Under the pieces are notes generated by a model. It did no database searches and was not told the origin of the DNA. It saw only the letters and a list, made by a program, of their open reading frames with translations. This document shows positions 1 through 64,000 of a stretch of DNA of 64,000 nt, one piece after another. The translations under genes were made by a program, and so were the position numbers. This DNA is from Thiothrix sp. (lineage in GTDB: Bacteria > Pseudomonadota > Gammaproteobacteria > Poriferisulfidales > GCA-002705445): contig JAYQIN010000002.1 of the NCBI GenBank assembly GCA_038141665.1, forward strand, positions 208,263 to 272,262, written 5' to 3'. Numbering within the stretch: the stretch's first letter is position 1; the number at the start of each line of letters is the position of its first letter.

Positions 1-668
1 ATTACACCTCTGAATTGTCCACTGTTAACTTATTGAGTGCATTTGGCGTTTTCATAATTTTAATGTGGTTAAATTACATTAATGTAAGGATCGTTAGCAT
101 ATATTTGTTTGGCGGTTTATTTTTATGGTACTTTATCTTACATTCTGGAGTTCATACGACCATTGCAGGAGTTATTCTAGCTGCAACAATCCCATTATCT
201 ATTAAAGATAGCAGTCATTCGCCTGCAAGATATTTAGAGGAAAAGTTACATACTTTTTCAGGATTTGTGATTTTGCCGTTATTTGCTTTTTTTAATGCAG
301 ATATAAACTTGGATTCCATAAATTTAAGCTCTTTATCAAATCCAGTTCCATTAGGTATCATGCTTGGTCTATTAATTGGGAAACCGATAGGAATAACATT
401 ACTAACTTATATATCAATTAAACTAAAAATTTGCTCGCTACCAAACAATGTAACTATGTATGATATATTGGGAGTTTCTCTTCTTTGCGGTATAGGTTTC
501 ACAATGAGTTTATTTATTAACGCTTTAGCATTTCCTGAAGCTAATCAAGTTATAAATTTCGGACAAGAGTATTCAAAATCAGGAATATTCTTTGGATCTA
601 TTTTATCTGGTATCATAGGATATATAATATTAAAAATAAGAATAAGTAAAAATGCAGAGCAAGAATAA
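1..668 (+). CDS. nhaA: Na+/H+ antiporter NhaA, C-terminal ~220 aa; N-terminus lies upstream of the window
   Basis: The reading frame is open from the window edge, and the ORF-track start at 15 is a TTG. The translation matches the C-terminal half of NhaA (LKSGVHxTxAGV, ILPLFAFxNA, GILCGIGFTMS). Confidence 0.8.
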   Translation, partial: YTSELSTVNLLSAFGVFIILMWLNYINVRIVSIYLFGGLFLWYFILHSGVHTTIAGVILAATIPLSIKDSSHSPARYLEEKLHTFSGFVILPLFAFFNADINLDSINLSSLSNPVPLGIMLGLLIGKPIGITLLTYISIKLKICSLPNNVTMYDILGVSLLCGIGFTMSLFINALAFPEANQVINFGQEYSKSGIFFGSILSGIIGYIILKIRISKNAEQE

Positions 669-1680
669 TACTATATATAAAACTATTCTTACATTAAGTG
701 GTTTGATAATAATATTTGCTGGTTTAAAAACTGCTGATAAAATTATTGTTCCTTTTTTTCTTTCTATGTTTCTAGCATTATTATCATTTCCATTATTAAA
801 ATATTTTCAATCTAAAAAAATAAATACTCCTTTTTCAGTTTCTCTAGTATTAATAACTATTGTTTCTATAAGTCTTAGCATAGCTGCTTTGATAGGAACT
901 TCCTTGAATAGCTTTAGAAAATCTTTGCCTACTTATAAAGAAAAATTAACAAGTGAGATTGATAGCATTGTTTTAACTTTTGAGAGATATAATATTGATA
1001 TAGATTCAACTTTTTTATATGAATATGTGGATCCAAATTTTATAATACAATCTGTAGCAAACACTCTCAGTGCTTTTGGAAATGTTTTAACGAATTATTT
1101 TTTAATACTCTTTATCGTGATGTTTACTCTTCTTGAAGCTGCAGGCTTTTCTAATAAAATTAAATTGGCCTTTAAAAACAGCGATAAATCAATAACAAAT
1201 TTTCACACATTTAGTGAAAATATGAACAAGTATCTTACAATTAAAACAATTGTAAGTTTTATCACTGGCATTTTAATATATTTATCTTTAATGGCTTTAG
1301 GTATAGATCATGCGGTCATGTGGGGTTTAGTTGCTTTCTTTCTAAACTATATTCCAAACATTGGCTCAATTATAGCTTCAATACCTGCAATAATTATTGC
1401 TTTTATTCAATTTAACGCTTTATATGCTGTAATTGTGGCAATAATATACCTTTTAGTTAATGTTGTAATGGGAAGTATTATTGAGCCAAAATATCTTGGC
1501 AAAGAACTAGGGTTATCAAGTCTAATAATCTTTTTATCATTAATCTTCTGGGGCTGGCTTTTAGGACCAGTTGGGATGCTATTATCGGTTCCGCTAACCA
1601 TGATTATGAAAATTGCTTTAGAGAGCAATGATGATACTAAATGGATTGCAATTTTACTAAGCAGAAATATTAGTAAGTAA
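652..1680 (+). CDS. AI-2E family (PerM/YhhT-like) membrane transporter
   Basis: 342 aa polytopic membrane protein with an AI-2E-type core (FLNYIPNIGSIIASIPAIIIAF...). Its start overlaps the nhaA stop. Confidence 0.7.
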   Translation: MQSKNNTIYKTILTLSGLIIIFAGLKTADKIIVPFFLSMFLALLSFPLLKYFQSKKINTPFSVSLVLITIVSISLSIAALIGTSLNSFRKSLPTYKEKLTSEIDSIVLTFERYNIDIDSTFLYEYVDPNFIIQSVANTLSAFGNVLTNYFLILFIVMFTLLEAAGFSNKIKLAFKNSDKSITNFHTFSENMNKYLTIKTIVSFITGILIYLSLMALGIDHAVMWGLVAFFLNYIPNIGSIIASIPAIIIAFIQFNALYAVIVAIIYLLVNVVMGSIIEPKYLGKELGLSSLIIFLSLIFWGWLLGPVGMLLSVPLTMIMKIALESNDDTKWIAILLSRNISK

Positions 1681-2272
1681 TACTATTTTTTGAAAAATCA
1701 TTACATATTTTTTTTAATTTATAAAAGTTGTACTTAGATACTATAGAAATTTTTTGGTTTGTAATGAATTTATACTTTAAAAAATCTTTATCTACTAAAT
1801 CTTCTTTTAAAAAGTAACTATTCAAATACTTTTTGCTATTAAATTTAACTGACTTGACCAGTAATAAAGGTGAATTTATTTTGTTAGCTATAGCTAGGGC
1901 AATAGAATCAGAGGTTGAATCCCAATTTTTTGATACTTTCAGATCATCAACATCTTCAATAGAAGGAATCCAAACTAATAATTTTCTTTTTTTTTGATTA
2001 TTTTTAATGCTATCAAGTGAATCTATCTTAGAAAAATTTTTTAAATAAGCAGAGTGATCTATTGTTAATTTTCTCATTGCTTTAATCGCTAACTGATGAG
2101 CCTTGTAATCGTCATAATTTTTTTCTTTTTGAGCTAGTCTAATTTTATCAGCATGCTTCCCTCCACCAAATATTAAAATAAAACTACTGTTAAATTTTAG
2201 CTCAATAGCTCTTATCCATTTTTTTATATATATAGTTGATTGTAAACTTCCGCCTAACTTTACTACTACCAT
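1670..2272 (-). CDS. Amino-acid-kinase-family protein (aspartate/glutamate/uridylate kinase fold), COG2054/MfnE-like small-molecule kinase
   Basis: N-terminal VVKLGGSL glycine-rich kinase motif, followed by FGGGKHADKIR. The 200 aa length fits archaeal-type MfnE-like kinases. Its start overlaps the pabB stop by 7 nt. Confidence 0.55.
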   Translation of the reverse strand: MVVVKLGGSLQSTIYIKKWIRAIELKFNSSFILIFGGGKHADKIRLAQKEKNYDDYKAHQLAIKAMRKLTIDHSAYLKNFSKIDSLDSIKNNQKKRKLLVWIPSIEDVDDLKVSKNWDSTSDSIALAIANKINSPLLLVKSVKFNSKKYLNSYFLKEDLVDKDFLKYKFITNQKISIVSKYNFYKLKKICNDFSKNSITY

Positions 2273-3609
2273 GTAAATTCACCATTTGAAAAATACTTAA
2301 TGAAAATAGAAACTTTTTCTAAACTTTCATAATATTCGTCCTCGGGATTAGAATCATGCACTATTCCTCCGCCTGCAGAAAAACTTAATTTATTTTTATG
2401 CATCATAATTGTTCTAATACATATATTTGTATCCATATTGTTATTTTCATTAAAGTATCCTATAGAGCCACAATACACACCTCTTTTTCTTTTCTCTAAT
2501 TCACTTATAATCTCCATTGATCTTTTTTTTGGCGCGCCTGTTATTGAGCCTCCTGGAAAACATGCTTCTAAAATATTTATAGATGTATTATTTGATTCAA
2601 GCTTTCCTCTAATAGTGCTCACCATGTGGTGAACAGAAGCATAGGATTCAATATCAAACAGTTTTGTTACCTTTACTGAACCAAGTTGGCAACATTTACT
2701 TAGATCATTTCTTAGTAAATCAACTATCATAAGGTTTTCAGATATATTTTTTTCATCATTTTTTAAGATTTTAATTTGATTTTGATCAAGCAAGGCATCT
2801 TCTAGTCTCTTTAGAGTGCCTTTAATAGGCTTTGTTTCAACAATATTTTTATTTACAGATATAAATCTTTCAGGAGAAGAGCTAATTATATGTTTTTTAT
2901 TAAAACTCATATAAGCGGAATAAGGCGCAGGATTAATTTTTCTAATATCTTTGTATGTGTCCCAGGGTTTGCCTTCATAATTCGCAGTAAACTCTTGGGA
3001 ATAATTTACCTGATAACAATCACCGTTTACGATATAGTTTTTGATTTTTTTAACATCTTCAATATATCTAGCTTTAGACGTATTTTGTCTAAAGTTAGAA
3101 TATGTATTGCTATTTATATGATCTTCAATAATAGTATTTTTATCTGAGAACCTCTCTATAATTTCATTAGTCAAATCATTTGGATTTTTAAAAATAATAT
3201 GAGTGATTTTTTCTTCATGATTTACAATTATTACCCAATCATAAAACCCAACAGCAATATCAGGAAAGTCTTCATCATTATTTTCATAATTATTTAATGA
3301 ATCATAGCCAAAGTAACCAATCATTCCAGATGTAAAAGGGAAATCTGTAATATCTGAATTTAGAGAAAAATACTTTTTAATTATATCAAAAGGATTGTCA
3401 TAAAAAGATGACTTCACATCATCCTTCTCTAAGGTAACGTTATTTCCAATACTAGTAATTTTAATATATGGATTACATGTAATAATGTCGAATTTACCAA
3501 ACGAGCCTGAATCGCTGCAACTGTCTAAAAACACAAACCAATCATTATTATTAAGAAAATCACCATATATACATGAATTTTTATGATATTGTATTTTAAC
3601 TTTATTCAT
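2266..3609 (-). CDS. pabB: Aminodeoxychorismate synthase component I (PabB-type chorismate-utilising enzyme)
   Basis: 447 aa with a TrpE/PabB chorismate-binding domain. The PIKGT motif carries the lysine diagnostic of ADC synthase (anthranilate synthases have PIAGT). The C-terminal GGGIVHDSNPEDEYYES signature is present. Confidence 0.8.
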   Translation of the reverse strand: MNKVKIQYHKNSCIYGDFLNNNDWFVFLDSCSDSGSFGKFDIITCNPYIKITSIGNNVTLEKDDVKSSFYDNPFDIIKKYFSLNSDITDFPFTSGMIGYFGYDSLNNYENNDEDFPDIAVGFYDWVIIVNHEEKITHIIFKNPNDLTNEIIERFSDKNTIIEDHINSNTYSNFRQNTSKARYIEDVKKIKNYIVNGDCYQVNYSQEFTANYEGKPWDTYKDIRKINPAPYSAYMSFNKKHIISSSPERFISVNKNIVETKPIKGTLKRLEDALLDQNQIKILKNDEKNISENLMIVDLLRNDLSKCCQLGSVKVTKLFDIESYASVHHMVSTIRGKLESNNTSINILEACFPGGSITGAPKKRSMEIISELEKRKRGVYCGSIGYFNENNNMDTNICIRTIMMHKNKLSFSAGGGIVHDSNPEDEYYESLEKVSIFIKYFSNGEFTW

Positions 3610-4652
3610 AAAATAATATTTTTATCTTCAAAAAAATTTTTAACAACTAATGCTGCTGTAAAATGCTTATATAATATATTTTTATCAATATTATTATTTA
3701 AAATAATATTTTCACTTTCAATCGAGAGATAATTTAAGCTATATTTTTCTGAAAGATCTTTAATCAAAAAACCACCTTCTCCAATTGAAGTTAATGTAAT
3801 TTTCTCTAAATTATTGCCAAGTAAAAAATTTATTTTTTCAAAAATAATATCAATAAATATCTCTTTTATACTACAGCTTATTTTTATAATTTCTTGCTTC
3901 ATATCTTCTTTATAATCTAAACCTATGGATCTTGCTAACCTTTTGTAAGAATTTTCAGCAGTATAATCTAATTTATCGGATCCTACATATTCAAGATCAC
4001 TGAAATCAATATCATTTGTTAAATTAAAAACATCTCCAGTTGTTGAAAAAACCTCATTTACTACAGAGACTTCTTTAGACATAAATTCTAACTTATCCAC
4101 CAACATGGCTATAGGTGTTCGCACCACTCCAGCATAAAAAAGTGTATTATTTATTAATCTTTTGTGATCATTTATATTATCTTCTAAATTCATATTTTTA
4201 TAGACTAAATCAGTAGTTGTTGAGCCTATATCTATAGCAAGGTTAATGTTAGTTAAGTTGTTTACAAATTTTGCAGTGAGCATCCAATTAGTTGAAAAAA
4301 GTTTAGCTGGATTTGCAACAGCATCATCATAGTATAAATATTTATCAGAATTTGTATAAAAAACTTTTTTTCCTGCTATATGTAGATTACAGTTTTTCAA
4401 AATTGACTGCATCGCGGAAATTCTATTATCAAAGTTATCACATGATTCGGCAGTTATCGTAATAAAATTACTAATATTATAATTTTTATATTTTTTAGAC
4501 ACCTCATTAAAAATACTTTTAATATTATCAAAGTCATTCCAAATATTTATATTTTTACACTTTACATCTATGATATTAAAATGTTGATTGAAGACACAAA
4601 ATTTTGTGTTTGCGCCACCAATATCCCATCCTATAAATATATTACTTTTCAT
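3606..4652 (-). CDS. Hydantoinase/oxoprolinase-N-terminal-like ASKHA protein, of the type annotated as H4MPT-linked C1 transfer pathway protein and MfnF-like
   Basis: N-terminal IGWDIGGANTK and a second DIGSTTTD phosphate-binding motif typical of the ASKHA fold. The ~350 aa size matches. ATGA overlaps on both sides indicate translational coupling. Confidence 0.5.
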   Translation of the reverse strand: MKSNIFIGWDIGGANTKFCVFNQHFNIIDVKCKNINIWNDFDNIKSIFNEVSKKYKNYNISNFITITAESCDNFDNRISAMQSILKNCNLHIAGKKVFYTNSDKYLYYDDAVANPAKLFSTNWMLTAKFVNNLTNINLAIDIGSTTTDLVYKNMNLEDNINDHKRLINNTLFYAGVVRTPIAMLVDKLEFMSKEVSVVNEVFSTTGDVFNLTNDIDFSDLEYVGSDKLDYTAENSYKRLARSIGLDYKEDMKQEIIKISCSIKEIFIDIIFEKINFLLGNNLEKITLTSIGEGGFLIKDLSEKYSLNYLSIESENIILNNNIDKNILYKHFTAALVVKNFFEDKNIIL

Positions 4653-5623
4653 TTTGAAATATTTAATGTTATTAGTTTATTATTAGAAATTTTAAAATTA
4701 TATTTATTATTAAATATAGTTAGTGGATTTTTCCCTATACTTTCTTTTAATCCTATATATGAAGTTGTTAATCTTGGATTAATTTCTAAAAAAATAATAT
4801 TATTATTTTTATCTAAAATAGCATCAATACCTAAAAACCCGGAAAAACCTTCAAGGTTTGACAAGATGCTATCTGCAAAAATCTCAAAATTTTTGATCAT
4901 ATGGTTATATTTGCCAATAATAATTTTATCAAGATATATTTCATATTTTGATGAATAGCTATATATTTGCTCATTAATAGAAAGAATTTCTAGCTTACTA
5001 TCTTTCGCTAAGATATTTAAACTTACCACATTTCCAAATATGAAATCTTGAAAAATATGTTTATCTGTTATTTTATCTATGTTTTTTTCCAATTCACTTC
5101 TATTTTTGAAAATAAACAAATTTTGAGCACCTAACCCATCGTTTACTTTAGCAACTATACTTCTATTTTCTGGAATTTTTTTATAATTTTTATGTGTTCT
5201 TACAAGATATTTATTCGAATTTTTATTTAATATTTTGTTTAGATTAATCTTATTGGTTGAGTTATAAATGAATTCGCTACTACAATTTAGTGTTTCTATA
5301 TTTTCATGCTCAAGAAATCTTGTAATATCATACATCATATTATTTTCTTCTGGTGTTAGAATAAGAACCTTATCGTTTGTTTTAATATTATTTGCTATAT
5401 CTTTAGATATATCATATTTATAATTTCTATAAAAATGATTATATTCATTGAGTAATTTTTTATTTTTTTTATTAATCAACAGTGATATCTTTGAATTATT
5501 ATATTCACAACTTAGATCTTTAACTATAGAATCAATGATTAATTTAGCTTCATTAAAAATTAACGGCGAGGAGTCATGCTTTACATGCTCGCCAAAAAAA
5601 TATTCGTAAATTAATATGTTCAT
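4649..5623 (-). CDS. ATP-grasp superfamily ligase (COG2232/MfnD-like carboxylate-amine ligase)
   Basis: C-terminal GIDAILDKNNNIIFLEINPRLTTS matches the carbamoyl-phosphate-synthase-like ATP-grasp motif, and a GLGAQN glycine loop is present. Length is 324 aa. Confidence 0.55.
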   Translation of the reverse strand: MNILIYEYFFGEHVKHDSSPLIFNEAKLIIDSIVKDLSCEYNNSKISLLINKKNKKLLNEYNHFYRNYKYDISKDIANNIKTNDKVLILTPEENNMMYDITRFLEHENIETLNCSSEFIYNSTNKINLNKILNKNSNKYLVRTHKNYKKIPENRSIVAKVNDGLGAQNLFIFKNRSELEKNIDKITDKHIFQDFIFGNVVSLNILAKDSKLEILSINEQIYSYSSKYEIYLDKIIIGKYNHMIKNFEIFADSILSNLEGFSGFLGIDAILDKNNNIIFLEINPRLTTSYIGLKESIGKNPLTIFNNKYNFKISNNKLITLNISK

Positions 5624-5629
5624 AATTTT

Positions 5630-6304
5630 ATGAAATTAATACCTGCATTAGATTTGAAAAATAACAAAATTGTTACCTCATCAATTGGCAACAAGCGTGA
5701 ATATCAAGAAATATCATCAAAATTAGCCCCTTCATCAGACCCTTTAAGGTTCTTAGATTATATCCTTTCACTATATGATTTTAACACAATATATCTAGCA
5801 GATTTAGATTCAATTAAAGGATTTAATGCTGAAAATTTTCTTATCTCGGAGATATTGCAAGAACACAAAAATATTACGTTTATTATAGATAACGGGGTCA
5901 GATTATATTCCCAACTTAATGCTTATAAGTATAGTAATTTTACTCAGATTATTGCAACAGAGACATTTAAGGAATATCAGCTTGTAATAAATGAAGAATA
6001 TAATAATTATATACTTTCTTTAGATATTATTAATAAAAGAATTATTTGCAAGAATAATCAATACAAAAAATTAAAGCCAGAAAAAATTATATTAATGGAC
6101 ATTGATAGTATTGGAAAAAAATCTGGAATCAATTGTAAAAACATTGATTTACTAGGTAATATTTTTCCGAGATCGAAGATTATGCTAGCTGGAGGAATAA
6201 GTGGTAATGAAGATATTATTGAAGCTGAAAAAAAAGGTATTTCAGGAATAATATTATTAACAGCATTGCTGGAAAATAAAATTAATTATGAAAAAAATTT
6301 ATAG
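5630..6304 (+). CDS. HisA/HisF-fold (ProFAR-isomerase-related) TIM-barrel protein, COG1411-like
   Basis: N-terminal MKLIPALDLKNNKIV mirrors HisA IIPAIDLKDGKVV. Internal YLADLD, ILMDIDSIGKKSG and LAGGIS phosphate-binding elements are present. Histidine biosynthesis context is absent. Confidence 0.5.
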   Translation: MKLIPALDLKNNKIVTSSIGNKREYQEISSKLAPSSDPLRFLDYILSLYDFNTIYLADLDSIKGFNAENFLISEILQEHKNITFIIDNGVRLYSQLNAYKYSNFTQIIATETFKEYQLVINEEYNNYILSLDIINKRIICKNNQYKKLKPEKIILMDIDSIGKKSGINCKNIDLLGNIFPRSKIMLAGGISGNEDIIEAEKKGISGIILLTALLENKINYEKNL

Positions 6305-6922
6305 TTTAAATTTTTTTATTATTTCATCTATTATATCTTTTTGAACACTCATTTTGTCTTGAGTTGCATCAATAACCTTTATTCTTTTTTTATTAGAACT
6401 AGCAATTTTTATATAACCATTATAAACATCTTCAAAAAAATTATTATCTAGATTTTCAAATCTATCTTTTGTTTTATTTCTTGGAAACCTTTTCTTTGCT
6501 AATTTATGAGGCAAATCAAAAAAAATTGTTAACTCTGGAATGATATTATCTGTAAAATTATCAACTAATGTTTTAATTTTATTTATATTTACTTTTTTTC
6601 CATAACCTTGATAAGCATACGAAGCATCTATGAATCTATCACAAAGAACCCAATAACCTTCATTTAATTTTGGCACAATAATTTCTTTTATATGTTGATT
6701 TCTTATTGAGAATAATAATAATAACTCTGCTTCCGAAGATATAACTGATTTATTATTTAATAGTATATTTCTAATTGATTCGCCAAATTTTGTTCCACCC
6801 GGTTCACGTGTGCAATAAACTTTTATATTATTTTTTCTAAATATTGTTTTATATAATTTATTGTTGTTGTTTTACCAACACCTTCAATTCCTTCAAAGCT
6901 AATTAATTTTCCAGTTTTCATA
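6299..6922 (-). pseudogene. tmk: Thymidylate kinase with a frameshift in a T6/A6 homopolymer (probably a sequencing indel; functional gene expected)
   Basis: From ATG 6922 the frame reads MKTGKLISFEGIEGVGKTTTINYIKQYLEK (P-loop) and then stops. Adding one A to the run at 6831-6836 restores ...NNIKVYCTREPGGTKFGE... and joins it to ORF 6299-6676. This is the position expected in fabF-pabC-mltG-tmk synteny. Confidence 0.8.
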
Positions 6923-6924
6923 AT

Positions 6925-7920
6925 TTATTTTTGATATTTATTGACAGCTTTCAAATGATCTTTGTAGTTTTTAGAAAATATATGTTTTCCTTTATCATCT
7001 GCTACAAAATACAAGTACTTGTTTTTCTCAGGTTTACTTGCTGCTTTTATTGAGCTCTCTCCAGGAGAGCATATTGGAGTCCTGGGTAAGCCATCGATCT
7101 TATAAGTATTATATTCGTTTACAGTCTGTAAGTCTTTCTTTGTAATATTTCCTCCAAAATCCTTAATTCCATATATGACAGTTGGGTCAGCCTGCAACCT
7201 CATATTTTTATTTATTCTATTTATGAAAACCCCTGATATAATAGCTTTTTCTTCATCTATTGATGTTTCTTTTTCAATAATTGAAGCCATGATTAGCATT
7301 TCATAAGGAGATTTATATGGTAATGAAAAATCTCTGTTTTTCCAATATTTCATTAAAATATTATCCATATTTTTTACACACCTCTCTAAAAAACTATCTA
7401 TAGTTATACCAGAAGAGAATTTATAAGTATCGGGAAAACACGATCCCTCAGGTGAAAGATATTTTATTCTAGACGGAAAGATTTTTTTATAGTAATTTTC
7501 ATTTTTACTATGTTTTACTAGCTTGCTACCTATCAAAGTGTCAATAATCTTTTTATACGTAGAACCTTCATAAATAATCACTGTATCTTGTACAACTTTT
7601 CCATTAATAAATTTTAGGATCATCGTATATTCTGTTTCGTTTTTATCTATCAGATATTTTCCATTGTTAAATGTAGGATTTATATCAAATAAGTAAAGAA
7701 TAACTTTAGCTCTAAAGATGGAATTTAATAATTCTAACGACTTTAAATTTGATAAAGTTTTTGAAATACTATCACCTTGCTTAATTGTGTATGTACTTAA
7801 ATTTTTTGAATAAATATTTTTATTTAAAGAAAAATTTAAAAAAGATAAAAAAAGGAAAAAAAATATAAAAAAAGACAATATGAATATTTTAAATATAATT
7901 TTTTTTTTAAGATAATTCAT
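6925..7920 (-). CDS. mltG: Endolytic murein transglycosylase MltG (YceG)
   Basis: N-terminal TM segment and a YceG-like domain with GLPPTPIxxPG (here GLPRTPICSPG). The gene sits between pabC and tmk as in E. coli. Confidence 0.8.
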   Translation of the reverse strand: MNYLKKKIIFKIFILSFFIFFFLFLSFLNFSLNKNIYSKNLSTYTIKQGDSISKTLSNLKSLELLNSIFRAKVILYLFDINPTFNNGKYLIDKNETEYTMILKFINGKVVQDTVIIYEGSTYKKIIDTLIGSKLVKHSKNENYYKKIFPSRIKYLSPEGSCFPDTYKFSSGITIDSFLERCVKNMDNILMKYWKNRDFSLPYKSPYEMLIMASIIEKETSIDEEKAIISGVFINRINKNMRLQADPTVIYGIKDFGGNITKKDLQTVNEYNTYKIDGLPRTPICSPGESSIKAASKPEKNKYLYFVADDKGKHIFSKNYKDHLKAVNKYQK

Positions 7921-8722
7921 TATTTACTATTTTTATCAATTCTTTAATTAAATTATTTTTTTTATATTTTGTACTTGATATAGATTTTATATTCCATATA
8001 AGTCTGACTGAATTACAAAAAAACGCTGCATCATAATTATTTATGTCCTTTTTATTAATATATTTTTTTATGACGTCGTAATTATTTTTTTTTAAAAGAG
8101 TTATTAAAAAAGCTTTCATTACACCTTCTACACCCGATCTTTCAATTATTGGCGTATAAAATTTTCTATCTTTTATAAAAAATATGTTACTTGATATACC
8201 TTCGATTATATTATTGTGTGTATCACAAAGTATTAATTCGGGGAAATTTTTAGATAGCTCACTTGTTGCTAATACTTGTTCAAGTCTATTAGAGTGCTTA
8301 ATCTTTGATAGATTTTCATTTTCTGTTAGATTTTTTTTTGAAAATTTTGTTTTTATGCCATTATCTGTATATTCCTTTGGATATTTTGGTGCTTTACTTG
8401 TTGTTATTATGATATTGGGTTTATTGTTTACATTATCTATATTGTAACCTCTCCTTATTGCTGTTCCTCGTGTTACATTTATATTTAAGATGCAATTTTT
8501 TTCGTCGACTAGAGCTTTATCTATTTGTTTGCATAAAACACTTAAATCTAAATTAATTATTTTAAGTACTTTGCAGCCTTTTTTTAATCTATTTAGGTGA
8601 GATCTTAAATTATGAGGAATTTTGTTAATTACTAATATTGTTTCGAATATCGAGTCGCCGTATAAGAAGCCTCTGTCAAATATTGAAATACTTGAGCTAG
8701 GTTTTCCATTAACTAAATTCAT
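7907..8722 (-). CDS. pabC: Aminodeoxychorismate lyase (class IV aminotransferase fold)
   Basis: 271 aa fold-type IV PLP enzyme lying immediately downstream of fabF, the conserved pabC position. Confidence 0.7.
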   Translation of the reverse strand: MNLVNGKPSSSISIFDRGFLYGDSIFETILVINKIPHNLRSHLNRLKKGCKVLKIINLDLSVLCKQIDKALVDEKNCILNINVTRGTAIRRGYNIDNVNNKPNIIITTSKAPKYPKEYTDNGIKTKFSKKNLTENENLSKIKHSNRLEQVLATSELSKNFPELILCDTHNNIIEGISSNIFFIKDRKFYTPIIERSGVEGVMKAFLITLLKKNNYDVIKKYINKKDINNYDAAFFCNSVRLIWNIKSISSTKYKKNNLIKELIKIVNNELS

Positions 8723-8724
8723 AA

Positions 8725-9975
8725 TTACATGCGTTTAAATATTAATGTGCCATTAGTTCCACCAAACCCAAATGAATTTGACATGGCGACTTTAACTTCT
8801 TTTTCTCTCGCAATTTTTGGGACATAATCGAGATCACACTCTGGATCTTGATTATTTAGATTTATTGTTGGAGGCAATATATTATCTTTTATAGCTAATA
8901 CAGAAAATACTGCCTCAACTCCTCCTGCAGCTCCTAATAAATGGCCTATCATTGATTTTGTAGAGCTTACTGGGGTATTTTTTGCATTATCAATCCCTAA
9001 TGCAGTTTTTATGGCGTCTGTTTCTGCCTTGTCTCCAGCAGGAGTTGATGTTCCATGAGCATTTATATAATCAACCTCATTTTCATTGAGAGATGCTTCT
9101 CTTAAAGCAAGTTTCATACATTTTGCCGCGCCTGCCCCACCTGCTGCAGGCTGAGTCATATGGTGAGCGTCACTATTAATACCAAAACCTACAATTTCAC
9201 AATATATGTTTGCTCCACGTTTTTTTGCATGCTCATAATCCTCAAGAACTAAAATACCAGCACCATCGCCAAGAACAAAACCATTTCTATCAACATCACA
9301 TGGTTTGCTAGCTGTTTCTGGGTCATCGTTGTTTGAAGAGCAAAGAGCTTTTGCAGATGCGAAACCACCAATTCCTAATGGACATGTAGCCATTTCTGCC
9401 CCTCCAGCAATCATGCAGTCTACATAACCGTGTTTAATTAATCTTGCAGCATCTCCTATGCTATGAGTCCCAGTTGCACATGCTGATACTAAAGATAAAT
9501 TTGGACCTGTAATTCCATACATAATAGATAAATATCCAGAAACCATATTTATAATAGAACTTGGAACAAAAAATGGAGATATTTTTCTGGGTCCATTTTC
9601 TAAAAAGTTTACATAATTTCTTTCAATATAGGGTAAACCACCTATACCTGAACCAATTGATATACCAACTCTATCACTATTTTCTTCTGATATTTCTAAA
9701 CCAGCATCATTTATAGCCATTACACTAGCCCCAATACCATAATGGATAAAGGTATCCATTTTTTTTTGATTCTTTGGAGATATAAATTCGTCCGCATTGA
9801 AATCAGTTACTGAACCAGAAATTTGCACTGAAAAGGAAGATGCATCAAAAGATGTAATTTTCCTTATACCGCTAACTCCATTTTTAATATTAGTCCACGC
9901 TTTATCTATAGTTGATCCAACAGGCGAAACTATTCCTAATCCTGTTACTACTACACGTCTGGTATTCTCTGTCAT
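8725..9975 (-). CDS. fabF: 3-oxoacyl-ACP synthase II
   Basis: 416 aa KAS II with the active-site Cys (ACATG) and the two His (HGTSTPAGD, GHLLGAAG). Confidence 0.9.
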   Translation of the reverse strand: MTENTRRVVVTGLGIVSPVGSTIDKAWTNIKNGVSGIRKITSFDASSFSVQISGSVTDFNADEFISPKNQKKMDTFIHYGIGASVMAINDAGLEISEENSDRVGISIGSGIGGLPYIERNYVNFLENGPRKISPFFVPSSIINMVSGYLSIMYGITGPNLSLVSACATGTHSIGDAARLIKHGYVDCMIAGGAEMATCPLGIGGFASAKALCSSNNDDPETASKPCDVDRNGFVLGDGAGILVLEDYEHAKKRGANIYCEIVGFGINSDAHHMTQPAAGGAGAAKCMKLALREASLNENEVDYINAHGTSTPAGDKAETDAIKTALGIDNAKNTPVSSTKSMIGHLLGAAGGVEAVFSVLAIKDNILPPTINLNNQDPECDLDYVPKIAREKEVKVAMSNSFGFGGTNGTLIFKRM

Positions 9976-10002
9976 TATAAATTAAATTTTAATATATTAA
10001 GG

Positions 10003-10236
10003 TTACTTGCTGTTTGCCTCAACATAAGCATTTGCTTGCGCCACTGTTGTAATTTTTTCAGCCTCTTCATTTGGAATTTCACAATCAAACTCTTCCTCTA
10101 ATGCCATAACTAACTCTACAGTGTCAAGCGAATCTGCGCCTAAATCATCTACGAAAGAAGCATTTTCAGTGATTTGATCTTCCTTAACACCAAGTTGCTC
10201 CATAATTACTTTTTTTACTCTTTCTTCATTGCTCAT
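10003..10236 (-). CDS. acpP: Acyl carrier protein
   Basis: 77 aa with the [20 protein letters not shown] phosphopantetheine attachment site. Confidence 0.95.
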
Positions 10237-10314
10237 GCTATCCCCTATTGGTTGTGATGCTTATAAAACCCGCTCATTCTATTAAATATATGCAAGATAA
10301 TCCAGAAATGATTA

Positions 10315-11058
10315 CTATGGCATAAATAAGCCTCCATTTACATTTATTGTTTCTCCAGTTATGTAAGATGCTTTGTCAGATGCCAAAAAAGATACCGCAT
10401 AAGCAATATCCTCTGCTTTTCCCATCTTATTTACAGGAATATTTTTAGATATTTGCTCTTTTTGAGCGTCATTCAGCTTATCTGTCATGTCTGTTTCGAT
10501 AAAACCAGGCGATACACAGTTTACAGTAATCCCTCTGGTGGCAACCTCTTTTGCCAATGATTTGCAAAATCCCACCATTCCAGATTTTGATGTAACATAG
10601 TTTGTCTGTCCAGCATTACCGGTACTTGCAACGACTGAAGAAATACAAATAATTCGACCTTTTCTCTTTTTTATCATAGGTTTAACAAATATTTTTGATA
10701 TTTTGTATAAAGAGTTAATATTGGTTTCAATTGTATCAAACCATTGATTATCATCCATACGTATCAGAAGATTATCGTTAGTTATTCCAGCATTACTAAC
10801 AAGAATATCAGGTGTATCAGAATAATCTTCATTTATACTTTCAAAAAGGCTATTAATTGAATCTTGATCTTTGATATCTAATTTATATGCTTTTCCTTCA
10901 ATATTATTAGCTTCTAATTCTTTTTTAAGTAAATTAATTGAATTGTCACTTGTACCAGTTCCAAGGACGATATAATCATGTTTTGACATTTCTTTAGCGA
11001 TTGCCAAACCTATTCCTCTTGTTGCTCCAGTTATAAGTGCTATTTTTTTATTGTTCAT
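10315..11058 (-). CDS. fabG: 3-oxoacyl-ACP reductase
   Basis: SDR with TGATRGIG cofactor motif, NAG and YxxxK. Confidence 0.9.
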   Translation of the reverse strand: MNNKKIALITGATRGIGLAIAKEMSKHDYIVLGTGTSDNSINLLKKELEANNIEGKAYKLDIKDQDSINSLFESINEDYSDTPDILVSNAGITNDNLLIRMDDNQWFDTIETNINSLYKISKIFVKPMIKKRKGRIICISSVVASTGNAGQTNYVTSKSGMVGFCKSLAKEVATRGITVNCVSPGFIETDMTDKLNDAQKEQISKNIPVNKMGKAEDIAYAVSFLASDKASYITGETINVNGGLFMP

Positions 11059-11981
11059 AAACTGCTCAATGTCTCTAGTGCTGCTTCTAAACTAACCACA
11101 TCAGAAACAGACAATGATTTTATACTATTATCAATTCTTTTGTTAAAAGATGTGAGAACCTTACCAGGTCCCAATTCTAACATCGTATCAACTCCTTGTT
11201 GTTCCATATGCTCTACAGTCTCAATCCAACGGACAGAAGAATATAGCTGCCTTACTAAAGCATCTTTTATTTTATTTTCTTCTTGTTCAGTTTTAACGTC
11301 AACATTATTTACAACAGGAATATTGGGCGTGTTAAAATTAAATTTATTAATAAATTCTTCGAATATTTTTGATTGCTCAATCATTAAAGATGAATGAGCT
11401 GCTACGCTAACTGGTAAAGGTATAATTTTCTTTGCATTATTAGATGTAGCTAAATCCGACAATTGTTTTACTCCTTCCTCTGTACCAGATATAACAATTT
11501 GGCCTGGAGCATTTAAATTAGCAATACTAACTTCACTTAAAGTGTTTTCTTCATATATATTTTTAAGTTTTTGATAATCAATACCAATCACAGCAGCCAT
11601 TTTGCCAGCAGGTGCAGCCTTCATACATTGGGCTCTTTTTTTTACTAGATTTACAGCATCTTTAAATTTCAATGCACCCGAGGCACACAGAGCTGTGTAT
11701 TCTCCAAAACTATGGCCTGCTAAATAAATGGGGCTATCTCCGCCTTCATCATTCCATATTTTCCAAATTGCAAATGATGCGCATAACATTATTGGTTGTG
11801 TAAATTCTGTATCATTAATTTTAGTTTCTGGACCATTTTTTGTAATTTTCCAAAGATCGCAGGAAAGGATATCAGATGCTTCTTCAAAAATTTCTGAAAC
11901 TATATTATATGAAGACTTTAGATCTTTAAGCATTCCAATACTTTGAGAGCCCTGCCCTGGAAATAAAATTCCTAAACCCAT
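11055..11981 (-). CDS. fabD: Malonyl-CoA-ACP transacylase
   Basis: GQGSQ and GHSFGEY active-site motifs. Confidence 0.9.
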   Translation of the reverse strand: MGLGILFPGQGSQSIGMLKDLKSSYNIVSEIFEEASDILSCDLWKITKNGPETKINDTEFTQPIMLCASFAIWKIWNDEGGDSPIYLAGHSFGEYTALCASGALKFKDAVNLVKKRAQCMKAAPAGKMAAVIGIDYQKLKNIYEENTLSEVSIANLNAPGQIVISGTEEGVKQLSDLATSNNAKKIIPLPVSVAAHSSLMIEQSKIFEEFINKFNFNTPNIPVVNNVDVKTEQEENKIKDALVRQLYSSVRWIETVEHMEQQGVDTMLELGPGKVLTSFNKRIDNSIKSLSVSDVVSLEAALETLSSL

Positions 11982-12124
11982 TTATTAACTCCGCTGATTA
12001 TGCAGTAAATCAAAATATACTTAAAAGCACGTATACTAATGAAAACAAATATCTGTTATACTTTACATTAATTTTTTTAACTTAAAAACATAAATAATAC
12101 AATATTTATTTTGAATATAAAAAT
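11982..12124. promoter_or_regulatory. Divergent promoter region between fabD (-) and infA (+)
   Basis: This 143 bp AT-rich gap is the only non-coding interval between oppositely oriented operons here, so both promoters must lie within it. Confidence 0.3.
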
Positions 12125-12343
12125 ATGGCGAAAGAAGAACATATAGAAATGGAAGGTACAGTTATTGATACATTGCCTAACACCATGTTTAGAGTAGAGT
12201 TAGAAAATGGTCATATTGTAACTGCCCATATTTCTGGAAAGATGAGAAAGAATTACATTAGGATTTTAACTGGCGATAAAGTTACAGTAGCGCTTACACC
12301 ATATGATTTAACAAAAGGCAGAATAACTTTCAGAGATAGATAG
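12125..12343 (+). CDS. infA: Translation initiation factor IF-1
   Basis: 72 aa S1-like protein; [13 protein letters not shown]...FRVELENGH is near-identical to bacterial IF-1. Confidence 0.95.
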
Positions 12344-12358
12344 TTATATAAAAAATTT

Positions 12359-12811
12359 ATGTCTTGGGTACCCCATATTACTGTTGCATCAATAATTGAA
12401 AATAATAACAATTATTTATTTGTTGAAGAATATGTAAATAATAAAAAAGTTCTTAATCAGCCAGCAGGTCATTTAGAAGAAAATGAAACTCTTGAAGAGG
12501 CATGTATAAGAGAAACTTTCGAGGAAACAAATTATTTAGTAGAGGTTGATTATTTAATTGGAATTTACCAAGAAAGAAGAAAATCATCATTAGACATGTG
12601 GCTAAGATTTTGTTTTAAATGCAGTATAGTTGAAGAAGATTCAAATAAAGAACTTGATAAAGCGATAATAAGGAAATTATGGTTGCCAAAAAGTGAAATC
12701 CTAGAACCAAAAATAACTTTAAGAAGCAAAATGGTTTTAAAATGCATCAATGACTTTGAAAAAGGAAAAAATTATCCAAAAAATATTATTAACAATTTAT
12801 TAGAAAAATGA
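12359..12811 (+). CDS. NUDIX hydrolase
   Basis: Nudix box GHLEENETLEEACIRETFEETN. Confidence 0.8.
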   Translation: MSWVPHITVASIIENNNNYLFVEEYVNNKKVLNQPAGHLEENETLEEACIRETFEETNYLVEVDYLIGIYQERRKSSLDMWLRFCFKCSIVEEDSNKELDKAIIRKLWLPKSEILEPKITLRSKMVLKCINDFEKGKNYPKNIINNLLEK

Positions 12812-13890
12812 CCAATAAAATTATTGTAGGTGTTTCTGGCGGTGTAGACTCAGCGGTATCATTAAAGCTTTTGCAAGATAAGGGTTATGAAGTAGAAGCA
12901 TTATTTATGAAAAATTGGGATGAAGATGACATAAATTCAGGCTGTAACGCAAAAGAAGATCTTGAGTATGCTGAAGATGTATGTAAAAAAATAAATATTA
13001 AACTTCACACAGCAAATTTTTCAGATCAATATTGGAATAAAATATTTTTAGGTTTTATAGATAACTACAAAAAAGGTCTAACACCAAATCCAGATATACT
13101 ATGTAATAAATTTATAAAATTTAAAGTTTTTTTGGATCATGCGGTTAGTCTTGGTGCAAGTAAAATAGCAACTGGCCATTATGCTAAGATAATTAAAGTT
13201 AATTCGTCTTTTATACTAACAACACCAAAAGACAAAAATAAGGATCAAACTTATTTCCTACATACTTTAGACCAAGATCAGCTCTCTAAAACAATATTTC
13301 CACTTTCGGATATTGAAAAAAGTGAAGTAAAGAAGATAGCAGAAAAGTCAGGGTTTAAATCCTATAATAAAAAAGAAAGTATGGGTATATGCTTTATTGG
13401 CAACAAAAAGTTTAAAAATTTTATAAGTAAATATATAAAAAATATTCCTGGAGACGTTGTAAATGAATTTAATGAAATTATCGGAAAACATAATGGTATG
13501 TTTTATACAACTATAGGGCAAAGAGAAGGAATAGGTATTGGAGGAAGAAAGGATTCTAAAAATTTACCATGGTATGTATACAAAAAAGACTTAGTAAATA
13601 ATAGATTATTTGTATGCCAAGGCAATGATAACCCTTTACTTTTTCATGATTTAATATTTATTAAAGATTTAAATATTATAACCAATGATATAAATGATGT
13701 TTTAAAAAAAAAACTTGTATGTCAAGTTAGGCATCTCGGTGAAAAATACAAATGTACCATCAAAAAAATTAAAGAAAATCTGTATTCAGTAAATTCTGAT
13801 AAAATTATTAGAGCTCCTGCACCTGGCCAGTCTTTAGTTATTTTTGATGGAAATAAATGTTTGGGTGGAGGCATAATAACTAATGAATAA
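12808..13890 (+). CDS. mnmA: tRNA-specific 2-thiouridylase
   Basis: PP-loop IVGVSGGVDSAVS at the N-terminus; 360 aa. Confidence 0.9.
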   Translation: MTNKIIVGVSGGVDSAVSLKLLQDKGYEVEALFMKNWDEDDINSGCNAKEDLEYAEDVCKKINIKLHTANFSDQYWNKIFLGFIDNYKKGLTPNPDILCNKFIKFKVFLDHAVSLGASKIATGHYAKIIKVNSSFILTTPKDKNKDQTYFLHTLDQDQLSKTIFPLSDIEKSEVKKIAEKSGFKSYNKKESMGICFIGNKKFKNFISKYIKNIPGDVVNEFNEIIGKHNGMFYTTIGQREGIGIGGRKDSKNLPWYVYKKDLVNNRLFVCQGNDNPLLFHDLIFIKDLNIITNDINDVLKKKLVCQVRHLGEKYKCTIKKIKENLYSVNSDKIIRAPAPGQSLVIFDGNKCLGGGIITNE

Positions 13891-14491
13891 AGTTAACAAT
13901 GACTACTTAACTTCACTAATTGCAATGATGCAAAGTGTCTACTTTATTAATAGAATTGCAACTACTGACTACGATGCAACTCAAGAATTAGATATGCTTA
14001 TAAGAAGCATATATATAAAAAATACTTTTGAGTCCTCAAAAATATATAATCATAAAACTGCTCTTGCAGGCGGTTGTAAATTACTAAAAGATATTTTGAA
14101 TGGCAAAAATGATATATCTATACTTACTATGCAAAAATACGCTCTAAATATTATTTTAATACAAAAAAATATAAATAAAATCAGTGATTTAAAAAATATG
14201 ATTGGAAAAAAAATTGATAATTATCAAGATAATAGTATGATGTCTACAAATTTAAATGACCTGATTGCTTATTCTGAGGAAATCTATAAAGAATATATAG
14301 GAATTATTAGGCCTAGAGTTGTGATTTCTGGAAAAAAAGAATATTTAGAAAAAAACTCATCTCTAATAAGAGCTTTGTTATTGAGTGGAATAAGAGCTGC
14401 TTTTTTATGGGATTATCACGGTGGATCAAAGTGGCATCTCATGTTTAGAAGAAAGGAAATTTTAAATAAATGCGAGAGTTTTTTTATTTAA
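13883..14491 (+). CDS. hflD: HflD-like protein (DUF489)
   Basis: ~200 aa gene directly downstream of mnmA, as in E. coli mnmA-hflD. The N-terminus (LTSLIAMMQSVYFINRIA) resembles HflD (ITLALAGICQSARLVQQLA). Confidence 0.5.
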   Translation: MNKVNNDYLTSLIAMMQSVYFINRIATTDYDATQELDMLIRSIYIKNTFESSKIYNHKTALAGGCKLLKDILNGKNDISILTMQKYALNIILIQKNINKISDLKNMIGKKIDNYQDNSMMSTNLNDLIAYSEEIYKEYIGIIRPRVVISGKKEYLEKNSSLIRALLLSGIRAAFLWDYHGGSKWHLMFRRKEILNKCESFFI

Positions 14492-14512
14492 ATTAAACAA
14501 GGATAAATTCTA

Positions 14513-17149
14513 ATGAAAAATAGTTTTAATACAAAATCAAAAATTGAGTGTGGAAATAAAAAATATACAATCTTTGATATCTCAAAAATTAGTGGTGTAG
14601 AAAAACTACCCTACTCCATAAAAATATTATTGGAAAATTTAGTTCGTAACGAAGATGATATGACCGTTACAGAAGAAGATATAAAAGCTATTATAGATTG
14701 GCAAAAGCATGCTGGCCAAAAAGAAATAGCATATAGGCCAGCAAGGGTACTAATGCAAGATTTTACAGGTGTTCCTGCAGTGGTAGATTTAGCAGCAATG
14801 AGAGATGCGATAAAAAAACTTGGCAAGAGTCCAAACGATATCAACCCATTACAGCCTGCTGAATTAGTTATAGATCATTCTGTTCAGGTTGATAATTTTG
14901 GGAGCGATAAAGCCTTCGACTTGAATGCACAATTAGAATACGAAAGAAATCTTGAAAGATACAAGTTTTTAAAATGGGGTCAATCAGCATTTTCAAATTT
15001 TAAAGTTGTGCCACCTGACACTGGAATAGTTCACCAAATCAATATTGAGTTTTTAGCTAGATGTATCTTTACAAAAAAAATTAATGATGAAGATTACGCG
15101 TACCCAGATACTGTTGTAGGTACTGACTCACACACAACAATGATCAATGGTATAGGTGTTTTAGGCTGGGGAGTCGGTGGGATTGAAGCAGAAGCCTCGA
15201 TGTTAGGACAACCAATTTCTATGCTTATTCCAAAAGTTGTTGGTTTTAAGTTAACTGGAAAAGTTTCAGAAGGTGTTACGGCAACAGATGTTGTTTTGAA
15301 TATTGTTGAAATACTAAGAAAGCATGGTGTAGTTGGAAAGTTTGTAGAATTTTATGGCGATGGTCTTGATAATATATCACTTGGTGATAGAGCGACAATA
15401 GCAAACATGGCGCCTGAATATGGCGCAACTTGTGGAATATTTCCAATTGATGATGAGACAATTGACTATATGAAACTTTCTAATCGTGATGAAGATAAAA
15501 TTGATCTAATAAAAAAATATTCTGAGAAAGTAGGAATGACAAGAAGCGATTGTGATAAAGCAGAATATACTGAGAATATTGAATTAGATATTTCATCGGT
15601 TTTGCCTTCCATAGCTGGGCCAAAAAGACCTCAAGATCGTATTAATTTGAAAGATGCCAAAGATTCATTTCAAAAGGAACTTTCTATAATAGATCCAAAA
15701 AATAAAGAATCTGAAATAATGTTAAAAGATGATAAATTTTCAATAAAGAACGGCGATATTGTAATTGCCGCAATTACGTCATGCACAAATACTTCTAACC
15801 CAAGTGTAATGATAGCAGCTGGCTTAGTAGCTAAGAAAGCTAGAGAATTAGGCTTAGAGAGAAAGCCATGGGTAAAAACTTCTTTAGCACCTGGCTCAAT
15901 GGTGGTAACAGAGTATCTAAAAAATTCAAACCTTTTAAAACCAATGGAAGAACTTGGATTTCATAATGTTGGTTATGGTTGTGCTACTTGCATTGGAAAT
16001 TCCGGACCTTTAATAAAAGAAATAAGTGACGGCATTAAAGAAAATGACTTAGTAGCAGCTTCAGTATTGTCTGGTAATAGAAATTTTGAAGGTAGAGTTC
16101 ATGCTGAGGTTAAGCTTAACTACTTGGCATCACCACCTTTAGTTATAGCTTATGCGATAGCAGGATCTATGAATATTGATATAACTAGTGAGCCACTAGC
16201 AAAGAATAAAGATGGCAAAGATATATATTTAAAAGATATCTGGCCATCAAATTCAGAAATTAATAATATTTTAAAATCTTCTCTTACTGCAGAACAGTTT
16301 AAATCATCATATGAAAATATATATGAGGGTGAAAAAGAATGGAAAAATATCGATGTTGCAAAAAATAACCAATACGAATGGGATGAGTCAACCTATATAG
16401 CAAATCCACCCTACTTTGAAAATATGTCACCAAATGATTTAGAAATTGATGAGATAAAATCTGCTAGAGTCTTAGCATATCTAGGTGATTCTGTAACAAC
16501 AGACCATATTTCTCCTGCGGGAAACATTAAAGAAGATAGTCCTGCTGGAAAATATTTAATGAGTAAAAATGTTAAACCAAGTCAATTTAATTCATATGGT
16601 TCAAGAAGAGGTAATCATCAAGTAATGATGAGAGGAACATTTGCAAATATAAGATTAAAGAATAAACTTGTGCCACATATTGAAGGCGGTTATACATTAC
16701 ATATTCCTACTAATAAAGAAATGACAATTTTTGATGCTGCAATGGAATATAAAAAAGATTCAATACCAACAATAATTATTGCAGGTAAAGAATATGGAAG
16801 TGGATCCTCTAGAGATTGGGCTGCTAAAGGACCTAAGCTTCAAGGCGTAAGTGCAGTTCTTACAGAAAGTTTTGAAAGAATTCATAGATCTAATCTTGTT
16901 GGAATGGGAATACTTCCCTTACAATTTAAAGATGGAGAAACTGCAGAGACTTTTGGGCTTTCAGGAAAAGAAGAATTTACAATAAGCGGCATACAAAATG
17001 GTGAGGCTAAAACTGTCACAATACACGCTCAAAGCGGTAATAAAAAAGTGTCATTCGAAGTTAATGTTAGAATTGATACTCCACAGGAAGTAAAATACTT
17101 TAAGAGCGGCGGAATACTTCAATATGTTTTAAAACAAATAGCTGCTTAA
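14513..17149 (+). CDS. acnA: Aconitate hydratase A
   Basis: 878 aa with Fe-S cluster ligand motifs (SCTNTSN, GCATCIGNSG) and aconitase swivel domain. Confidence 0.95.
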   Translation: MKNSFNTKSKIECGNKKYTIFDISKISGVEKLPYSIKILLENLVRNEDDMTVTEEDIKAIIDWQKHAGQKEIAYRPARVLMQDFTGVPAVVDLAAMRDAIKKLGKSPNDINPLQPAELVIDHSVQVDNFGSDKAFDLNAQLEYERNLERYKFLKWGQSAFSNFKVVPPDTGIVHQINIEFLARCIFTKKINDEDYAYPDTVVGTDSHTTMINGIGVLGWGVGGIEAEASMLGQPISMLIPKVVGFKLTGKVSEGVTATDVVLNIVEILRKHGVVGKFVEFYGDGLDNISLGDRATIANMAPEYGATCGIFPIDDETIDYMKLSNRDEDKIDLIKKYSEKVGMTRSDCDKAEYTENIELDISSVLPSIAGPKRPQDRINLKDAKDSFQKELSIIDPKNKESEIMLKDDKFSIKNGDIVIAAITSCTNTSNPSVMIAAGLVAKKARELGLERKPWVKTSLAPGSMVVTEYLKNSNLLKPMEELGFHNVGYGCATCIGNSGPLIKEISDGIKENDLVAASVLSGNRNFEGRVHAEVKLNYLASPPLVIAYAIAGSMNIDITSEPLAKNKDGKDIYLKDIWPSNSEINNILKSSLTAEQFKSSYENIYEGEKEWKNIDVAKNNQYEWDESTYIANPPYFENMSPNDLEIDEIKSARVLAYLGDSVTTDHISPAGNIKEDSPAGKYLMSKNVKPSQFNSYGSRRGNHQVMMRGTFANIRLKNKLVPHIEGGYTLHIPTNKEMTIFDAAMEYKKDSIPTIIIAGKEYGSGSSRDWAAKGPKLQGVSAVLTESFERIHRSNLVGMGILPLQFKDGETAETFGLSGKEEFTISGIQNGEAKTVTIHAQSGNKKVSFEVNVRIDTPQEVKYFKSGGILQYVLKQIAA

Positions 17150-17185
17150 ATTATTTTATACCGCCCTTTGTTAACTCTAACGGAT

Positions 17186-18540
17186 CTAAAACTTTTTTAG
17201 CTCTTTTTCGGATAAATTAGTTTCCTCAAGGGCGATTTCAATAATAGGCTTCCCTGTTTTGTATGCTTTTTTAGCTATAAAAGCACCTTTTTCATAACCT
17301 ATAACTCTATTTAAGGCAGTTACTAATATTGGATTAGCATTAATAGATTTATTAACAATAGCTTCGTTAACTTTAAAATCTAGAATTGATTTTTTAGATA
17401 AACTTACTGCAGTATTTGAAATAATATTTATGCTTTGTACAATATTATAAGCAATAATTGGTAAAGTTACATTTAGTTGAAAATTACCAGTCTGACCACA
17501 AACCATAATCGTAGTATCATTGCCTATAACTTGTGAGCATGCCATTATTGCTGACTCAGGAATCACAGGATTAACTTTTCCAGGCATTATACTACTTCCA
17601 GGCTGTAAAGCATTTAAAGTTATATCAGAAATCCCAGATCCTGGTCCAGAGTTCATCCACCTCAAGTCATTTGAAATTTTAATTAAAGAAACAGCTAAAG
17701 ATTTTAAATGTGAACTAAATAGAACAATATCATCTTGTGAGCTTAAACCCTCAAATTTATTTTTTTTATCAGTATACTTAATTGTACTTTCCGCATTTAA
17801 CGATTTTATGCATTCTCTTGTAAATAATTTATGCGCATTAATCCCTGTGCCAACTGCTGTTCCACCTATGGGTAATCTTTTTAATCTCATAATACAAGTT
17901 TTTAAACTAGCCAAGTTATCATCTATTTGAGCTTTCCAGCCCGATATCTCTTGTCCAAAAGTAACTGGCATTGCATCCATAAGATGCGTTCTACCAGTTT
18001 TGACAACTTTATTTAGTTTCTTTGATTTTGTATTAAGATCTTTTGATAAAATATTTAAAGACGGAACTAACTTTGTTAAAGCCAAATTATAGGCACAATG
18101 ATTTATACCAGTAGGAATAACATCATTTGAACTCTGTGACATATTTACATGGTCATTTGGATGCACGTTTATTTTAAATTTTTTTTCGCAATGTTTGATA
18201 TAACTTCATTTACATTCATATTTGTACTAGTACCTGATCCTGTCTGAAAAACATCTACTGGGAAATGATCAACATCATAGAAATTAATTAAATACTTTGC
18301 AGATTTTACAATTGCATCGCTAATTTTTTTATCCAACAAACCTAATTTATAGTTAGCCTTCGCGGCAGCAATCTTAATTAATAAAATGCTTACAATAAAT
18401 TCTTTTGGCATTACTAAATCACTGATAGCAAAATTATCAATAGCCCTTTGCGTCTGTGGACCATACAAAGCATTTTTAGGTATATCTACTTTACCCATAC
18501 TGTCTTTTTCAATTCTGAAGTTATTTTTTTGATTTTTCAT
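17186..18540 (-). pseudogene. fumC: Class II fumarate hydratase with a frameshift in a T8/A8 homopolymer (probably a sequencing indel)
   Basis: ORF 18169-18540 gives the N-terminus through [15 protein letters not shown]...IAKKNLK and then stops. ORF 17186-18166 continues with HPNDHVNMSQSSNDV and GSSIMPGKVNP. Adding one A in the run at 18179-18186 fuses them into a ~455 aa FumC. Confidence 0.85.
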
Positions 18541-18619
18541 AGATGAATTATCTCTTAATTAACAATGTTACATAATTATAGTATAATCTAATTGTAAATT
18601 ACTACTGCAAAATAAAAAA
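18541..18619. promoter_or_regulatory. Divergent promoter region between fumC (-) and purB (+)
   Basis: 79 bp AT-rich gap between divergently oriented start codons. Confidence 0.3.
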
Positions 18620-20002
18620 ATGACAAATAAAAATATTGAGTACTCATTAATGGCTATTTCTCCAATAGATGGCAGATACGCAAACCAAATTGATAAAGAG
18701 CTTTACAGAATAAATAGTGAATACGGTCTCATTCAAAAAAGATTGTTTGTTGAAATTAAATGGTTTATTTATCTTACAACAATAAAACAAATCAAAAGTA
18801 AATTTAATATAAATAAATCCGAAAAAGAATATTTATTAAGTATAAATACGAATTTTAATATAAAAGAAGCAATAAAAATAAAAGAAATAGAAGATGTTAC
18901 TAATCATGATGTAAAATCAGTTGAGTACTATCTTCAGACTAAATTTGACAAGCATAAGACATTAAAACATAAAAAAGAATTAATACACTTTTGTGCTACT
19001 TCTGAAGATATTAATAATATATCCTACGCTTTAATGCATGAAGAAACAAAAGATATACTTTTGAAAAAACTCAATGAATTACAAAAAATTACTAAAGACA
19101 AACAAAAAAAATTCTATAACACGCCAATGTTATCAAGAACACATGGACAAAAAGCTTCTCCAACAACATTCGGAAAAGAGCTTAAAGTATTTACATCTAG
19201 AATTGATAAGCAAATTAAAAATATAAAAAATACTAAAACTTTTGCAAAAATGAATGGTGCTGTTGGAAATTATAATGCACATGCATTTGTTCTTCCTAAT
19301 ATAAAATGGGATCTTGAGACAAAAAAATTCTTAAAATCTATTGGTTTATCTCAAAATGAATATACTACTCAAATTGAAAACCATGACTGGATAGCAGAAT
19401 CTCTTAATAATATTACATTAGTATCTAGTATACTTTTAGATTTTTCAAAAGATATTTGGATGTATATAATGCTTGATTATATTAAACAAAAAACAATAAA
19501 GTCTGAAGTTGGCTCATCAACGATGCCGCATAAAGTAAATCCTATAAATTTCGAAAATGCAGAAGGAAATTTAGAAATAACAATATCATTAGCACAATCT
19601 ATAAGTAAAAAGCTAACATCATCAAGATTACAAAGAGATCTAACTGATTCTACTGTTTTAAGAAACTTAGGAGTTATTTACTCTCACTATTACATTTCTC
19701 TAATATCTTTAATTAAAGGCATGAAAAAGATAGATATTAATGTAAAAAAAATTAATGAAGAGCTTGATAGTAGCTGGGAAATTTTAGCAGAACCAATACA
19801 AACCGTTATGAGATACTATAACGTTAAAAATAGTTATGATATTTTAAAAAACGCCACAAGAGGAAAAAATATAAATAAAAATACTATTGATGAAATTATC
19901 AATAAATGTGATTTAGAAAAATCTGTAAAAACTAAACTTCTAAGATTAAAACCTAGAGATTATATTGGTATCGCCGAAAAAATAACACTAAAAAATAATT
20001 AA
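18620..20002 (+). CDS. purB: Adenylosuccinate lyase
   Basis: Fumarase/ASL family with SSTMPHKVNP signature; 460 aa. Confidence 0.9.
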   Translation: MTNKNIEYSLMAISPIDGRYANQIDKELYRINSEYGLIQKRLFVEIKWFIYLTTIKQIKSKFNINKSEKEYLLSINTNFNIKEAIKIKEIEDVTNHDVKSVEYYLQTKFDKHKTLKHKKELIHFCATSEDINNISYALMHEETKDILLKKLNELQKITKDKQKKFYNTPMLSRTHGQKASPTTFGKELKVFTSRIDKQIKNIKNTKTFAKMNGAVGNYNAHAFVLPNIKWDLETKKFLKSIGLSQNEYTTQIENHDWIAESLNNITLVSSILLDFSKDIWMYIMLDYIKQKTIKSEVGSSTMPHKVNPINFENAEGNLEITISLAQSISKKLTSSRLQRDLTDSTVLRNLGVIYSHYYISLISLIKGMKKIDINVKKINEELDSSWEILAEPIQTVMRYYNVKNSYDILKNATRGKNINKNTIDEIINKCDLEKSVKTKLLRLKPRDYIGIAEKITLKNN

Positions 20003-20004
20003 TA

Positions 20005-30776: not shown

Positions 30777-30870
30777 ATTTTTAGAAATCTTAGGCGAAAG
30801 CAATTGTATGTCAAGTATTAGAATAGTATATTAACATTTATAAAAAAAATCATATTTAAATTTTGTTATT

Positions 30871-31545
30871 GTGAAAATTTATAAAATAATAAGCTTTATA
30901 ATTCTTTTATCATTATCTGCAACCTCTTTTGCAAGTAAGGAAAATGGCGTGTGGATAGGTGTTTTTGATATTAATGGCCATGGCAATTATGATTTTACAG
31001 GTTTAATAGATAAGAATAATGCCACAGCATTTACAGAAAGAGCAAAAGTCGTTTATAAAGGAAAAATTGAGTTTATAAAAAATAAATTTGAATTGAATTT
31101 ATTAATGTACTTAAAAGATGGAAATAGTTTTGGTACAGCACAAATAAAAGGGGAAATTATTGAAAATAATATTATGAGCGGAAAATGGAATACTGAGCCA
31201 GCCAAAGACTTTGGAAATATATATCTAATAAAAGCAAATAACAAAATTCTTGATGCAGGTGAAATAATCAATAGAACATGGAGTTCATTTGATATAAAAC
31301 AAAAGCAAATACTTAAAATTGAAAAAAATATTATTTCAGGAAAAGATAAAAATGAATGTAATTACTATGGAAACATAAAAAAATTAAATAAGAAAATATA
31401 TAGTATTAATCTTGAAATTTCTTCTTGTGGTGTTTCAGACGGAAATTACCACGGAATGGCACATATCAAAAAAGAAAATAATAAAAATACATTAATATTA
31501 AATGCCACAAATAAAAATTTTAGCCTATTTATAAAACTTCAATAA
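30871..31545 (+). CDS. Secreted hypothetical protein (signal peptide)
   Basis: 224 aa with an N-terminal signal peptide (ILLSLSATSFAS) and a Lys/Asn-rich body. No recognisable domain. Confidence 0.45.
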   Translation: MKIYKIISFIILLSLSATSFASKENGVWIGVFDINGHGNYDFTGLIDKNNATAFTERAKVVYKGKIEFIKNKFELNLLMYLKDGNSFGTAQIKGEIIENNIMSGKWNTEPAKDFGNIYLIKANNKILDAGEIINRTWSSFDIKQKQILKIEKNIISGKDKNECNYYGNIKKLNKKIYSINLEISSCGVSDGNYHGMAHIKKENNKNTLILNATNKNFSLFIKLQ

Positions 31546-31546
31546 G

Positions 31547-32431
31547 CTAATCTTTTTGAGATAAGTATATAGCTATTACAACAAGACATAGTGATATTAT
31601 TGAATAAAAATTAAATTTTTCCTCTAAGACTATTACGCCAGCAAAGAAAGCAAATATAGGTATTGGGTAGTTAACTAAACTTAAAAAGCTTGGGCCATAA
31701 TCTTGAATAATTTTATAATAAATAACTGTAGCTGCTGCTGTTGAAAATACTGCCATAAATAGCAAAGAAACCACAGAGTCATAAAATATTGTGTTGTAAT
31801 CTAGATTATCTTGATGTGTGAAAACTAAAATAAAAAGTAACTGCATAGAAGATATTATCATTACACATGCAGAAAGAGGTATTACATCAATACTATTTAA
31901 TTTTTTAACAAGAAGCGCATTTAAAGCATAAAAAAAGGCTGCGCTTACTACCAAAAGCTTAGAAAAAATGTTGTCATATAAATTAACACTACTTTCATTA
32001 TTAATTAATAAAATAAACAAACCAACAAATCCTAAAGTAAATCCTAATATTTTTCTAAAATTAAGTTTCTCGTAATGAAAAAAATAGTGTGATCCAATAA
32101 TAGTAAAAATAGGCATAAAACCTATGAGAATTCCTGTTTCTCCACTATTTATAGTAATTTGAGCATGACTAATAAGATAAAACGGAACAGTGGTGCCAGT
32201 TAATCCTAATATAAAGAGTAATTTAAAATTTCTTTTGATAAAATTATATGAGTAACCACAAAACTTTGAATATAAATAAAGTAAAAATGCAGCTATAAAG
32301 ACTCTAAAAAAAGCAATATATATTGGTGAAAATGATTTTAAAGAAATCTCAATAAGTAAAAATGCGCTCCCAAAGAGAAAAACCAAGGTTGAAAAATAAA
32401 ACCATTTAAAAAAATAATTGCTAAAAAACAT
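31547..32431 (-). CDS. EamA/DMT-family transporter
   Basis: 294 aa with about 10 TM helices in two EamA-like halves. Confidence 0.65.
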   Translation of the reverse strand: MFFSNYFFKWFYFSTLVFLFGSAFLLIEISLKSFSPIYIAFFRVFIAAFLLYLYSKFCGYSYNFIKRNFKLLFILGLTGTTVPFYLISHAQITINSGETGILIGFMPIFTIIGSHYFFHYEKLNFRKILGFTLGFVGLFILLINNESSVNLYDNIFSKLLVVSAAFFYALNALLVKKLNSIDVIPLSACVMIISSMQLLFILVFTHQDNLDYNTIFYDSVVSLLFMAVFSTAAATVIYYKIIQDYGPSFLSLVNYPIPIFAFFAGVIVLEEKFNFYSIISLCLVVIAIYLSQKD

Positions 32432-32895
32432 AGCTAATCATAAACAAAATAATACCTGAAAATAGAGCAGCAATAATATCGTCAAGCATTACGCCAAAAC
32501 TATTCTTAATTTTCTTATCTACTAATGAAATGGGAAATGGTTTTACAATATCAAAAAAACGAAAAATTATAAATCCAAATATAACATTTTTAATATTATT
32601 TTCAAAAAAAATCATAAAAATTAAATATCCAAATATTTCATCAATAACTATAGACTTATCATCTTTATCTAAAAAAATAGATTTTTTGTAGGAATAATTT
32701 AAAAGAAGGATAGAAGAAAAGAAAAAGTACTAATAACAAAAAAATATTTTCATATAATGTATTAAAAGATATAAGTTGAAATATTAAAACACCTACGAGT
32801 GTTCCAAATGTTCCTGGCATGTATTTACTTTTTCCTGAATAAAATCCTGTTAAAAATATATTTATTAATTTATTTTTCATTACAAAAATGCTCAT
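32421..32895 (-). pseudogene. pgpA: Phosphatidylglycerophosphatase A with a frameshift in an A7/T7 homopolymer (probably a sequencing indel)
   Basis: ORF 32665-32895 carries the PgpA N-terminus (MPGTFGTL). ORF 32421-32615 carries the C-terminus (FRFFDIVKPFPI, FGVMLDDIIAA). Removing one T from the run at 32671-32677 gives a continuous ...KIYFLDKDDKSIVIDEIFGYLIF..., consistent with an intact PgpA. The gene is in the conserved position after thiL. Confidence 0.8.
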
Positions 32896-33799
32896 ATTTT
32901 TTATTTATATCAATATCTAATAAATTTTCTTTATATTTAAAATTAATATTGTTATTTTTTGTTAATGTTCCTATTTCAAAAATTTCAATACCTAAATGCT
33001 TGCAAAGTGTATTTAAAGCTAAAGATTTTTGATTATTTACAGTAAATAAAAGTTCGTAGTCATCACCATAACTAAGTATTTCCTGCCATGTTATACTTTT
33101 GTTAATAATACTCTTTTGTAACTCTTCTTTAATTTTTATTTTATCAACTAAAATTTCAGCTCCTAGATTACTTTTGTTTGTTATTCTTTTTAATGCATCA
33201 AGTAAACCGTCAGACATATCTGTACAACTATTTGCAAAATCTGTAAGTATGACGCCAAGCTTATTTCTAATATTTGGTAAATGATATTCTTTATTTTTTC
33301 TGGCCATGAGACTTTCCCCAATAAAGCCTGATACAAATATTATATCTTCATCTTTAGCATTGCTCGTTAACATTATATTATTACTTGATGAATACCCTAT
33401 AAGTGTCATAGTAATGCTTTTAGGGCCGAATGTTGTATCTCCTCCAATAACTGCAACAGGAAAAACATCAAAGATTGTATTGTAGCCATTAATAATGTCT
33501 CTAATATATGTATCCTCAGGTTTTTCAATAGTAAGATTTATAAGTGCAAATGCTGGAACTGCTCCCATTGCAGAAAGATCGCTAATATTAGAGGCTGCAG
33601 AAATATATCCAAGTTCATATGGTGAAATATCATTGGTGAAATGTGTGTTTAAAACCATTGTATCAGTTGTAAAAATAAGATTTTCATCTTGTTTGGGGAA
33701 AATTACACTAGCATCTTCGCCAATTGGGGTTAAAACCTCCTCCCTAAAATTATATTTTTTAGAAATAAGATCAATAATATCTTTTTCAGAAATTTTCAT
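32870..33799 (-). CDS. thiL: Thiamine-monophosphate kinase
   Basis: AIR-synthase-related fold. The real start is probably the internal ATG (MKISEKDIIDL), giving a 4-6 nt overlap with the nusB stop. The ORF-track extension to 33937 overlaps nusB. Confidence 0.8.
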   Translation of the reverse strand: MKISEKDIIDLISKKYNFREEVLTPIGEDASVIFPKQDENLIFTTDTMVLNTHFTNDISPYELGYISAASNISDLSAMGAVPAFALINLTIEKPEDTYIRDIINGYNTIFDVFPVAVIGGDTTFGPKSITMTLIGYSSSNNIMLTSNAKDEDIIFVSGFIGESLMARKNKEYHLPNIRNKLGVILTDFANSCTDMSDGLLDALKRITNKSNLGAEILVDKIKIKEELQKSIINKSITWQEILSYGDDYELLFTVNNQKSLALNTLCKHLGIEIFEIGTLTKNNNINFKYKENLLDIDINKKYEHFCNEK

Positions 33800-33803
33800 A
33801 TGT

Positions 33804-34226
33804 TTATTTTTTGATATATTTATCAAGAAACGCATTAACAAATTTGTAACTATCTTGTCCGCCAAATTTATTTGCAAGCTTAACAGATTCTGCCAAAAGA
33901 ACCTCATTCGGAAATTTATTATTATATTTAATTTCAAATATAAAACATCTTATAATACTTAACTCTACATGATTTATATTTTCTATTTTTATATCAGAAA
34001 ATTCAGAGATATATTTATCAATATCAGAAATATTCATTATGACGCCATCAATTATATCTTTAAAATAATTATTATCGCATTTATCAAAATTTTCATCTTG
34101 CTCAAAAATTAAATATAAATCTTCGGCTTTGCAATTATTTATAGACCAAGAGTAAATTGCCTGCATAGATAGTCTTCGTGACCAAATATTGCGGTTATTA
34201 GCGCGCATAGCATTATTAACTTTCAT
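33804..34226 (-). CDS. nusB: Transcription antitermination factor NusB
   Basis: 140 aa lying between ribH and thiL, as in E. coli. Confidence 0.85.
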   Translation of the reverse strand: MKVNNAMRANNRNIWSRRLSMQAIYSWSINNCKAEDLYLIFEQDENFDKCDNNYFKDIIDGVIMNISDIDKYISEFSDIKIENINHVELSIIRCFIFEIKYNNKFPNEVLLAESVKLANKFGGQDSYKFVNAFLDKYIKK

Positions 34227-34227
34227 T

Positions 34228-34683
34228 TTATATATTATTTTGGATTCTTGATTGTAAAGTTTTTATTGCTGCATTTGCCACATTATAACCGATATTAATA
34301 TTTTTGTTATTTTCAAAATTAATTTCTGACCTCTTTAGCGCCTGATCCCTTGTATAAGAAGTTATTACTCCAAACATGATGGGTACAGAGGTTGTTATTG
34401 TTAATTGAGACAAGGTGTTTGCACATGAGTTTGAAATATATTCAAAGTGTGCTGTCTCCCCTTTTATCACACAACCTAAAGTTATAATGCAATCAGGTTG
34501 AAGGGCTAAAGCTTGTTTTGCCATATAAGGTAACTCAAAAGCTCCAGGTACTTTTATGTCTTTTATCTCAAATAAAATTTTTTCGTCTTCAAAACATTTT
34601 TTAACGCCTGAATATAAGTTTTCAACTATGTCTTCATTAAATTCTGACCTAATTACTATAACTTTTATTTTTTTTTTACTCAT
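34228..34683 (-). CDS. ribH: 6,7-dimethyl-8-ribityllumazine synthase
   Basis: 151 aa with KVPGAFELP and ITLGCVIKGET motifs. Confidence 0.9.
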   Translation of the reverse strand: MSKKKIKVIVIRSEFNEDIVENLYSGVKKCFEDEKILFEIKDIKVPGAFELPYMAKQALALQPDCIITLGCVIKGETAHFEYISNSCANTLSQLTITTSVPIMFGVITSYTRDQALKRSEINFENNKNINIGYNVANAAIKTLQSRIQNNI

Positions 34684-34685
34684 TG

Positions 34686-35777
34686 TTATTCCGTAATATA
34701 TTCTTCGATTTCTAAGCCATATCCACCTAGGCCATAAAAAGTTTTTGGAGAACTCAATAATTTCATTTTTGTTACCCCTAAATCTGACAGAATTTGTCCG
34801 CCAACACCCAAAGTTCTTCTATCAAAATCCTGGGAAAGATTTTCGTCTGAGTTTCTTATTTTATCAATATCATTGATTATAGCATGAACAGACTCATTCC
34901 ATCTTAATATCAATATTACACCATTACCTTCTTTATTTATTCTCTGCATTGCATTTTTTAATGGCCACCCAGAATGATGTGAGGAATGCAATATATCTTT
35001 TATGGTGTTTTGTATATGTACTCTAACATATGTTGATTTATTGCCTTTTAAATCGCCTTTTACAAGAGCTATGTGAGCTGTGTTTGACAATATATCTTCA
35101 TATGAAACAAGATTAAATTCTCCATACTCTGTATTTATTGGAGATTCATTTTTTTTTATTACTGTTTTTTCATGTTTTGTCCTATACTTTATAAGATCTT
35201 CTATTGTTCCAATTTTTATATCATGTTCTTGTGCTATCTTTTTTAACTCAGGAAGCCTAGCCATTGATCCATCGTCACTCATTATTTCCACGATAACTGC
35301 AGCTGGCTCAAATCCAGCTAGTCTTGCTAAGTCACAACCAGCCTCTGTATGACCTGCTCGAGTTAGTACGCCACCAGGCTGTGACATTAACGGAAATATA
35401 TGTCCTGGCCTTGATATATCATTTGGTGTTGCATCAGGCATTACCGCAGTACGAATTGTATGTGCTCTATCATACGCAGATATTCCCGTTGTTACCCCCT
35501 CAGAAGCCTCAATAGAAATTGTAAAATTAGTCTCATGTTTTGTGTCAGTATCTGTTTTCATTAAAGGTAGATTTAATTGCTTGCATCTTTCTCTCGTAAG
35601 AGTTAAACAAATAAGACCTCTAGCATATTTGCTCATGAAATTTATATCTTCAGGCGTAACTTTTGATGCAGCCATAATAAAATCTCCTTCATTTTCACGG
35701 CTTTCATCATCAACTATTAAAACCATCTTTCCTTTTTTGAGTTCTTTTAAAATATCTTCTGTTTTTGATAGCATCAA
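34686..35777 (-). CDS. ribBA: Bifunctional DHBP synthase / GTP cyclohydrolase II
   Basis: RibB domain (DDESRENEGD, HTEA) followed by a C-terminal RibA domain. Confidence 0.85.
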   Translation of the reverse strand: MMLSKTEDILKELKKGKMVLIVDDESRENEGDFIMAASKVTPEDINFMSKYARGLICLTLTRERCKQLNLPLMKTDTDTKHETNFTISIEASEGVTTGISAYDRAHTIRTAVMPDATPNDISRPGHIFPLMSQPGGVLTRAGHTEAGCDLARLAGFEPAAVIVEIMSDDGSMARLPELKKIAQEHDIKIGTIEDLIKYRTKHEKTVIKKNESPINTEYGEFNLVSYEDILSNTAHIALVKGDLKGNKSTYVRVHIQNTIKDILHSSHHSGWPLKNAMQRINKEGNGVILILRWNESVHAIINDIDKIRNSDENLSQDFDRRTLGVGGQILSDLGVTKMKLLSSPKTFYGLGGYGLEIEEYITE

Positions 35778-35783
35778 ACTCTC

Positions 35784-36389
35784 TCAATCCTTACTAAGTA
35801 TTAATTTTTCAATATGAAGAGCCATTCTGTCAACTTCGATGTTAACCATGTCTCCAACTTTATAATATTGCATTATTGTATTATCCCACGTAAATGGAAT
35901 TATATTTACAAAAAAAGTATTATTTTCATCTTTGTTTACTGTCAAGCTTATACCATCAACACATATTGAACCTTTAGCCACAATATATTTAGCATAATGT
36001 TCATTGTTCAGTTCAAAACCCAATCTATATGATCTTGCATCTTCTCTAATTTCAGAAACTTGTGCCATACAATCAATATGGCCACTCACAATATGGCCGC
36101 CCAATTTATCACCAATATTTAATGCGTTTTCTATATTAACTTTATACCCAGTACTCATCTGAGTGAGAGTTGTTATATCTAATGTCTCATTTGAAATATC
36201 TACACTAAAACAGTTTTTTTCATAATCAATATTATATGCAGTTAAACAAACTCCATTGATGGATATACTGTCCCCTTCTGATACAGAAGAAATAAAATCT
36301 GAATCTAATTGAAATGAAACCTGCAAATCTCCATGATGACTATTTATAGATTCAACAGTAGCAATTTTTTGTATTAGTCCGGTAAACAT
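35784..36389 (-). CDS. ribE: Riboflavin synthase (alpha chain)
   Basis: Two lumazine-binding repeats (MFTGLIQ..., GHIVSGHID). Confidence 0.9.
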   Translation of the reverse strand: MFTGLIQKIATVESINSHHGDLQVSFQLDSDFISSVSEGDSISINGVCLTAYNIDYEKNCFSVDISNETLDITTLTQMSTGYKVNIENALNIGDKLGGHIVSGHIDCMAQVSEIREDARSYRLGFELNNEHYAKYIVAKGSICVDGISLTVNKDENNTFFVNIIPFTWDNTIMQYYKVGDMVNIEVDRMALHIEKLILSKD

Positions 36390-37483
36390 TATTTTCTCAA
36401 AAATTTATATCTAATTCTAACATCTTTGGAGAATTCCATAACAGATTCTTCGACAATGTTTTTATATTTTTTAATTTTATCTTCAGAATTAAACGTTAAA
36501 GATCCTAATTCACCGACAATATTAGGACTTTTATACAATATCAGCTCGTCAACTAATTTTTTGCATATAAGAGTTTCAAGAAGATTTGCGCCAGGCTCTA
36601 TAAATAGATTATTAATGTGATATTTTGTAGCTAAAATCTTAAAAATACTTTTAAGATTTAGACCAGTTTTATCAGTTCTTACTTTAATAAAATCAATATT
36701 TCTTCTATCATCGAAAGAATTTAATATAGAGTTAAATACAATTTTTTTTTCTTTTCCGCTGAAAAATTTATAATTATCAATATTTAAACTAAGACTGGTA
36801 TCAATTGCAACTCTTATGGGGTGCTTAATTGATTCCTTCAAGCCAAGATCTTCTTTTTTTAGCTTAACTTTTAGTGCAGGGTTATCGTTTTTTATAGTTT
36901 TAGAGCTCACAAGTATTGCGCATGATTTTGCTCTCATAAACTGGACATTTTTTCTTGATTCTCTATTACTTATCCATTTACTTTTTGGATTTGTAATCTT
37001 AAGGTCTTTGCTAATAGCTTGTTTTGCAATTATGTAGGGTGTTTTCTTTAAAATTCTGCTAAAAAATCCTTTGTTAATATTTTGAGACTCAGCTTTACAT
37101 AATCCAACATTTACATTAATTCCGTTTTTTCTAAGCTCTTTAACTCCTTTTCCCTTAACCTTTGGATTTGGATCTAATGTTGAGACAAAAACGTTTTTTA
37201 TTCCTGAATCAATGATAGACTTTGTACATGGACCAGTTTTTCCAGTATGACAACACGGTTCAAGGCTAACATACATATTCATTTTACTATTAACTTTCTT
37301 TCTTAATTTTTTTAGTGCTATAACTTCTGCATGATCGGATCCAGATCTTAAATGATATGCCTTGCTTAATATTTTATTCTTTTCAGTGATAATACATCCG
37401 ACAGATGGATTAGGTGAGGTTGTATAAATACCTTTTTTTGCTAGTTCAATAGCATGCTCCATAAAATTTTTATCTGATTTCAT
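36389..37483 (-). CDS. ribD: Riboflavin biosynthesis deaminase/reductase
   Basis: CMP/dCMP deaminase zinc motif (HAEVIAL, PCCHTGKTGPC) plus a C-terminal reductase domain. Confidence 0.9.
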   Translation of the reverse strand: MKSDKNFMEHAIELAKKGIYTTSPNPSVGCIITEKNKILSKAYHLRSGSDHAEVIALKKLRKKVNSKMNMYVSLEPCCHTGKTGPCTKSIIDSGIKNVFVSTLDPNPKVKGKGVKELRKNGINVNVGLCKAESQNINKGFFSRILKKTPYIIAKQAISKDLKITNPKSKWISNRESRKNVQFMRAKSCAILVSSKTIKNDNPALKVKLKKEDLGLKESIKHPIRVAIDTSLSLNIDNYKFFSGKEKKIVFNSILNSFDDRRNIDFIKVRTDKTGLNLKSIFKILATKYHINNLFIEPGANLLETLICKKLVDELILYKSPNIVGELGSLTFNSEDKIKKYKNIVEESVMEFSKDVRIRYKFLRK

Positions 37484-38004
37484 TTTTTTTTGACGACTAT
37501 ATTTTCTTCATCGATCAACTTCAATTGCGTCTTTATCATTTCTGGAGTAAGGTCTTTTTCTATTATATTTATAATATCTTGGAATGCCTGAAGATCCTCA
37601 AAACTGTGATAGACAGACGCAAATCTAATGTAAGCTACTTGGTCAAGCTCTCTTAACTCTTGCATAACTAAAACGCCGATTTGTGAAGAAATTATTTCTT
37701 TGTCTGTAATTGTTTTTAGCTTATTAATTATATTTTGTATTGCCGTATCAATAGAGCCTCTATCAACAGATCTTTTATTTAATGCACGTAAAATACCAAG
37801 TTCTATTTTTTTTTCTGAAAAGTCTTCCCTAGAGTTATCTTTTTTAATTACTCTAGGGAGGTTTAAATCAGAGGTCTCCATTGTGGACCACCTATTTTTA
37901 CATTTTGGGCACTCACGTCTTCTTCTAACCTGTGAGTTTTCAGAAGCAAGTCTTGAATCAATTACCTTTGTATCTGAAAAATTACAAAATGGGCAATGCA
38001 TCAA
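37480..38004 (-). CDS. nrdR: Transcriptional repressor NrdR
   Basis: Zn ribbon MHCPFCNFSDTKVIDSR...CPKC plus an ATP-cone. Confidence 0.9.
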   Translation of the reverse strand: MMHCPFCNFSDTKVIDSRLASENSQVRRRRECPKCKNRWSTMETSDLNLPRVIKKDNSREDFSEKKIELGILRALNKRSVDRGSIDTAIQNIINKLKTITDKEIISSQIGVLVMQELRELDQVAYIRFASVYHSFEDLQAFQDIINIIEKDLTPEMIKTQLKLIDEENIVVKKK

Positions 38005-38018
38005 ATAGGCTCATCATT

Positions 38019-39305
38019 TTATGCAGCCGATGCAGCATTAAGCGCAACGGACTTAGCATAAACAGGATGTTTTTTGCATAGCTCGATAACTTTTTTCTTT
38101 ACATTGTTAATTACTTCTTCATTATCAAGGTTCTCTATAACATCACACATCCAATTAGTCAGCTCTATGCATTCAGCTTCTTTAAAGCCTCTAGTAGTTG
38201 GAGCCGGTGTTCCTACTCTAATTCCACTTGTAACGAATGGTGATTGTGGGTCATTAGGCACTGAATTTTTGTTTACTGTAATATTTGCTCTTCCAAGCGC
38301 AGCGTCGACATCTTTTCCTGTAATACCTTTCTCAATAAAATCAACAAGAAATAAATGATCATCTGTTCCGCCGGAAACAACTTTAAATCCTCTCTTAATG
38401 AATTGTTCCGCCATTGCTGAAGCATTCTTTAAAATTTGTTGCTGGTATTGCTTAAATTCTGGCTGAAGAGCTTCTTTAAAAGCTACAGCCTTTGCAGCTA
38501 TAACATGCATTAAAGGACCGCCTTGAGTTCCAGGAAATACCATCGAATTAATCTTTTTTTCAATCTCAGGATTTGATTTACAAATAATAATTCCACCTCT
38601 TGGTCCTCTTAAACTCTTATGTGTTGTAGAAGTAACAACATCTGCATAAGGAACAGGGCTTGGGTAAACTCCGCCAGCAACTAAACCAGAAACATGGGCC
38701 ATATCTACAAAAAAATATGCTCCAACTGAATCAGCAATATCTCTAAATCTTTTCCAATCTAGAACTCGAGAATAAGCTGAGAATCCCGCAATTATCATCT
38801 TTGGCTTATGCTCTTTTGCTAATTCTTCGACTTGATCGTAATCTATTTCGCCAGTCTCAGGGTTTAAACCGTACTGAACAGCATTATAAATTTTTCCAGA
38901 AAAGTTTACTTTAGATCCATGAGTTAAATGGCCTCCATGGGCTAAACTCATCCCTAAAATTGTATCGTGTGGCTGTAGGAGAGCCATAAACACGGCAGCA
39001 TTTGCTTGTGAACCTGAGTGTGGTTGCACGTTTGCATAATCAGCACCATATAGCTCTTTTAAGCGGTCTATTGCTAATTGTTCAGCAACATCAACATTTT
39101 CGCATCCGCCATAATATCTCTTACCAGGATAGCCTTCTGCATATTTATTTGTTAAGACAGATCCCTGAGCTTCTATAACTCTAGGACTAGCATAATTTTC
39201 AGATGCTATAAGCTCAATGTGCTCTTCTTGTCTTTTAATTTCATCTTCTATAGCCTTTGATAATTCTGGATCAAAGCTTTCTATTGTCATATCTTCGCTA
39301 AACAT
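38019..39305 (-). CDS. glyA: Serine hydroxymethyltransferase
   Basis: 428 aa with the PLP-lysine motif [16 protein letters not shown]. It carries an unusual ~11 aa Ala-rich tail after the usual PVYA end. Confidence 0.95.
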
Positions 39306-39334
39306 CTTTATCTCCTTACTCCATGTAATGTAAA

Positions 39335-39724
39335 TTATTGACTTTCTATATCGTTATTTTCCGCTAGAGTCTTAAGTATGTCAACAATGACAGGACTTGA
39401 ACCAAAATATGGTAAAGATGTTATAGAAACATCTGGATATTTAGTTTTTTCTTGATCAACGATATCAGGAATATCTTCCAACACATGCCTTCCAGCCGCT
39501 AGGAAATACGGCAAAATAAGCACTTCTGAGGCACCCTTTTTGATACATGACTCTATACCTTGAGGAATTGAGGGTTCTGCAATCTCCAAAAAACATGCCT
39601 CTACAATATGAAAAGAGTTTAATTTTAAGGATATATTGTTAGCCAATTGATGAATTTCTATATTTGATACTTTCTTTCTGCTGCCATGAGCTACAACGAG
39701 TAATGATTTTTTCTTATTATTCAA
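39335..39724 (-). CDS. CbiX/SirB-type (sirohydrochlorin) chelatase, single-domain short form
   Basis: 129 aa with VVAHGSR and [10 protein letters not shown] motifs. Confidence 0.6.
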
Positions 39725-40425
39725 TTACTTATACCTTTAATTTCAGTTAAATTATCAGATGAATCAATGCTAACTCCAGGATCGCTCACCGCACAATAAG
39801 CCTGTATATTATATCCATTATCCAAAAACCTAAACTGTTCAAGACTTAAATTTTTTTCATTTATTGATTGTGGCAGAAGCTTATAACTATTTAAATCTTT
39901 AACAAAATAAGCGTAAATACCAATATGTTTATAAATATTTCTGCTCATATTGTCACTTATCTCTCTATAGAAATTAATATTATCTTCATCTACAGAAATC
40001 TTCACTGTGTTTTTATCGGAAACAAGATTTAAATCCTTAAGATAATAATATAGTGTCGATAAACCGATATTATTTTTTGCTTTTTTTGCAAGAAAATTTA
40101 TATTATCTGATTTTAACTCTGGCATATCAGCTTGTAAATTTACGACAAGAGTATCATCATCCCATTTTAAAATATTAGCTAGTTCTGCAACTCTTTCAGT
40201 TCCATTAATATTTTTTTTTGATGTCAAAAAAATATTTTTAGTAAATTTTTTTGCATGATCAAATACCTTATTACTATCCGTTGCGATGAATACATCTGAG
40301 GCATCTGAGTTAATTGCGTTATCAAATACATGTTGAAGCATAGATTTACTTCCAATGTTCGCTAAAACTTTTCCAGGAAATCTCGAAGAGTCATATCTCG
40401 CAGGTATAACAACATAAAATTTCAT
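39721..40425 (-). CDS. kdsB: 3-deoxy-manno-octulosonate cytidylyltransferase
   Basis: VIPARYDSSRFPGK at the N-terminus; 234 aa. Confidence 0.9.
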   Translation of the reverse strand: MKFYVVIPARYDSSRFPGKVLANIGSKSMLQHVFDNAINSDASDVFIATDSNKVFDHAKKFTKNIFLTSKKNINGTERVAELANILKWDDDTLVVNLQADMPELKSDNINFLAKKAKNNIGLSTLYYYLKDLNLVSDKNTVKISVDEDNINFYREISDNMSRNIYKHIGIYAYFVKDLNSYKLLPQSINEKNLSLEQFRFLDNGYNIQAYCAVSDPGVSIDSSDNLTEIKGISN

Positions 40426-40436
40426 ATAATACTCTC

Positions 40437-40646
40437 TTAATCTTTTAGAAATATACTTTTAAATTTCTCATATTCGTCATAATCTATATGCCTAGCTTCT
40501 GATTCAAGCATTACAGGGATTTCATCTTCAATTTTGAAAGCTAATCTCGCAGGTAAAGAAATTAGCTCATTTGATTCTTTATTATAATAAAGTTTACTTT
40601 TTGTAACTGGACAAACAAGCATATTTAAAAGATTTTTATTTATCAA
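40437..40646 (-). CDS. Trm112/YcaR-like small protein (UPF0434)
   Basis: 69 aa with LLNMLVCPVTKSKL; lpxK-ycaR-kdsB synteny. Confidence 0.75.
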   Translation of the reverse strand: MINKNLLNMLVCPVTKSKLYYNKESNELISLPARLAFKIEDEIPVMLESEARHIDYDEYEKFKSIFLKD

Positions 40647-40650
40647 TTTT

Positions 40651-41646
40651 TTATGTCCTTAATAAATTAGATATCTTGTTATTCAACATTATTTTTATAT
40701 CATTATCAACAATAATTTTTGTAGGGATATAGTATGTATTTATTAATTTAAAATCAGAACATTTTACAAAATCCTTTTCTGTCATAATAATTTTTAAATT
40801 ATCCTTGAAGTCAAAATCATCGCGGCTAAGAAGTTGATGATCTGGATATATATGTGGAATTACATCTAAATTATATCTTCTTAAACTTTTTATTAAAAAA
40901 TCAGGGTTAGCAATAGCGGTAACAAGATGAATACTAGTTCCACTGAATTCAGATATATTAAGTTTGCTTTCATCGAAAGAAATTAGCTCTTTAATTTCAT
41001 AATAAAAGCCTGGTAATTGAGAATGCATAGATTTGTTAAAAATGATGTTATCGTACTTTTCAATATTGTAAGGGAGCTCTCTTAAAGGGCCTGAAGGAAT
41101 TGGTAATCCATTTCCGAAAGGTTTTTTTTCTTTGACGATAACTATATTGATATCTCTTTTTAAAGCATAATGAGTTAATCCATCGTCTGATATTATTATA
41201 TCAAGACTATAATTTTTAACTAAATACTCGTAAGCACCTTTTCTATTTTTTGACTTACAAACTATCGCATTAGTTTTGTTAGCTATTAAAATAGCTTCAT
41301 CACCAACATTACTTGGGGTTGAATTTTCATCTACTATTTCAATTTTATGTGGTTCATTTGTTTTGTATCCTCCAGAGATTACTCCAATATTATATTTTCT
41401 TGAGTTTAAATAATTGGCAAGCCAAATAACTAGTGATGTTTTTCCAGTTCCACCCACGGTCAAATTTCCAACAACAATAACTGGAACAGTATTTCTTTTT
41501 TTATTTATAAAAATATTTTTTTTTATAAAATTTACTAATAAATAAATAGCTGAAAATGGTAATAATAAAATATTTAAAATATATATTTTTTCTAATGAAT
41601 AAATATAGAATTTTTTTAAAATTGGTAATTTTGATTTTTTAGACAC
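40651..41646 (-). CDS. lpxK: Tetraacyldisaccharide 4'-kinase
   Basis: P-loop VGNLTVGGTGKTS; 331 aa; downstream of msbA. Confidence 0.85.
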   Translation of the reverse strand: MSKKSKLPILKKFYIYSLEKIYILNILLLPFSAIYLLVNFIKKNIFINKKRNTVPVIVVGNLTVGGTGKTSLVIWLANYLNSRKYNIGVISGGYKTNEPHKIEIVDENSTPSNVGDEAILIANKTNAIVCKSKNRKGAYEYLVKNYSLDIIISDDGLTHYALKRDINIVIVKEKKPFGNGLPIPSGPLRELPYNIEKYDNIIFNKSMHSQLPGFYYEIKELISFDESKLNISEFSGTSIHLVTAIANPDFLIKSLRRYNLDVIPHIYPDHQLLSRDDFDFKDNLKIIMTEKDFVKCSDFKLINTYYIPTKIIVDNDIKIMLNNKISNLLRT

Positions 41647-43394
41647 TATTGAAATATTTGTGAATTATAAAGTTTGTGGTAGTCGCCTTTCTTTTGAATT
41701 AAATCTTTATGATTTCCTACTTCTATTATGCTTCCATTCATCATTACAACTATCTTATCTGCATTTTCTACTGTTGATAGCCTATGTGCAATAACAATAG
41801 TAGTTCTGCCTATTTTCAAGCTATCAAGTGCTTTTTGTATATATTGTTCTGATACAGCATCTAATGAAGAAGTTGCTTCATCAAAAATTAGAATATGAGA
41901 GTCTTTTAAAAATGCTCTTGCAATAGCTAATCTTTGTCTTTGGCCTCCAGATAAGAGAACACCATTTTCTCCAATCATAGTATTAATTCCTTCTGGCATA
42001 TCATTAACAAAATCTAATGAGTAAGATTTTTCCAAGGCTTCAATTATTTTCTCATCACTTGAATTCTCTTTTCCATATGTAATATTATTTTTAATAGTAT
42101 CGTTAAATAAAATTGTATCTTGACCAACATAACTTATATTTTTTCTTAATGTATCTATTGTTAAATCGTTTATGTTTACATCATCTATACTTATTACTCC
42201 AGATGATAAATTATAAAGTCTAGGAATCAAATTAACGAGTGTTGATTTACCACATCCTGACATACCAACTAAAGCTACGAATTTTCCTGATTCTATTTTC
42301 AAATTTATATTATTTAAAATATTTGAGTCAGAACTATCATATTTAAAAATCACATTACTAAATACTATACTATTATTAATATTAATATTATTTATAGTGC
42401 CATTATCAAATTCTGATTTTTCATCTATTAATTCGAAAATATTTTCTCCGGCAGCTATACCTTGTTGCAGTCTTGCATTTATACTTGCCAAGCCTCTTGC
42501 TGGCCCTAAAATCATAAACATAGCAAACATAAATGATACAAATGAACCGACAGTAATTGTTTCTAAGATAAAATCAAACGTTGATAACAATATTATACCT
42601 GATAAAGATGAGCCAACTATCAACATTATAACTGCGCTATTTATACCTTCTGTAAGAGCTAATTTCATATGACTATCTTTATTAAAATTATTCGTACTTT
42701 TAAATCTATCTATTTCTTTTTCATAGCCTTTAAAAATTTTCACTATTTTATTTCCTTGAATAACTTCTTGCGCTACATGAATAATACTTCCAACTGAGTT
42801 TTGAGCATCATGTGTAAGATTTCTAAACTTTTTATTTAATGCACTAACAAGAATAACTATAAATGGAGCGGCAGTCATAAAAAATAAAGTTAATTCCCAG
42901 CTTAGATAAAGCATCCAAATCAATAGACCGATAATTGTTAATGTATCTCTTATTAGAATAATTAAACTTCTTGATGCAACAGATGAGAGTAATTCAACAT
43001 TATGAGAAATACGTGACATTAAGTCTCCAGATGATGATTTATCATAAAACGATATTGGCAGACTTAATATTTTATTAAACATCATTTCTCTTAATCTATA
43101 AACAAGTGTTCTTCCAACTTTTGCCATATAGAATATAGTTAGGAATATTCCAATAGATCTTATAAAAAAAATTGAAAATAGTCCTAGAGGCAATAAATTA
43201 ATTACAGATTGGTCTCTTTCTATAAATCCACCATCTAATATAGGTTTCATTATAGCTGATAAAGCCGGATCACTTAGCGCCGTAATAATCATCCCAAAAA
43301 TTGCGATTGATAAAGGAAAACTATTATTTTTTAGCGCTATACCAATCAATCTACTATATATAGCCCAGCCGTTTTTTTGATTACTTTCTTTCAA
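41646..43394 (-). CDS. msbA: Lipid A export ABC transporter (permease-ATPase fusion)
   Basis: 582 aa: a 6-TM domain plus an NBD with Walker A (GMSGCGKST), the signature LSGGQRQR and Walker B (ILIFDEATS). Confidence 0.9.
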   Translation of the reverse strand: MKESNQKNGWAIYSRLIGIALKNNSFPLSIAIFGMIITALSDPALSAIMKPILDGGFIERDQSVINLLPLGLFSIFFIRSIGIFLTIFYMAKVGRTLVYRLREMMFNKILSLPISFYDKSSSGDLMSRISHNVELLSSVASRSLIILIRDTLTIIGLLIWMLYLSWELTLFFMTAAPFIVILVSALNKKFRNLTHDAQNSVGSIIHVAQEVIQGNKIVKIFKGYEKEIDRFKSTNNFNKDSHMKLALTEGINSAVIMLIVGSSLSGIILLSTFDFILETITVGSFVSFMFAMFMILGPARGLASINARLQQGIAAGENIFELIDEKSEFDNGTINNININNSIVFSNVIFKYDSSDSNILNNINLKIESGKFVALVGMSGCGKSTLVNLIPRLYNLSSGVISIDDVNINDLTIDTLRKNISYVGQDTILFNDTIKNNITYGKENSSDEKIIEALEKSYSLDFVNDMPEGINTMIGENGVLLSGGQRQRLAIARAFLKDSHILIFDEATSSLDAVSEQYIQKALDSLKIGRTTIVIAHRLSTVENADKIVVMMNGSIIEVGNHKDLIQKKGDYHKLYNSQIFQ

Positions 43395-43442
43395 ATTCTT
43401 ATATATACTTAATTTACTATTTAAAACACATATTTTACATCA

Positions 43443-43940
43443 ATGATTAAAAATGTAATCAAAAGATTATTTCCAAAGCTAGATGCTGTAAAAGAGGAAA
43501 AAATCTTAAAAATTTTTGGGCCAGCTGTTTTACAACCTAATTTATGGCACATAAATAAAAAATCTGTTTCCAGAGGTTTTGCAATTGGTGCATTTTGCGC
43601 CTTTCTACCAATTCCAGGCCAAATGATAATTGCCGCTTTTCTTTCCATAACTTTTGCTGCAAATCTTCCTATATCTGTTATTTTAACATGGATTTCAAAT
43701 CCCTTTACTTATACTCCGATATTTTATTTTGCATATAAGATTGGAAAAATTATTATAAATGCAGATATTAATGTAGATGAAAAACAAATTGATATACTTT
43801 CAAACATCAAAGATATATGGGAGCCTTTACTCTTAGGATCAATTATACTAGCAATTATAGGTTCAATAATAAGTTATATTTTGATTAGAGTATATTGGAG
43901 GTATTACGTCATTAAAGTTTGGTCAAAAAGAAAAAAATAA
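43443..43940 (+). CDS. DUF2062 membrane protein
   Basis: 165 aa; the motifs RGFAIGAFCAFLPIPGQM and WISNPFTYTPIFY match the DUF2062 family. Confidence 0.6.
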   Translation: MIKNVIKRLFPKLDAVKEEKILKIFGPAVLQPNLWHINKKSVSRGFAIGAFCAFLPIPGQMIIAAFLSITFAANLPISVILTWISNPFTYTPIFYFAYKIGKIIINADINVDEKQIDILSNIKDIWEPLLLGSIILAIIGSIISYILIRVYWRYYVIKVWSKRKK

Positions 43941-43944
43941 AAGA

Positions 43945-44613
43945 CTAAATATTTACTAACTTACCATTTTCAATCATTAAACTCATATCAAGTTTTGAAG
44001 CAATATCTAGATCATGTGTAGCCATTATCAAACTTGATTTGTTATAGCTTACCAAATCACTTAGTAAAGAAAAAATATTATTAGCATTTTTTTTATCAAG
44101 ATTTCCAGTAGGCTCATCAGCAAAAATAATTTTCGGCTTATGAATAATTGATCTTGCGATTGCAACCCTTTGACGTTCTCCACCGGAAAGTTTGTCAATT
44201 TGAAAATCTCTTCTATTATGCATATCAATCTGTAAGATTACTTCATTAACACTTTTTTCAATATAAGATTTACTTTTATTAGCTATTTGAAGAGGTAGGG
44301 AGATATTTTCTTTTACTGTTAATTCATTTATAAGATGGTGAAATTGGTATATAAAGCCTATTGTATTTAATCGTATTTCACATAATTTATTTTCACTATA
44401 ATTTGACAGTAACCTTCCGTCTAGTTCAATAGTTCCAGAATCTGCCTTATCTAGTAAAGATAGAACATGCAGCATGGTACTTTTTCCACTTCCAGATGCC
44501 CCTATTACTGCCATTGTTTCTGAGTCAGAGATTTTTAAATTTATATCATCTAAAATATTTATTTTGTTATTTCCATCTGAGTATGATTTATTAATATTTT
44601 TACAAACTAACAT
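43945..44613 (-). CDS. lolD: Lipoprotein-releasing system ATP-binding protein
   Basis: ABC ATPase with GASGSGKST, LSGGERQR and IIFADEPTGNLD; next to the lolC/E permease. Confidence 0.85.
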   Translation of the reverse strand: MLVCKNINKSYSDGNNKINILDDINLKISDSETMAVIGASGSGKSTMLHVLSLLDKADSGTIELDGRLLSNYSENKLCEIRLNTIGFIYQFHHLINELTVKENISLPLQIANKSKSYIEKSVNEVILQIDMHNRRDFQIDKLSGGERQRVAIARSIIHKPKIIFADEPTGNLDKKNANNIFSLLSDLVSYNKSSLIMATHDLDIASKLDMSLMIENGKLVNI

Positions 44614-44614
44614 A

Positions 44615-45859
44615 CTAATTTCCTTTGAGTGTTTCTGCGGGCATTGTTTTTGAGGCGTTTAACGATGGGTAAATAGTTGCCAAAATAGAAAGAATAAATG
44701 AAGCTAAAGAAACATATATTAGATCAAATATTTCAACTTTAGCTGGAACAGAACTTATCATATATATATCAGAATCAAGTATATTTCTTCCTAAAAAGTA
44801 TTCTATCAATCTAACAATATAGTCTAAATTAAATGATATTAATAAACCTAATATTACTCCAAGTATAATGCCAGCTACCCCAAGAAGAGTTCCTTGCAAT
44901 ATAAATATTTGCATTATGCCTCTTGAATGCATTCCTAAAGTTTTTAAAATAGCAATATCAGATTTCTTTTCTGACACAACCATAAACAATGAAGATATAA
45001 TATTAAAAGTTGCTACCAAAACTATGAGAAGCATCAATAATAAAAGCATTGTCTTTTCCATTTGCAATGCATTAAAGAAGTTTTTATTCATCATAGTCCA
45101 ATCTATAACTATATAGTCAGATTTATATTTTGATCTAATAATATTTGACATGCTTGGTGATAAAAATAAATCATGGAGCTTTAGTCTAAGCCCTGAAACA
45201 TTTTTTCCTGTTCCAAATAATAGTTGAGCTTCTTTAATATCAATAAAAACTAAATTTTTATCATACTGCTGCATTCCAAAATTAAATATTGATGAAACTT
45301 CAAATCTTTTTATTGTAGGGACAATTCCTATTATTGTTGAATTGGCTCTAGGTATTACTAAAGTTATCTTATCACCAATACTTAAACTCATTTTCTTTGC
45401 TAAATCTTTTCCAATAGATATTTGATAAGGTTTGTTTCCTATTTCATCAAGATTTCCGTTTATAATATTTTTTTTTAAGCTTGTGACATTTTTTTCGTAC
45501 TCTGGAATAATTCCTTTAACTTGAATACCATGCACATTGTTACCAAAGCTTATCATAGCTTGTCCTTCAACATAAGGAGCTGATCCATATACAAGATTAT
45601 TTTTATCTATCTTAGATTTAATCTTATTCCAATCTTTTAAAATATAATTTTCTTCAGTAATAATAACATGAGACACCATGCTCAATATTTTATTTCTCAT
45701 TTCATTATGAAAGCCATTCATAATTGACATTACAACTATAATTGCTGCAATTCCAAGAGATATACCTATGACAGATGATTTAGATATAATAGATGTAAAT
45801 CTACTACTTTTCTTTGATCTTAGAAACTTATAAGCTATGTAAAAGGATGTGTAATTCAT
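44615..45859 (-). CDS. lolC: Lipoprotein-releasing system permease LolC/E
   Basis: 414 aa with a MacB-like periplasmic domain and an FtsX-type 4-TM topology. Confidence 0.8.
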   Translation of the reverse strand: MNYTSFYIAYKFLRSKKSSRFTSIISKSSVIGISLGIAAIIVVMSIMNGFHNEMRNKILSMVSHVIITEENYILKDWNKIKSKIDKNNLVYGSAPYVEGQAMISFGNNVHGIQVKGIIPEYEKNVTSLKKNIINGNLDEIGNKPYQISIGKDLAKKMSLSIGDKITLVIPRANSTIIGIVPTIKRFEVSSIFNFGMQQYDKNLVFIDIKEAQLLFGTGKNVSGLRLKLHDLFLSPSMSNIIRSKYKSDYIVIDWTMMNKNFFNALQMEKTMLLLLMLLIVLVATFNIISSLFMVVSEKKSDIAILKTLGMHSRGIMQIFILQGTLLGVAGIILGVILGLLISFNLDYIVRLIEYFLGRNILDSDIYMISSVPAKVEIFDLIYVSLASFILSILATIYPSLNASKTMPAETLKGN

Positions 45860-46401
45860 TATTCCCCATCTACTATTGAATTAATTTTTATTAGCACATA
45901 ATTGGATGGTTTAAGATTAATGGTGCCTGAACTTCCAATAAAATCACCAACCATTATCATAGCTTTTTTATGTTTAGATATTCTAGCTTCAACAATAATA
46001 TCTTTTGCTGAAGATAATGTGTGTGATTCAATCATGCTCATTGTATTATCTAGTCTAACAGTATAGTTTTTTTTTGATTTAATAACATCAAAAATATTAA
46101 TAGCTAATGGGATACGCATGCCATTTTTATTTCTTGCATAAACAAACAAAACCTCATTTCCTTCAATTTTAGATAAAATATCTTCATGAATTGAAACCGT
46201 TATATCAATAATTGGCTCTTTAGATTGAAAATAATATGAAATTTTATATCTAATGTATTCACTTGAGTAAGAGTATATTCCCAGTGATAAAAAAGGGATA
46301 AAAATAATCAAAAAAATATAAATTTTTTTCAGATTCAAGTTTTTACTTAGTGGTTTAGGTTCCTGATTTTTTTTAAAATTTATTTCATTTTTTCTATTCA
46401 A
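45859..46401 (-). CDS. Hypothetical membrane-anchored periplasmic protein
   Basis: 180 aa with one N-terminal TM helix. Both ends overlap a neighbour: its stop with the lolC start (ATGA) and its start with the ccmH stop. Confidence 0.4.
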   Translation of the reverse strand: MNRKNEINFKKNQEPKPLSKNLNLKKIYIFLIIFIPFLSLGIYSYSSEYIRYKISYYFQSKEPIIDITVSIHEDILSKIEGNEVLFVYARNKNGMRIPLAINIFDVIKSKKNYTVRLDNTMSMIESHTLSSAKDIIVEARISKHKKAMIMVGDFIGSSGTINLKPSNYVLIKINSIVDGE

Positions 46402-46765
46402 ATTTTTTTTTATTTTTTTTAAAAATAAAGTATATATAAAGAGCGGAAACTAAAAGAATAATAAAAGGGCTATACCATAAAAACCAAGTAGATTTTTTTA
46501 GAGGAGGATTATATAAAACATAATCAGTGTATCTATCAGACATGAATTTATATATTTCGTCTTCATTCTTACCAAGATCTAACATTGTTTTTACTTTTGC
46601 TCTTAAGTCTTTTGCTAAATTTGAGTCAGATTCGGAAAGTGATTGATTTTGACATACTAAGCACCTAAGATTCTCAATAATTTCATTGTATTTTCTTTCA
46701 TCTAAGGCATGCGAAATATTTTGTGAAAAAAGTATAACTAGTATAAGTATAATTTTTCTTTTCAT
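46394..46765 (-). CDS. ccmH: Cytochrome c-type biogenesis protein CcmH/CycL
   Basis: Signal peptide, the LRCLVCQNQSL (CxxC) motif and a C-terminal TM. Confidence 0.85.
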   Translation of the reverse strand: MKRKIILILVILFSQNISHALDERKYNEIIENLRCLVCQNQSLSESDSNLAKDLRAKVKTMLDLGKNEDEIYKFMSDRYTDYVLYNPPLKKSTWFLWYSPFIILLVSALYIYFIFKKNKKKFE

Positions 46766-47280
46766 TATTTTAAGTTTGGTAATATTACTTTATTATAATA
46801 ATTTTCATCTATTGGTCCAACGTGTTTGTGAATTATAATTCCTTTTTTATCTATTAAAAAAGTTTCGGGAGCACCATAAACTCCAAAATCAATTGCAATA
46901 TTTCCTTTGTTGTCATATATATTATATTTGTAAGGGTTTCCTCTAACTTTCAACCATTCTAAAGCTGAACCTCTATTATCTTTATAATTTAAACCATATA
47001 TGTTGATAGTGCCACGTGAGTAAATATCTATTAAATGCTTGTGTTCTATACTGCATGCATAGCACCAGCTTCCCCATACATTAAGAATGTGCATTTCTCC
47101 AAGTAAGTCATTGTTATTAATTTTCTGATTATCAATTAAAGTGATAGATGAAAAAGTTGGCATTGCTTTACCAATCAAAGGAGATGGTATTAGCGTTGGA
47201 TCTTTGTTTAAACCACTATAAAGAAAGTATAGTATTACTAAAAAAATTAATATAGGTAAGACAGAAAGTTTATGAAGCAT
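46765..47280 (-). CDS. ccmG: Thiol:disulfide interchange protein CcmG/DsbE
   Basis: Thioredoxin fold with WCYAC and a GVYGAPETFLID motif. Confidence 0.85.
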   Translation of the reverse strand: MLHKLSVLPILIFLVILYFLYSGLNKDPTLIPSPLIGKAMPTFSSITLIDNQKINNNDLLGEMHILNVWGSWCYACSIEHKHLIDIYSRGTINIYGLNYKDNRGSALEWLKVRGNPYKYNIYDNKGNIAIDFGVYGAPETFLIDKKGIIIHKHVGPIDENYYNKVILPNLK

Positions 47281-49223
47281 TAGTAATTTTTTTTTCTATT
47301 TTATTTCTGCCAAATATACCAAATAAACCACCTAAAATCATTAATCCAACACCGTACCACAAGAATTGAATATATGGCTTATAATATATTCTTACAACCC
47401 ACGAATCTTTTCCAATATTTTCACCCAATGCTAAGTATATATCTCTGAAAAGACTAGAATCTATAGCAGCCTCTGTCATAACGTTTTTTTGAACACTATA
47501 GGTTCTCTTTTCAGGAAAGAAAGATACTAAATAATTATTATCTAAATAAGCATCAAAAATTCCAACCTGAGAAGTGTAATTTTTAGAAAATTTTGTTTGC
47601 ACATCAACAAATTTTATAGAAACATTGCTAATCATTACTTCTGAATTCTTATTCATTACTATTTCTTTCTGAATTGAATAATAATTACTTATAGTTATTC
47701 CAATAATTAGAACTCCAATACCTATATGTGATAAAAGATTCGCTAAAGATGATGCTGGTATATTAATAATTTTTTCTATAATTTTTTTGCCGTTTGAGAT
47801 CTTTGAAACTTGAAATATCTTTATAACAGAAGATAAAATAGTAAATACTGCTAAAAACATTGCAAGATATACAATAAGAATATCAGTTTCATAATATATA
47901 CTTAGAAATAAGTATGAAATTATAATTGAATAAAATAAAATATAACTAAGTTTCTTGACTAAAATTTTGTGATTTGATTTACTCCAACTGCTATATATGG
48001 CTGGAGACATAAGGAAAACTATTGGAAGTGTCAATGCCGAAAATATAAAATTAAAATATGGCGCTCCAACAGAAATTTTACCTAAATTTAACGAACTGGT
48101 AACTAAGGGATACAAAGTTCCAATTAATATTGCAAAAGTAGTAATTGTTAAAAATAGGTTATTCAATAAGAGTAAAAATTCTTTTGATGATACAGAATAT
48201 TGCTTATGAAATATTAAATTACGCGACTTTAAAAAATATAACGCTAATGAAGAGCCAATGATTGTTGTTAAAAATATTAATATGTAAAGACCTCTCTCGG
48301 GGTCATTTGCAAATGCATGTACAGAAACTAAGATTCCTGACCTAACTAAAAATGTTCCAAGCAAACTTAGTGAAAAGGTCAATATAGAAAGTAAAATACT
48401 CCAGTTAATAAATATTCCTCTTTTTTCAGAAACTATCAAAGAATGCAATAACGCAGTTATAGCTAACCATGGCATAAAAGATGCGTTTTCTACTGGATCC
48501 CAAAACCACCAGCCTCCCCAACCTAACTCATGATATGCCCACCAGCTTCCTAGAGAAATTCCAATTGTTAAAAACATCCATGATGATATCACCCATTTTC
48601 GTAACCATGATATCCATTCAATATTAATACTTCCATGTAAAAGAACGGAAATAGCAAACACAAATGGTACGCTTGTGCCCACATATCCTATGTATAACAT
48701 TGGAGGGTGTATTATTAAACCTGGGTCTTGTAAGAAGTGGGTTAAGGTCTCTTCCATTTAATGGAATAGGAAAAACTCTATCAAATGGGTTTGAACTAAA
48801 TAGTATAAATATTAAAAAAAATAATAATAAAAGACCCATTATAGATAACATGTCAACTATAAGTGTTTTGGGCATACTTTTAGAAAATATTGCTATTAAG
48901 GAACACCAAATTGACATAACAAAAACCCATAATAATATTGAGCCTTCATGTGCACCCCATACCGCAGAAAATTTATATACATTCTCTAAATTAATATTTG
49001 AGTTATTTGCAACATACCTTAAAGAAAAGTCATCAATTAAAAAGGCGTAAGCAAGAATAAAAAAAGAAGTAGCAATAAATATAGAAGTAATGTAGGAAAA
49101 GTTCCTGCAAAAAATAAATCTCGAGCTAATACTTATAGTATTTTTAAAAAAAATAAGAGCAAACATGCAAAATGAAAGTGAAGCTGAAATACTTAGAAAA
49201 ATATTACCTAATTCATTAATCAT
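47270..49223 (-). pseudogene. ccmF: Cytochrome c heme lyase subunit CcmF, interrupted by a 1-nt frameshift (probably a sequencing or assembly indel)
   Basis: ORF 48624-49223 has the N-terminus through ...NPFDRVFPIPLNGRDLNPLL. ORF 47270-48757 continues with QDPGLIIHPPMLYIGYVG and WGGWWFWDPVEN. The two frames meet at ctt-ctt-a-caa-gac (about 48730-48732), where one extra base breaks DLNPLLQDPGL. Confidence 0.85.
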
Positions 49224-49228
49224 AATAC

Positions 49229-49672
49229 TTAATTATCTCCTTCTTTAATTTCCATCATATCTGCGACTTCAGGCGGCATATAATTTTCATCATGCTTTGC
49301 AAGAACTTCGTCTGCAACAAAAGTATTATAATTTATTAGTTTTCCAGTCATAACAACTCCTTGTCCTTCAGCAAACAAATCTGGGAGTATTCCTTCATAT
49401 AGAATATTTATATTCTTTTTTAAATCGTGAATAATAAAAGACGACTTTAAACTGCCCTGTTCTCTCGAAAAAGATTCCTTCTTGACCAATCCTCCAATCC
49501 TTATGAAGGTATTCACGGGTGCCTCTTTTTTTGCTATTTGAGATGGCGTGTAAAAATATACTGAATTTTTGCTAAACGCATATATTAATAATCCACTAAA
49601 GCTAGAAAATGCGAAAAAGAAAACACAAACCCTTATTAATCTATTTCTACTTTTTTTTGTTAATTTTATCAT
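49229..49672 (-). CDS. ccmE: Cytochrome c-type biogenesis heme chaperone CcmE
   Basis: 147 aa, N-terminal TM and an OB-fold with FRIGGLV. Confidence 0.85.
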   Translation of the reverse strand: MIKLTKKSRNRLIRVCVFFFAFSSFSGLLIYAFSKNSVYFYTPSQIAKKEAPVNTFIRIGGLVKKESFSREQGSLKSSFIIHDLKKNINILYEGILPDLFAEGQGVVMTGKLINYNTFVADEVLAKHDENYMPPEVADMMEIKEGDN

Positions 49673-49802
49673 CTTTATTTCTTAATTCTTTTTTTAAAGA
49701 AAAATGTGGTAATAGGTAACCAATAAATAATACTACTATTGAAAATATATATGCTATATAAACAAATGCTGTATGTTTACCCATATCTAAAAATTCAATC
49801 AT
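49647..49802 (-). CDS. ccmD: Heme exporter protein CcmD (small, absent from the ORF track)
   Basis: A 51-codon ORF, MIEFLDMGKHTAFVYIAYIFSIVVLFIGYLLPHFSLKKELRNK..., with a single TM, sits between ccmC and ccmE and overlaps both, as ccmD usually does. Confidence 0.6.
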   Translation of the reverse strand: MIEFLDMGKHTAFVYIAYIFSIVVLFIGYLLPHFSLKKELRNKDDKINKKK

Positions 49803-50523
49803 TACGATATTCCTCCATCCATTTACTATTTTTTTCTCTAAGATATATTCCTAGCCTTATTCTTTTTATGATCACCGTTAAAAAATATATATTGAAAACA
49901 AAAAACATATAAAGAAGCGGCATTAACATTGATATATGAGCTGATGGTTTTTCAAATTTTGTAACAGTCGGACCTTGGTGAAGAGTATTCCACCATTCGA
50001 CAGAGTAGTGAATAATTGGAATATTTATAAGTCCAATAATTGCTAATAAAGATGTGATTTTAACAGCCTGCCTTTTATCTTTAAACGAAGCATAAAGAGC
50101 AATAACTCCAATATACAAAAATAGTAAAATTAATTCTGATGTTAATCTTGCATCCCAAACCCAATAAGTTCCCCAAGTTGGCTTACCCCAAATCATGCCA
50201 GTCACTAGAGCTATTATTGTAAATAAAGCTCCAATAGGAGCTGATTGGATGCTTGCAATTTCCATAATTTTAACTTTCCAAACAAGAGCAATAAAACCTG
50301 TCACGGCCATAAAAATATATGTTTGAAGTGAAAGCCATGCCGCTGGAACGTGCATATAAATAATTCTATAGCTATTACCTTGTAAATAATCTTCTGGAGC
50401 AATAAATAATCCCCAAAATATACCTACACTGAATAAAACAAAAGAAAATACAGATAAAAAGAAAGTAATATTCTTTGTTCTAGTATAGAAAAACTTTAAA
50501 TTTGCAATTTTAGAAATATTCAT
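49795..50523 (-). CDS. ccmC: Heme exporter protein CcmC
   Basis: WGxxWxWDARLT tryptophan-rich motif. Confidence 0.9.
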   Translation of the reverse strand: MNISKIANLKFFYTRTKNITFFLSVFSFVLFSVGIFWGLFIAPEDYLQGNSYRIIYMHVPAAWLSLQTYIFMAVTGFIALVWKVKIMEIASIQSAPIGALFTIIALVTGMIWGKPTWGTYWVWDARLTSELILLFLYIGVIALYASFKDKRQAVKITSLLAIIGLINIPIIHYSVEWWNTLHQGPTVTKFEKPSAHISMLMPLLYMFFVFNIYFLTVIIKRIRLGIYLREKNSKWMEEYRND

Positions 50524-50525
50524 AG

Positions 50526-51188
50526 TTAATTATTTATACTAAATCTTAAAGTGTATTTCAGCAAATAAGGCATTATAGGTAAAATAAAAACAAGAAATGC
50601 AAGTAGAATGTAAATTTGCATTTCATAAGAAAGGCCTATAGAAACCGAATCAATAGCACTGGCAGAAAATATTAAAACGGGTATATAAAAAGGTAATATA
50701 ATAATTGGTGCTAATATATTATTTTTTGATAGACCTATAGTTAATGCACTTCCAAAAATACCTATAGATATTAAAATTGGTGTCCCTATAAATAAAGTAA
50801 TAAAAATAACAAAAGCGCTGTTAAAAGGTATATCAAATAATATTGATAATAATGGAATGAAAATAATTATTGGCAAACATGTGAAAATCCAACAAGCAAT
50901 AATTTTAAAGAAAAAAACAAGCTCAACGGATGCATCAGACGTTAAATATATTTCAATTATTCCATTATTAAAGTCATCTTTAAAAAAATTATTTGAGGAC
51001 ATCAGCGTAGTTAAAATTGTGGTAATCCATATTATTCCAGGAATTATTTTTTCTAATAATTTTTTTTCTGGACCTAAAACTAAAGGAAATATGGATATAA
51101 TTAAAAAAAATAAAACCAATGGAAGAAATATACTATTCAAATTTCTAAAATATATGCTTAATTCTTTTTGTATTATAATTTTTAACAT
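50526..51188 (-). CDS. ccmB: Heme exporter protein CcmB
   Basis: 220 aa 6-TM permease lying between ccmA and ccmC. Confidence 0.75.
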   Translation of the reverse strand: MLKIIIQKELSIYFRNLNSIFLPLVLFFLIISIFPLVLGPEKKLLEKIIPGIIWITTILTTLMSSNNFFKDDFNNGIIEIYLTSDASVELVFFFKIIACWIFTCLPIIIFIPLLSILFDIPFNSAFVIFITLFIGTPILISIGIFGSALTIGLSKNNILAPIIILPFYIPVLIFSASAIDSVSIGLSYEMQIYILLAFLVFILPIMPYLLKYTLRFSINN

Positions 51189-51198
51189 GTTTTAAAAT

Positions 51199-51840
51199 CT
51201 ACATTTCCAAATGCTTAACATTACTAATTTTTTTTGAAATATCATAATGTGATGACAATATTGAAATTCCATTATTCTTTTGATTTTCTACAATGAGTTT
51301 AATAAATATTTCTATCGAAAAATTATCTAAATTACTCAAAGGCTCGTCTAAGATCCAAATTTTTTTATCTGATATAATTAATCGTGCTAGTGATGTCTTT
51401 TTTTTATTGCCTTCTGAAAGATCTGAAACAAAATAATCTTTATATTTTTGGATATCAAAGTAATTCATTGCTTTTTCTATCCTGCTGTCATCTTTTATTT
51501 CAGAAGATGAGTCAAGCGCCATAAGATAGACAAGATTCTCATGAACTGTCATATCACTATTTAAACTATCTTTGTGACCAATATATATTATATTCCCTAC
51601 AAAATCGCTATCCCGGTGGCTAATATCTATATTGTTTAGCAAAATAGCTCCTGATTCTAAATTCTGAATACCGCTAATTGATTTAATTAACGTTGTTTTA
51701 CCAGAGCCATTTGCACCGGATATTAGTGCAACATCGCCATTTTTCAATGATAGATTTATATTATTAAAAATAGCAACATTGTTCTTATAACAAGTAGCTG
51801 AATTAACTGAAATTTCCATGTTATTCAAGATATTATCCAC
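51199..51840 (-). CDS. ccmA: Heme exporter ATP-binding protein CcmA
   Basis: ABC ATPase with GANGSGKTT, LSEGNKKK and ILDEP; first gene of the ccm cluster. Confidence 0.85.
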   Translation of the reverse strand: MDNILNNMEISVNSATCYKNNVAIFNNINLSLKNGDVALISGANGSGKTTLIKSISGIQNLESGAILLNNIDISHRDSDFVGNIIYIGHKDSLNSDMTVHENLVYLMALDSSSEIKDDSRIEKAMNYFDIQKYKDYFVSDLSEGNKKKTSLARLIISDKKIWILDEPLSNLDNFSIEIFIKLIVENQKNNGISILSSHYDISKKISNVKHLEM

Positions 51841-51963
51841 ATATTAGGTTTTATAAGCTAAATTCTATCATATGATAAGGTCTATATAAATTGTACTTGT
51901 AGGAACAATTTTTAAAATAATAATGTAAAATAGCCTGCCTATAAATGGCTAAAAACTAAATCA
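51841..51963. promoter_or_regulatory. Divergent promoter region between ccmA (-) and mfd (+)
   Basis: 123 bp AT-rich gap between divergent start codons. Confidence 0.3.
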
Positions 51964-54900
51964 ATGAGTGAAAAGGAATTAAAAAATAGACTGAATAATT
52001 TTTTTGATAATACCACATCAAAAAAACTAGACGGATTGAGTTATTCATCAGACTCATTTTTTTTTGACAAAAATAAATTAGGCAAAAATCTTATAATTGT
52101 AAGAGATAATTACGAGGCAGAAAGGTTATATAAAGAATTAAATTTTTTATCAAAGTTTAAAGAGAGAGAGATAATTCTTATTCCAGGAACAGAAGAGATG
52201 CCATATGATATGGTTGATTCAGATAAATTTCTAAGCTCAAGCAAGAATTATAATTTAATTAAGTATCTTAATAGTGATTCTAAGGATATTACAGTTATTA
52301 CAACTATAAAAAATTTCAAAAAAAAAATAATACACAAAGAAATACTTAAAGAAAATACAATAATAATAAAAAAAACTAATTCAATAAACATCCAAGAAAT
52401 AAAAAAAAAATTAACAAATATTGGATATACAAATAGTCCGCAAGTGAACTTTAGTGGAGAATTTTCAATAAGAGGATCAATAATAGATATATTTCCTGGT
52501 GGATACAATTTACCAATAAGGATAGATTTAGATGATATTAATATTGAAACAATAAAATTTTTTAATGTTGAAAATCAAATTACTTTTGAAAATGCAGAGG
52601 ATTCTTGTTTATATATAGCCCCCATGAATAATATAGTATTCAATGAAGAAAATATTATTAACTTTAGAAAAAAATTTAGAGAAATATTTCCTGGAAATCC
52701 AAATAATAATGAAATTTATTCAAGTGTTAGTAACAATATTATACCGCAGGGTATTAATAATTTTTTCCCTCTATTCTATAAAGATACCTCTTTTTTGCTA
52801 GATTATTTTCACGATATTAATAATATTTATATATATGATGATATATTCGCTAGAATTTCTGACTATAACGACGATATTGAAAAAAGATTTTTTGAAAATT
52901 CTGGTAATAATGAAAATTTTTTGAATCCCGACTTTCTATTTTTCAAGAATGAATTTTTATTGGAAGAGATAAATAAAAAAAAACCTTATGAAATTAATAA
53001 AAATAAATTACTTGATGAAGATTCATATAACTTTAATATCTCTGCAGTTCCAGATATATCCTTCAAACCATATTTAGATATGCCAATTAACGATTTGCTT
53101 AATTATATAAGTAATATGTCATGTGTGATTTTATGTTGTGATGAAGAAAAAAAGATAACACAATATACTGATATTTTTAAAACCCACAATCTAAGATATG
53201 AAATTATTGAAAATATTTCTGATGTGCCATATGGAGAGAATAAATTATATATTATTCATGGTTTTATAAATGACTCATTTAAAATAGATGAATTGAAAAT
53301 ATCGCTGATTAACAGTGAAAATATTGTAAAGAATAAAATTAAGCAACAAAGTAGTAAAAAATCTTCTAAATCTACTTTTTTCATCGATCAGTTAAAAAAT
53401 CTAGAAATCGGCTCACCAGTAGTTCATGAAATTCATGGTGTTGGAAGATACGGCGGACTAAAATATCTTGATACGAATGGTCTATCTAATGAATATTTAA
53501 CGATACATTATGAAGATAATGATAAGCTATATGTTCCAGTTTCGACGCTACATCTTGTAAACAAATACAATACGGTTGAAAATGAGACTGCTCCTCTTCA
53601 TAAGCTTGGTGGTTTTTCTTGGAGCAATGCAAAGAAAAAAGCAACAAAAAAAGCCTATGATATCGCCGCAGAACTTTTGGAAATAAATGCAAAGAGAGCA
53701 GCTAAAAAAACTAGTAGATACAATATCGATGATTTTGAATATGAGCAATTTTCAAATGAATTTATTTATGAGGAAACTGAAGATCAAGTAAAAGCAATAG
53801 ATGATGTCATAAAAGATTTAACATCTGAAAAGATTATGGACAGATTGGTATGTGGTGATGTTGGTTTTGGAAAAACTGAAATCGCACTTCGAGCTGCTTT
53901 TGTATGCGCATCAAATTTTAAGCAAGTAGTTATATTAACACCAACTACACTTCTTGCAGAACAACACGAGAAAACATTTGTTGAGAGATTTAAAAATTGG
54001 CCATTCAATATTAAATGCTTATCAAGATTTAAATCAAAAAAAGATCAAAATCACATTATTTCAGAAATAAAATCTGGTAAATGCAATATTATTATTGGTA
54101 CACATAGAGCCATTCAAAAAGATATAAATTATAAATCACTAGGTCTGTTAATAATTGATGAAGAGCAAAAATTTGGTGTTAAACATAAAGAATTTTTAAA
54201 AAAAATAAGAGATGAAGTAAATGTTTTGACTTTGACAGCAACACCAATTCCTAGGACCTTAAATATGTCATTAGGCGGTCTCAAAGATCTTAGTATTATT
54301 GCGACATCTCCCGAAAATAGAATGCCTATCAAAACTTATGTAACAGATTGGAAAAAATCAGTTATTAGAGATGCTTTAGTAAGAGAAATTAATCGTGGTG
54401 GACAAATATTTTTTTTACATAATCGGATAAATGATATAAATTTAATATATAATGAGCTTCAGGATATTCTTCCATCGTGTTCTATAAAAATTGCACATGC
54501 ACAAATGAGTTCATCGCAATTAGAAAAAATTATCTTGGAATTTTATAATAAAAAATTTAATGTCCTGCTTTCCACAACAATTATAGAAAATGGTATTGAT
54601 GTGGCAAATGCTAATACAATTATTATAAATAGAGCAGATAAATTTGGTTTATCACAACTTCATCAAATAAGAGGAAGAGTTGGCAGAAGCAGCAGACAAG
54701 CTTATTGCTATTTATTAGTCCAAGATCGAAACTATATTACAGATAATGCTAAAAAAAGATTATTGGCACTCGAAAATATGGAAGACTTAGGATCTGGCTT
54801 TTCAATAGCGTCGAGAGATCTTGAGATAAGGGGTGCTGGAGCACTATTAGGAGAATCACAAAGTGGAGAAATACAAGAGATAGGCTTTTCTCTCTACAAT

Positions 54901-55404
54901 AGGATACTAAGTAAAGCGATATCATCATTAAAATCAGGCAAGATACCAAATTTTGATAATGCTTTAGATACTGTGACAGAAATAGATATTAATGAAATAG
55001 CTATTATACCAAGCGAATATATAGATGACGTTAATCAAAGACTAATAATGTATAAAAAAATAGCAAATACTGAAAACCCCGATGAGTTAGATAATATAAC
55101 AATAGAACTAATAAATAGGTTTGGTAATTTACCAATTGAAGTCAAAAATCTTATCGACATAACAAAGATGAAAATAAAGTATTCAGATATAGGGATAAAA
55201 AGGTTGTTAATAAACAAAAATTCGCTAAAGATATCATTTCAAAAAAATGCAAATATCAATCATGAAAAACTAATAAATTTTATCAATAGTAGTCAGAATA
55301 ATGTATCATTTACCAAAGATGAAACATTAGTGTATAAAAGAGAATTTAACGATATAAGAGAGAAAAAAATTATAATTGCAGACATAATTGGTAAATTAAC
55401 ATGA
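51964..55404 (+). CDS. mfd: Transcription-repair coupling factor
   Basis: 1146 aa with a UvrB-like N-terminal region, an RNAP-interaction domain, a superfamily-2 helicase core (GDVGFGKTE, DEEQKFGV, QLHQIRGRVGRS) and a TRCF C-terminal domain. Confidence 0.95.
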   Translation: MSEKELKNRLNNFFDNTTSKKLDGLSYSSDSFFFDKNKLGKNLIIVRDNYEAERLYKELNFLSKFKEREIILIPGTEEMPYDMVDSDKFLSSSKNYNLIKYLNSDSKDITVITTIKNFKKKIIHKEILKENTIIIKKTNSINIQEIKKKLTNIGYTNSPQVNFSGEFSIRGSIIDIFPGGYNLPIRIDLDDINIETIKFFNVENQITFENAEDSCLYIAPMNNIVFNEENIINFRKKFREIFPGNPNNNEIYSSVSNNIIPQGINNFFPLFYKDTSFLLDYFHDINNIYIYDDIFARISDYNDDIEKRFFENSGNNENFLNPDFLFFKNEFLLEEINKKKPYEINKNKLLDEDSYNFNISAVPDISFKPYLDMPINDLLNYISNMSCVILCCDEEKKITQYTDIFKTHNLRYEIIENISDVPYGENKLYIIHGFINDSFKIDELKISLINSENIVKNKIKQQSSKKSSKSTFFIDQLKNLEIGSPVVHEIHGVGRYGGLKYLDTNGLSNEYLTIHYEDNDKLYVPVSTLHLVNKYNTVENETAPLHKLGGFSWSNAKKKATKKAYDIAAELLEINAKRAAKKTSRYNIDDFEYEQFSNEFIYEETEDQVKAIDDVIKDLTSEKIMDRLVCGDVGFGKTEIALRAAFVCASNFKQVVILTPTTLLAEQHEKTFVERFKNWPFNIKCLSRFKSKKDQNHIISEIKSGKCNIIIGTHRAIQKDINYKSLGLLIIDEEQKFGVKHKEFLKKIRDEVNVLTLTATPIPRTLNMSLGGLKDLSIIATSPENRMPIKTYVTDWKKSVIRDALVREINRGGQIFFLHNRINDINLIYNELQDILPSCSIKIAHAQMSSSQLEKIILEFYNKKFNVLLSTTIIENGIDVANANTIIINRADKFGLSQLHQIRGRVGRSSRQAYCYLLVQDRNYITDNAKKRLLALENMEDLGSGFSIASRDLEIRGAGALLGESQSGEIQEIGFSLYNRILSKAISSLKSGKIPNFDNALDTVTEIDINEIAIIPSEYIDDVNQRLIMYKKIANTENPDELDNITIELINRFGNLPIEVKNLIDITKMKIKYSDIGIKRLLINKNSLKISFQKNANINHEKLINFINSSQNNVSFTKDETLVYKREFNDIREKKIIIADIIGKLT

Positions 55405-56081
55405 TATCTATCCTAAAAAAAATATTTATTTTTGTTGTATTTTTTTCATCAACATTAAATGCCGAAGAAAATTTTAATAATAATCAGGACCTTTATCAAG
55501 TTAAGGTTATTTTAATTTCTCATAATGATTTAAATTTTATAGAATATGATGATAGCCATATTAGCGACAAGTATAATGAATTAAATTCAGTAAAAATAGA
55601 AAACAATAATTGCATCATTAATTCAGAGAATATTTGTATAAAGTACGAAGACGATTATAAGTTAGAAACTTTCAATGATCATAAGATAAATCTAACTAAA
55701 GATAAAAATATAAAAGTGATTTCTCATTTGGAGTGGCTTCAAGATATTAATAATGCAAATTATATAAAAATTAAAGATGGATATGATTATAGTAATGAAA
55801 TTTTTGACAATAATCTTGATGTAGATGATTTCGATATACTGGGATCTGGAATGATCACAAAATACGAAGGTTTTTTGAAAATTTCAAAAAATAAATTCTT
55901 TACAGTAAATTTAAATATTTATGAGAGAATTAAAATGAAATCAAATAATTTTTTCTCAAGTGACAAATTAGTTGCTAAAAAATACGAAATTTTACAAAAA
56001 ATTAAGCTTAATAAAACTACATATATTGATAGGGATAATTTTGGATTAATTCTAAAAATTGTAAAAATCAATAAAAGCTAA
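55401..56081 (+). CDS. Secreted hypothetical protein
   Basis: 226 aa with a signal peptide (FVVFFSSTLNAEE). The start overlaps the mfd stop (ATGA). No recognisable domain. Confidence 0.45.
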   Translation: MISILKKIFIFVVFFSSTLNAEENFNNNQDLYQVKVILISHNDLNFIEYDDSHISDKYNELNSVKIENNNCIINSENICIKYEDDYKLETFNDHKINLTKDKNIKVISHLEWLQDINNANYIKIKDGYDYSNEIFDNNLDVDDFDILGSGMITKYEGFLKISKNKFFTVNLNIYERIKMKSNNFFSSDKLVAKKYEILQKIKLNKTTYIDRDNFGLILKIVKINKS

Positions 56082-56085
56082 ATTT

Positions 56086-57147
56086 TTATTCTCTTATTTC
56101 AACTCTAGTTGGGAATGCTATCTCTGCTTTATTATTTTCAATAATTTCTCCAACCTTCATTAATACATCTTGTTTTATTTCGTGATATTTGACCCATTGA
56201 GTTGTGTTTGCATATGTAATGATAAAAAAATCTATAGAACTATCATTATAACTATCAAAATTAACTATTGTTGTCTGACTTTGATCTATATCTTTATGAG
56301 AGGCTAACATAGATTTTACTTGCTCGACTATAAGAAGCATTTTTGGCATATCCTTATACCTCAAACCTATTACTTCTCTGATTCTTCTATGTGTCATTCT
56401 TGAAGGGTTTTCAACTATGATGTTCATAAATACGGAATTAGGAATATAAATAACATTCTTTCTAAAATTTCTAATAGATGTTTGTCTCCAGCCAATATTT
56501 TCTACGGTTCCCTCAAGCTCTCTGTCTGGAGATCTTATCCAATCGCCTTTCCTAAAGGGTCTGTCTAAATAAATCATTAAGCCCCCAAAAAAGTTTGCCA
56601 ACATATCTTTCGCTGCAAATCCTACTGCTACACCGCCAATACCACCAAAGGCCAAAACACCAGAAATGCTAAAGCCAAATGTTTGAAGAATTATCAAACC
56701 TGAGGTAATAATTATAGATAACCTTACAATCTTTGTAATAGCCTCATATGTTGCTTCATCCACGTCAACAGAATTAATTTCATTATTTTTAATAATAGCT
56801 ACTTGAAAATTTTTTGATAAATTATTTAAGAATAATGCAATAGAAAATATTATTCCTGCTCTTTTCAAGCTAGTTAAAAAATCTTCAGAAATATTTATAA
56901 TTTTAAAGTCGTTATTAAATGCTTCAAGAGTTAAAACTACGCCTAAAATCCAAACTAATATTGTGATAGGTCGATATAAAGAATTTATCACACAATCATC
57001 CCAAACATTATCAGTTTTACTAAATTGTCTTTTTAAAAAATTTAATACAATTCTAGTAATTACGTTTATTATGATTATTATTGATATAATAATAATAAAT
57101 TTCAAAATCCAATGATCTAAGTTATATTGTTGAAGAAAATTTTCCAT
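56086..57147 (-). CDS. Mechanosensitive ion channel (MscS family)
   Basis: 353 aa with 3 N-terminal TM helices, an MscS pore-helix region (GGIGGVAVGFAAKD...FFGG) and a C-terminal beta domain. Confidence 0.8.
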   Translation of the reverse strand: MENFLQQYNLDHWILKFIIIISIIIIINVITRIVLNFLKRQFSKTDNVWDDCVINSLYRPITILVWILGVVLTLEAFNNDFKIINISEDFLTSLKRAGIIFSIALFLNNLSKNFQVAIIKNNEINSVDVDEATYEAITKIVRLSIIITSGLIILQTFGFSISGVLAFGGIGGVAVGFAAKDMLANFFGGLMIYLDRPFRKGDWIRSPDRELEGTVENIGWRQTSIRNFRKNVIYIPNSVFMNIIVENPSRMTHRRIREVIGLRYKDMPKMLLIVEQVKSMLASHKDIDQSQTTIVNFDSYNDSSIDFFIITYANTTQWVKYHEIKQDVLMKVGEIIENNKAEIAFPTRVEIRE

Positions 57148-57151
57148 ATCT

Positions 57152-58189
57152 TTATATATTGATTTCTATTTGTTTTTTTTCTGAAATTCTTTTAATGCTA
57201 TCTATTATTGCAAGTCTTCTTTTATTTTTTTGAAAATTATATTCAATTTTTCTTTTGTTTAATTTTATAAGCTTATTACTTACTTCAGTATCACTTTTAA
57301 TAACTAATTCATCTATAATATTTATAACTTTATTTCTATTGTTACAGATAAATATGCTATCACAGCCTGCTTCTAATGATTTTAATACATTATTCGGTAT
57401 TTCGCCAAATTCATTTAATGCATGCATGCTTAAATCGTCAGAATATATTATTCCATTATACCTAAGCTCATTTCTTAGTATTTTTATCCATTTTTTAGAT
57501 AAAGTAGGAGGCAAATTATCTATATTTTTATACTGCACATGAGACGTCATAACACCATCTATATCTAATTCTATTGCTTTCTTATATGGCACTATATCAT
57601 TTTGAAAAATAGTTTTAATGTCTCTGCTGTCAACAGGCAGCTCAATATGTGAATCTGTTTTTGCGAAACCATGCCCAGGATAATGTTTGCATATACTTGA
57701 TATTCCACTTTCTTTAGCACCTTTTATAAATAGTTCTGATAAAAGTGATACAATATTTGGTTTTTCAGAAAAACACCTACCCTCCATGATGTTACTTCTT
57801 TTAAAATTTATATCCAATACAGGCGACGTATTTACATCTATTCCGATACTAACAAGTTCATAACCTATTAACCAACCTAGTTCCTTGGAAAGTAAGATAG
57901 ATTCGTCAGGGTCAATCTCATATTTTTTTCCAAGTAGTTCGATAGATGGTAATAATGACATGCCTTTTTTAAACCTCTGAACCCTGCCACCTTCTTGATC
58001 AACGTAAATTACTAAAGAAGGCGATCTTAAAGATTTAATATCTTTAATAAGATCTCTTATTTGATCAATCGAATTAAAATTCCTTGTAAATAAAATTACT
58101 CCGCCAATATAAGGATGTTTTAATAAATCAATGTCCTCTTTGGTTAACTCGCAACCTTCAATATCAATTATTATTCTTCCTAATTCCAT
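57152..58189 (-). CDS. nagZ: Beta-N-acetylhexosaminidase
   Basis: GH3 N-terminal domain with KHYPGHG and DDLSM motifs; 345 aa. Confidence 0.85.
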   Translation of the reverse strand: MELGRIIIDIEGCELTKEDIDLLKHPYIGGVILFTRNFNSIDQIRDLIKDIKSLRSPSLVIYVDQEGGRVQRFKKGMSLLPSIELLGKKYEIDPDESILLSKELGWLIGYELVSIGIDVNTSPVLDINFKRSNIMEGRCFSEKPNIVSLLSELFIKGAKESGISSICKHYPGHGFAKTDSHIELPVDSRDIKTIFQNDIVPYKKAIELDIDGVMTSHVQYKNIDNLPPTLSKKWIKILRNELRYNGIIYSDDLSMHALNEFGEIPNNVLKSLEAGCDSIFICNNRNKVINIIDELVIKSDTEVSNKLIKLNKRKIEYNFQKNKRRLAIIDSIKRISEKKQIEINI

Positions 58190-58294
58190 AACTACTTTAG
58201 GCTATATAAAATTATTTAATAAGATATTATAGTAATATATAAAATAATAATTTAATATAAGAAAGATTAATTTTAAATTCCAAGGTTTCAAATC

Positions 58295-58684
58295 ATGAGT
58301 AATATTACTGTAAAAGAAATGATTAAAGCTGCAAAAGCGAATATAGTTGAATTATCTGTTGAAGATGTAAAAAATTTTCTTGATTCAGATAACCATATTA
58401 TAATTGATTTAAGAGACACTGCCGAATTAATTGAAAATGGAATTATTCCTGGTTCACATCATTCTTCTAGAGGTCATCTAGAGTTTTTTGCTGACCCGGA
58501 GTGTGAATATTACAAAGATTTTTTTGATAAAAATAAAAATATTATTTTATATTGTCATTCAGGTGCTAGGTCAGCTCTTGCCTCAGAAACACTAAAAAGG
58601 ATGGGTTATAAGAAAGTATCTCACATGAAAGGTGGTTTCAAGCAATGGATGAAAAAAATTGGAATTATTGATGATCATGAATAA
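58295..58684 (+). CDS. Single-domain rhodanese (sulfurtransferase)
   Basis: 129 aa with the active-site loop YCHSGARS. Confidence 0.75.
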   Translation: MSNITVKEMIKAAKANIVELSVEDVKNFLDSDNHIIIDLRDTAELIENGIIPGSHHSSRGHLEFFADPECEYYKDFFDKNKNIILYCHSGARSALASETLKRMGYKKVSHMKGGFKQWMKKIGIIDDHE

Positions 58685-58738
58685 TATTACTTATATATTG
58701 ATATAAGTTAATTCTAAAAATAATTATGGTGTTTCAAA

Positions 58739-58894
58739 TTACTCTTCGGAACTATGTTTTGTATTTTCAACTAATTTCTTGTTAGTCTCTACAATCTGGT
58801 CAAGTTGCTCATTTATAGAGTCTAAGCTTTTACTTATAGAAAATAAAATTAGCATAATAACTATAGTAATTATTGTTAAAATTATGATCATCAT
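58739..58894 (-). CDS. Possible small single-TM protein (51 aa)
   Basis: Uninterrupted [54 protein letters not shown] lying just downstream of tRNA-Ser. A hydrophobic helix is followed by a charged tail. It is below the ORF-track size cutoff and has no other support. Confidence 0.25.
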
Positions 58895-58919
58895 CTTTTC
58901 TCCAGTCTTTCTAAATTCG

Positions 58920-59007
<88 letters not shown>

Positions 59008-59100
59008 ATATTAAAAAAGGTCAAATTTATAATTTCGTTTATATTTACAAGTAAGTAATAAAGCGTTAATGTATATTAAATTAATTATGGAGCTTATACT

Positions 59101-59787
59101 ATGAATAATAGCAATACAACTGTAAGAGGACAAGCAAGAACAGTTGCTACCAATAAAGTCCTTAAAAATACATATATTCTTTTATCAATGACGCTACTAT
59201 TTAGTGCATTTGCAGCACTAACAAGCTATATGTTAAATATTTCTGTTGTTAATCCGTTTATTACTCTAGGATTATATTTTGTTGCCCTCTATTTAACAGC
59301 AAAAAATAAAAATAATGCTTCTGGAATTTTCTGGGTTTTTTGTCTTACTGGTATTCTTGGATTTACACTAGGGCCAATATTAAATATATATGTTAACAAT
59401 CTAAGTAATGGAGCTGAAATAGTAGCAACATCATTAATGATGACAGGAATAATATTTTTATCACTGTCTGCCTATGTTAATCTCACAAAAAAAGATTTTA
59501 GCTTTATTGGTGGTTTTGTTACATCTGGGATAATATTAGCTTTTGTTGCAAGTATTATGTTACTAATATCTTCAATGATGGGATATTATTTTCCAATCAT
59601 GATGCTTGGCATTTCAAGCTTATGGGCTCTTTTGATGTGTGGTTTAATTCTGTTCCAAACAAGCGAAATAATTCATGGCGGCGAAGATAACTACGTTATG
59701 GCTACTGTGACTTTGTATATATCAATCTACAATCTGTTCACTAGTTTGTTGCATATATTTGCTTCGTTTATGGGCGGAGATGATTAA
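59101..59787 (+). CDS. Bax inhibitor-1/YccA-family membrane protein
   Basis: 228 aa with 7 TM helices and the BI-1-like N-terminus (RTVATNKVLKNTYILLSMTL). Confidence 0.75.
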   Translation: MNNSNTTVRGQARTVATNKVLKNTYILLSMTLLFSAFAALTSYMLNISVVNPFITLGLYFVALYLTAKNKNNASGIFWVFCLTGILGFTLGPILNIYVNNLSNGAEIVATSLMMTGIIFLSLSAYVNLTKKDFSFIGGFVTSGIILAFVASIMLLISSMMGYYFPIMMLGISSLWALLMCGLILFQTSEIIHGGEDNYVMATVTLYISIYNLFTSLLHIFASFMGGDD

Positions 59788-59826
59788 TAATTAAATAATA
59801 ATAACAAATAACAACAAGGGGAAACT

Positions 59827-60099
59827 ATGCCTAAATTTATAATTGAAAGAGATATAAATGATGCTGGATCTTTAACAACTGACGAACTTCAAGGAATTTC
59901 ACAAAAATCATGCTCGGTATTGAAAAAACTTGGCACTGATATTCAGTGGGTTGAAAGCTATGTAACAAAAGATAAAGTTTATTGTGTTTATATTGCTCCA
60001 AATGAAGAATTAATCAAAGAGCATGCTAAAGAAGGTGGATTTCCTGCAAATAAAATTAGCGCTATAACAAAAACAATAGACCCAACTACATCAGAATAA
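59827..60099 (+). CDS. DUF4242 family small protein
   Basis: 90 aa with MPKFIIERDI, YCVYIAPNEELIKEHAKEGGFPANKI. This matches the DUF4242 pattern MPxFMDxH...FCLxEAPDxEAxxxxHxEAHGLxAD. Confidence 0.5.
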   Translation: MPKFIIERDINDAGSLTTDELQGISQKSCSVLKKLGTDIQWVESYVTKDKVYCVYIAPNEELIKEHAKEGGFPANKISAITKTIDPTTSE

Positions 60100-60106
60100 A
60101 TAAGTC

Positions 60107-60619
60107 CTAATTAATGATGGTTTTAAAAAATGAAGTGAATTCAGAGCTATCCCACTCTTTTTCACCTTCAATCTTGTAAATAATTTTACCGCTTCCATCA
60201 ATTAAAAAAGTTGTTGGTATAGCTTGAATATTCCAGTCTGAAAGCTCCATATTTTCATCTAATAATACGGGAAAATCAATAGATAAGGATTTATCAATAA
60301 AAAACTTTTCAATTACGCCTTTATTTTGTCCAATATTAATAGCTATCATTTTAAAATTACTAGTTTCCTTAAAATGCTCATTGAGGTTGTTTAGGGATGG
60401 TATTTCTTTTACACATGGTGCACACCAAGTAGCCCAGAAATTTATCAGTACAAATGAGTTTGAATAATCTTTTAAATTAATATAATTTCCCTTTAAATCA
60501 GGCAAATTAAAACTTGGATAATTATCTTCTTTTACTTTAGTCATTGGAGAATTTTTAATTTCAGAGCATGAAAATAAAAAAACTAAAACTAGAGGAAATA
60601 AATATAATACTTTTTTCAT
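60107..60619 (-). CDS. TlpA/ResA-like thioredoxin-fold thiol:disulfide oxidoreductase lipoprotein
   Basis: WATWCAPC active site. The likely start is MKKVLYLFPLVLVFLFSC (lipobox) at 60619, whereas the ORF track extends to 60649. Confidence 0.75.
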   Translation of the reverse strand: MKKVLYLFPLVLVFLFSCSEIKNSPMTKVKEDNYPSFNLPDLKGNYINLKDYSNSFVLINFWATWCAPCVKEIPSLNNLNEHFKETSNFKMIAINIGQNKGVIEKFFIDKSLSIDFPVLLDENMELSDWNIQAIPTTFLIDGSGKIIYKIEGEKEWDSSEFTSFFKTIIN

Positions 60620-60620
60620 A

Positions 60621-61955
60621 TTATTTATTATACCCCATATCCTTATCATTAGCCCAATTTGGGTCTTCTTTTGTTAAATCACCGACAGGTACGGATAATG
60701 CATCAGCAATTAAAATATTAATATTTTCTCCAACTAACGATTCTAAGAAAAACTTTAAATTCTCTTTTTCATCCATTGTTAAATTTAATTTTTTAATCTT
60801 TGGGCTAAGTAATTCATTGCTAAATCCTCCATTATTATAGAAATCTATTACTTCATCTAAATTACTAAAAATACCATTGTGCATATATGGTGCAGTTAAT
60901 GAAATATTCCTTAAACTTGGAGTTTTAAATAGCCATCGATGAGAGGGGTTTTCGGTCACCGAATATAAGCCCAAATCATTATTTTTTTTCTGTTGGTTTA
61001 CGCTACTGATTATATCATTGTCTACCTCTACATATTCGCCAGGAGCAAGTTGCACTGTCGTTTTATTCTTTTTATTAATACCCATGGATTCTGCGTAACC
61101 TACTCCAGTATTGTGCAATTTATTGTCAAAGAAAAGTGCTTCATTTTTATTAATAAGGTGACAGCTAGAGCAGTTGCCTTTTCCCACAAATATTTCAAAA
61201 CCTTTTTTTACCTTATCATTAACAGCATCCTTTTCACCTCCATAGAACCATTTATCAAAAGACGAGTTTCCTGATATCAATGATCGTTCGTAGCTTGCGA
61301 TTGCCTTACCAAATGTTTCCATATTTATTCCTTCTCCAGGAAAAGCATCTTCAAAAAGTTTTTTATAACCTGGTATTAGCTCAAGTTTTTTAATAGTGAA
61401 CCCAAATGATGGCATAGCCATTTCAGAATGTGCTAATACAGGTTGCCAAACCTGATTTTCTAACGAAAACTCTCTTGCATCATGAAATAGGAATTTATTA
61501 AAAGCAACATTTAATAAAGTTGGTGTATTTCTTAAATTGGACCTTCCTTCTATTCCTACTGCTGTCTTGATTTCATTACTAGTAAAACCTTGTTCAGGAA
61601 CATGACACATCCCACATGACATTGTGTTATTCAGCGAAAGCCTTCTATCAAAAAATAATTTTTTCCCAAGTTCAATTTTTTTTCTTGTTATTGGATTATT
61701 TTTTGGAATTACTAATTCAGGCAAGCCTAATTGTTTGATAGTTACATATTTTAGTAAGTCTGCTTTTTTTCCTTTTCTGTCACTTAAGCTTAAAGAGTTT
61801 GTTGTATAGGATTTTGATTCATACCCATCTTTATTGTCTCCAGGGCCTGAGTAGCTTGTATTTTCGCTTCCTACGGCTAACTTGCTGAAGAAAAGCAATA
61901 TTAGAAAAATTGAAAACTTATATCTGGTTATATTGTTAAAAAATGTCTCACTCAT
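60621..61955 (-). CDS. Di-heme cytochrome c peroxidase family protein (CCP/MauG-like)
   Basis: Signal peptide and two CxxCH heme motifs (CGMCH, CSSCH); 444 aa. Confidence 0.8.
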   Translation of the reverse strand: MSETFFNNITRYKFSIFLILLFFSKLAVGSENTSYSGPGDNKDGYESKSYTTNSLSLSDRKGKKADLLKYVTIKQLGLPELVIPKNNPITRKKIELGKKLFFDRRLSLNNTMSCGMCHVPEQGFTSNEIKTAVGIEGRSNLRNTPTLLNVAFNKFLFHDAREFSLENQVWQPVLAHSEMAMPSFGFTIKKLELIPGYKKLFEDAFPGEGINMETFGKAIASYERSLISGNSSFDKWFYGGEKDAVNDKVKKGFEIFVGKGNCSSCHLINKNEALFFDNKLHNTGVGYAESMGINKKNKTTVQLAPGEYVEVDNDIISSVNQQKKNNDLGLYSVTENPSHRWLFKTPSLRNISLTAPYMHNGIFSNLDEVIDFYNNGGFSNELLSPKIKKLNLTMDEKENLKFFLESLVGENINILIADALSVPVGDLTKEDPNWANDKDMGYNK

Positions 61956-62655
61956 TCCCTAATAATAGAGTTTTTATGTCGTTTATCAATAGATCTGGGT
62001 GAAGAAAATCTACATTGTATACATTTCTTATAAGTTTTTTGTCGTCTATTAAAAAGACACGCAATAAATGTGACTCTACTCCTGCATAACTACCATCATT
62101 ATTATACTTTCTTATAACTGGTTGGTCATAACTCTCGAGAATTGGTTCTAGACTATCTAATGAATTTGTAGTTAAAAAATCCCAATCAGCTTTAACATAA
62201 CTTAAATCTTTTCCATAAAGTTTCATTATTTCAGGAGTGTCGTAAAACGGATCAAAGCTTAAACTAATCATCTTTATTTTTGAAAGCATTTTTGGATTTT
62301 CTTTTAATTTTTCTTGAATTTTAAAAAAAACTGATGTTGCAAGCGGACAACCATTTGTATCAGTACAATTACTATATATGAAGCTCATTAATGTAATTTT
62401 GCCATCCATTAACTTATGTAAAGAGTTATTTTTACCATTTTCTTCTACAATTTTTCCATCTCCTGCTTCTCTTATATTATATAAACTATACGTACCAGGT
62501 AACGGAAGTTCGTATCCCAAATTGTCTCTCCAGCCTAAGGCTAAATTATTTCTTTCTTCTTTAATAAGATTTCTTTCTTGCTCTAGATCTTTGGAAGCAA
62601 AGACTAAGTTGCTAATTAATACTATTGTAATTGTAATTTTTAAAAAATTTTTCAT
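61948..62655 (-). CDS. SCO1/SenC copper chaperone-like protein
   Basis: Signal peptide and a thioredoxin fold with CxxxC-type motif (FIYSNCTDTNGCP), cf. SCO1 YTHCPDVCP. Confidence 0.7.
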   Translation of the reverse strand: MKNFLKITITIVLISNLVFASKDLEQERNLIKEERNNLALGWRDNLGYELPLPGTYSLYNIREAGDGKIVEENGKNNSLHKLMDGKITLMSFIYSNCTDTNGCPLATSVFFKIQEKLKENPKMLSKIKMISLSFDPFYDTPEIMKLYGKDLSYVKADWDFLTTNSLDSLEPILESYDQPVIRKYNNDGSYAGVESHLLRVFLIDDKKLIRNVYNVDFLHPDLLINDIKTLLLGNE

Positions 62656-62668
62656 AATTATTATTGAA

Positions 62669-62697
62669 AATAAAAAAGGCTAACCAAAGTTAGCCTT
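62669..62697 (-). terminator. Rho-independent terminator downstream of mtoX
   Basis: On the minus strand a perfect 9-bp inverted repeat AAGGCTAAC-tttgg-GTTAGCCTT is followed by TTTTTTATTTT, 30 bp after the mtoX stop. Confidence 0.6.
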
Positions 62698-62727
62698 AAT
62701 TTTATCACCTTATTAGTAAACTTTAAA

Positions 62728-64000
62728 TTACTTATCTAATAATGTTACTTCTTTTTTATTATTTTCGCTTTTACTTGAATATAAAGAATATGCGCCAAAT
62801 CTCATTTGATGCGCTCTTCCTAATTTTTCTTTATAAAAGTCTATTGTCCATTTGTGAGACAATTCTAAAGACTCTTCATCCCATTCATAAAGTTTAACCC
62901 ACTGCTCATCTGCTTCTCCTGTTTTATCCCAATTTCCTAGAAGCGATGTAGAGAAATATGCTCTTTTCCCATCCCAACTTTGTGAAATCATATTTACTTG
63001 AGAACCAATTGTTTCTTCATATTTTTGAACAGGATTAAATGGATCTGAAATATCAAAGTATCTAGCTTTGCCATCCATAAATGTGTCTACCCAAAGCCCT
63101 TGATCATCAGCTGTTATTGAGATATCAACAGGCAATGGAACTTTAGAAGCGTCACCTATATCAGCTACAGCTTTACCTTGCCATTCGCCATTATCATCTT
63201 CATATATTAACCAGATTTTCGATGTAAGTGCTGTTGTTGTAAAACAGTAGTTATTATTTGCACCCCACGCACATCTTATTTCTAATGGTGCTCCTGGAAC
63301 ATCGATAACTTTTTTAGGTTTTCTTGTATGTAAATCCCAAACTACCATTGTATTTCCAAACCTTTTCATAGCTTCGCCATCTTGCAGCATTTGTCCGAAA
63401 TCCATCATGTAATTTGACCATCCAGTAAACGAGGATGTTAACATTACATTTCTTCTAGGTTGTACACGAACGTCATATCCATAACCATCAGCGTATTTAC
63501 CTTCTTTCTTAGCACCTCTTAGATCGCTGGCTGTTGGCAACCAATGAGTCGCAATAAACTCACCTTTACTATTATATTCTGCTAATGCAGTTCTCCCGCC
63601 GTTATCTTTATTGTTTGATAACCCAGATACCATTATTCTTCCTGGTAAGGCATAGAAAGTATGAGGACCAACAACTCCACCTGTTTTCTCAACAAAATCA
63701 GTAATTACTTTGTGTAAAGTTGGCTTTCTTGGGTCTGTATGGACATCAAAAATAAATATTTTATTGCTGTCTAGACCACCAGCCCACAAGTAGTGTCTAT
63801 CATCGCTCAATCCGGAGTGATGAGCTTCATTTCTTCCGCCAACGGAAAGAACACTTACAACTTTTGCGTAAGTTTTAGATTTTGGATTAACATCAATTGT
63901 AACTAATTTGTCCTGTTCATCACCAAGGCCTTCAACACCCAAAGTCCAAACATAAACGTAATCCTCTTGACCGACGATTTTTGCCATATATGGTGACATA
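62728..64000 (-). CDS. mtoX: Selenium-binding protein family (SBP56) methanethiol oxidase; N-terminus beyond window end
   Basis: >420 aa matching SBP56/MTO throughout. The Met at 63999 sits at the window edge, so the true start and signal peptide lie beyond the window. Confidence 0.8.
   Translation of the reverse strand, partial: MSPYMAKIVGQEDYVYVWTLGVEGLGDEQDKLVTIDVNPKSKTYAKVVSVLSVGGRNEAHHSGLSDDRHYLWAGGLDSNKIFIFDVHTDPRKPTLHKVITDFVEKTGGVVGPHTFYALPGRIMVSGLSNNKDNGGRTALAEYNSKGEFIATHWLPTASDLRGAKKEGKYADGYGYDVRVQPRRNVMLTSSFTGWSNYMMDFGQMLQDGEAMKRFGNTMVVWDLHTRKPKKVIDVPGAPLEIRCAWGANNNYCFTTTALTSKIWLIYEDDNGEWQGKAVADIGDASKVPLPVDISITADDQGLWVDTFMDGKARYFDISDPFNPVQKYEETIGSQVNMISQSWDGKRAYFSTSLLGNWDKTGEADEQWVKLYEWDEESLELSHKWTIDFYKEKLGRAHQMRFGAYSLYSSKSENNKKEVTLLDK

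Follow-up and report, generated by a model that had tools for sequence, protein, structure and literature searches.

A pabB-containing cluster of MfnD-, MfnF- and MfnE-like genes as a probable cofactor-supply module for H4MPT/methylofuran-dependent formaldehyde oxidation in a streamlined marine gammaproteobacterium

We propose that a cluster of five genes, flanked by tmk and an AI-2E transporter gene in a window of 64,000 nucleotides (the whole stretch of DNA that was analysed), is a sub-island that serves the bacterial H4MPT/methylofuran (MYFR) formaldehyde-oxidation pathway by making its cofactors, a reading to which we assign a probability of about 0.85. The proposal is based on the families of the encoded proteins, their synteny, the purifying selection that acts on them and a C1 block on chromosomes of the clade, all of which are seen directly. 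The clade consists of genome-streamlined marine organisms with AT-rich genomes of ~1.1 Mb and 28% GC, and the organism of the window is an AT-rich gammaproteobacterium and not a member of the Pelagibacterales, the setting considered in an earlier note on this DNA.

The five open reading frames, four on the minus strand and one divergent on the plus strand, span positions 1670 to 6304 (Table 1). The layout that the earlier note had described was recovered in full, including the overlaps of 4, 4 and 7 nt (ATGA, ATGA and ATGGTAG) between the four minus-strand genes, which are presumably co-transcribed. Overlaps of start and stop codons are found at 22 of the 46 same-strand junctions of the window, whose coding density is ~96%; they are the genome-wide norm and nothing special to the module. 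The spacer between the divergent start codons is so short that the promoters must sit within the adjoining coding sequences, and it measures 0-6 nt also in loci L003, L011 and L014. Searches of the 64-kb window with tblastn gave no homologue of fae, mch, mtdB or RFAP synthase, in keeping with the absence of fae, mch and mtd noticed earlier. Neither tyrosine decarboxylase nor mfnB is present in the window, and no pabA was seen in it.

Table 1. Features of the cluster and the nearby pabC gene, in positions of the window
Feature	Position	Strand	Support
MfnE-like / Orf21-type kinase (amino-acid-kinase fold, COG2054)	1670..2272	-	NF040622 E=4.5e-15
PabB, aminodeoxychorismate synthase component I	2266..3609	-	TIGR00553 380.7 bits vs cutoff 328.4
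MfnF-like / Orf9-type protein (COG1548, ASKHA fold)	3606..4652	-	TIGR03123 E=7.8e-57
MfnD-like (orf1-type) ATP-grasp ligase, leading gene of the leftward operon	4649..5623	-	PF02655 ATP-grasp_3 E=1.7e-22
Spacer between divergent start codons, 6 nt	5624..5629	.	sequence read directly
HisA/HisF-related TIM barrel, divergent	5630..6304	+	TIGR00734 E=1.1e-26
PabC (aminodeoxychorismate lyase), slot fabF-pabC-mltG-tmk	7907..8722	-	PF01063 Aminotran_4 E=8.9e-42

Profile searches agree with the families first suggested for the five proteins (MfnE-, MfnF- and MfnD-like, PabB and a COG1411-type barrel), the four non-PabB proteins having best matches that lie under the curated NCBIfam cutoffs. The models of MfnD, MfnE and MfnF, enzymes of archaeal methanofuran synthesis studied in Methanocaldococcus jannaschii (where MfnD is MJ_0815), are the top named NCBIfam models for three of the window proteins, but the scores fall far under the equivalog cutoffs. 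The ATP-grasp protein, whose gene is syntenic in every related locus, has MfnD_Meth (NF040722) as its top NCBIfam match (E=1.3e-24, 87 bits vs cutoff 400) and the putative ATP-grasp protein 3df7 as its nearest PDB sequence match; it is predicted to attach glutamate to either tyramine or tyrosine in the making of the methylofuran core. The MfnF-like protein scores 192.9 bits vs a cutoff of 244.1 with TIGR03123 (probable H4MPT-linked C1 transfer pathway protein) and 123 bits vs a cutoff of 520 with the MfnF model NF040623 (E=1.4e-35). Its clade profile matches the structure of an archaeal homologue, PDB 3c0b (conserved archaeal protein), with E=1.2e-46, and the motifs DIGGANTK, TAESCDNF and DIGSTTTD are kept across the clade; its predicted role is the coupling of furan pyrophosphate (F1-PP) to the glutamyl-aryl unit. 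The kinase, predicted to convert F1-P into F1-PP, matches the MfnE model NF040622 with 56 bits vs a cutoff of 300, PF00696 (AA_kinase) with E=1.9e-4 and PDB 7qrh with E=7e-7. Several sub-lineages of the clade have a module without the kinase gene, so that the MfnD-MfnF-MfnE trio is not obligatorily complete at the locus. Orf21, Orf9 and orf1 are homologues of MfnE, MfnF and MfnD, respectively (PMC8141765; PMC5020050), and homologues of all three are thus present here as profile matches below cutoff.

The divergent gene encodes a barrel whose top match is TIGR00734 (HisA/HisF family protein; 94.1 bits vs cutoff 179.85), with His_biosynth at E=2.4e-19. With HisA (ProFAR isomerase) and HisF it shares the (beta/alpha)8 His_biosynth fold signature, the conserved Asp at beta-1 and beta-5 (D8 and D132) and the C-terminal GG phosphate-binding motif, and residues D8, D58, D87, E111, D132 and G188-G189 are invariant over 8 lineages. 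Unlike HisA and HisF, it matches best, though below cutoff, the separate TIGR00734 group, and its context is one of C1-cofactor genes, not of his genes. Identity as the HisA equivalog of histidine biosynthesis was rejected, the TIGR00007 score being 63 bits vs a cutoff of 228.95 and no his genes being adjacent.

PabB is the one protein of the five above its curated equivalog cutoff (TIGR00553); it matches Chorismate_bind with E=4e-95 and carries at residues 261-265 a PIKGT motif with the PabB-type lysine, which we take to tell PabB apart from TrpE. The pabC gene adjoins fabF, in what is presumably the same fabF-pabC-mltG-tmk slot as in E. coli, and the synteny of the pabC region is kept across the clade. 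The resemblance to the E. coli-type folate pABA branch in PabB and in the slot of pabC stands against two differences, the embedding of the window's pabB in a cofactor operon and the lack of pabA in the window. The earlier note had considered an ordinary pabB unlikely with pabC only 3 kb off; this nearness is no counter-argument, because PabC needs a PabB. The PabB product is expected to supply methanopterin as well as folate. pABA is a methanopterin precursor, and pabB is commonly associated with the H4MPT biosynthesis genes of methylotrophs (PMC3615186).

The presence of pabB in the cluster, with pabC near, could also speak for a non-orthologous folate branch in which kinase, coupling enzyme and ATP-grasp protein replace FolK, FolP and FolC. 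The chemistry would run parallel, with a CH2-O-PP donor, an aryl nucleophile and then glutamate. We consider this extremely unlikely: no family match suggests pterin-pABA coupling, published work places the homologues in methanofuran/methylofuran synthesis (PMC8141765), distant loci have the trio but no pabB, and the module co-occurs with H4MPT genes.

The same order and orientation of genes is found in dozens of independent contigs, with protein identity to the window of 97% at the upper end and of 23-43% in the farthest lineages that have pabB. This arrangement is far beyond chance, and the neighbourhood, which the earlier note had allowed might prove non-syntenic among relatives, is conserved. 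In loci L010 and L011, from a related marine gammaproteobacterium whose GlyA is 80% identical to that of the window and with which downstream synteny is shared, the identical five-gene module directly follows purL-GHMP kinase (RFAP-synthase-like)-MtdB-ATPgrasp-Mch-RimK-CitG-Fae-PTPS. In L046 and L047 the module directly follows Fae-PTPS. The identical module stands on its own in L014, a Methylophilaceae MAG, and another gammaproteobacterium (L012) also carries it. The window's MfnE-, MfnF-, MfnD- and HisAF-like proteins are 23-36% identical to the versions of L011, L012 and L014. An adjacent Grasp-COG1548-AAK trio is present in many distant metagenome loci, there without pabB, and in several of these the barrel gene lies divergently upstream of the MfnD-MfnF-MfnE trio. 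The tie of these families to H4MPT/methanofuran cofactor clusters, as earlier claimed, is upheld by the contexts of L010/L011 and L046/L047.

The closest known system is the orf1(mfnD)-orf9(mfnF)-pabB-orf21(mfnE) island of the 'archaeal-like' H4MPT/methylofuran clusters of methylotrophic Beta- and Gammaproteobacteria, of which L014 and L010/L011 are representatives. This island and the cluster of the window both have the five families in the same order and orientation, a divergent HisA-like gene behind a spacer of 0-6 nt, pabB between the MfnF-like and MfnE-like genes, and fae, mtdB, mch and RFAP synthase in the same genome (read in a clade member). The cluster of the window differs from that island in its 23-43% protein identity, in its predicted distance of ~43 kb from fae-mch and in the kinase-less condition of some sub-lineages.

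Comparison of the module with L033, an independent Illumina contig of 98.9% identity, revealed 16 synonymous and 6 non-synonymous changes, a ratio that points to purifying selection. This bears on whether the genes are relics of a lost H4MPT metabolism, with pabB kept for folate only. The module proteins evolve faster than FabF or the AI-2E transporter, several sub-lineages have lost the kinase from the module, and planktonic Methylophilaceae did lose the pathway (PMC5020050). Decay is nevertheless very improbable here: besides the 16:6 ratio, all five reading frames are uninterrupted in the window, as they are in dozens of contigs from this clade of 1.1-Mb genomes, the catalytic-type residues are invariant, and members of the clade have intact Mch, Fae, MtdB and RFAP synthase.

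The clade does possess the C1 genes; in relatives of the window's organism they lie outside the region corresponding to the window, on the same chromosome. Contig Ga0117928_1000001 (597,803 bp, 28% GC), collinear with the window at 28-49 kb with 73% nucleotide identity, carries purL-RFAP synthase-MtdB-ATPgrasp-Mch-RimK-CitG-Fae-PTPS-holB ~43 kb from the predicted position of the module, with Mch (402 bits), Fae (232) and the RFAP-synthase family (186) above the NCBIfam cutoffs. The contig that encodes Mch protein P0558 has a length of 1,097,920 bp, the same as that of the L015 contig, which is 96.2% identical to the window at the nucleotide level; a fragment of Mch (P0536) and a protein of the module (P0482) both come from contigs of 1,103,783 bp, presumably one and the same. 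From these relatives we infer that the C1 block is also present in the window's own genome. Starting from the gene order of L011 and the canonical tmk-holB junction, one inversion yields tmk|hisAF, as in the window, and PTPS|holB, as in L021; the module was apparently split from the fae-mch block by ~43 kb in this way. Among the genes of the window is one for a methanethiol oxidase, MtoX (736 bits vs cutoff 650), an enzyme that yields formaldehyde and that would be a formaldehyde source according to its sequence. On circumstantial grounds the organism probably belongs to the GTDB order GCA-002705445, for which genomes of 1.1 Mbp, full sets of H4MPT pathway genes and expression of SBP56 have been described (PMC8371827 and its supplement).

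The whereabouts of the C1 genes bear on the proposal of the earlier note, which from the association with pabB and the absence of C1 genes nearby had suggested an undescribed conjugate. In that view the Mfn-like trio would take an aryl amine made via PabB (ADC or pABA) as its substrate and, with no involvement of H4MPT, would give a modified folate/pterin or a new C1-carrier-like cofactor. It could be invoked in favour of such a product that pabB lies inside the operon, joined by overlaps of 4-7 nt to its MfnF-like and MfnE-like neighbours, that the window lacks tyrosine decarboxylase and mfnB, and that the proteins are divergent and do not reach equivalog cutoffs. However, such junctions are common to the whole genome, the module touches fae and neighbouring H4MPT-pathway genes in L010/L011 and L046/L047, and the clade chromosomes, which carry the C1 block elsewhere, encode RFAP synthase, a consumer of pABA. 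Moreover, the module is standard in H4MPT-bearing Beta- and Gammaproteobacteria, and the same pabB-containing version occurs in the Methylophilaceae, the family of Methylobacillus flagellatus. That species makes ordinary tyramine-type methylofuran and has an MfnD homologue, Mfla_1650 (PMC8141765). The undescribed conjugate is therefore very improbable.

For the H4MPT/methylofuran sub-island we propose the following scheme, every enzymatic step of which is deduced from family and context. PabB together with PabC would provide p-aminobenzoate, to be condensed with PRPP by beta-RFAP synthase at the start of methanopterin synthesis and to be used for folate as well. The MfnE-like kinase would generate furan-methyl pyrophosphate and the MfnD-like ATP-grasp protein glutamyl-tyramine or glutamyl-tyrosine, and the MfnF-like enzyme would join the two into the methylofuran core. 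The HisA-like barrel would contribute some step to these cofactor pathways. Once made, the cofactors would serve Fae, MtdB, Mch and Fhc, whose genes would lie elsewhere on the chromosome. Two further readings, which do not exclude each other, are unlikely. The barrel could be a still-missing methanofuran/methylofuran enzyme, since it divergently adjoins MfnD-MfnF-MfnE not only in the clade but also in Methylophilaceae and at several distant loci without pabB; and the MfnD- and MfnF-like proteins could use a PabB-derived aryl amine to build a methylofuran variant, since no tyrosine decarboxylase came to light and some clade members do without the MfnE-like kinase.

The cluster is thus most probably what one would expect to supply cofactors to a known pathway, and that pathway has already been reported for the lineage to which the organism probably belongs. 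The cluster documents very divergent proteins of the MfnD, MfnE, MfnF and TIGR00734 types under annotation cutoffs, from a marine lineage that is abundant, low in GC and under-sampled by Illumina sequencing, and it draws attention to two small questions, how the HisA-like barrel functions and the uneven occurrence of the MfnE-like kinase. That a genome of 1.1 Mb keeps the cofactor module, with the core H4MPT block elsewhere, fits a central place of formaldehyde oxidation in the lifestyle of these organisms.

The five open reading frames of the module were found in the layout and with the overlaps described in the earlier note, an ATP-grasp, an MfnF-like, a PabB and a kinase gene running on the minus strand and a HisA-like barrel gene diverging from them. 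The three minus-strand junctions overlap by 4, 4 and 7 nt (ATGA, ATGA and ATGGTAG), the start codons of the divergent pair are separated by only 6 nt, and at its two outer ends the module shares 11 nt with the AI-2E transporter gene and 6 nt with tmk, both of which converge on it. These overlaps are not distinctive, since 22 of the 46 same-strand junctions in the window overlap, another 14 leave 0-10 nt between the two genes, and coding sequence makes up about 96% of the DNA. Rfam and tRNA scans gave nothing of relevance to the module. The family assignments made in the earlier note were borne out by profile searches, though as homologues and not as equivalogs, because the proteins other than PabB score below the NCBIfam cutoffs (see the table) and a PDB sequence search with the module proteins retrieved uncharacterised archaeal or structural-genomics relatives only (3c0b, 3df7, 7qrh), and HisA/HisF for the barrel. 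TIGR03123, matched by the MfnF-like protein, is entitled 'probable H4MPT-linked C1 transfer pathway protein'. In the HisA-like barrel, residues D8 and D132 and a GG pair are invariant.

Features of the window, with strand and supporting matches
Feature	Position	Strand	Remarks
MfnE-like kinase, amino-acid-kinase fold	1670-2272	-	sole NCBIfam match MfnE, 56 bits (cutoff 300)
PabB	2266-3609	-	TIGR00553, 380.7 bits (above cutoff 328.4); PIKGT lysine motif present
MfnF-like protein	3606-4652	-	TIGR03123, 193 bits (cutoff 244); MfnF, 123 bits
MfnD-like ATP-grasp ligase, ATP-grasp_3	4649-5623	-	top named NCBIfam model MfnD, 87 bits (cutoff 400)
HisA-like barrel	5630-6304	+	TIGR00734 'HisA/HisF family protein', 94 bits (cutoff 180)
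tmk	6299-6920		frameshift break near 6831, in poly-A run
fumC	17186-18540		frameshift break 18166-18169
moeA, moaE, moaB, moaA	27425-30681		molybdenum-cofactor genes
thiL	32870-33937		as listed; long N-terminal extension
nusB	33804-34226		overlapped by thiL by ~130 nt
ccmF	47270-49223		frameshift break near 48624-48757
Methanethiol oxidase cluster	60107-63999	-	MtoX/SBP56, SCO1/SenC, di-haem CCP/MauG-like, thioredoxin/AhpC-like
MtoX/SBP56	62728-63999	-	NF052453, 736 bits (cutoff 650); ORF reaches window end

Comparisons within the AT-rich marine clade rest on the contigs of relatives, since exact look-ups of the MfnF-like protein and of the ACP of the window gave no match and its own assembly is therefore not among the indexed sequences. 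The conserved order fabD-fabG-acpP-fabF-pabC-mltG-tmk, HisA-like, ATP-grasp-MfnF-like-PabB-kinase, AI-2E transporter-nhaA-leuS is found again in numerous marine contigs with a GC content of 26-29%, whose MfnF-like proteins range from 97% down to 33% identity with that of the window. The module proteins, at 45-72% identity, are about as well conserved as PabC and MltG from the same genomes and less so than FabF. In a scan of genome contigs a single locus was matched, L001 (33% identity). Across window positions 4145-7248 the independent Illumina contig L033 has 98.9% identity; between the two modules there are 16 synonymous against 6 non-synonymous substitutions, a pattern indicating purifying selection. 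Several sub-lineages of the clade (L001 (10200), L031, L032, L034, L038, L040 and L045) have no kinase gene in the module, and in them pabB directly adjoins the AI-2E transporter gene, which is convergent.

Next in similarity are homologues of about 30% identity, which lie in the identical five-gene module of other Proteobacteria. In the loci L010 and L011 (37% GC), whose GlyA is 80% identical to that of the window and which have the downstream AI-2E-leuS-lptE-holA synteny in common with it, the module stands directly after purL-GHMP kinase-MtdB-ATP-grasp-Mch-RimK-CitG-Fae-PTPS. The identical module is also present in L012, from another gammaproteobacterium, and in L014, a Methylophilaceae MAG, where a gene for pterin-4a-carbinolamine dehydratase comes after it. 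A metagenome survey gave at least 80 loci among the matches listed. Among these, pabB comes immediately after the MfnF-like gene in the loci of the AT-rich clade and in L046 and L047, wherever the downstream sequence suffices, and the more distant loci (24-31% identity, 27-73% GC) have the ATP-grasp, MfnF-like and kinase genes adjacent and without pabB. Therefore, the trio and the barrel are widespread and, among the matches listed, the insertion of pabB occurs only in Beta- and Gammaproteobacterial loci. In the distant loci without pabB (for example L051, L056, L067, L076, L082, L086 and L089, in the range L049-L104) the HisA-like gene is often divergent upstream of the trio, an arrangement that hints that the barrel may act together with the methanofuran/methylofuran enzymes.

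The remark in the earlier note that C1 genes are not nearby holds for the 64-kb window, which contains none, but fails as an inference, since the C1 block was found on contigs of the clade. A GlyA search gave clade contigs of about 1.1 Mb, including L015 (ENA ERZ28548085, masthead_4__contig_18692_pilon, 1,097,920 bp), with 96.2% nucleotide identity to the window over 21 kb. With the Mch of L011 as query, numerous marine Mch proteins of 319 residues were matched, one of which (P0344) is carried by the JGI contig Ga0117928_1000001 (JGI 3300009339; 597,803 bp), whose glyA region aligns collinearly with the stretch from 28 to 49 kb of the window (73% nucleotide identity). At about 447-459 kb this contig contains purL-RFAP synthase family-MtdB-ATP-grasp-Mch-MptN/RimK-like-CitG-Fae-PTPS-holB, with Mch, Fae and the RFAP-synthase family all above curated cutoffs. 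The position of the module there (about 400-405 kb) is predicted, its link to mch being one of collinearity and not of direct match, and because of these two positions the C1 block would lie roughly 41-49 kb beyond the left end of the window. In cluster-member listings, an intact Mch (P0558) is on a contig of 1,097,920 bp, a size equal to that of L015, and a contig of 1,103,783 bp carries both a fragment of Mch (P0536) and one of the module proteins (P0482). A scan of metagenome contigs with an AT-biased DNA pattern of the Fae motif NTLMFNKVT gave no match, a false negative, because the motif in the clade is NTMMFNKVT and, in the L010 control, Leu is encoded by TTG. The clade Fae (12775-13299 of L021, a segment of Ga0117928_1000001) shares 88.5% identity with its L011 counterpart; the former reads PNTMMFNKVTI and the latter PNTLMFNKVTI, as does that of M. 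extorquens.

The gene junctions offer an account of how module and C1 block came apart. In the window tmk abuts the HisA-like gene (5630-6920), the H4MPT enzyme block of L021 (6984-15448) ends with PTPS-holB, L011 has PTPS against the reversed HisA-like gene, and L014 has a tmk-holB pair. One inversion of an L011-type arrangement with the canonical tmk-holB would fit both clade junctions, and may explain the separation of about 43 kb.

Gene order and a ccmA-H system indicate that the clade is gammaproteobacterial. Its genome of about 1.1 Mb and 28% GC, its H4MPT pathway and its SBP56/MtoX gene agree, as circumstantial evidence, with the GTDB order GCA-002705445, a sister lineage of SAR86 (bioRxiv 2024.03.17.584874). 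For this order Francis et al. (PMC8371827 and supplement) reported genomes of 1.1 Mbp in which the gene set of the tetrahydromethanopterin pathway is complete and SBP56 is expressed. The order is recovered mainly via Nanopore-hybrid assembly of Great Barrier Reef samples (bioRxiv 2025.05.13.653689), with which the 'masthead ... pilon' name of the L015 contig fits. Two other taxa were set aside: SAR86, whose genome paper does not speak of methanopterin or formaldehyde and for which joint literature searches gave nothing relevant, and TMED127/Methylaequorales, which belongs to the Alphaproteobacteria and has genomes of about 1.5 Mb. The split housekeeping genes tmk, fumC and ccmF look like homopolymer errors of long-read assembly and not pseudogenes; L033 has one extra base at the tmk break, and the Nanopore/Pilon contig L015 has similar broken genes. 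The N-terminal extension of thiL is an artefact that comes from placing the start at the earliest possible codon, since thiL of relatives has 307-309 residues. That a genome as small as about 1.1 Mb retains molybdenum-cofactor genes implies an important molybdoenzyme, which, speculatively, might be a formate dehydrogenase downstream of the H4MPT pathway.

The module is a divergent representative of a known cofactor module, and the H4MPT pathway has been reported before for its lineage. The earlier note was right in its H4MPT/methylofuran theme, given that the same module adjoins C1 genes in L010 and L011, that the methylotroph proteins Orf21, Orf9 and orf1 are homologous to MfnE, MfnF and MfnD, respectively (PMC8141765; PMC5020050), and that pabB is described as a common associate of H4MPT biosynthesis genes (PMC3615186). 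Its proposal of an undescribed chorismate/pABA-derived conjugate is not supported, the arrangement being a known one in H4MPT-bearing Proteobacteria.

For the whole mechanism we infer the following. PabB and PabC would produce pABA, both for folate and, through RFAP synthase, for methanopterin; β-RFAP synthase, whose reaction opens methanopterin synthesis, takes pABA as a substrate. Between them the kinase (MfnE-like), the ligase (MfnD-like) and the coupling enzyme (MfnF-like) would build the methylofuran core, to which the MyfA- and MyfB-like ATP-grasp enzymes of the C1 block would append further glutamates, and the HisA-like barrel, a predicted enzyme, would perform a further step. Fae, MtdB, Mch and a putative Fhc would then use the finished cofactors to oxidise formaldehyde. 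The methanethiol oxidase encoded at the end of the window, MtoX, releases formaldehyde and would be one plausible source of this substrate for the H4MPT pathway, whose cofactors the module would supply.

Follow-up and report, generated by a model that had tools for sequence, protein, structure and literature searches.

Residual single-base consensus errors as the probable cause of five split genes in a 64-kb stretch of an AT-rich marine gammaproteobacterial genome

Introduction

Consensus sequences built from long reads are prone to homopolymer indels that fragment gene calls (PMC9262707; PMC8812927; PMC12007338). Frameshifts in runs of A or T can also be real. In the endosymbionts Buchnera and Blochmannia, whose genomes are small and very AT-rich, housekeeping genes that are otherwise intact carry frameshifts in poly(A) tracts of at least 9 nt; these are conserved across populations and species (PMC3017870), and frameshifted essential genes are rescued by slippage (PMC3017870; reviewed in PMC5009743). 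A third known situation is that of the pseudogenes of reductive evolution, in which core genes of a small genome are interrupted and which are recognised by multiple lesions, a relaxed substitution pattern and sharing with relatives.

The stretch of DNA analysed here, 64,000 nucleotides in its full length and called the window below, bears some likeness to all three. It holds about 66 genes and comes from an uncultured, streamlined marine gammaproteobacterium with a GC content of about 28%. Its Mfd protein is identical to a protein (P0363) encoded on an NCBI contig of 1,105,664 bp, which fits a closed, long-read-type assembly, and the source of the window is probably an assembly of this kind, of a genome of about 1.1 Mb. 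The organism appears to be free-living and planktonic, because it turns up in metagenomes from Tara, JGI and reef seawater. Runs of A or T of at least 6 nt occur once every 157 bp, and genomes as rich in them as this one are a worst case, or a stress test, for platforms that miscount homopolymers.

For comparison we used same-species contigs with 97-99.4% nucleotide identity to the window, mostly short-read and with MEGAHIT-, SPAdes-, Tara-, JGI- and Logan-style assembly names, together with contigs of sister species. A scan of genome contigs returned species-level relatives only, at amino acid identities of at most 79%, and an Rfam scan of the window found nothing beyond two tRNAs.

Results

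Six single-base indels split five genes

An earlier note, made from the sequence of the window, had reported tmk, fumC, pgpA and ccmF as interrupted. All four are indeed split, each into two open reading frames (ORFs), and one single-base edit per site gives a full-length protein. That list proved incomplete, as ccmH is also split, and the further claim that each gene carries exactly one 1-nt indel fails for fumC, which has two 1-nt deletions. The revised tally is thus six 1-nt indels that break the frame, spread over five of the approximately 66 genes, or about one per 10.7 kb in place of the one per 16 kb first estimated. The signs are mixed, as had been noted, with three losses and three gains, and single-base edits regained full-length orthologues at all six sites. 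The description of the genes as essential or near-universal was too strong for pgpA and fumC, which fall short of it in E. coli. Coordinates are given in Table 1.

Table 1. Interrupted genes, frameshift sites and one ambiguous site, in window coordinates
Feature	Position	Strand	State in the window	Comparison (change)
tmk (dTMP kinase)	6299..6921	-	32-aa and 125-aa ORFs by three-frame translation	
tmk frameshift site	6831..6836		T6 on + strand (A6 in gene)	7 required (-1)
Class II fumarase/aspartase-family gene (probable fumC)	17151..18540	-	two frameshifts	
fumC frameshift 1	18179..18186		T8	9 nt in relatives (-1)
fumC frameshift 2 (absent from the earlier note)	17193..17198		T6	T7 in relatives (-1)
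pgpA (phosphatidylglycerophosphatase A)	32421..32895	-	76-aa and 64-aa ORFs	
pgpA frameshift site	32717..32726		AAAAGAAAAA (10 nt)	9 nt in relatives (+1)
DUF2062 gene 3' end (ambiguous)	43931..43937		A7; 165 aa	A8 in L081, L101/L111; 168 aa
ccmH (CcmH and CycH-Ig fusion, 301 aa)	45859..46765	-	123 aa and 180 aa (TTG start)	
ccmH frameshift site	46403..46411		T9	T8 in frame by frame analysis (+1)
ccmF (haem lyase subunit)	47270..49223	-	199-aa and 495-aa ORFs	
ccmF frameshift site	48731		extra T (A in gene strand, CTTCTT[A]CAAGAC), outside homopolymer	(+1)

The repaired Tmk protein (207 aa) scores 175.9 bits against TIGR00041 over residues 1-197, above the equivalog cut-off of 83.25. The gene is unbroken, at 207 aa, in three same-species contigs (L091, L093 and L094) and in three sister species (L001-L003); the tract is T7 in the former and in L001, with 7-nt equivalents in L002 and L003. 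The T6 of the window is found elsewhere only in L090 and L092, two error-rich '_pilon' contigs. A nearby difference at 6291-6297 (A7 against A9 in L091) was considered as an additional error and set aside, given that other strains have a 13-nt indel in this polymorphic region and that the 224-aa product in the window equals the sister-species length.

With both of its sites repaired, the fumC product (463 aa) is collinear with P0121 (463 aa), from which it differs at two residues within the first 451. It scores 501.7 bits against the NCBIfam fumC_II model (TIGR00979, cut-off 664.75) and 497.2 bits against the aspartase model NF008909 (cut-off 510), and on these matches is best described as a member of the fumarase/aspartase family, with FumC its probable identity; JGI names its relatives fumarate hydratase class II. 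At the first site six same-species assemblies have the in-frame length, as T9 in L091, L093 and L097 and as TTTCTTTTT in L095, L098 and L100, while the '_pilon' contigs L092 and L090 have T8 and T6. The second frameshift replaces the final 13 residues (VLDPLELTKGGIK) by a single F, so that the last 12 are lost. Here seven same-species assemblies have T7 and the nanopore-type L093 has T8, and the addition of one base makes the C-terminus identical to that of P0121.

The repaired pgpA product (157 aa) matches NF008288 end to end at 100 bits, which is under the 226-bit equivalog cut-off. The 152-157-aa products of its relatives match PF04608 and the location of the gene after thiL is conserved; the product is therefore treated here as a putative PgpA-family protein. 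The interrupted genes are intact in all relatives examined, save that one error-prone MAG (GCA_038143975.1) has a pgpA break of its own. Five same-species contigs have a 9-nt tract at the frameshift site, A9 in L101, L104, L106 and L109 and AAAGAAACA in L102. An alternative placement of the indel, in the T7 and A6 runs near the premature stop, was also considered. An edit of the T7 run does open the frame, but the comparison puts the indel some 40 nt upstream.

Two of these sites raise the question of whether strains assembled together gave a chimeric consensus, in which the assembler or polisher produced a tract length found in no strain. The species is polymorphic exactly at the tract at fumC site 1 (T9 and TTTCTTTTT) and in pgpA (A9 and AAAGAAACA), and the versions in the window resemble hybrids of the two alleles. 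No such polymorphism is seen at tmk, fumC site 2, ccmH or ccmF, however, which this explanation leaves unaccounted for, and a strain chimera is itself one kind of assembly artefact, not a biological explanation in its own right. We consider it extremely unlikely.

The repaired CcmF (650 aa) scores 665.4 bits against TIGR00353, above the cut-off of 569 for CcmF/NrfE proteins, and shares 99% identity with P0001, an intact protein of 650 aa; the gene order fits a ccmABCDE-F-G-H context. The extra base is missing from all three of the contigs compared, the Tara contig L089 as well as L088 and L111. Removal of one base from ccmH gives a 301-aa ORF whose full-length identity to CcmH (301 aa) of a sister species (L112) is 76%. 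The repaired architecture matches that in L088, and two same-species assemblies, like the sister species, have the fusion. The tract is T8 in both L088 and L111. This gene is the weakest case of the five, with support limited to the sister species L112 and to two error-prone long assemblies (L088 and L111).

The indels are private to the window among accurate assemblies

None of the six indels is present in any accurate, short-read-type assembly (Tara, JGI or Logan) that covers its site, or in the sister species, with the exception in coverage that no same-species short-read contig spans the ccmH site. At the other five sites between three and eight assemblies are in frame; at ccmH these are L088, L111 and L112 only. 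This result upholds the earlier reading of the assembly as indel-error-prone or under-polished.

Four of the six indels lie in A/T runs of 6-9 nt. The window has 407 runs of at least 6 nt, which together make up 2739 nt or 4.3% of its length, and by our own arithmetic on these run counts the binomial probability of such an enrichment is about 5e-5. The earlier statement that three of four indels lie in homopolymers of at least six bases is correct for tmk and fumC and incorrect for pgpA, where the tract is an interrupted one of A and T.

Gaps in coding regions relative to the short-read-type contigs are confined to the sites listed above, except for the 3' end of the DUF2062 gene and a pair in a NUDIX gene. 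The other gaps in the window, at 8724, 9986 and 40647, are intergenic, and the natural indels that separate strains lie between genes or at the 3' ends of genes. The DUF2062 site was left out of the tally of six. Its sister-species protein has three residues past KRKK, like the A8 version, and L088 also has A7. In the NUDIX gene the adjacent +1/-1 pair at about 12540/12544, seen against the error-prone MAG contig L091, is ambiguous between a substitution and an indel.

Long assemblies of the species other than that of the window have breaks of the same kind. Four '_pilon' contigs (L088, L090, L092 and L093) show 11 to 112 gap openings per 20-22 kb or so, and in about 62 kb of the NCBI MAG GCA_038143975.1 eight private indels break genes. 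Each long assembly has a different private set, as platform or polishing error predicts. Where lengths seen in the window do recur, as tmk T6 in L090 and L092 and fumC T8 in L092, the coincidence of position is consistent with systematic miscalling of homopolymers. In principle T6 and T8, being common to these contigs, could also represent a real segregating allele.

The interrupted genes show no sign of decay

In the restored frame the interrupted genes have no extra stops or other damage. Substitutions private to the window within them are 13 synonymous to one non-synonymous (11:1 in ccmF and 2:0 in tmk), and downstream of the shifts there are seven synonymous and zero non-synonymous changes.

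These data bear on the possibility that the indels are real and very recent, the product of slippage during replication of a genome of extreme AT content in which inactivation of the genes is just starting. The A/T runs that host four of the six are natural hotspots for slippage, endosymbionts of similar base composition gather frameshifts of this type (PMC3017870), and tmk T6 and fumC T8 do recur in L090 and L092. Those two contigs are full of other indels, however, and the lesions are missing from every short-read-type contig, including L098 and L100, which are 99.2-99.4% identical to the window. Secondary decay is lacking, as the substitution ratio indicates. By extrapolation, about 100 genes would be broken in the 1.1 Mb of a free-living organism, dTMP kinase and cytochrome c maturation among them, which is hard to square with viability. 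Although the window resembles reductive-evolution pseudogenes in its interrupted core genes and small genome, it has neither their multiple lesions, nor their relaxed substitution pattern, nor their sharing with relatives. We regard real mutation as very unlikely, and the indels are almost certainly sequencing or assembly errors in selectively maintained genes and not cases of real gene loss.

Slippage or frameshifting does not account for the set

Real frameshifts could also be tolerated if recoding rescued the products, either by slippage of the transcribing polymerase on poly(A), the mechanism of Buchnera and Blochmannia, or by -1 ribosomal frameshifting. Both fumC sites carry canonical slippery heptamers in phase, A_AAA_AAT at 18179-18186 and A_AAA_AAG at 17193-17198, where a -1 shift would yield the native protein, and ccmH has a run of nine A (A9) at its site; these three are the candidate slippage sites of the window. 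The heptamers, however, are an automatic by-product of losing one A from an in-frame A9T or A7G tract. The tmk site has no in-phase fit to X_XXY_YYZ, and the insertions in ccmF and pgpA lie in no slippery tract, so that slippage cannot rescue them.

Rescued frameshifts are conserved across populations and species (PMC3017870), whereas here every accurate assembly keeps the frame, as does the sister species. The window shares with Buchnera and Blochmannia a small and very AT-rich genome and shifts in A/T runs of housekeeping genes otherwise intact, but none of its shifts is common to accurate assemblies, its tracts are of 6-9 nt, with 9 nt reached at the ccmH site only, and two events lie outside tracts. 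Transcriptional slippage was rejected on the ground that the frameshifts are not conserved. Programmed frameshifting of the dnaX/prfB type was likewise rejected, as heptamers occur at the two fumC sites only and all orthologues are in frame. Recoding of either kind is an explanation to which we give almost no weight.

Discussion

We conclude, with a probability of about 0.9, that the window comes from an assembly with residual single-base indel errors, six of which, in coding sequence, would break five otherwise intact genes. The indels would have been introduced by base-calling, consensus building or polishing rather than by mutation in the cell. They resemble long-read or flow-based consensus errors in being single-base, enriched in A/T homopolymers, restricted to one assembly and missing from short-read assemblies of the species, in genes that are otherwise intact. 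They differ from simple run-length miscounts in two of the six events (ccmF and pgpA) and in the even 3:3 balance of signs. Mixed signs are a poor match to a model of pure undercalling. At about one indel per 10 kb the window lies far below the '_pilon' contigs of the species, which suggests that the source assembly was partially polished.

The finding is one of data quality, with no biological novelty. It would be otherwise if the frameshifts were real in a free-living AT-rich bacterium and slippage of the polymerase or ribosome on A tracts restored enough full-length protein; this we consider very unlikely, and were it true the rescued-frameshift phenomenon of endosymbionts would reach planktonic bacteria.

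The consequences of residual consensus error lie in how the gene content of the organism is read. Taken at face value, the window describes an organism without dTMP kinase, fumarase, PgpA and cytochrome c maturation (CcmF and CcmH), a reading that inflates pseudogene-based arguments for ongoing genome reduction. If the density of six per 64 kb were uniform, extrapolation gives roughly 100 spurious breaks in 1.1 Mb. Other public long assemblies, GCA_038143975.1 and the ERZ285480xx '_pilon' contigs, have the same problem, and for the gene content of the lineage one should therefore turn to short-read contigs or re-polished genomes.

Frame-breaking indels in five genes

The window carries a total of six frame-breaking 1-nt indels, in 5 of its ~66 genes. 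An earlier note had described tmk, fumC, pgpA and ccmF as interrupted by one indel apiece; all four interruptions were confirmed, full-length proteins being recovered by one-base edits at the interrupted genes, and the count of one per gene holds for tmk, pgpA and ccmF but not for fumC, which has two. That list of four was incomplete, as ccmH is a fifth broken gene. Signs are mixed as proposed, with three -1 and three +1. No break was seen in any other window gene, and lengths match those of same-species or sister-species orthologues.

Features of the window discussed in the text
Feature	Position	Strand	Detail
tmk frame break	6831-6836	-	T6 (A6 in gene strand); frame junction
fumC frame break 1	18179-18186	-	A8 run
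fumC frame break 2	17193-17198	-	A6 where A7 needed; deletion
pgpA indel	32717-32726	-	DNA alignment with five same-species contigs
ccmH frame break	46403-46411	-	T9 where T8 is in frame; gene 45859-46765
ccmF frame break	48731	-	extra base, CTTCTT[A]CAAGAC
PabB/anthranilate-synthase-like enzyme	within 1670-6304		PF00425
Two proteins, 200 and 348 aa	within 1670-6304		no Pfam match
ATP-grasp_3 protein	within 1670-6304		PF02655
HisA/HisF-like protein	within 1670-6304		PF00977
SBP56-family protein, cut by window end	within 60107-63999	-	PF05694
SCO1/SenC	within 60107-63999	-	PF02630
MauG-like di-haem peroxidase	within 60107-63999	-	PF03150
Thioredoxin-like protein	within 60107-63999	-	

Runs of at least 6 nt number 407 in the 64 kb, all of A or T (27 of them 9-10 nt long), with no G or C run of that length in the whole window. 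Because these runs cover just 4.3% of bases, the enrichment of indels in homopolymers is real (4 of 6 in runs of at least 6 nt). The pgpA indel had been misplaced. Frame analysis brackets the pgpA switch to 32665-32730, and the tract reads AAAAGAAAAA (10 nt) in the window versus A9 or AAAGAAACA (9 nt) in the five aligned contigs; the indel thus lies outside the T7/A6 runs that adjoin the premature stop. The ccmF switch site is not a homopolymer. Several in-frame A9/T9 tracts lie within essential genes of the window.

In tmk one frame reads MKTG...YLEKII and a stop, and another frame carries on as NNIKVYCTREPGG... Repaired Tmk and CcmF/NrfE both score over their NCBIfam cut-offs; repaired PgpA aligns end to end yet falls under the equivalog cut-off, and the repaired 'fumC' product has near-equal scores for the fumC_II and aspartase models, under both cut-offs. 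Homologues of this repaired fumarase are 463 aa rather than 451; the second deletion puts F and a stop in place of the native VLDPLELTKGGIK and stop.

The ccmH gene of the window is split into 123 aa and an ORF of 180 aa that starts at TTG, a seeming two-gene arrangement that results from the T9 indel. Once one base is taken out, the gene encodes a protein of 301 aa, 76% identical over its full length to CcmH of the sister-species contig L112 (8458-9363), where, as in the '_pilon' contig L088 (12073-12978), CcmH is one 301-aa protein. In this lineage CcmH (PF03918) is thus fused to a CycH Ig-like domain (PF23892), and a separate CcmI is absent. The same fusion ORF is called at 283 aa in L111, a contig of MAG GCA_038143975.1, its 5' end lost to that MAG's own indels.

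Comparison with other assemblies

Every one of the six sites that is covered by accurate assemblies, which were taken as short-read from contig names (k127_, k141_, NODE_..._cov, TARA scaffolds), is in frame there, including in contigs L098 (99.2% identity) and L100 (99.4% identity); no short-read-style contig spans the ccmH site. Over ~60 kb comparable with such contigs, coding-region gaps fall at the indel sites with two exceptions, and all other gaps are intergenic. One exception, a difference of 1 nt, lies at the very 3' end of the DUF2062 gene. The other, against the error-prone MAG contig L091, consists of neighbouring +1 and -1 gaps at ~12540/12544 in the NUDIX gene; the pair is ambiguous, and we read it as two substitutions. 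Natural strain indels sit in intergenic spacers or at extreme 3' gene ends (6291-6297, 8724, 9986, 40647, 43931-43937), in contrast to the frame-breaking indels private to the window; among them are 13 nt gained or lost where the HisA-like gene meets tmk, an indel of 6 nt in an intergenic spacer, and an A5/A6 difference between lpxK and trm112.

Real recent mutations in the sequenced organism are an unlikely explanation: by extrapolation, a free-living organism with a genome of 1.1 Mb would have some 100 of its genes broken, and none of the indels is shared with near-identical strains. Nor is relaxed selection seen. In ccmF and tmk, 13 of the window-private substitutions are synonymous and 1 is non-synonymous, with 7 and 0 downstream of the shifts, and this excess indicates that the full-length frames were under purifying selection along the window lineage.

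Rescue of the frameshifts by recoding deserves a mention, given the in-phase heptamers A_AAA_AAT and A_AAA_AAG in fumC and the A9 tract in ccmH. However, the fumC heptamers arise automatically once one A is deleted from the native tracts, and the ccmF and pgpA insertions lie outside any slippery tract. Where endosymbionts rescue frameshifts, different populations share them (PMC3017870), whereas those of the window are not conserved.

Fragmentation of gene calls by homopolymer indels is well documented for long-read consensus (PMC9262707; PMC8812927; PMC12007338), and every other long assembly of the species carries its own, differing gene breaks. In GCA_038143975.1 (JAYQMX010000002.1; 98-99% ANI, same species), about eight 1-nt indels within ~62 kb are private to that MAG, breaking trm112, pgpA, a 224-aa gene, lolC, ccmH (three indels) and a mauG-like gene, at sites where the window and short-read contigs are intact. 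Gap openings in the '_pilon' contigs number between 11 and 112 per 20-22 kb; in L088, the one itemised, these are mostly undercalled A/T runs. Two miscounts of the window are found again in these error-rich contigs, T6 of tmk in both L090 and L092 and T8 of fumC in L092, as expected of systematic homopolymer miscalling.

The same-species contigs L088, L090, L092 and L093 (ENA ERZ28548085/78/63, '_pilon') and L094 (ERZ26859011) are long, up to 1,097,920 bp. Each 20 kb contains dozens of undercalled homopolymers, and these errors split genes or fuse them (mfd, kdsB, fabF, acnA, nrdR-ribD, ccmF-ccmG). Products of those assemblies have entered the large protein collection, for example the 690-aa 'CcmF-CcmG' P0054.

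Taken from these sequence comparisons, assembly or sequencing error rather than biology is the supported origin of the six indels. The note's reading of an indel-error-prone assembly is supported by the in-frame lengths in accurate assemblies and the otherwise intact genes. We infer that the source assembly is closed, roughly 1.1 Mb and of long-read type. At two sites, fumC site 1 and pgpA, strains of the population differ within the tract; there a consensus built from mixed strains may play a part, but this would itself be artefact, not biology.

Gene content and relatives

The window is 27-28% G+C, with densely packed genes. It has the gammaproteobacterial order fabD-fabG-acpP-fabF-pabC-mltG-tmk, a ccmABCDEFGH cluster, and riboflavin and molybdopterin genes. 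Its nearest relatives in a species-representative genome collection are uncultured marine Gammaproteobacteria MAGs (~29% G+C) with conserved synteny and 70-79% MnmA identity. Same-species DNA (97-99.4% nt identity) was found in Tara Oceans, JGI, Logan and reef-seawater assemblies, and Mfd (51964-55404) is identical to the collection protein P0363, whose NCBI contig is 1,105,664 bp long.

The conserved cluster adjoining tmk (1670-6304), kept in the sister species, may encode a pathway for a pterin or folate-type cofactor. At 60107-63999, a four-gene cluster looks similar to the arrangement of mtoX (methanethiol oxidase) with SCO1 and mauG; this resemblance would suggest methanethiol oxidation in this streamlined planktonic lineage.

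Implications

Until the window's assembly is polished, neither its gene calls nor any conclusions drawn from it about pseudogenes or genome reduction are trustworthy, and the same caution applies to GCA_038143975.1 and the same-species '_pilon' contigs. The broken genes are almost certainly not a real feature of the organism's biology; they are useful as quality control.

Follow-up and report, generated by a model that had tools for sequence, protein, structure and literature searches.

Does a run of four genes at the end of a 64,000-nucleotide stretch of bacterial DNA (the whole stretch analysed, here called the window) encode a methanethiol oxidase together with the proteins that mature it, or do the accompanying genes serve another purpose? 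We consider it likely that these genes form an operon for methanethiol oxidase such as was first known from Hyphomicrobium sp. VS and Ruegeria pomeroyi, in which the helper genes would serve maturation of MtoX. The cluster type is an ordinary one, a previously described bacterial copper-enzyme gene cluster for methanethiol breakdown, and here it belongs to the core chromosome of a marine gammaproteobacterium that is uncultured and low in GC (28.6%). The genes for MtoX and for the SCO1/SenC-like, MauG-like and TlpA-like proteins were all located where an earlier reading made from the sequence alone (the sequence-only reading) had placed them, all on the (-) strand.

Identity of the SBP56 protein

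The mtoX gene (62728..>64000, (-)) encodes a predicted periplasmic Cu-dependent methanethiol oxidase of the SBP56 family (Pfam SBP56, E = 4e-53). The gene is truncated by the window end, with 423 of about 451 codons present, and the ATG listed for it at 63999 is an internal Met. Because relatives show the complete protein, the missing part can be given as 24 signal-peptide residues followed by the mature N-terminal DETC; neither the signal peptide nor the essential Cys at the N-terminus is covered by the window. Export by the Tat pathway had been suggested, but the signal peptides of MtoX relatives are of the Sec type, with no Tat signal in the clade. Upstream of mtoX in relative L162 (97.4% identical) lie a promoter close to consensus (TTGACG-16 nt-CATAAT) and a ribosome-binding site, GAGG.

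Pfam assigns the protein to the generic SBP56 family only, and the sole solved structure matched by sequence is an uncharacterised protein of S. tokodaii (2ECE), as would be expected if the protein bound selenium or were some other non-MTO paralogue acting in a cluster with a different substrate. We regard this as extremely improbable. The protein scores 736 bits with the curated NCBIfam equivalog model 'methanethiol oxidase' (NF052453, cutoff 650) and is 68.7% identical over 407 aligned residues to the genetically proven R. pomeroyi enzyme SPOA0269, above the 52% identity that Eyice et al. used as the orthologue criterion for MtoX (PMC5739008). Identity is 60–69% to the MtoX clade and at most 31% to other SBP56 proteins (plasmid collection); the equivalog model and this split together place the protein with characterised MtoX and apart from other paralogues, as the sequence-only reading had supposed.

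Residue mapping points the same way. The proposed Cu ligands His60/His61 (63822..63817), His113 (63663..63661) and His397 (62811..62809) and the proposed cofactor residues Trp194 (63420..63418) and Trp357 (62931..62929) align with RpMTO His88/89, His141, His424, Trp223 and Trp386, the residues named as Cu or cofactor residues in PMC10936201, and by this alignment MtoX retains every proposed copper and cofactor residue. The TTQ cofactor of MTO is a proposed one. The gene context likewise matches that of proven enzymes. Judged by sequence comparison, the window encodes a genuine MtoX, orthologous to the proven enzymes.

Gene order and linkage in related genomes

The arrangement mtoX-SCO1/senC-mauG had been recognised as a described one, and it is indeed that of Eyice et al. 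2018 (PMC5739008). Each gene had been said to overlap the next, which holds for the senC/mauG junction only (8 nt, ATGAGTGA, 61955..61948): mtoX and senC are separated by a 72-nt spacer containing a terminator-like hairpin, and mauG and tlpA do not overlap if the preferred tlpA start is used. From that start, ATG 60619, which follows the mauG stop by 1 nt, the product carries the signal peptide of a lipoprotein (MKKVLYLFPLVLVFLFSC), in agreement with relatives; the alternative first ATG at 60649 would give a 29-nt overlap.

Linkage was surveyed in 80 related genomes, with 77 loci counted for senC, 73 for mauG and 69 for tlpA. The companion genes proved linked there as well, senC following mtoX in at least 68/77 loci, mauG belonging to the mtoX cluster in 66/73, and tlpA following mauG in 40/69 (two copies in 17); tlpA is missing in R. 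pomeroyi and in about 40% of related loci. Neither outcome that the sequence-only reading had named as refuting it, clustering with non-MTO paralogues or unlinked companion genes, was observed. At the methanotroph-type loci L069, L072, L076 and L078, senC and mauG are fused into one gene, which suggests that the di-heme protein shares a task with the copper-handling protein. The wider expectation that the organism channels DMSP- or methanethiol-derived sulfur and C1 units found no other support in the 64 kb: no DMSP or C1 genes were found in the window, and the remaining genes examined are housekeeping genes.

The SCO1/SenC-like protein and the hairpin before its gene

The SCO1/SenC-like protein (61948..62655, (-)) has a thioredoxin fold and a signal peptide and scores 43 bits with Pfam SCO1-SenC (cutoff 22.8). 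By alignment, its putative Cu site comprises Cys97 (62367..62365), Cys103 (62349..62347) and His196 (62070..62068). The canonical CX3CP motif is absent and C-T-D-T-N-G-C-P (CX5CP) is found instead; in the alignment to B. subtilis Sco (1ON4), the Cys and His residues match, with a 2-residue insertion between the cysteines. All full-length mtoX-linked SenC proteins, that of R. pomeroyi included, share C-x-[DE]-x-[NG]-G-C.

The hairpin, identified by scanning for intrinsic terminators, occupies 62676..62697 on the (-) strand with a 9-bp stem and a 4-nt loop (62697..62676: AAGGCTAAC-TTTG-GTTAGCCTT, then TTTTATTTT) and is followed by a T-run (62675..62666). Sites of this type number 7 in the region, compared with 1.7 ± 1.2 in shuffled sequences. 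Of 67 related loci, 53 have a hairpin with a T-run in the 160 nt past the mtoX stop codon, and R. pomeroyi also has one after mtoX; the frequency is 0/63 after mauG and 2–4% in coding controls. The conserved hairpins comprise 49 distinct stem sequences, with compensatory pair changes within the low-GC clade, a pattern that shows the mtoX-senC hairpin to be conserved in structure. Conservation would fit abundant enzyme and scarce helper expression; the hairpin of the sequence-only reading is thus upheld, while the attenuation that it attached to the hairpin is something we infer.

Shaped like a strong intrinsic terminator, the hairpin might instead stop transcription fully and leave senC-mauG-tlpA as a separate unit for general copper-protein assembly, for example of cytochrome oxidase. 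The best-known role of TlpA and SCO proteins is in assembly of the cytochrome oxidase CuA centre, and a site resembling a promoter (TTTAAA-17 nt-TAAAAT with TG, 62727..62699) lies directly upstream of the hairpin. Such sites are, however, not enriched in the region (18 versus 20.8 in shuffles), and the 20 nt between the hairpin and the senC start codon leave no space for a promoter downstream of it. At each locus with a CX5C senC-like gene, that gene directly follows mtoX, divergent CX5C members adjoin SBP56 genes in 3/3 look-ups, and related genomes carry a second, separate canonical CX3CP SCO1 upstream of the cluster. In R. pomeroyi, SPOA0268-0272 are all induced together (PMC5739008). A separate unit therefore seems to us highly unlikely, and we favour a single operon with limited read-through. 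Neither senC nor tlpA has a Shine-Dalgarno-like sequence upstream.

The MauG-like and TlpA-like proteins

The MauG-like di-heme protein (60621..61955, (-)) belongs to the bCCP_MauG superfamily (Pfam CCP_MauG, 169 bits) and has a signal peptide and two CxxCH haem motifs, CGMCH (61616..61602) and CSSCH (61172..61158). Alignments against PDB entries for CCPs, MauG and BthA place Tyr373 (60839..60837) at the position of the MauG haem ligand Tyr294 and of the BthA tyrosine, and His158 (61484..61482) in place of the inter-haem Trp of CCP and MauG. In relatives, the latter column contains His in 37, Leu in 22 and Trp in 2.

The TlpA/ResA-like protein (60107..60619, (-)) is a predicted periplasmic thiol:disulfide oxidoreductase and probable lipoprotein, with lipobox Cys18 (60568..60566) and active site W-C66-A-P-C69 (60424..60413). 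Its gene abuts mauG with no terminator between, and the housekeeping cytochrome c maturation reductase, ccmG/dsbE, is a separate gene at 46765..47280.

These two proteins could alternatively provide local oxidant defence, the di-heme peroxidase clearing H2O2 formed by MtoX and the TlpA/AhpC-like protein protecting or repairing periplasmic thiols. The N-terminal domain of the di-heme protein is closer to true cytochrome c peroxidases (138 bits) than to MauG (90 bits), and the best Pfam matches of the thioredoxin are AhpC-TSA and Redoxin, with Thioredoxin also matched. BthA Tyr mutants retain peroxidase turnover (PMC6405878), so Tyr ligation is compatible with peroxidase activity, and recombinant Rhodobacteraceae MTOs produced in E. 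coli without helpers were active (PMC10936201), which means that the helpers may be dispensable or only stimulatory. Against this, Tyr replaces the peroxidase Met ligand in 69/70 mtoX-linked sequences, whereas an unlinked CCP paralogue in L076 keeps Met; the senC-mauG fusions suggest a task shared with copper handling; the WCxPC motif is of the thioredoxin/TlpA and not of the peroxiredoxin type; and the Rhodobacteraceae MTOs tested produced no H2O2 (PMC10936201). We judge oxidant defence unlikely.

A SCO4226-like neighbour

Convergent with tlpA, with stop codons 7 nt apart, lies a gene for a SCO4226-like 90-aa cytoplasmic protein (59827..60099, (+); PF14026, former DUF4242, E = 1e-27), the clade of which has invariant Cys29, Cys53 and His66. 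Such a gene occurs near mtoX in 31/60 evaluable loci, with 63–99% identity and varying position and orientation; in metagenome loci of its relatives (57–73% identity, at least 3 kb on both sides), mtoX is absent from 16/19. The gene is a candidate for association with the cluster rather than an established member.

A possible maturation pathway

We infer the roles of all helper genes from sequence. MtoX would be exported unfolded through the Sec pathway and receive copper in the periplasm from the SenC-like protein (Cys97, Cys103, His196), and the Tyr/His-ligated MauG-like haem enzyme would oxidatively modify Trp194 and Trp357. The mature enzyme would oxidise methanethiol with O2 to formaldehyde and sulfide or sulfane sulfur. 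The TlpA-like lipoprotein may keep the SCO cysteine pair, and possibly the N-terminal Cys of MtoX, reduced for copper binding, a role modelled on TlpA action on ScoI and CoxB in Bradyrhizobium. The hairpin would stop or stabilise most transcripts past mtoX, with only read-through reaching senC-mauG-tlpA, yielding much enzyme and few maturation factors. Features that speak against maturation include a SenC-like protein without CX3CP, a MauG-like protein that is without the inter-haem Trp and scores under the NCBIfam MauG and MbnH cutoffs, the closer match of its N-terminal domain to peroxidases, the absence of tlpA from R. pomeroyi and the activity of recombinant MTOs made without helpers. A literature search that included model organisms returned no study in which a contribution of SCO1 or MauG to MTO maturation was tested genetically.

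Comparison with known systems

Gene order and strand are the same as in the operon of R. pomeroyi DSS-3 (SPOA0269-0271) and Hyphomicrobium sp. VS (PMC5739008). R. pomeroyi shares with this clade the start of mature MtoX, DETC, as well as the His and Trp residues of the enzyme, its SenC has C-x-D-x-N-G-C and its MauG-like partner the Tyr ligand; the N-terminus of purified Hyphomicrobium MTO was sequenced as DETX, corresponding to DETC of the relatives here. In contrast to those operons, neither an upstream IclR regulator nor a downstream S-(hydroxymethyl)glutathione dehydrogenase is present; mauG is followed by a gene for a TlpA-like thioredoxin, which the published operon description does not include; a SCO4226-like gene and a second canonical SCO1 flank the cluster in relatives; and the signal peptide is Sec-type, unlike the twin-arginine-like KRREF of R. 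pomeroyi. We searched the literature and found no description of the TlpA-like gene, the CX5CP SenC, the MauG-like protein with Tyr and without Trp, the SCO4226-like gene or the second SCO1.

With MauG of methylamine dehydrogenase (TTQ biosynthesis, PDB 3L4M), the MauG-like protein has in common c-type di-heme character, two CxxCH motifs, Tyr at the Tyr294 position and a gene beside that of the enzyme modified or proposed as target. It differs in scoring 197 bits with TTQ_mauG (cutoff 444), in having His at the Trp93 position (His or Leu in most relatives) and in carrying an insert of some 58 residues that the aligned peroxidases lack. Methylamine dehydrogenase genes are absent here, and the target and chemistry of the MauG-like protein are putative. 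A close functional analogy is offered by MbnH, by which a Trp residue in a copper-binding partner protein is modified. MbnH/MbnP and BthA (PDB 6NX0, 6E1C) are other Tyr/His-ligated bCCP_MauG members; MbnH is the best NCBIfam match (237 bits, under the cutoff of 363), and BthA, the best C-terminal PDB match, shares PYMHxG...FYxxGG and likewise lacks the inter-haem Trp. Unlike with MbnH, the partner here is an SBP56 beta-propeller and not MbnP, and there are no methanobactin genes.

In Bradyrhizobium diazoefficiens TlpA-ScoI-CoxB, a membrane-tethered periplasmic CxPC reductase acts with a SCO-type protein, a pairing also encoded here, and the SCO cysteine pair must be reduced before copper binding (PMC6669012). 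At 80 bits, the TlpA-like protein falls short of the TlpA equivalog cutoff, 230 (ResA, 109 bits, also under cutoff). Its probable membrane anchor is a lipobox in place of a transmembrane helix, and its clients would be a soluble periplasmic oxidase and a SCO protein of the CX5CP type rather than cytochrome oxidase subunit II. A PDB search with the SCO4226-like protein gave no significant direct match, only a weak spurious one to vicilin (E 0.005). The nickel-binding protein SCO4226 of Streptomyces coelicolor (PMC4186839) is of the same PF14026 family and similar size (about 82–90 residues); in contrast to it, the clade here has two invariant Cys and one invariant His and recurs beside a copper enzyme cluster.

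Layout and conservation of the mtoX cluster

ORF listing and Pfam domain assignment placed four consecutive ORFs on the minus strand of positions 60107-64000, and all four genes named in an earlier, sequence-only reading were found there with the domains it had given them: an SBP56 protein (mtoX, 62728..63999; Pfam SBP56, E 4e-53), an SCO1-SenC protein (senC, 61948..62655; PF02630, 43.3 bits, cutoff 22.8), a CCP_MauG di-heme protein (mauG, 60621..61955; Pfam, 169 bits) and a TlpA-like protein with AhpC-TSA/Redoxin/Thioredoxin Pfam domains (60107..60649), with SCO1/senC and mauG directly downstream of mtoX. The same reading had each gene overlapping the next, which holds for senC and mauG only (8 nt, ATGAGTGA); mtoX and senC lie 72 nt apart, and the tlpA-like gene does not overlap mauG when read from its most likely start, ATG 60619, 1 nt past the mauG stop, a start that results in a lipoprotein signal peptide (MKKVLYLFPLVLVFLFSC). 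mtoX extends beyond the window: its ATG at 63999 encodes an internal Met, and a Cys codon has its final base at 64000; its residue numbers refer to the part inside the window. A further gene on the plus strand (59827..60099) encodes a cytoplasmic SCO4226-like protein of 90 residues, a member of the Pfam DUF4242 family.

A scan with one genome per species returned 80 related loci with MtoX proteins 75-95% identical, nearly all labelled Gammaproteobacteria, and their neighbouring genes were counted by tblastn at loci with enough flanking DNA. A senC-like gene directly 3' of mtoX was present at 68 or more of 77 loci and a mauG-like gene at 66 of 73, so that the linkage of companion genes in related genomes, on which the sequence-only reading had staked its proposed module, is retained. 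A tlpA-like gene was found at 40/69 loci and an SCO4226-like gene at 31/60. The few helper-less loci include extra mtoX copies from genomes that also have the full cluster. Additional mtoX genes, standing either alone without helpers or as a tandem duplicate, were seen at the compared loci L027, L029, L034, L051, L052, L057, L058, L062 and L073 (8349..9602), and the metagenome-assembled genome (MAG) CBDCUI01 has three mtoX loci (L016, L057, L062), with helper genes only at L016. The closest relatives of the window are marine MAGs and single-cell genomes, which share the gene order around the cluster.

Assignment of the SBP56 protein as a methanethiol oxidase

SBP56 proteins include paralogues of methanethiol oxidase (MTO), and the window protein could be one of these. 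Against this, it scored 736 bits on the NCBIfam equivalog model NF052453 'methanethiol oxidase' (cutoff 650) despite its N-terminal truncation, and in tblastn searches against plasmids it shared 68.7% identity across 95% of its length with mtoX on the megaplasmid of Ruegeria pomeroyi DSS-3 (SPOA0269, hereafter RpMTO), a genetically proven enzyme. In the same searches, five other proteins of the MtoX clade were 60-67% identical to the window protein and all other SBP56 proteins at most 31%, giving a clearly split distribution. The window protein therefore lies above the 52% identity or more that Eyice et al. used to define orthologues (PMC5739008) and stands apart from the other SBP56 paralogues. 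The alignment further revealed that the proposed copper ligands of RpMTO, His88/89, His141 and His424 (PMC10936201), are kept as His60/61, His113 and His397 in the window, as are the proposed precursors of a tryptophan tryptophylquinone (TTQ), Trp223 and Trp386 (PMC10936201), as Trp194 and Trp357. A sequence search for a solved MTO structure returned only 2ECE, an uncharacterised SBP56 protein of S. tokodaii. At the level of sequence, these comparisons show the orthology of the window MtoX with proven enzymes, and the cluster shows a predicted capacity for methanethiol oxidation.

Cys28 of RpMTO, the cysteine in the mature N-terminal motif DETC, is needed for activity, and its counterpart lies one codon outside the window. 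The missing N-terminus is supplied by L162, a relative on a 1.1-Mb metagenome contig that is 97.4% identical over 12 kb, as MHLRKFGISLFGVMMLAASSFTVA followed by DETC. The DETC motif is invariant in the 76 related genes in which it was found, in agreement with the sequenced N-terminus DETX of the purified Hyphomicrobium enzyme (PMC5739008), and a Sec-type signal peptide preceding it is seen in L162 and in 71 of the 76. The Tat signal that the sequence-only reading had wanted looked for on the full-length protein did not turn up: RR is absent in 71/76 signal peptides, the rest being over-extended ORF calls, and since the signal peptides of the clade are without twin arginine, export would proceed by Sec. 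R. pomeroyi MtoX (L001, 5914..7224) alone has a twin-arginine-like KRREF in its signal peptide, and the export route of the same enzyme may differ between R. pomeroyi and the gammaproteobacterial clade.

Base composition across mtoX (window 62500..64000) is 0.37-0.39 GC compared with 0.27-0.31 in neighbouring genes. MtoX remains 75-95% identical among hosts whose GC contents span 0.28 to 0.69, pointing to very strong constraint on the protein, or else to lateral spread.

A CX5CP variant of SCO and a second, canonical SCO1

The SenC-like protein aligned over residues 71-229 with the thioredoxin fold of B. subtilis Sco (1ON4); the two cysteines and the histidine match up, and two additional residues stand between the cysteines (FIYSNC-TDTNG-CP versus FIFTNC-ET-ICP). 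SCO proteins are defined by CX3CP and a distant His (PMC6669012); the His is aligned in the window protein, and the two extra residues replace the canonical motif by C-TDTNG-C-P (CX5CP), for which reason we refer to the protein as SCO-like. It is a putative copper-binding protein. The signature C-x-[DE]-x-[NG]-G-C occurs in every full-length mtoX-linked SenC among 81 loci, including the R. pomeroyi partner SPOA0270, and in 13 more divergent database homologues; the three of these whose context was checked (42-49% identity) all sit directly after an SBP56 gene. At four methanotroph-type loci senC and mauG are fused, a fusion that Eyice et al. reported in Methylophaga (PMC5739008).

A canonical CX3CP SCO1, divergent from and immediately upstream of mtoX, was found at 27 of 73 related loci, among them L162 (7860..8444) and the close relative L003 (9170..9772), in both cases on the minus strand; its motif is FLNCPDICP and its Pfam score 145 bits. 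As it is present in L162, this gene almost certainly lies just outside the window. No cytochrome oxidase genes adjoin it. Two copper atoms per monomer have been reported for the MTO enzyme, and it may not be a coincidence that two SCO-type proteins flank it.

Di-heme and thioredoxin-like partners

The di-heme protein carries two c-type haem motifs, CGMCH and CSSCH. In PDB alignments, its N-terminal domain matched cytochrome c peroxidases (CCP; 138 bits) better than MauG (90 bits), and its C-terminal domain had BthA as the best match. Tyr373 (IDFYNN) aligns with MauG Tyr294 (ILFYNK), the axial ligand of the six-coordinate haem, a position at which peroxidases have a Met ligand, and Tyr is found there in 69 of 70 aligned relatives; a CCP paralogue in the L076 genome that is unlinked to mtoX has Met. 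The inter-haem Trp (FWDGR; Trp94 of CCP, Trp93 of MauG) is not kept, the window protein having FHDAR with His158, and among the 70 sequences of the clade this position has 37 His, 22 Leu, 4 Gln, 3 Ala and 2 Trp. BthA is likewise without the inter-haem Trp. Scores stayed below the NCBIfam cutoffs both for the nearest family, MbnH (237 bits, cutoff 363), and for TTQ_mauG (197 bits, cutoff 444), and the window ORFs that were examined included no mau (methylamine dehydrogenase) genes. By these sequence features, the di-heme protein is MauG-like, not MauG.

The TlpA-like protein has the active site WCAPC and a signal peptide with the lipobox LFSC. Because it scored below the cutoffs for the ResA subfamily (109 bits versus 170) and the TlpA equivalog (80 versus 230), we assign it only at the family level (TlpA/ResA/CcmG); the housekeeping ccmG/dsbE is a separate gene in the window's ccm operon (46765..47280). 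Two tandem tlpA-like copies, with CxxC in both, occur at 17 loci. These pairs follow mauG in higher-GC relatives (L011, L012, L014-L016, L019-L021, L023-L026, L030, L036, L044, L049, L073); the first copy has S-C-x-x-C and the second W-C-x-P-C, and the single gene of the window corresponds to the second.

A conserved hairpin between mtoX and senC

The terminator hairpin that the sequence-only reading had placed between mtoX and senC was located at 62697..62676, followed by TTTTATTTT; the region as a whole contains 7 terminator-like sites compared with 1.7 +/- 1.2 in shuffles. Relatives were scored as having a hairpin when the first 160 nt past the mtoX stop contained a stem with 6 or more pairs, 3 or more of them G-C, and then 5 or more T in 8 nt. 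By this rule 53 of 67 loci have one; the same rule gave 0/63 after mauG, 9/67 near the senC stop and 2-4% for coding stretches of equal length. A stricter detector was blind where A-T pairs absorb the T-run (27 of 67); the controls, too, were scored with the relaxed rule. The hairpins comprise 49 distinct stem-loop sequences over GC contents from 0.28 to 0.69, the low-GC clade shows double compensatory changes at 4 of 12 hairpin pairs, and R. pomeroyi has a G+C-rich hairpin with TTTT inside its 67-nt mtoX-senC spacer. Together with the difference from the controls, this argues that the structure has been selected and is not a chance match.

Transcription of senC from a promoter of its own was considered and rejected, as promoter-like sites are not enriched (18 versus 20.8 in shuffles). 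The window hairpin ends 20 nt 5' of the senC ATG, which leaves no space for a promoter after it, and the promoter-like site at 62727..62699, just upstream of the hairpin, is a prediction. Upstream of mtoX, L162 has TTGACG-16 nt-CATAAT and a GAGG ribosome-binding site; senC and tlpA are without a Shine-Dalgarno-like sequence. These features fit the idea, put forward with the hairpin, of abundant enzyme and scarce helpers, and the hairpin may act either by partial termination or by stabilising the processed mtoX mRNA.

The SCO4226-like gene and the genomic surroundings

Across mtoX loci the SCO4226-like protein is 63-99% identical, with Cys29, Cys53 and His66 invariant. Its gene follows tlpA convergently at 28 loci, lies upstream of mtoX and co-oriented with it at 2 and is placed otherwise at 1, and this conservation at varying position suggests a functional link with mtoX. 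Soil and freshwater contigs commonly carry relatives at 57-73% identity. An exclusive partnership was rejected: in a metagenome scan seeded with the SCO4226-like protein, mtoX was missing from 16 of the 19 loci flanked by 3 kb or more on each side, and the neighbours were unrelated (M61 and M3 peptidases, thrS/infC, TetR, a methyltransferase). We therefore treat the protein as a candidate associate of the cluster only. At two loci on unrelated metagenome contigs (L127, 8367..9536; L129, 8299..9468), a 389-residue beta-propeller follows the SCO4226-like gene; its first blade matches the MtoX model weakly (E 8.5e-11 and 3.6e-8), with its AHH aligned on the EAHH His pair of MtoX.

The window has a GC content of 28.6%, and the other ORFs examined are core housekeeping genes (fab, acn, fumC, purB, thrC, hom, moeA/moaA, ribD/ribBA, glyA, nrdR, kdsB, lpxK, msbA, lolCDE, ccmA-H, mfd, mscS, nagZ). 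The sequence-only reading had proposed a flux of sulfur and C1 units derived from DMSP and methanethiol; among the ORFs scanned in the 64 kb there were no genes for DMSP demethylation, methionine gamma-lyase, formaldehyde oxidation or sulfur oxidation. A single-domain rhodanese with a CHSGARS active-site loop (58295..58684, plus strand) lies ~1.4 kb from the cluster, a linkage conserved only in the closest relatives (L002-L008), and could handle sulfane sulfur, the product reported for Rhodobacteraceae MTOs. Two core genes on the minus strand appear frameshifted: fumC is split into 18169..18540 and 17186..18166 within or beside a poly-A run (gcgaaaaaaaatttaaaataaacgtgcat, 18166..18171), by a homopolymer sequencing error or as a pseudogene, and a ccmF/nrfE-type haem lyase (47270..49223) is read as two ORFs, 48624..49223 and 47270..48757, overlapping by ~134 nt, which fits assembly errors in the window sequence.

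Proposed maturation and comparison with known systems

The locus combines all proposed active-site residues of MtoX with tight linkage to helper genes and a conserved hairpin. In the maturation pathway we propose, MtoX would be exported via the Sec pathway and receive copper from the SCO-like protein, and the Tyr/His di-heme enzyme would oxidatively modify its tryptophans, by analogy with MauG. MbnH/MbnP provides a second analogy for oxidative tryptophan modification. The hairpin would set differential expression of enzyme and helpers. Judging from gene context and the Bradyrhizobium TlpA-ScoI pair (PMC6669012), the TlpA-like protein would reduce the cysteine pair of the SCO-like protein and perhaps also the N-terminal Cys of MtoX. 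Recombinant Rhodobacteraceae MTOs produced in E. coli are active (PMC10936201), which counts against a strict requirement for maturation, and the literature searched contained no genetic tests of the helper genes. The main rival to maturation is that the di-heme and thioredoxin proteins provide local peroxide or thiol defence.

A further-reaching version of the maturation reading, which we consider rather unlikely, is that the mtoX operon of a large marine/sediment gammaproteobacterial clade is an extended copper-maturation module of five or six genes. Such a module would comprise a dedicated SCO variant (CxDxNGCP, CX5CP), found only beside mtoX in the loci examined; a di-heme enzyme with Tyr ligation in which the inter-haem tryptophan has been lost; a single TlpA-like reductase or a pair of them; another SCO1, canonical and divergent from mtoX, which would fit the reported two Cu per monomer; a strongly conserved cytoplasmic SCO4226-like protein; and a structurally conserved intra-operon terminator setting the enzyme:helper ratio. 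The literature searched gave no description of an extended five- or six-gene mtoX module, and full-text searches for mtoX together with TlpA or thioredoxin, or with DUF4242 or SCO4226, returned nothing relevant. Nor did it mention that SCO proteins linked to mtoX have a CX5CP signature, that their MauG-like neighbours have lost the inter-haem Trp, that mtoX clusters frequently include one or more TlpA-like genes, that a second, canonical SCO1 can lie divergent to mtoX, or that the intra-operon hairpin is conserved.

In marine sulfur cycling the oxidation of methanethiol is an acknowledged step, and with this locus a further uncultured pelagic gammaproteobacterium with a streamlined genome joins the likely consumers of methanethiol, a result of annotation value and no surprise. 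Of more use to enzymologists are the comparative by-products: as judged from the alignments, MtoX has an SCO partner of a separate CX5CP subfamily and a MauG-like partner that retains the Tyr ligand without the hopping Trp, and in many genomes the operon includes a TlpA-like reductase and a conserved terminator hairpin. They offer testable handles on how the MTO copper and the proposed tryptophan-derived cofactor may be assembled. The core arrangement mtoX-SCO1/senC-mauG has been published (PMC5739008) and a curated NCBI model names the protein, so the locus belongs to a known type, to which the five features absent from the literature searched add modest refinements and not a new system.
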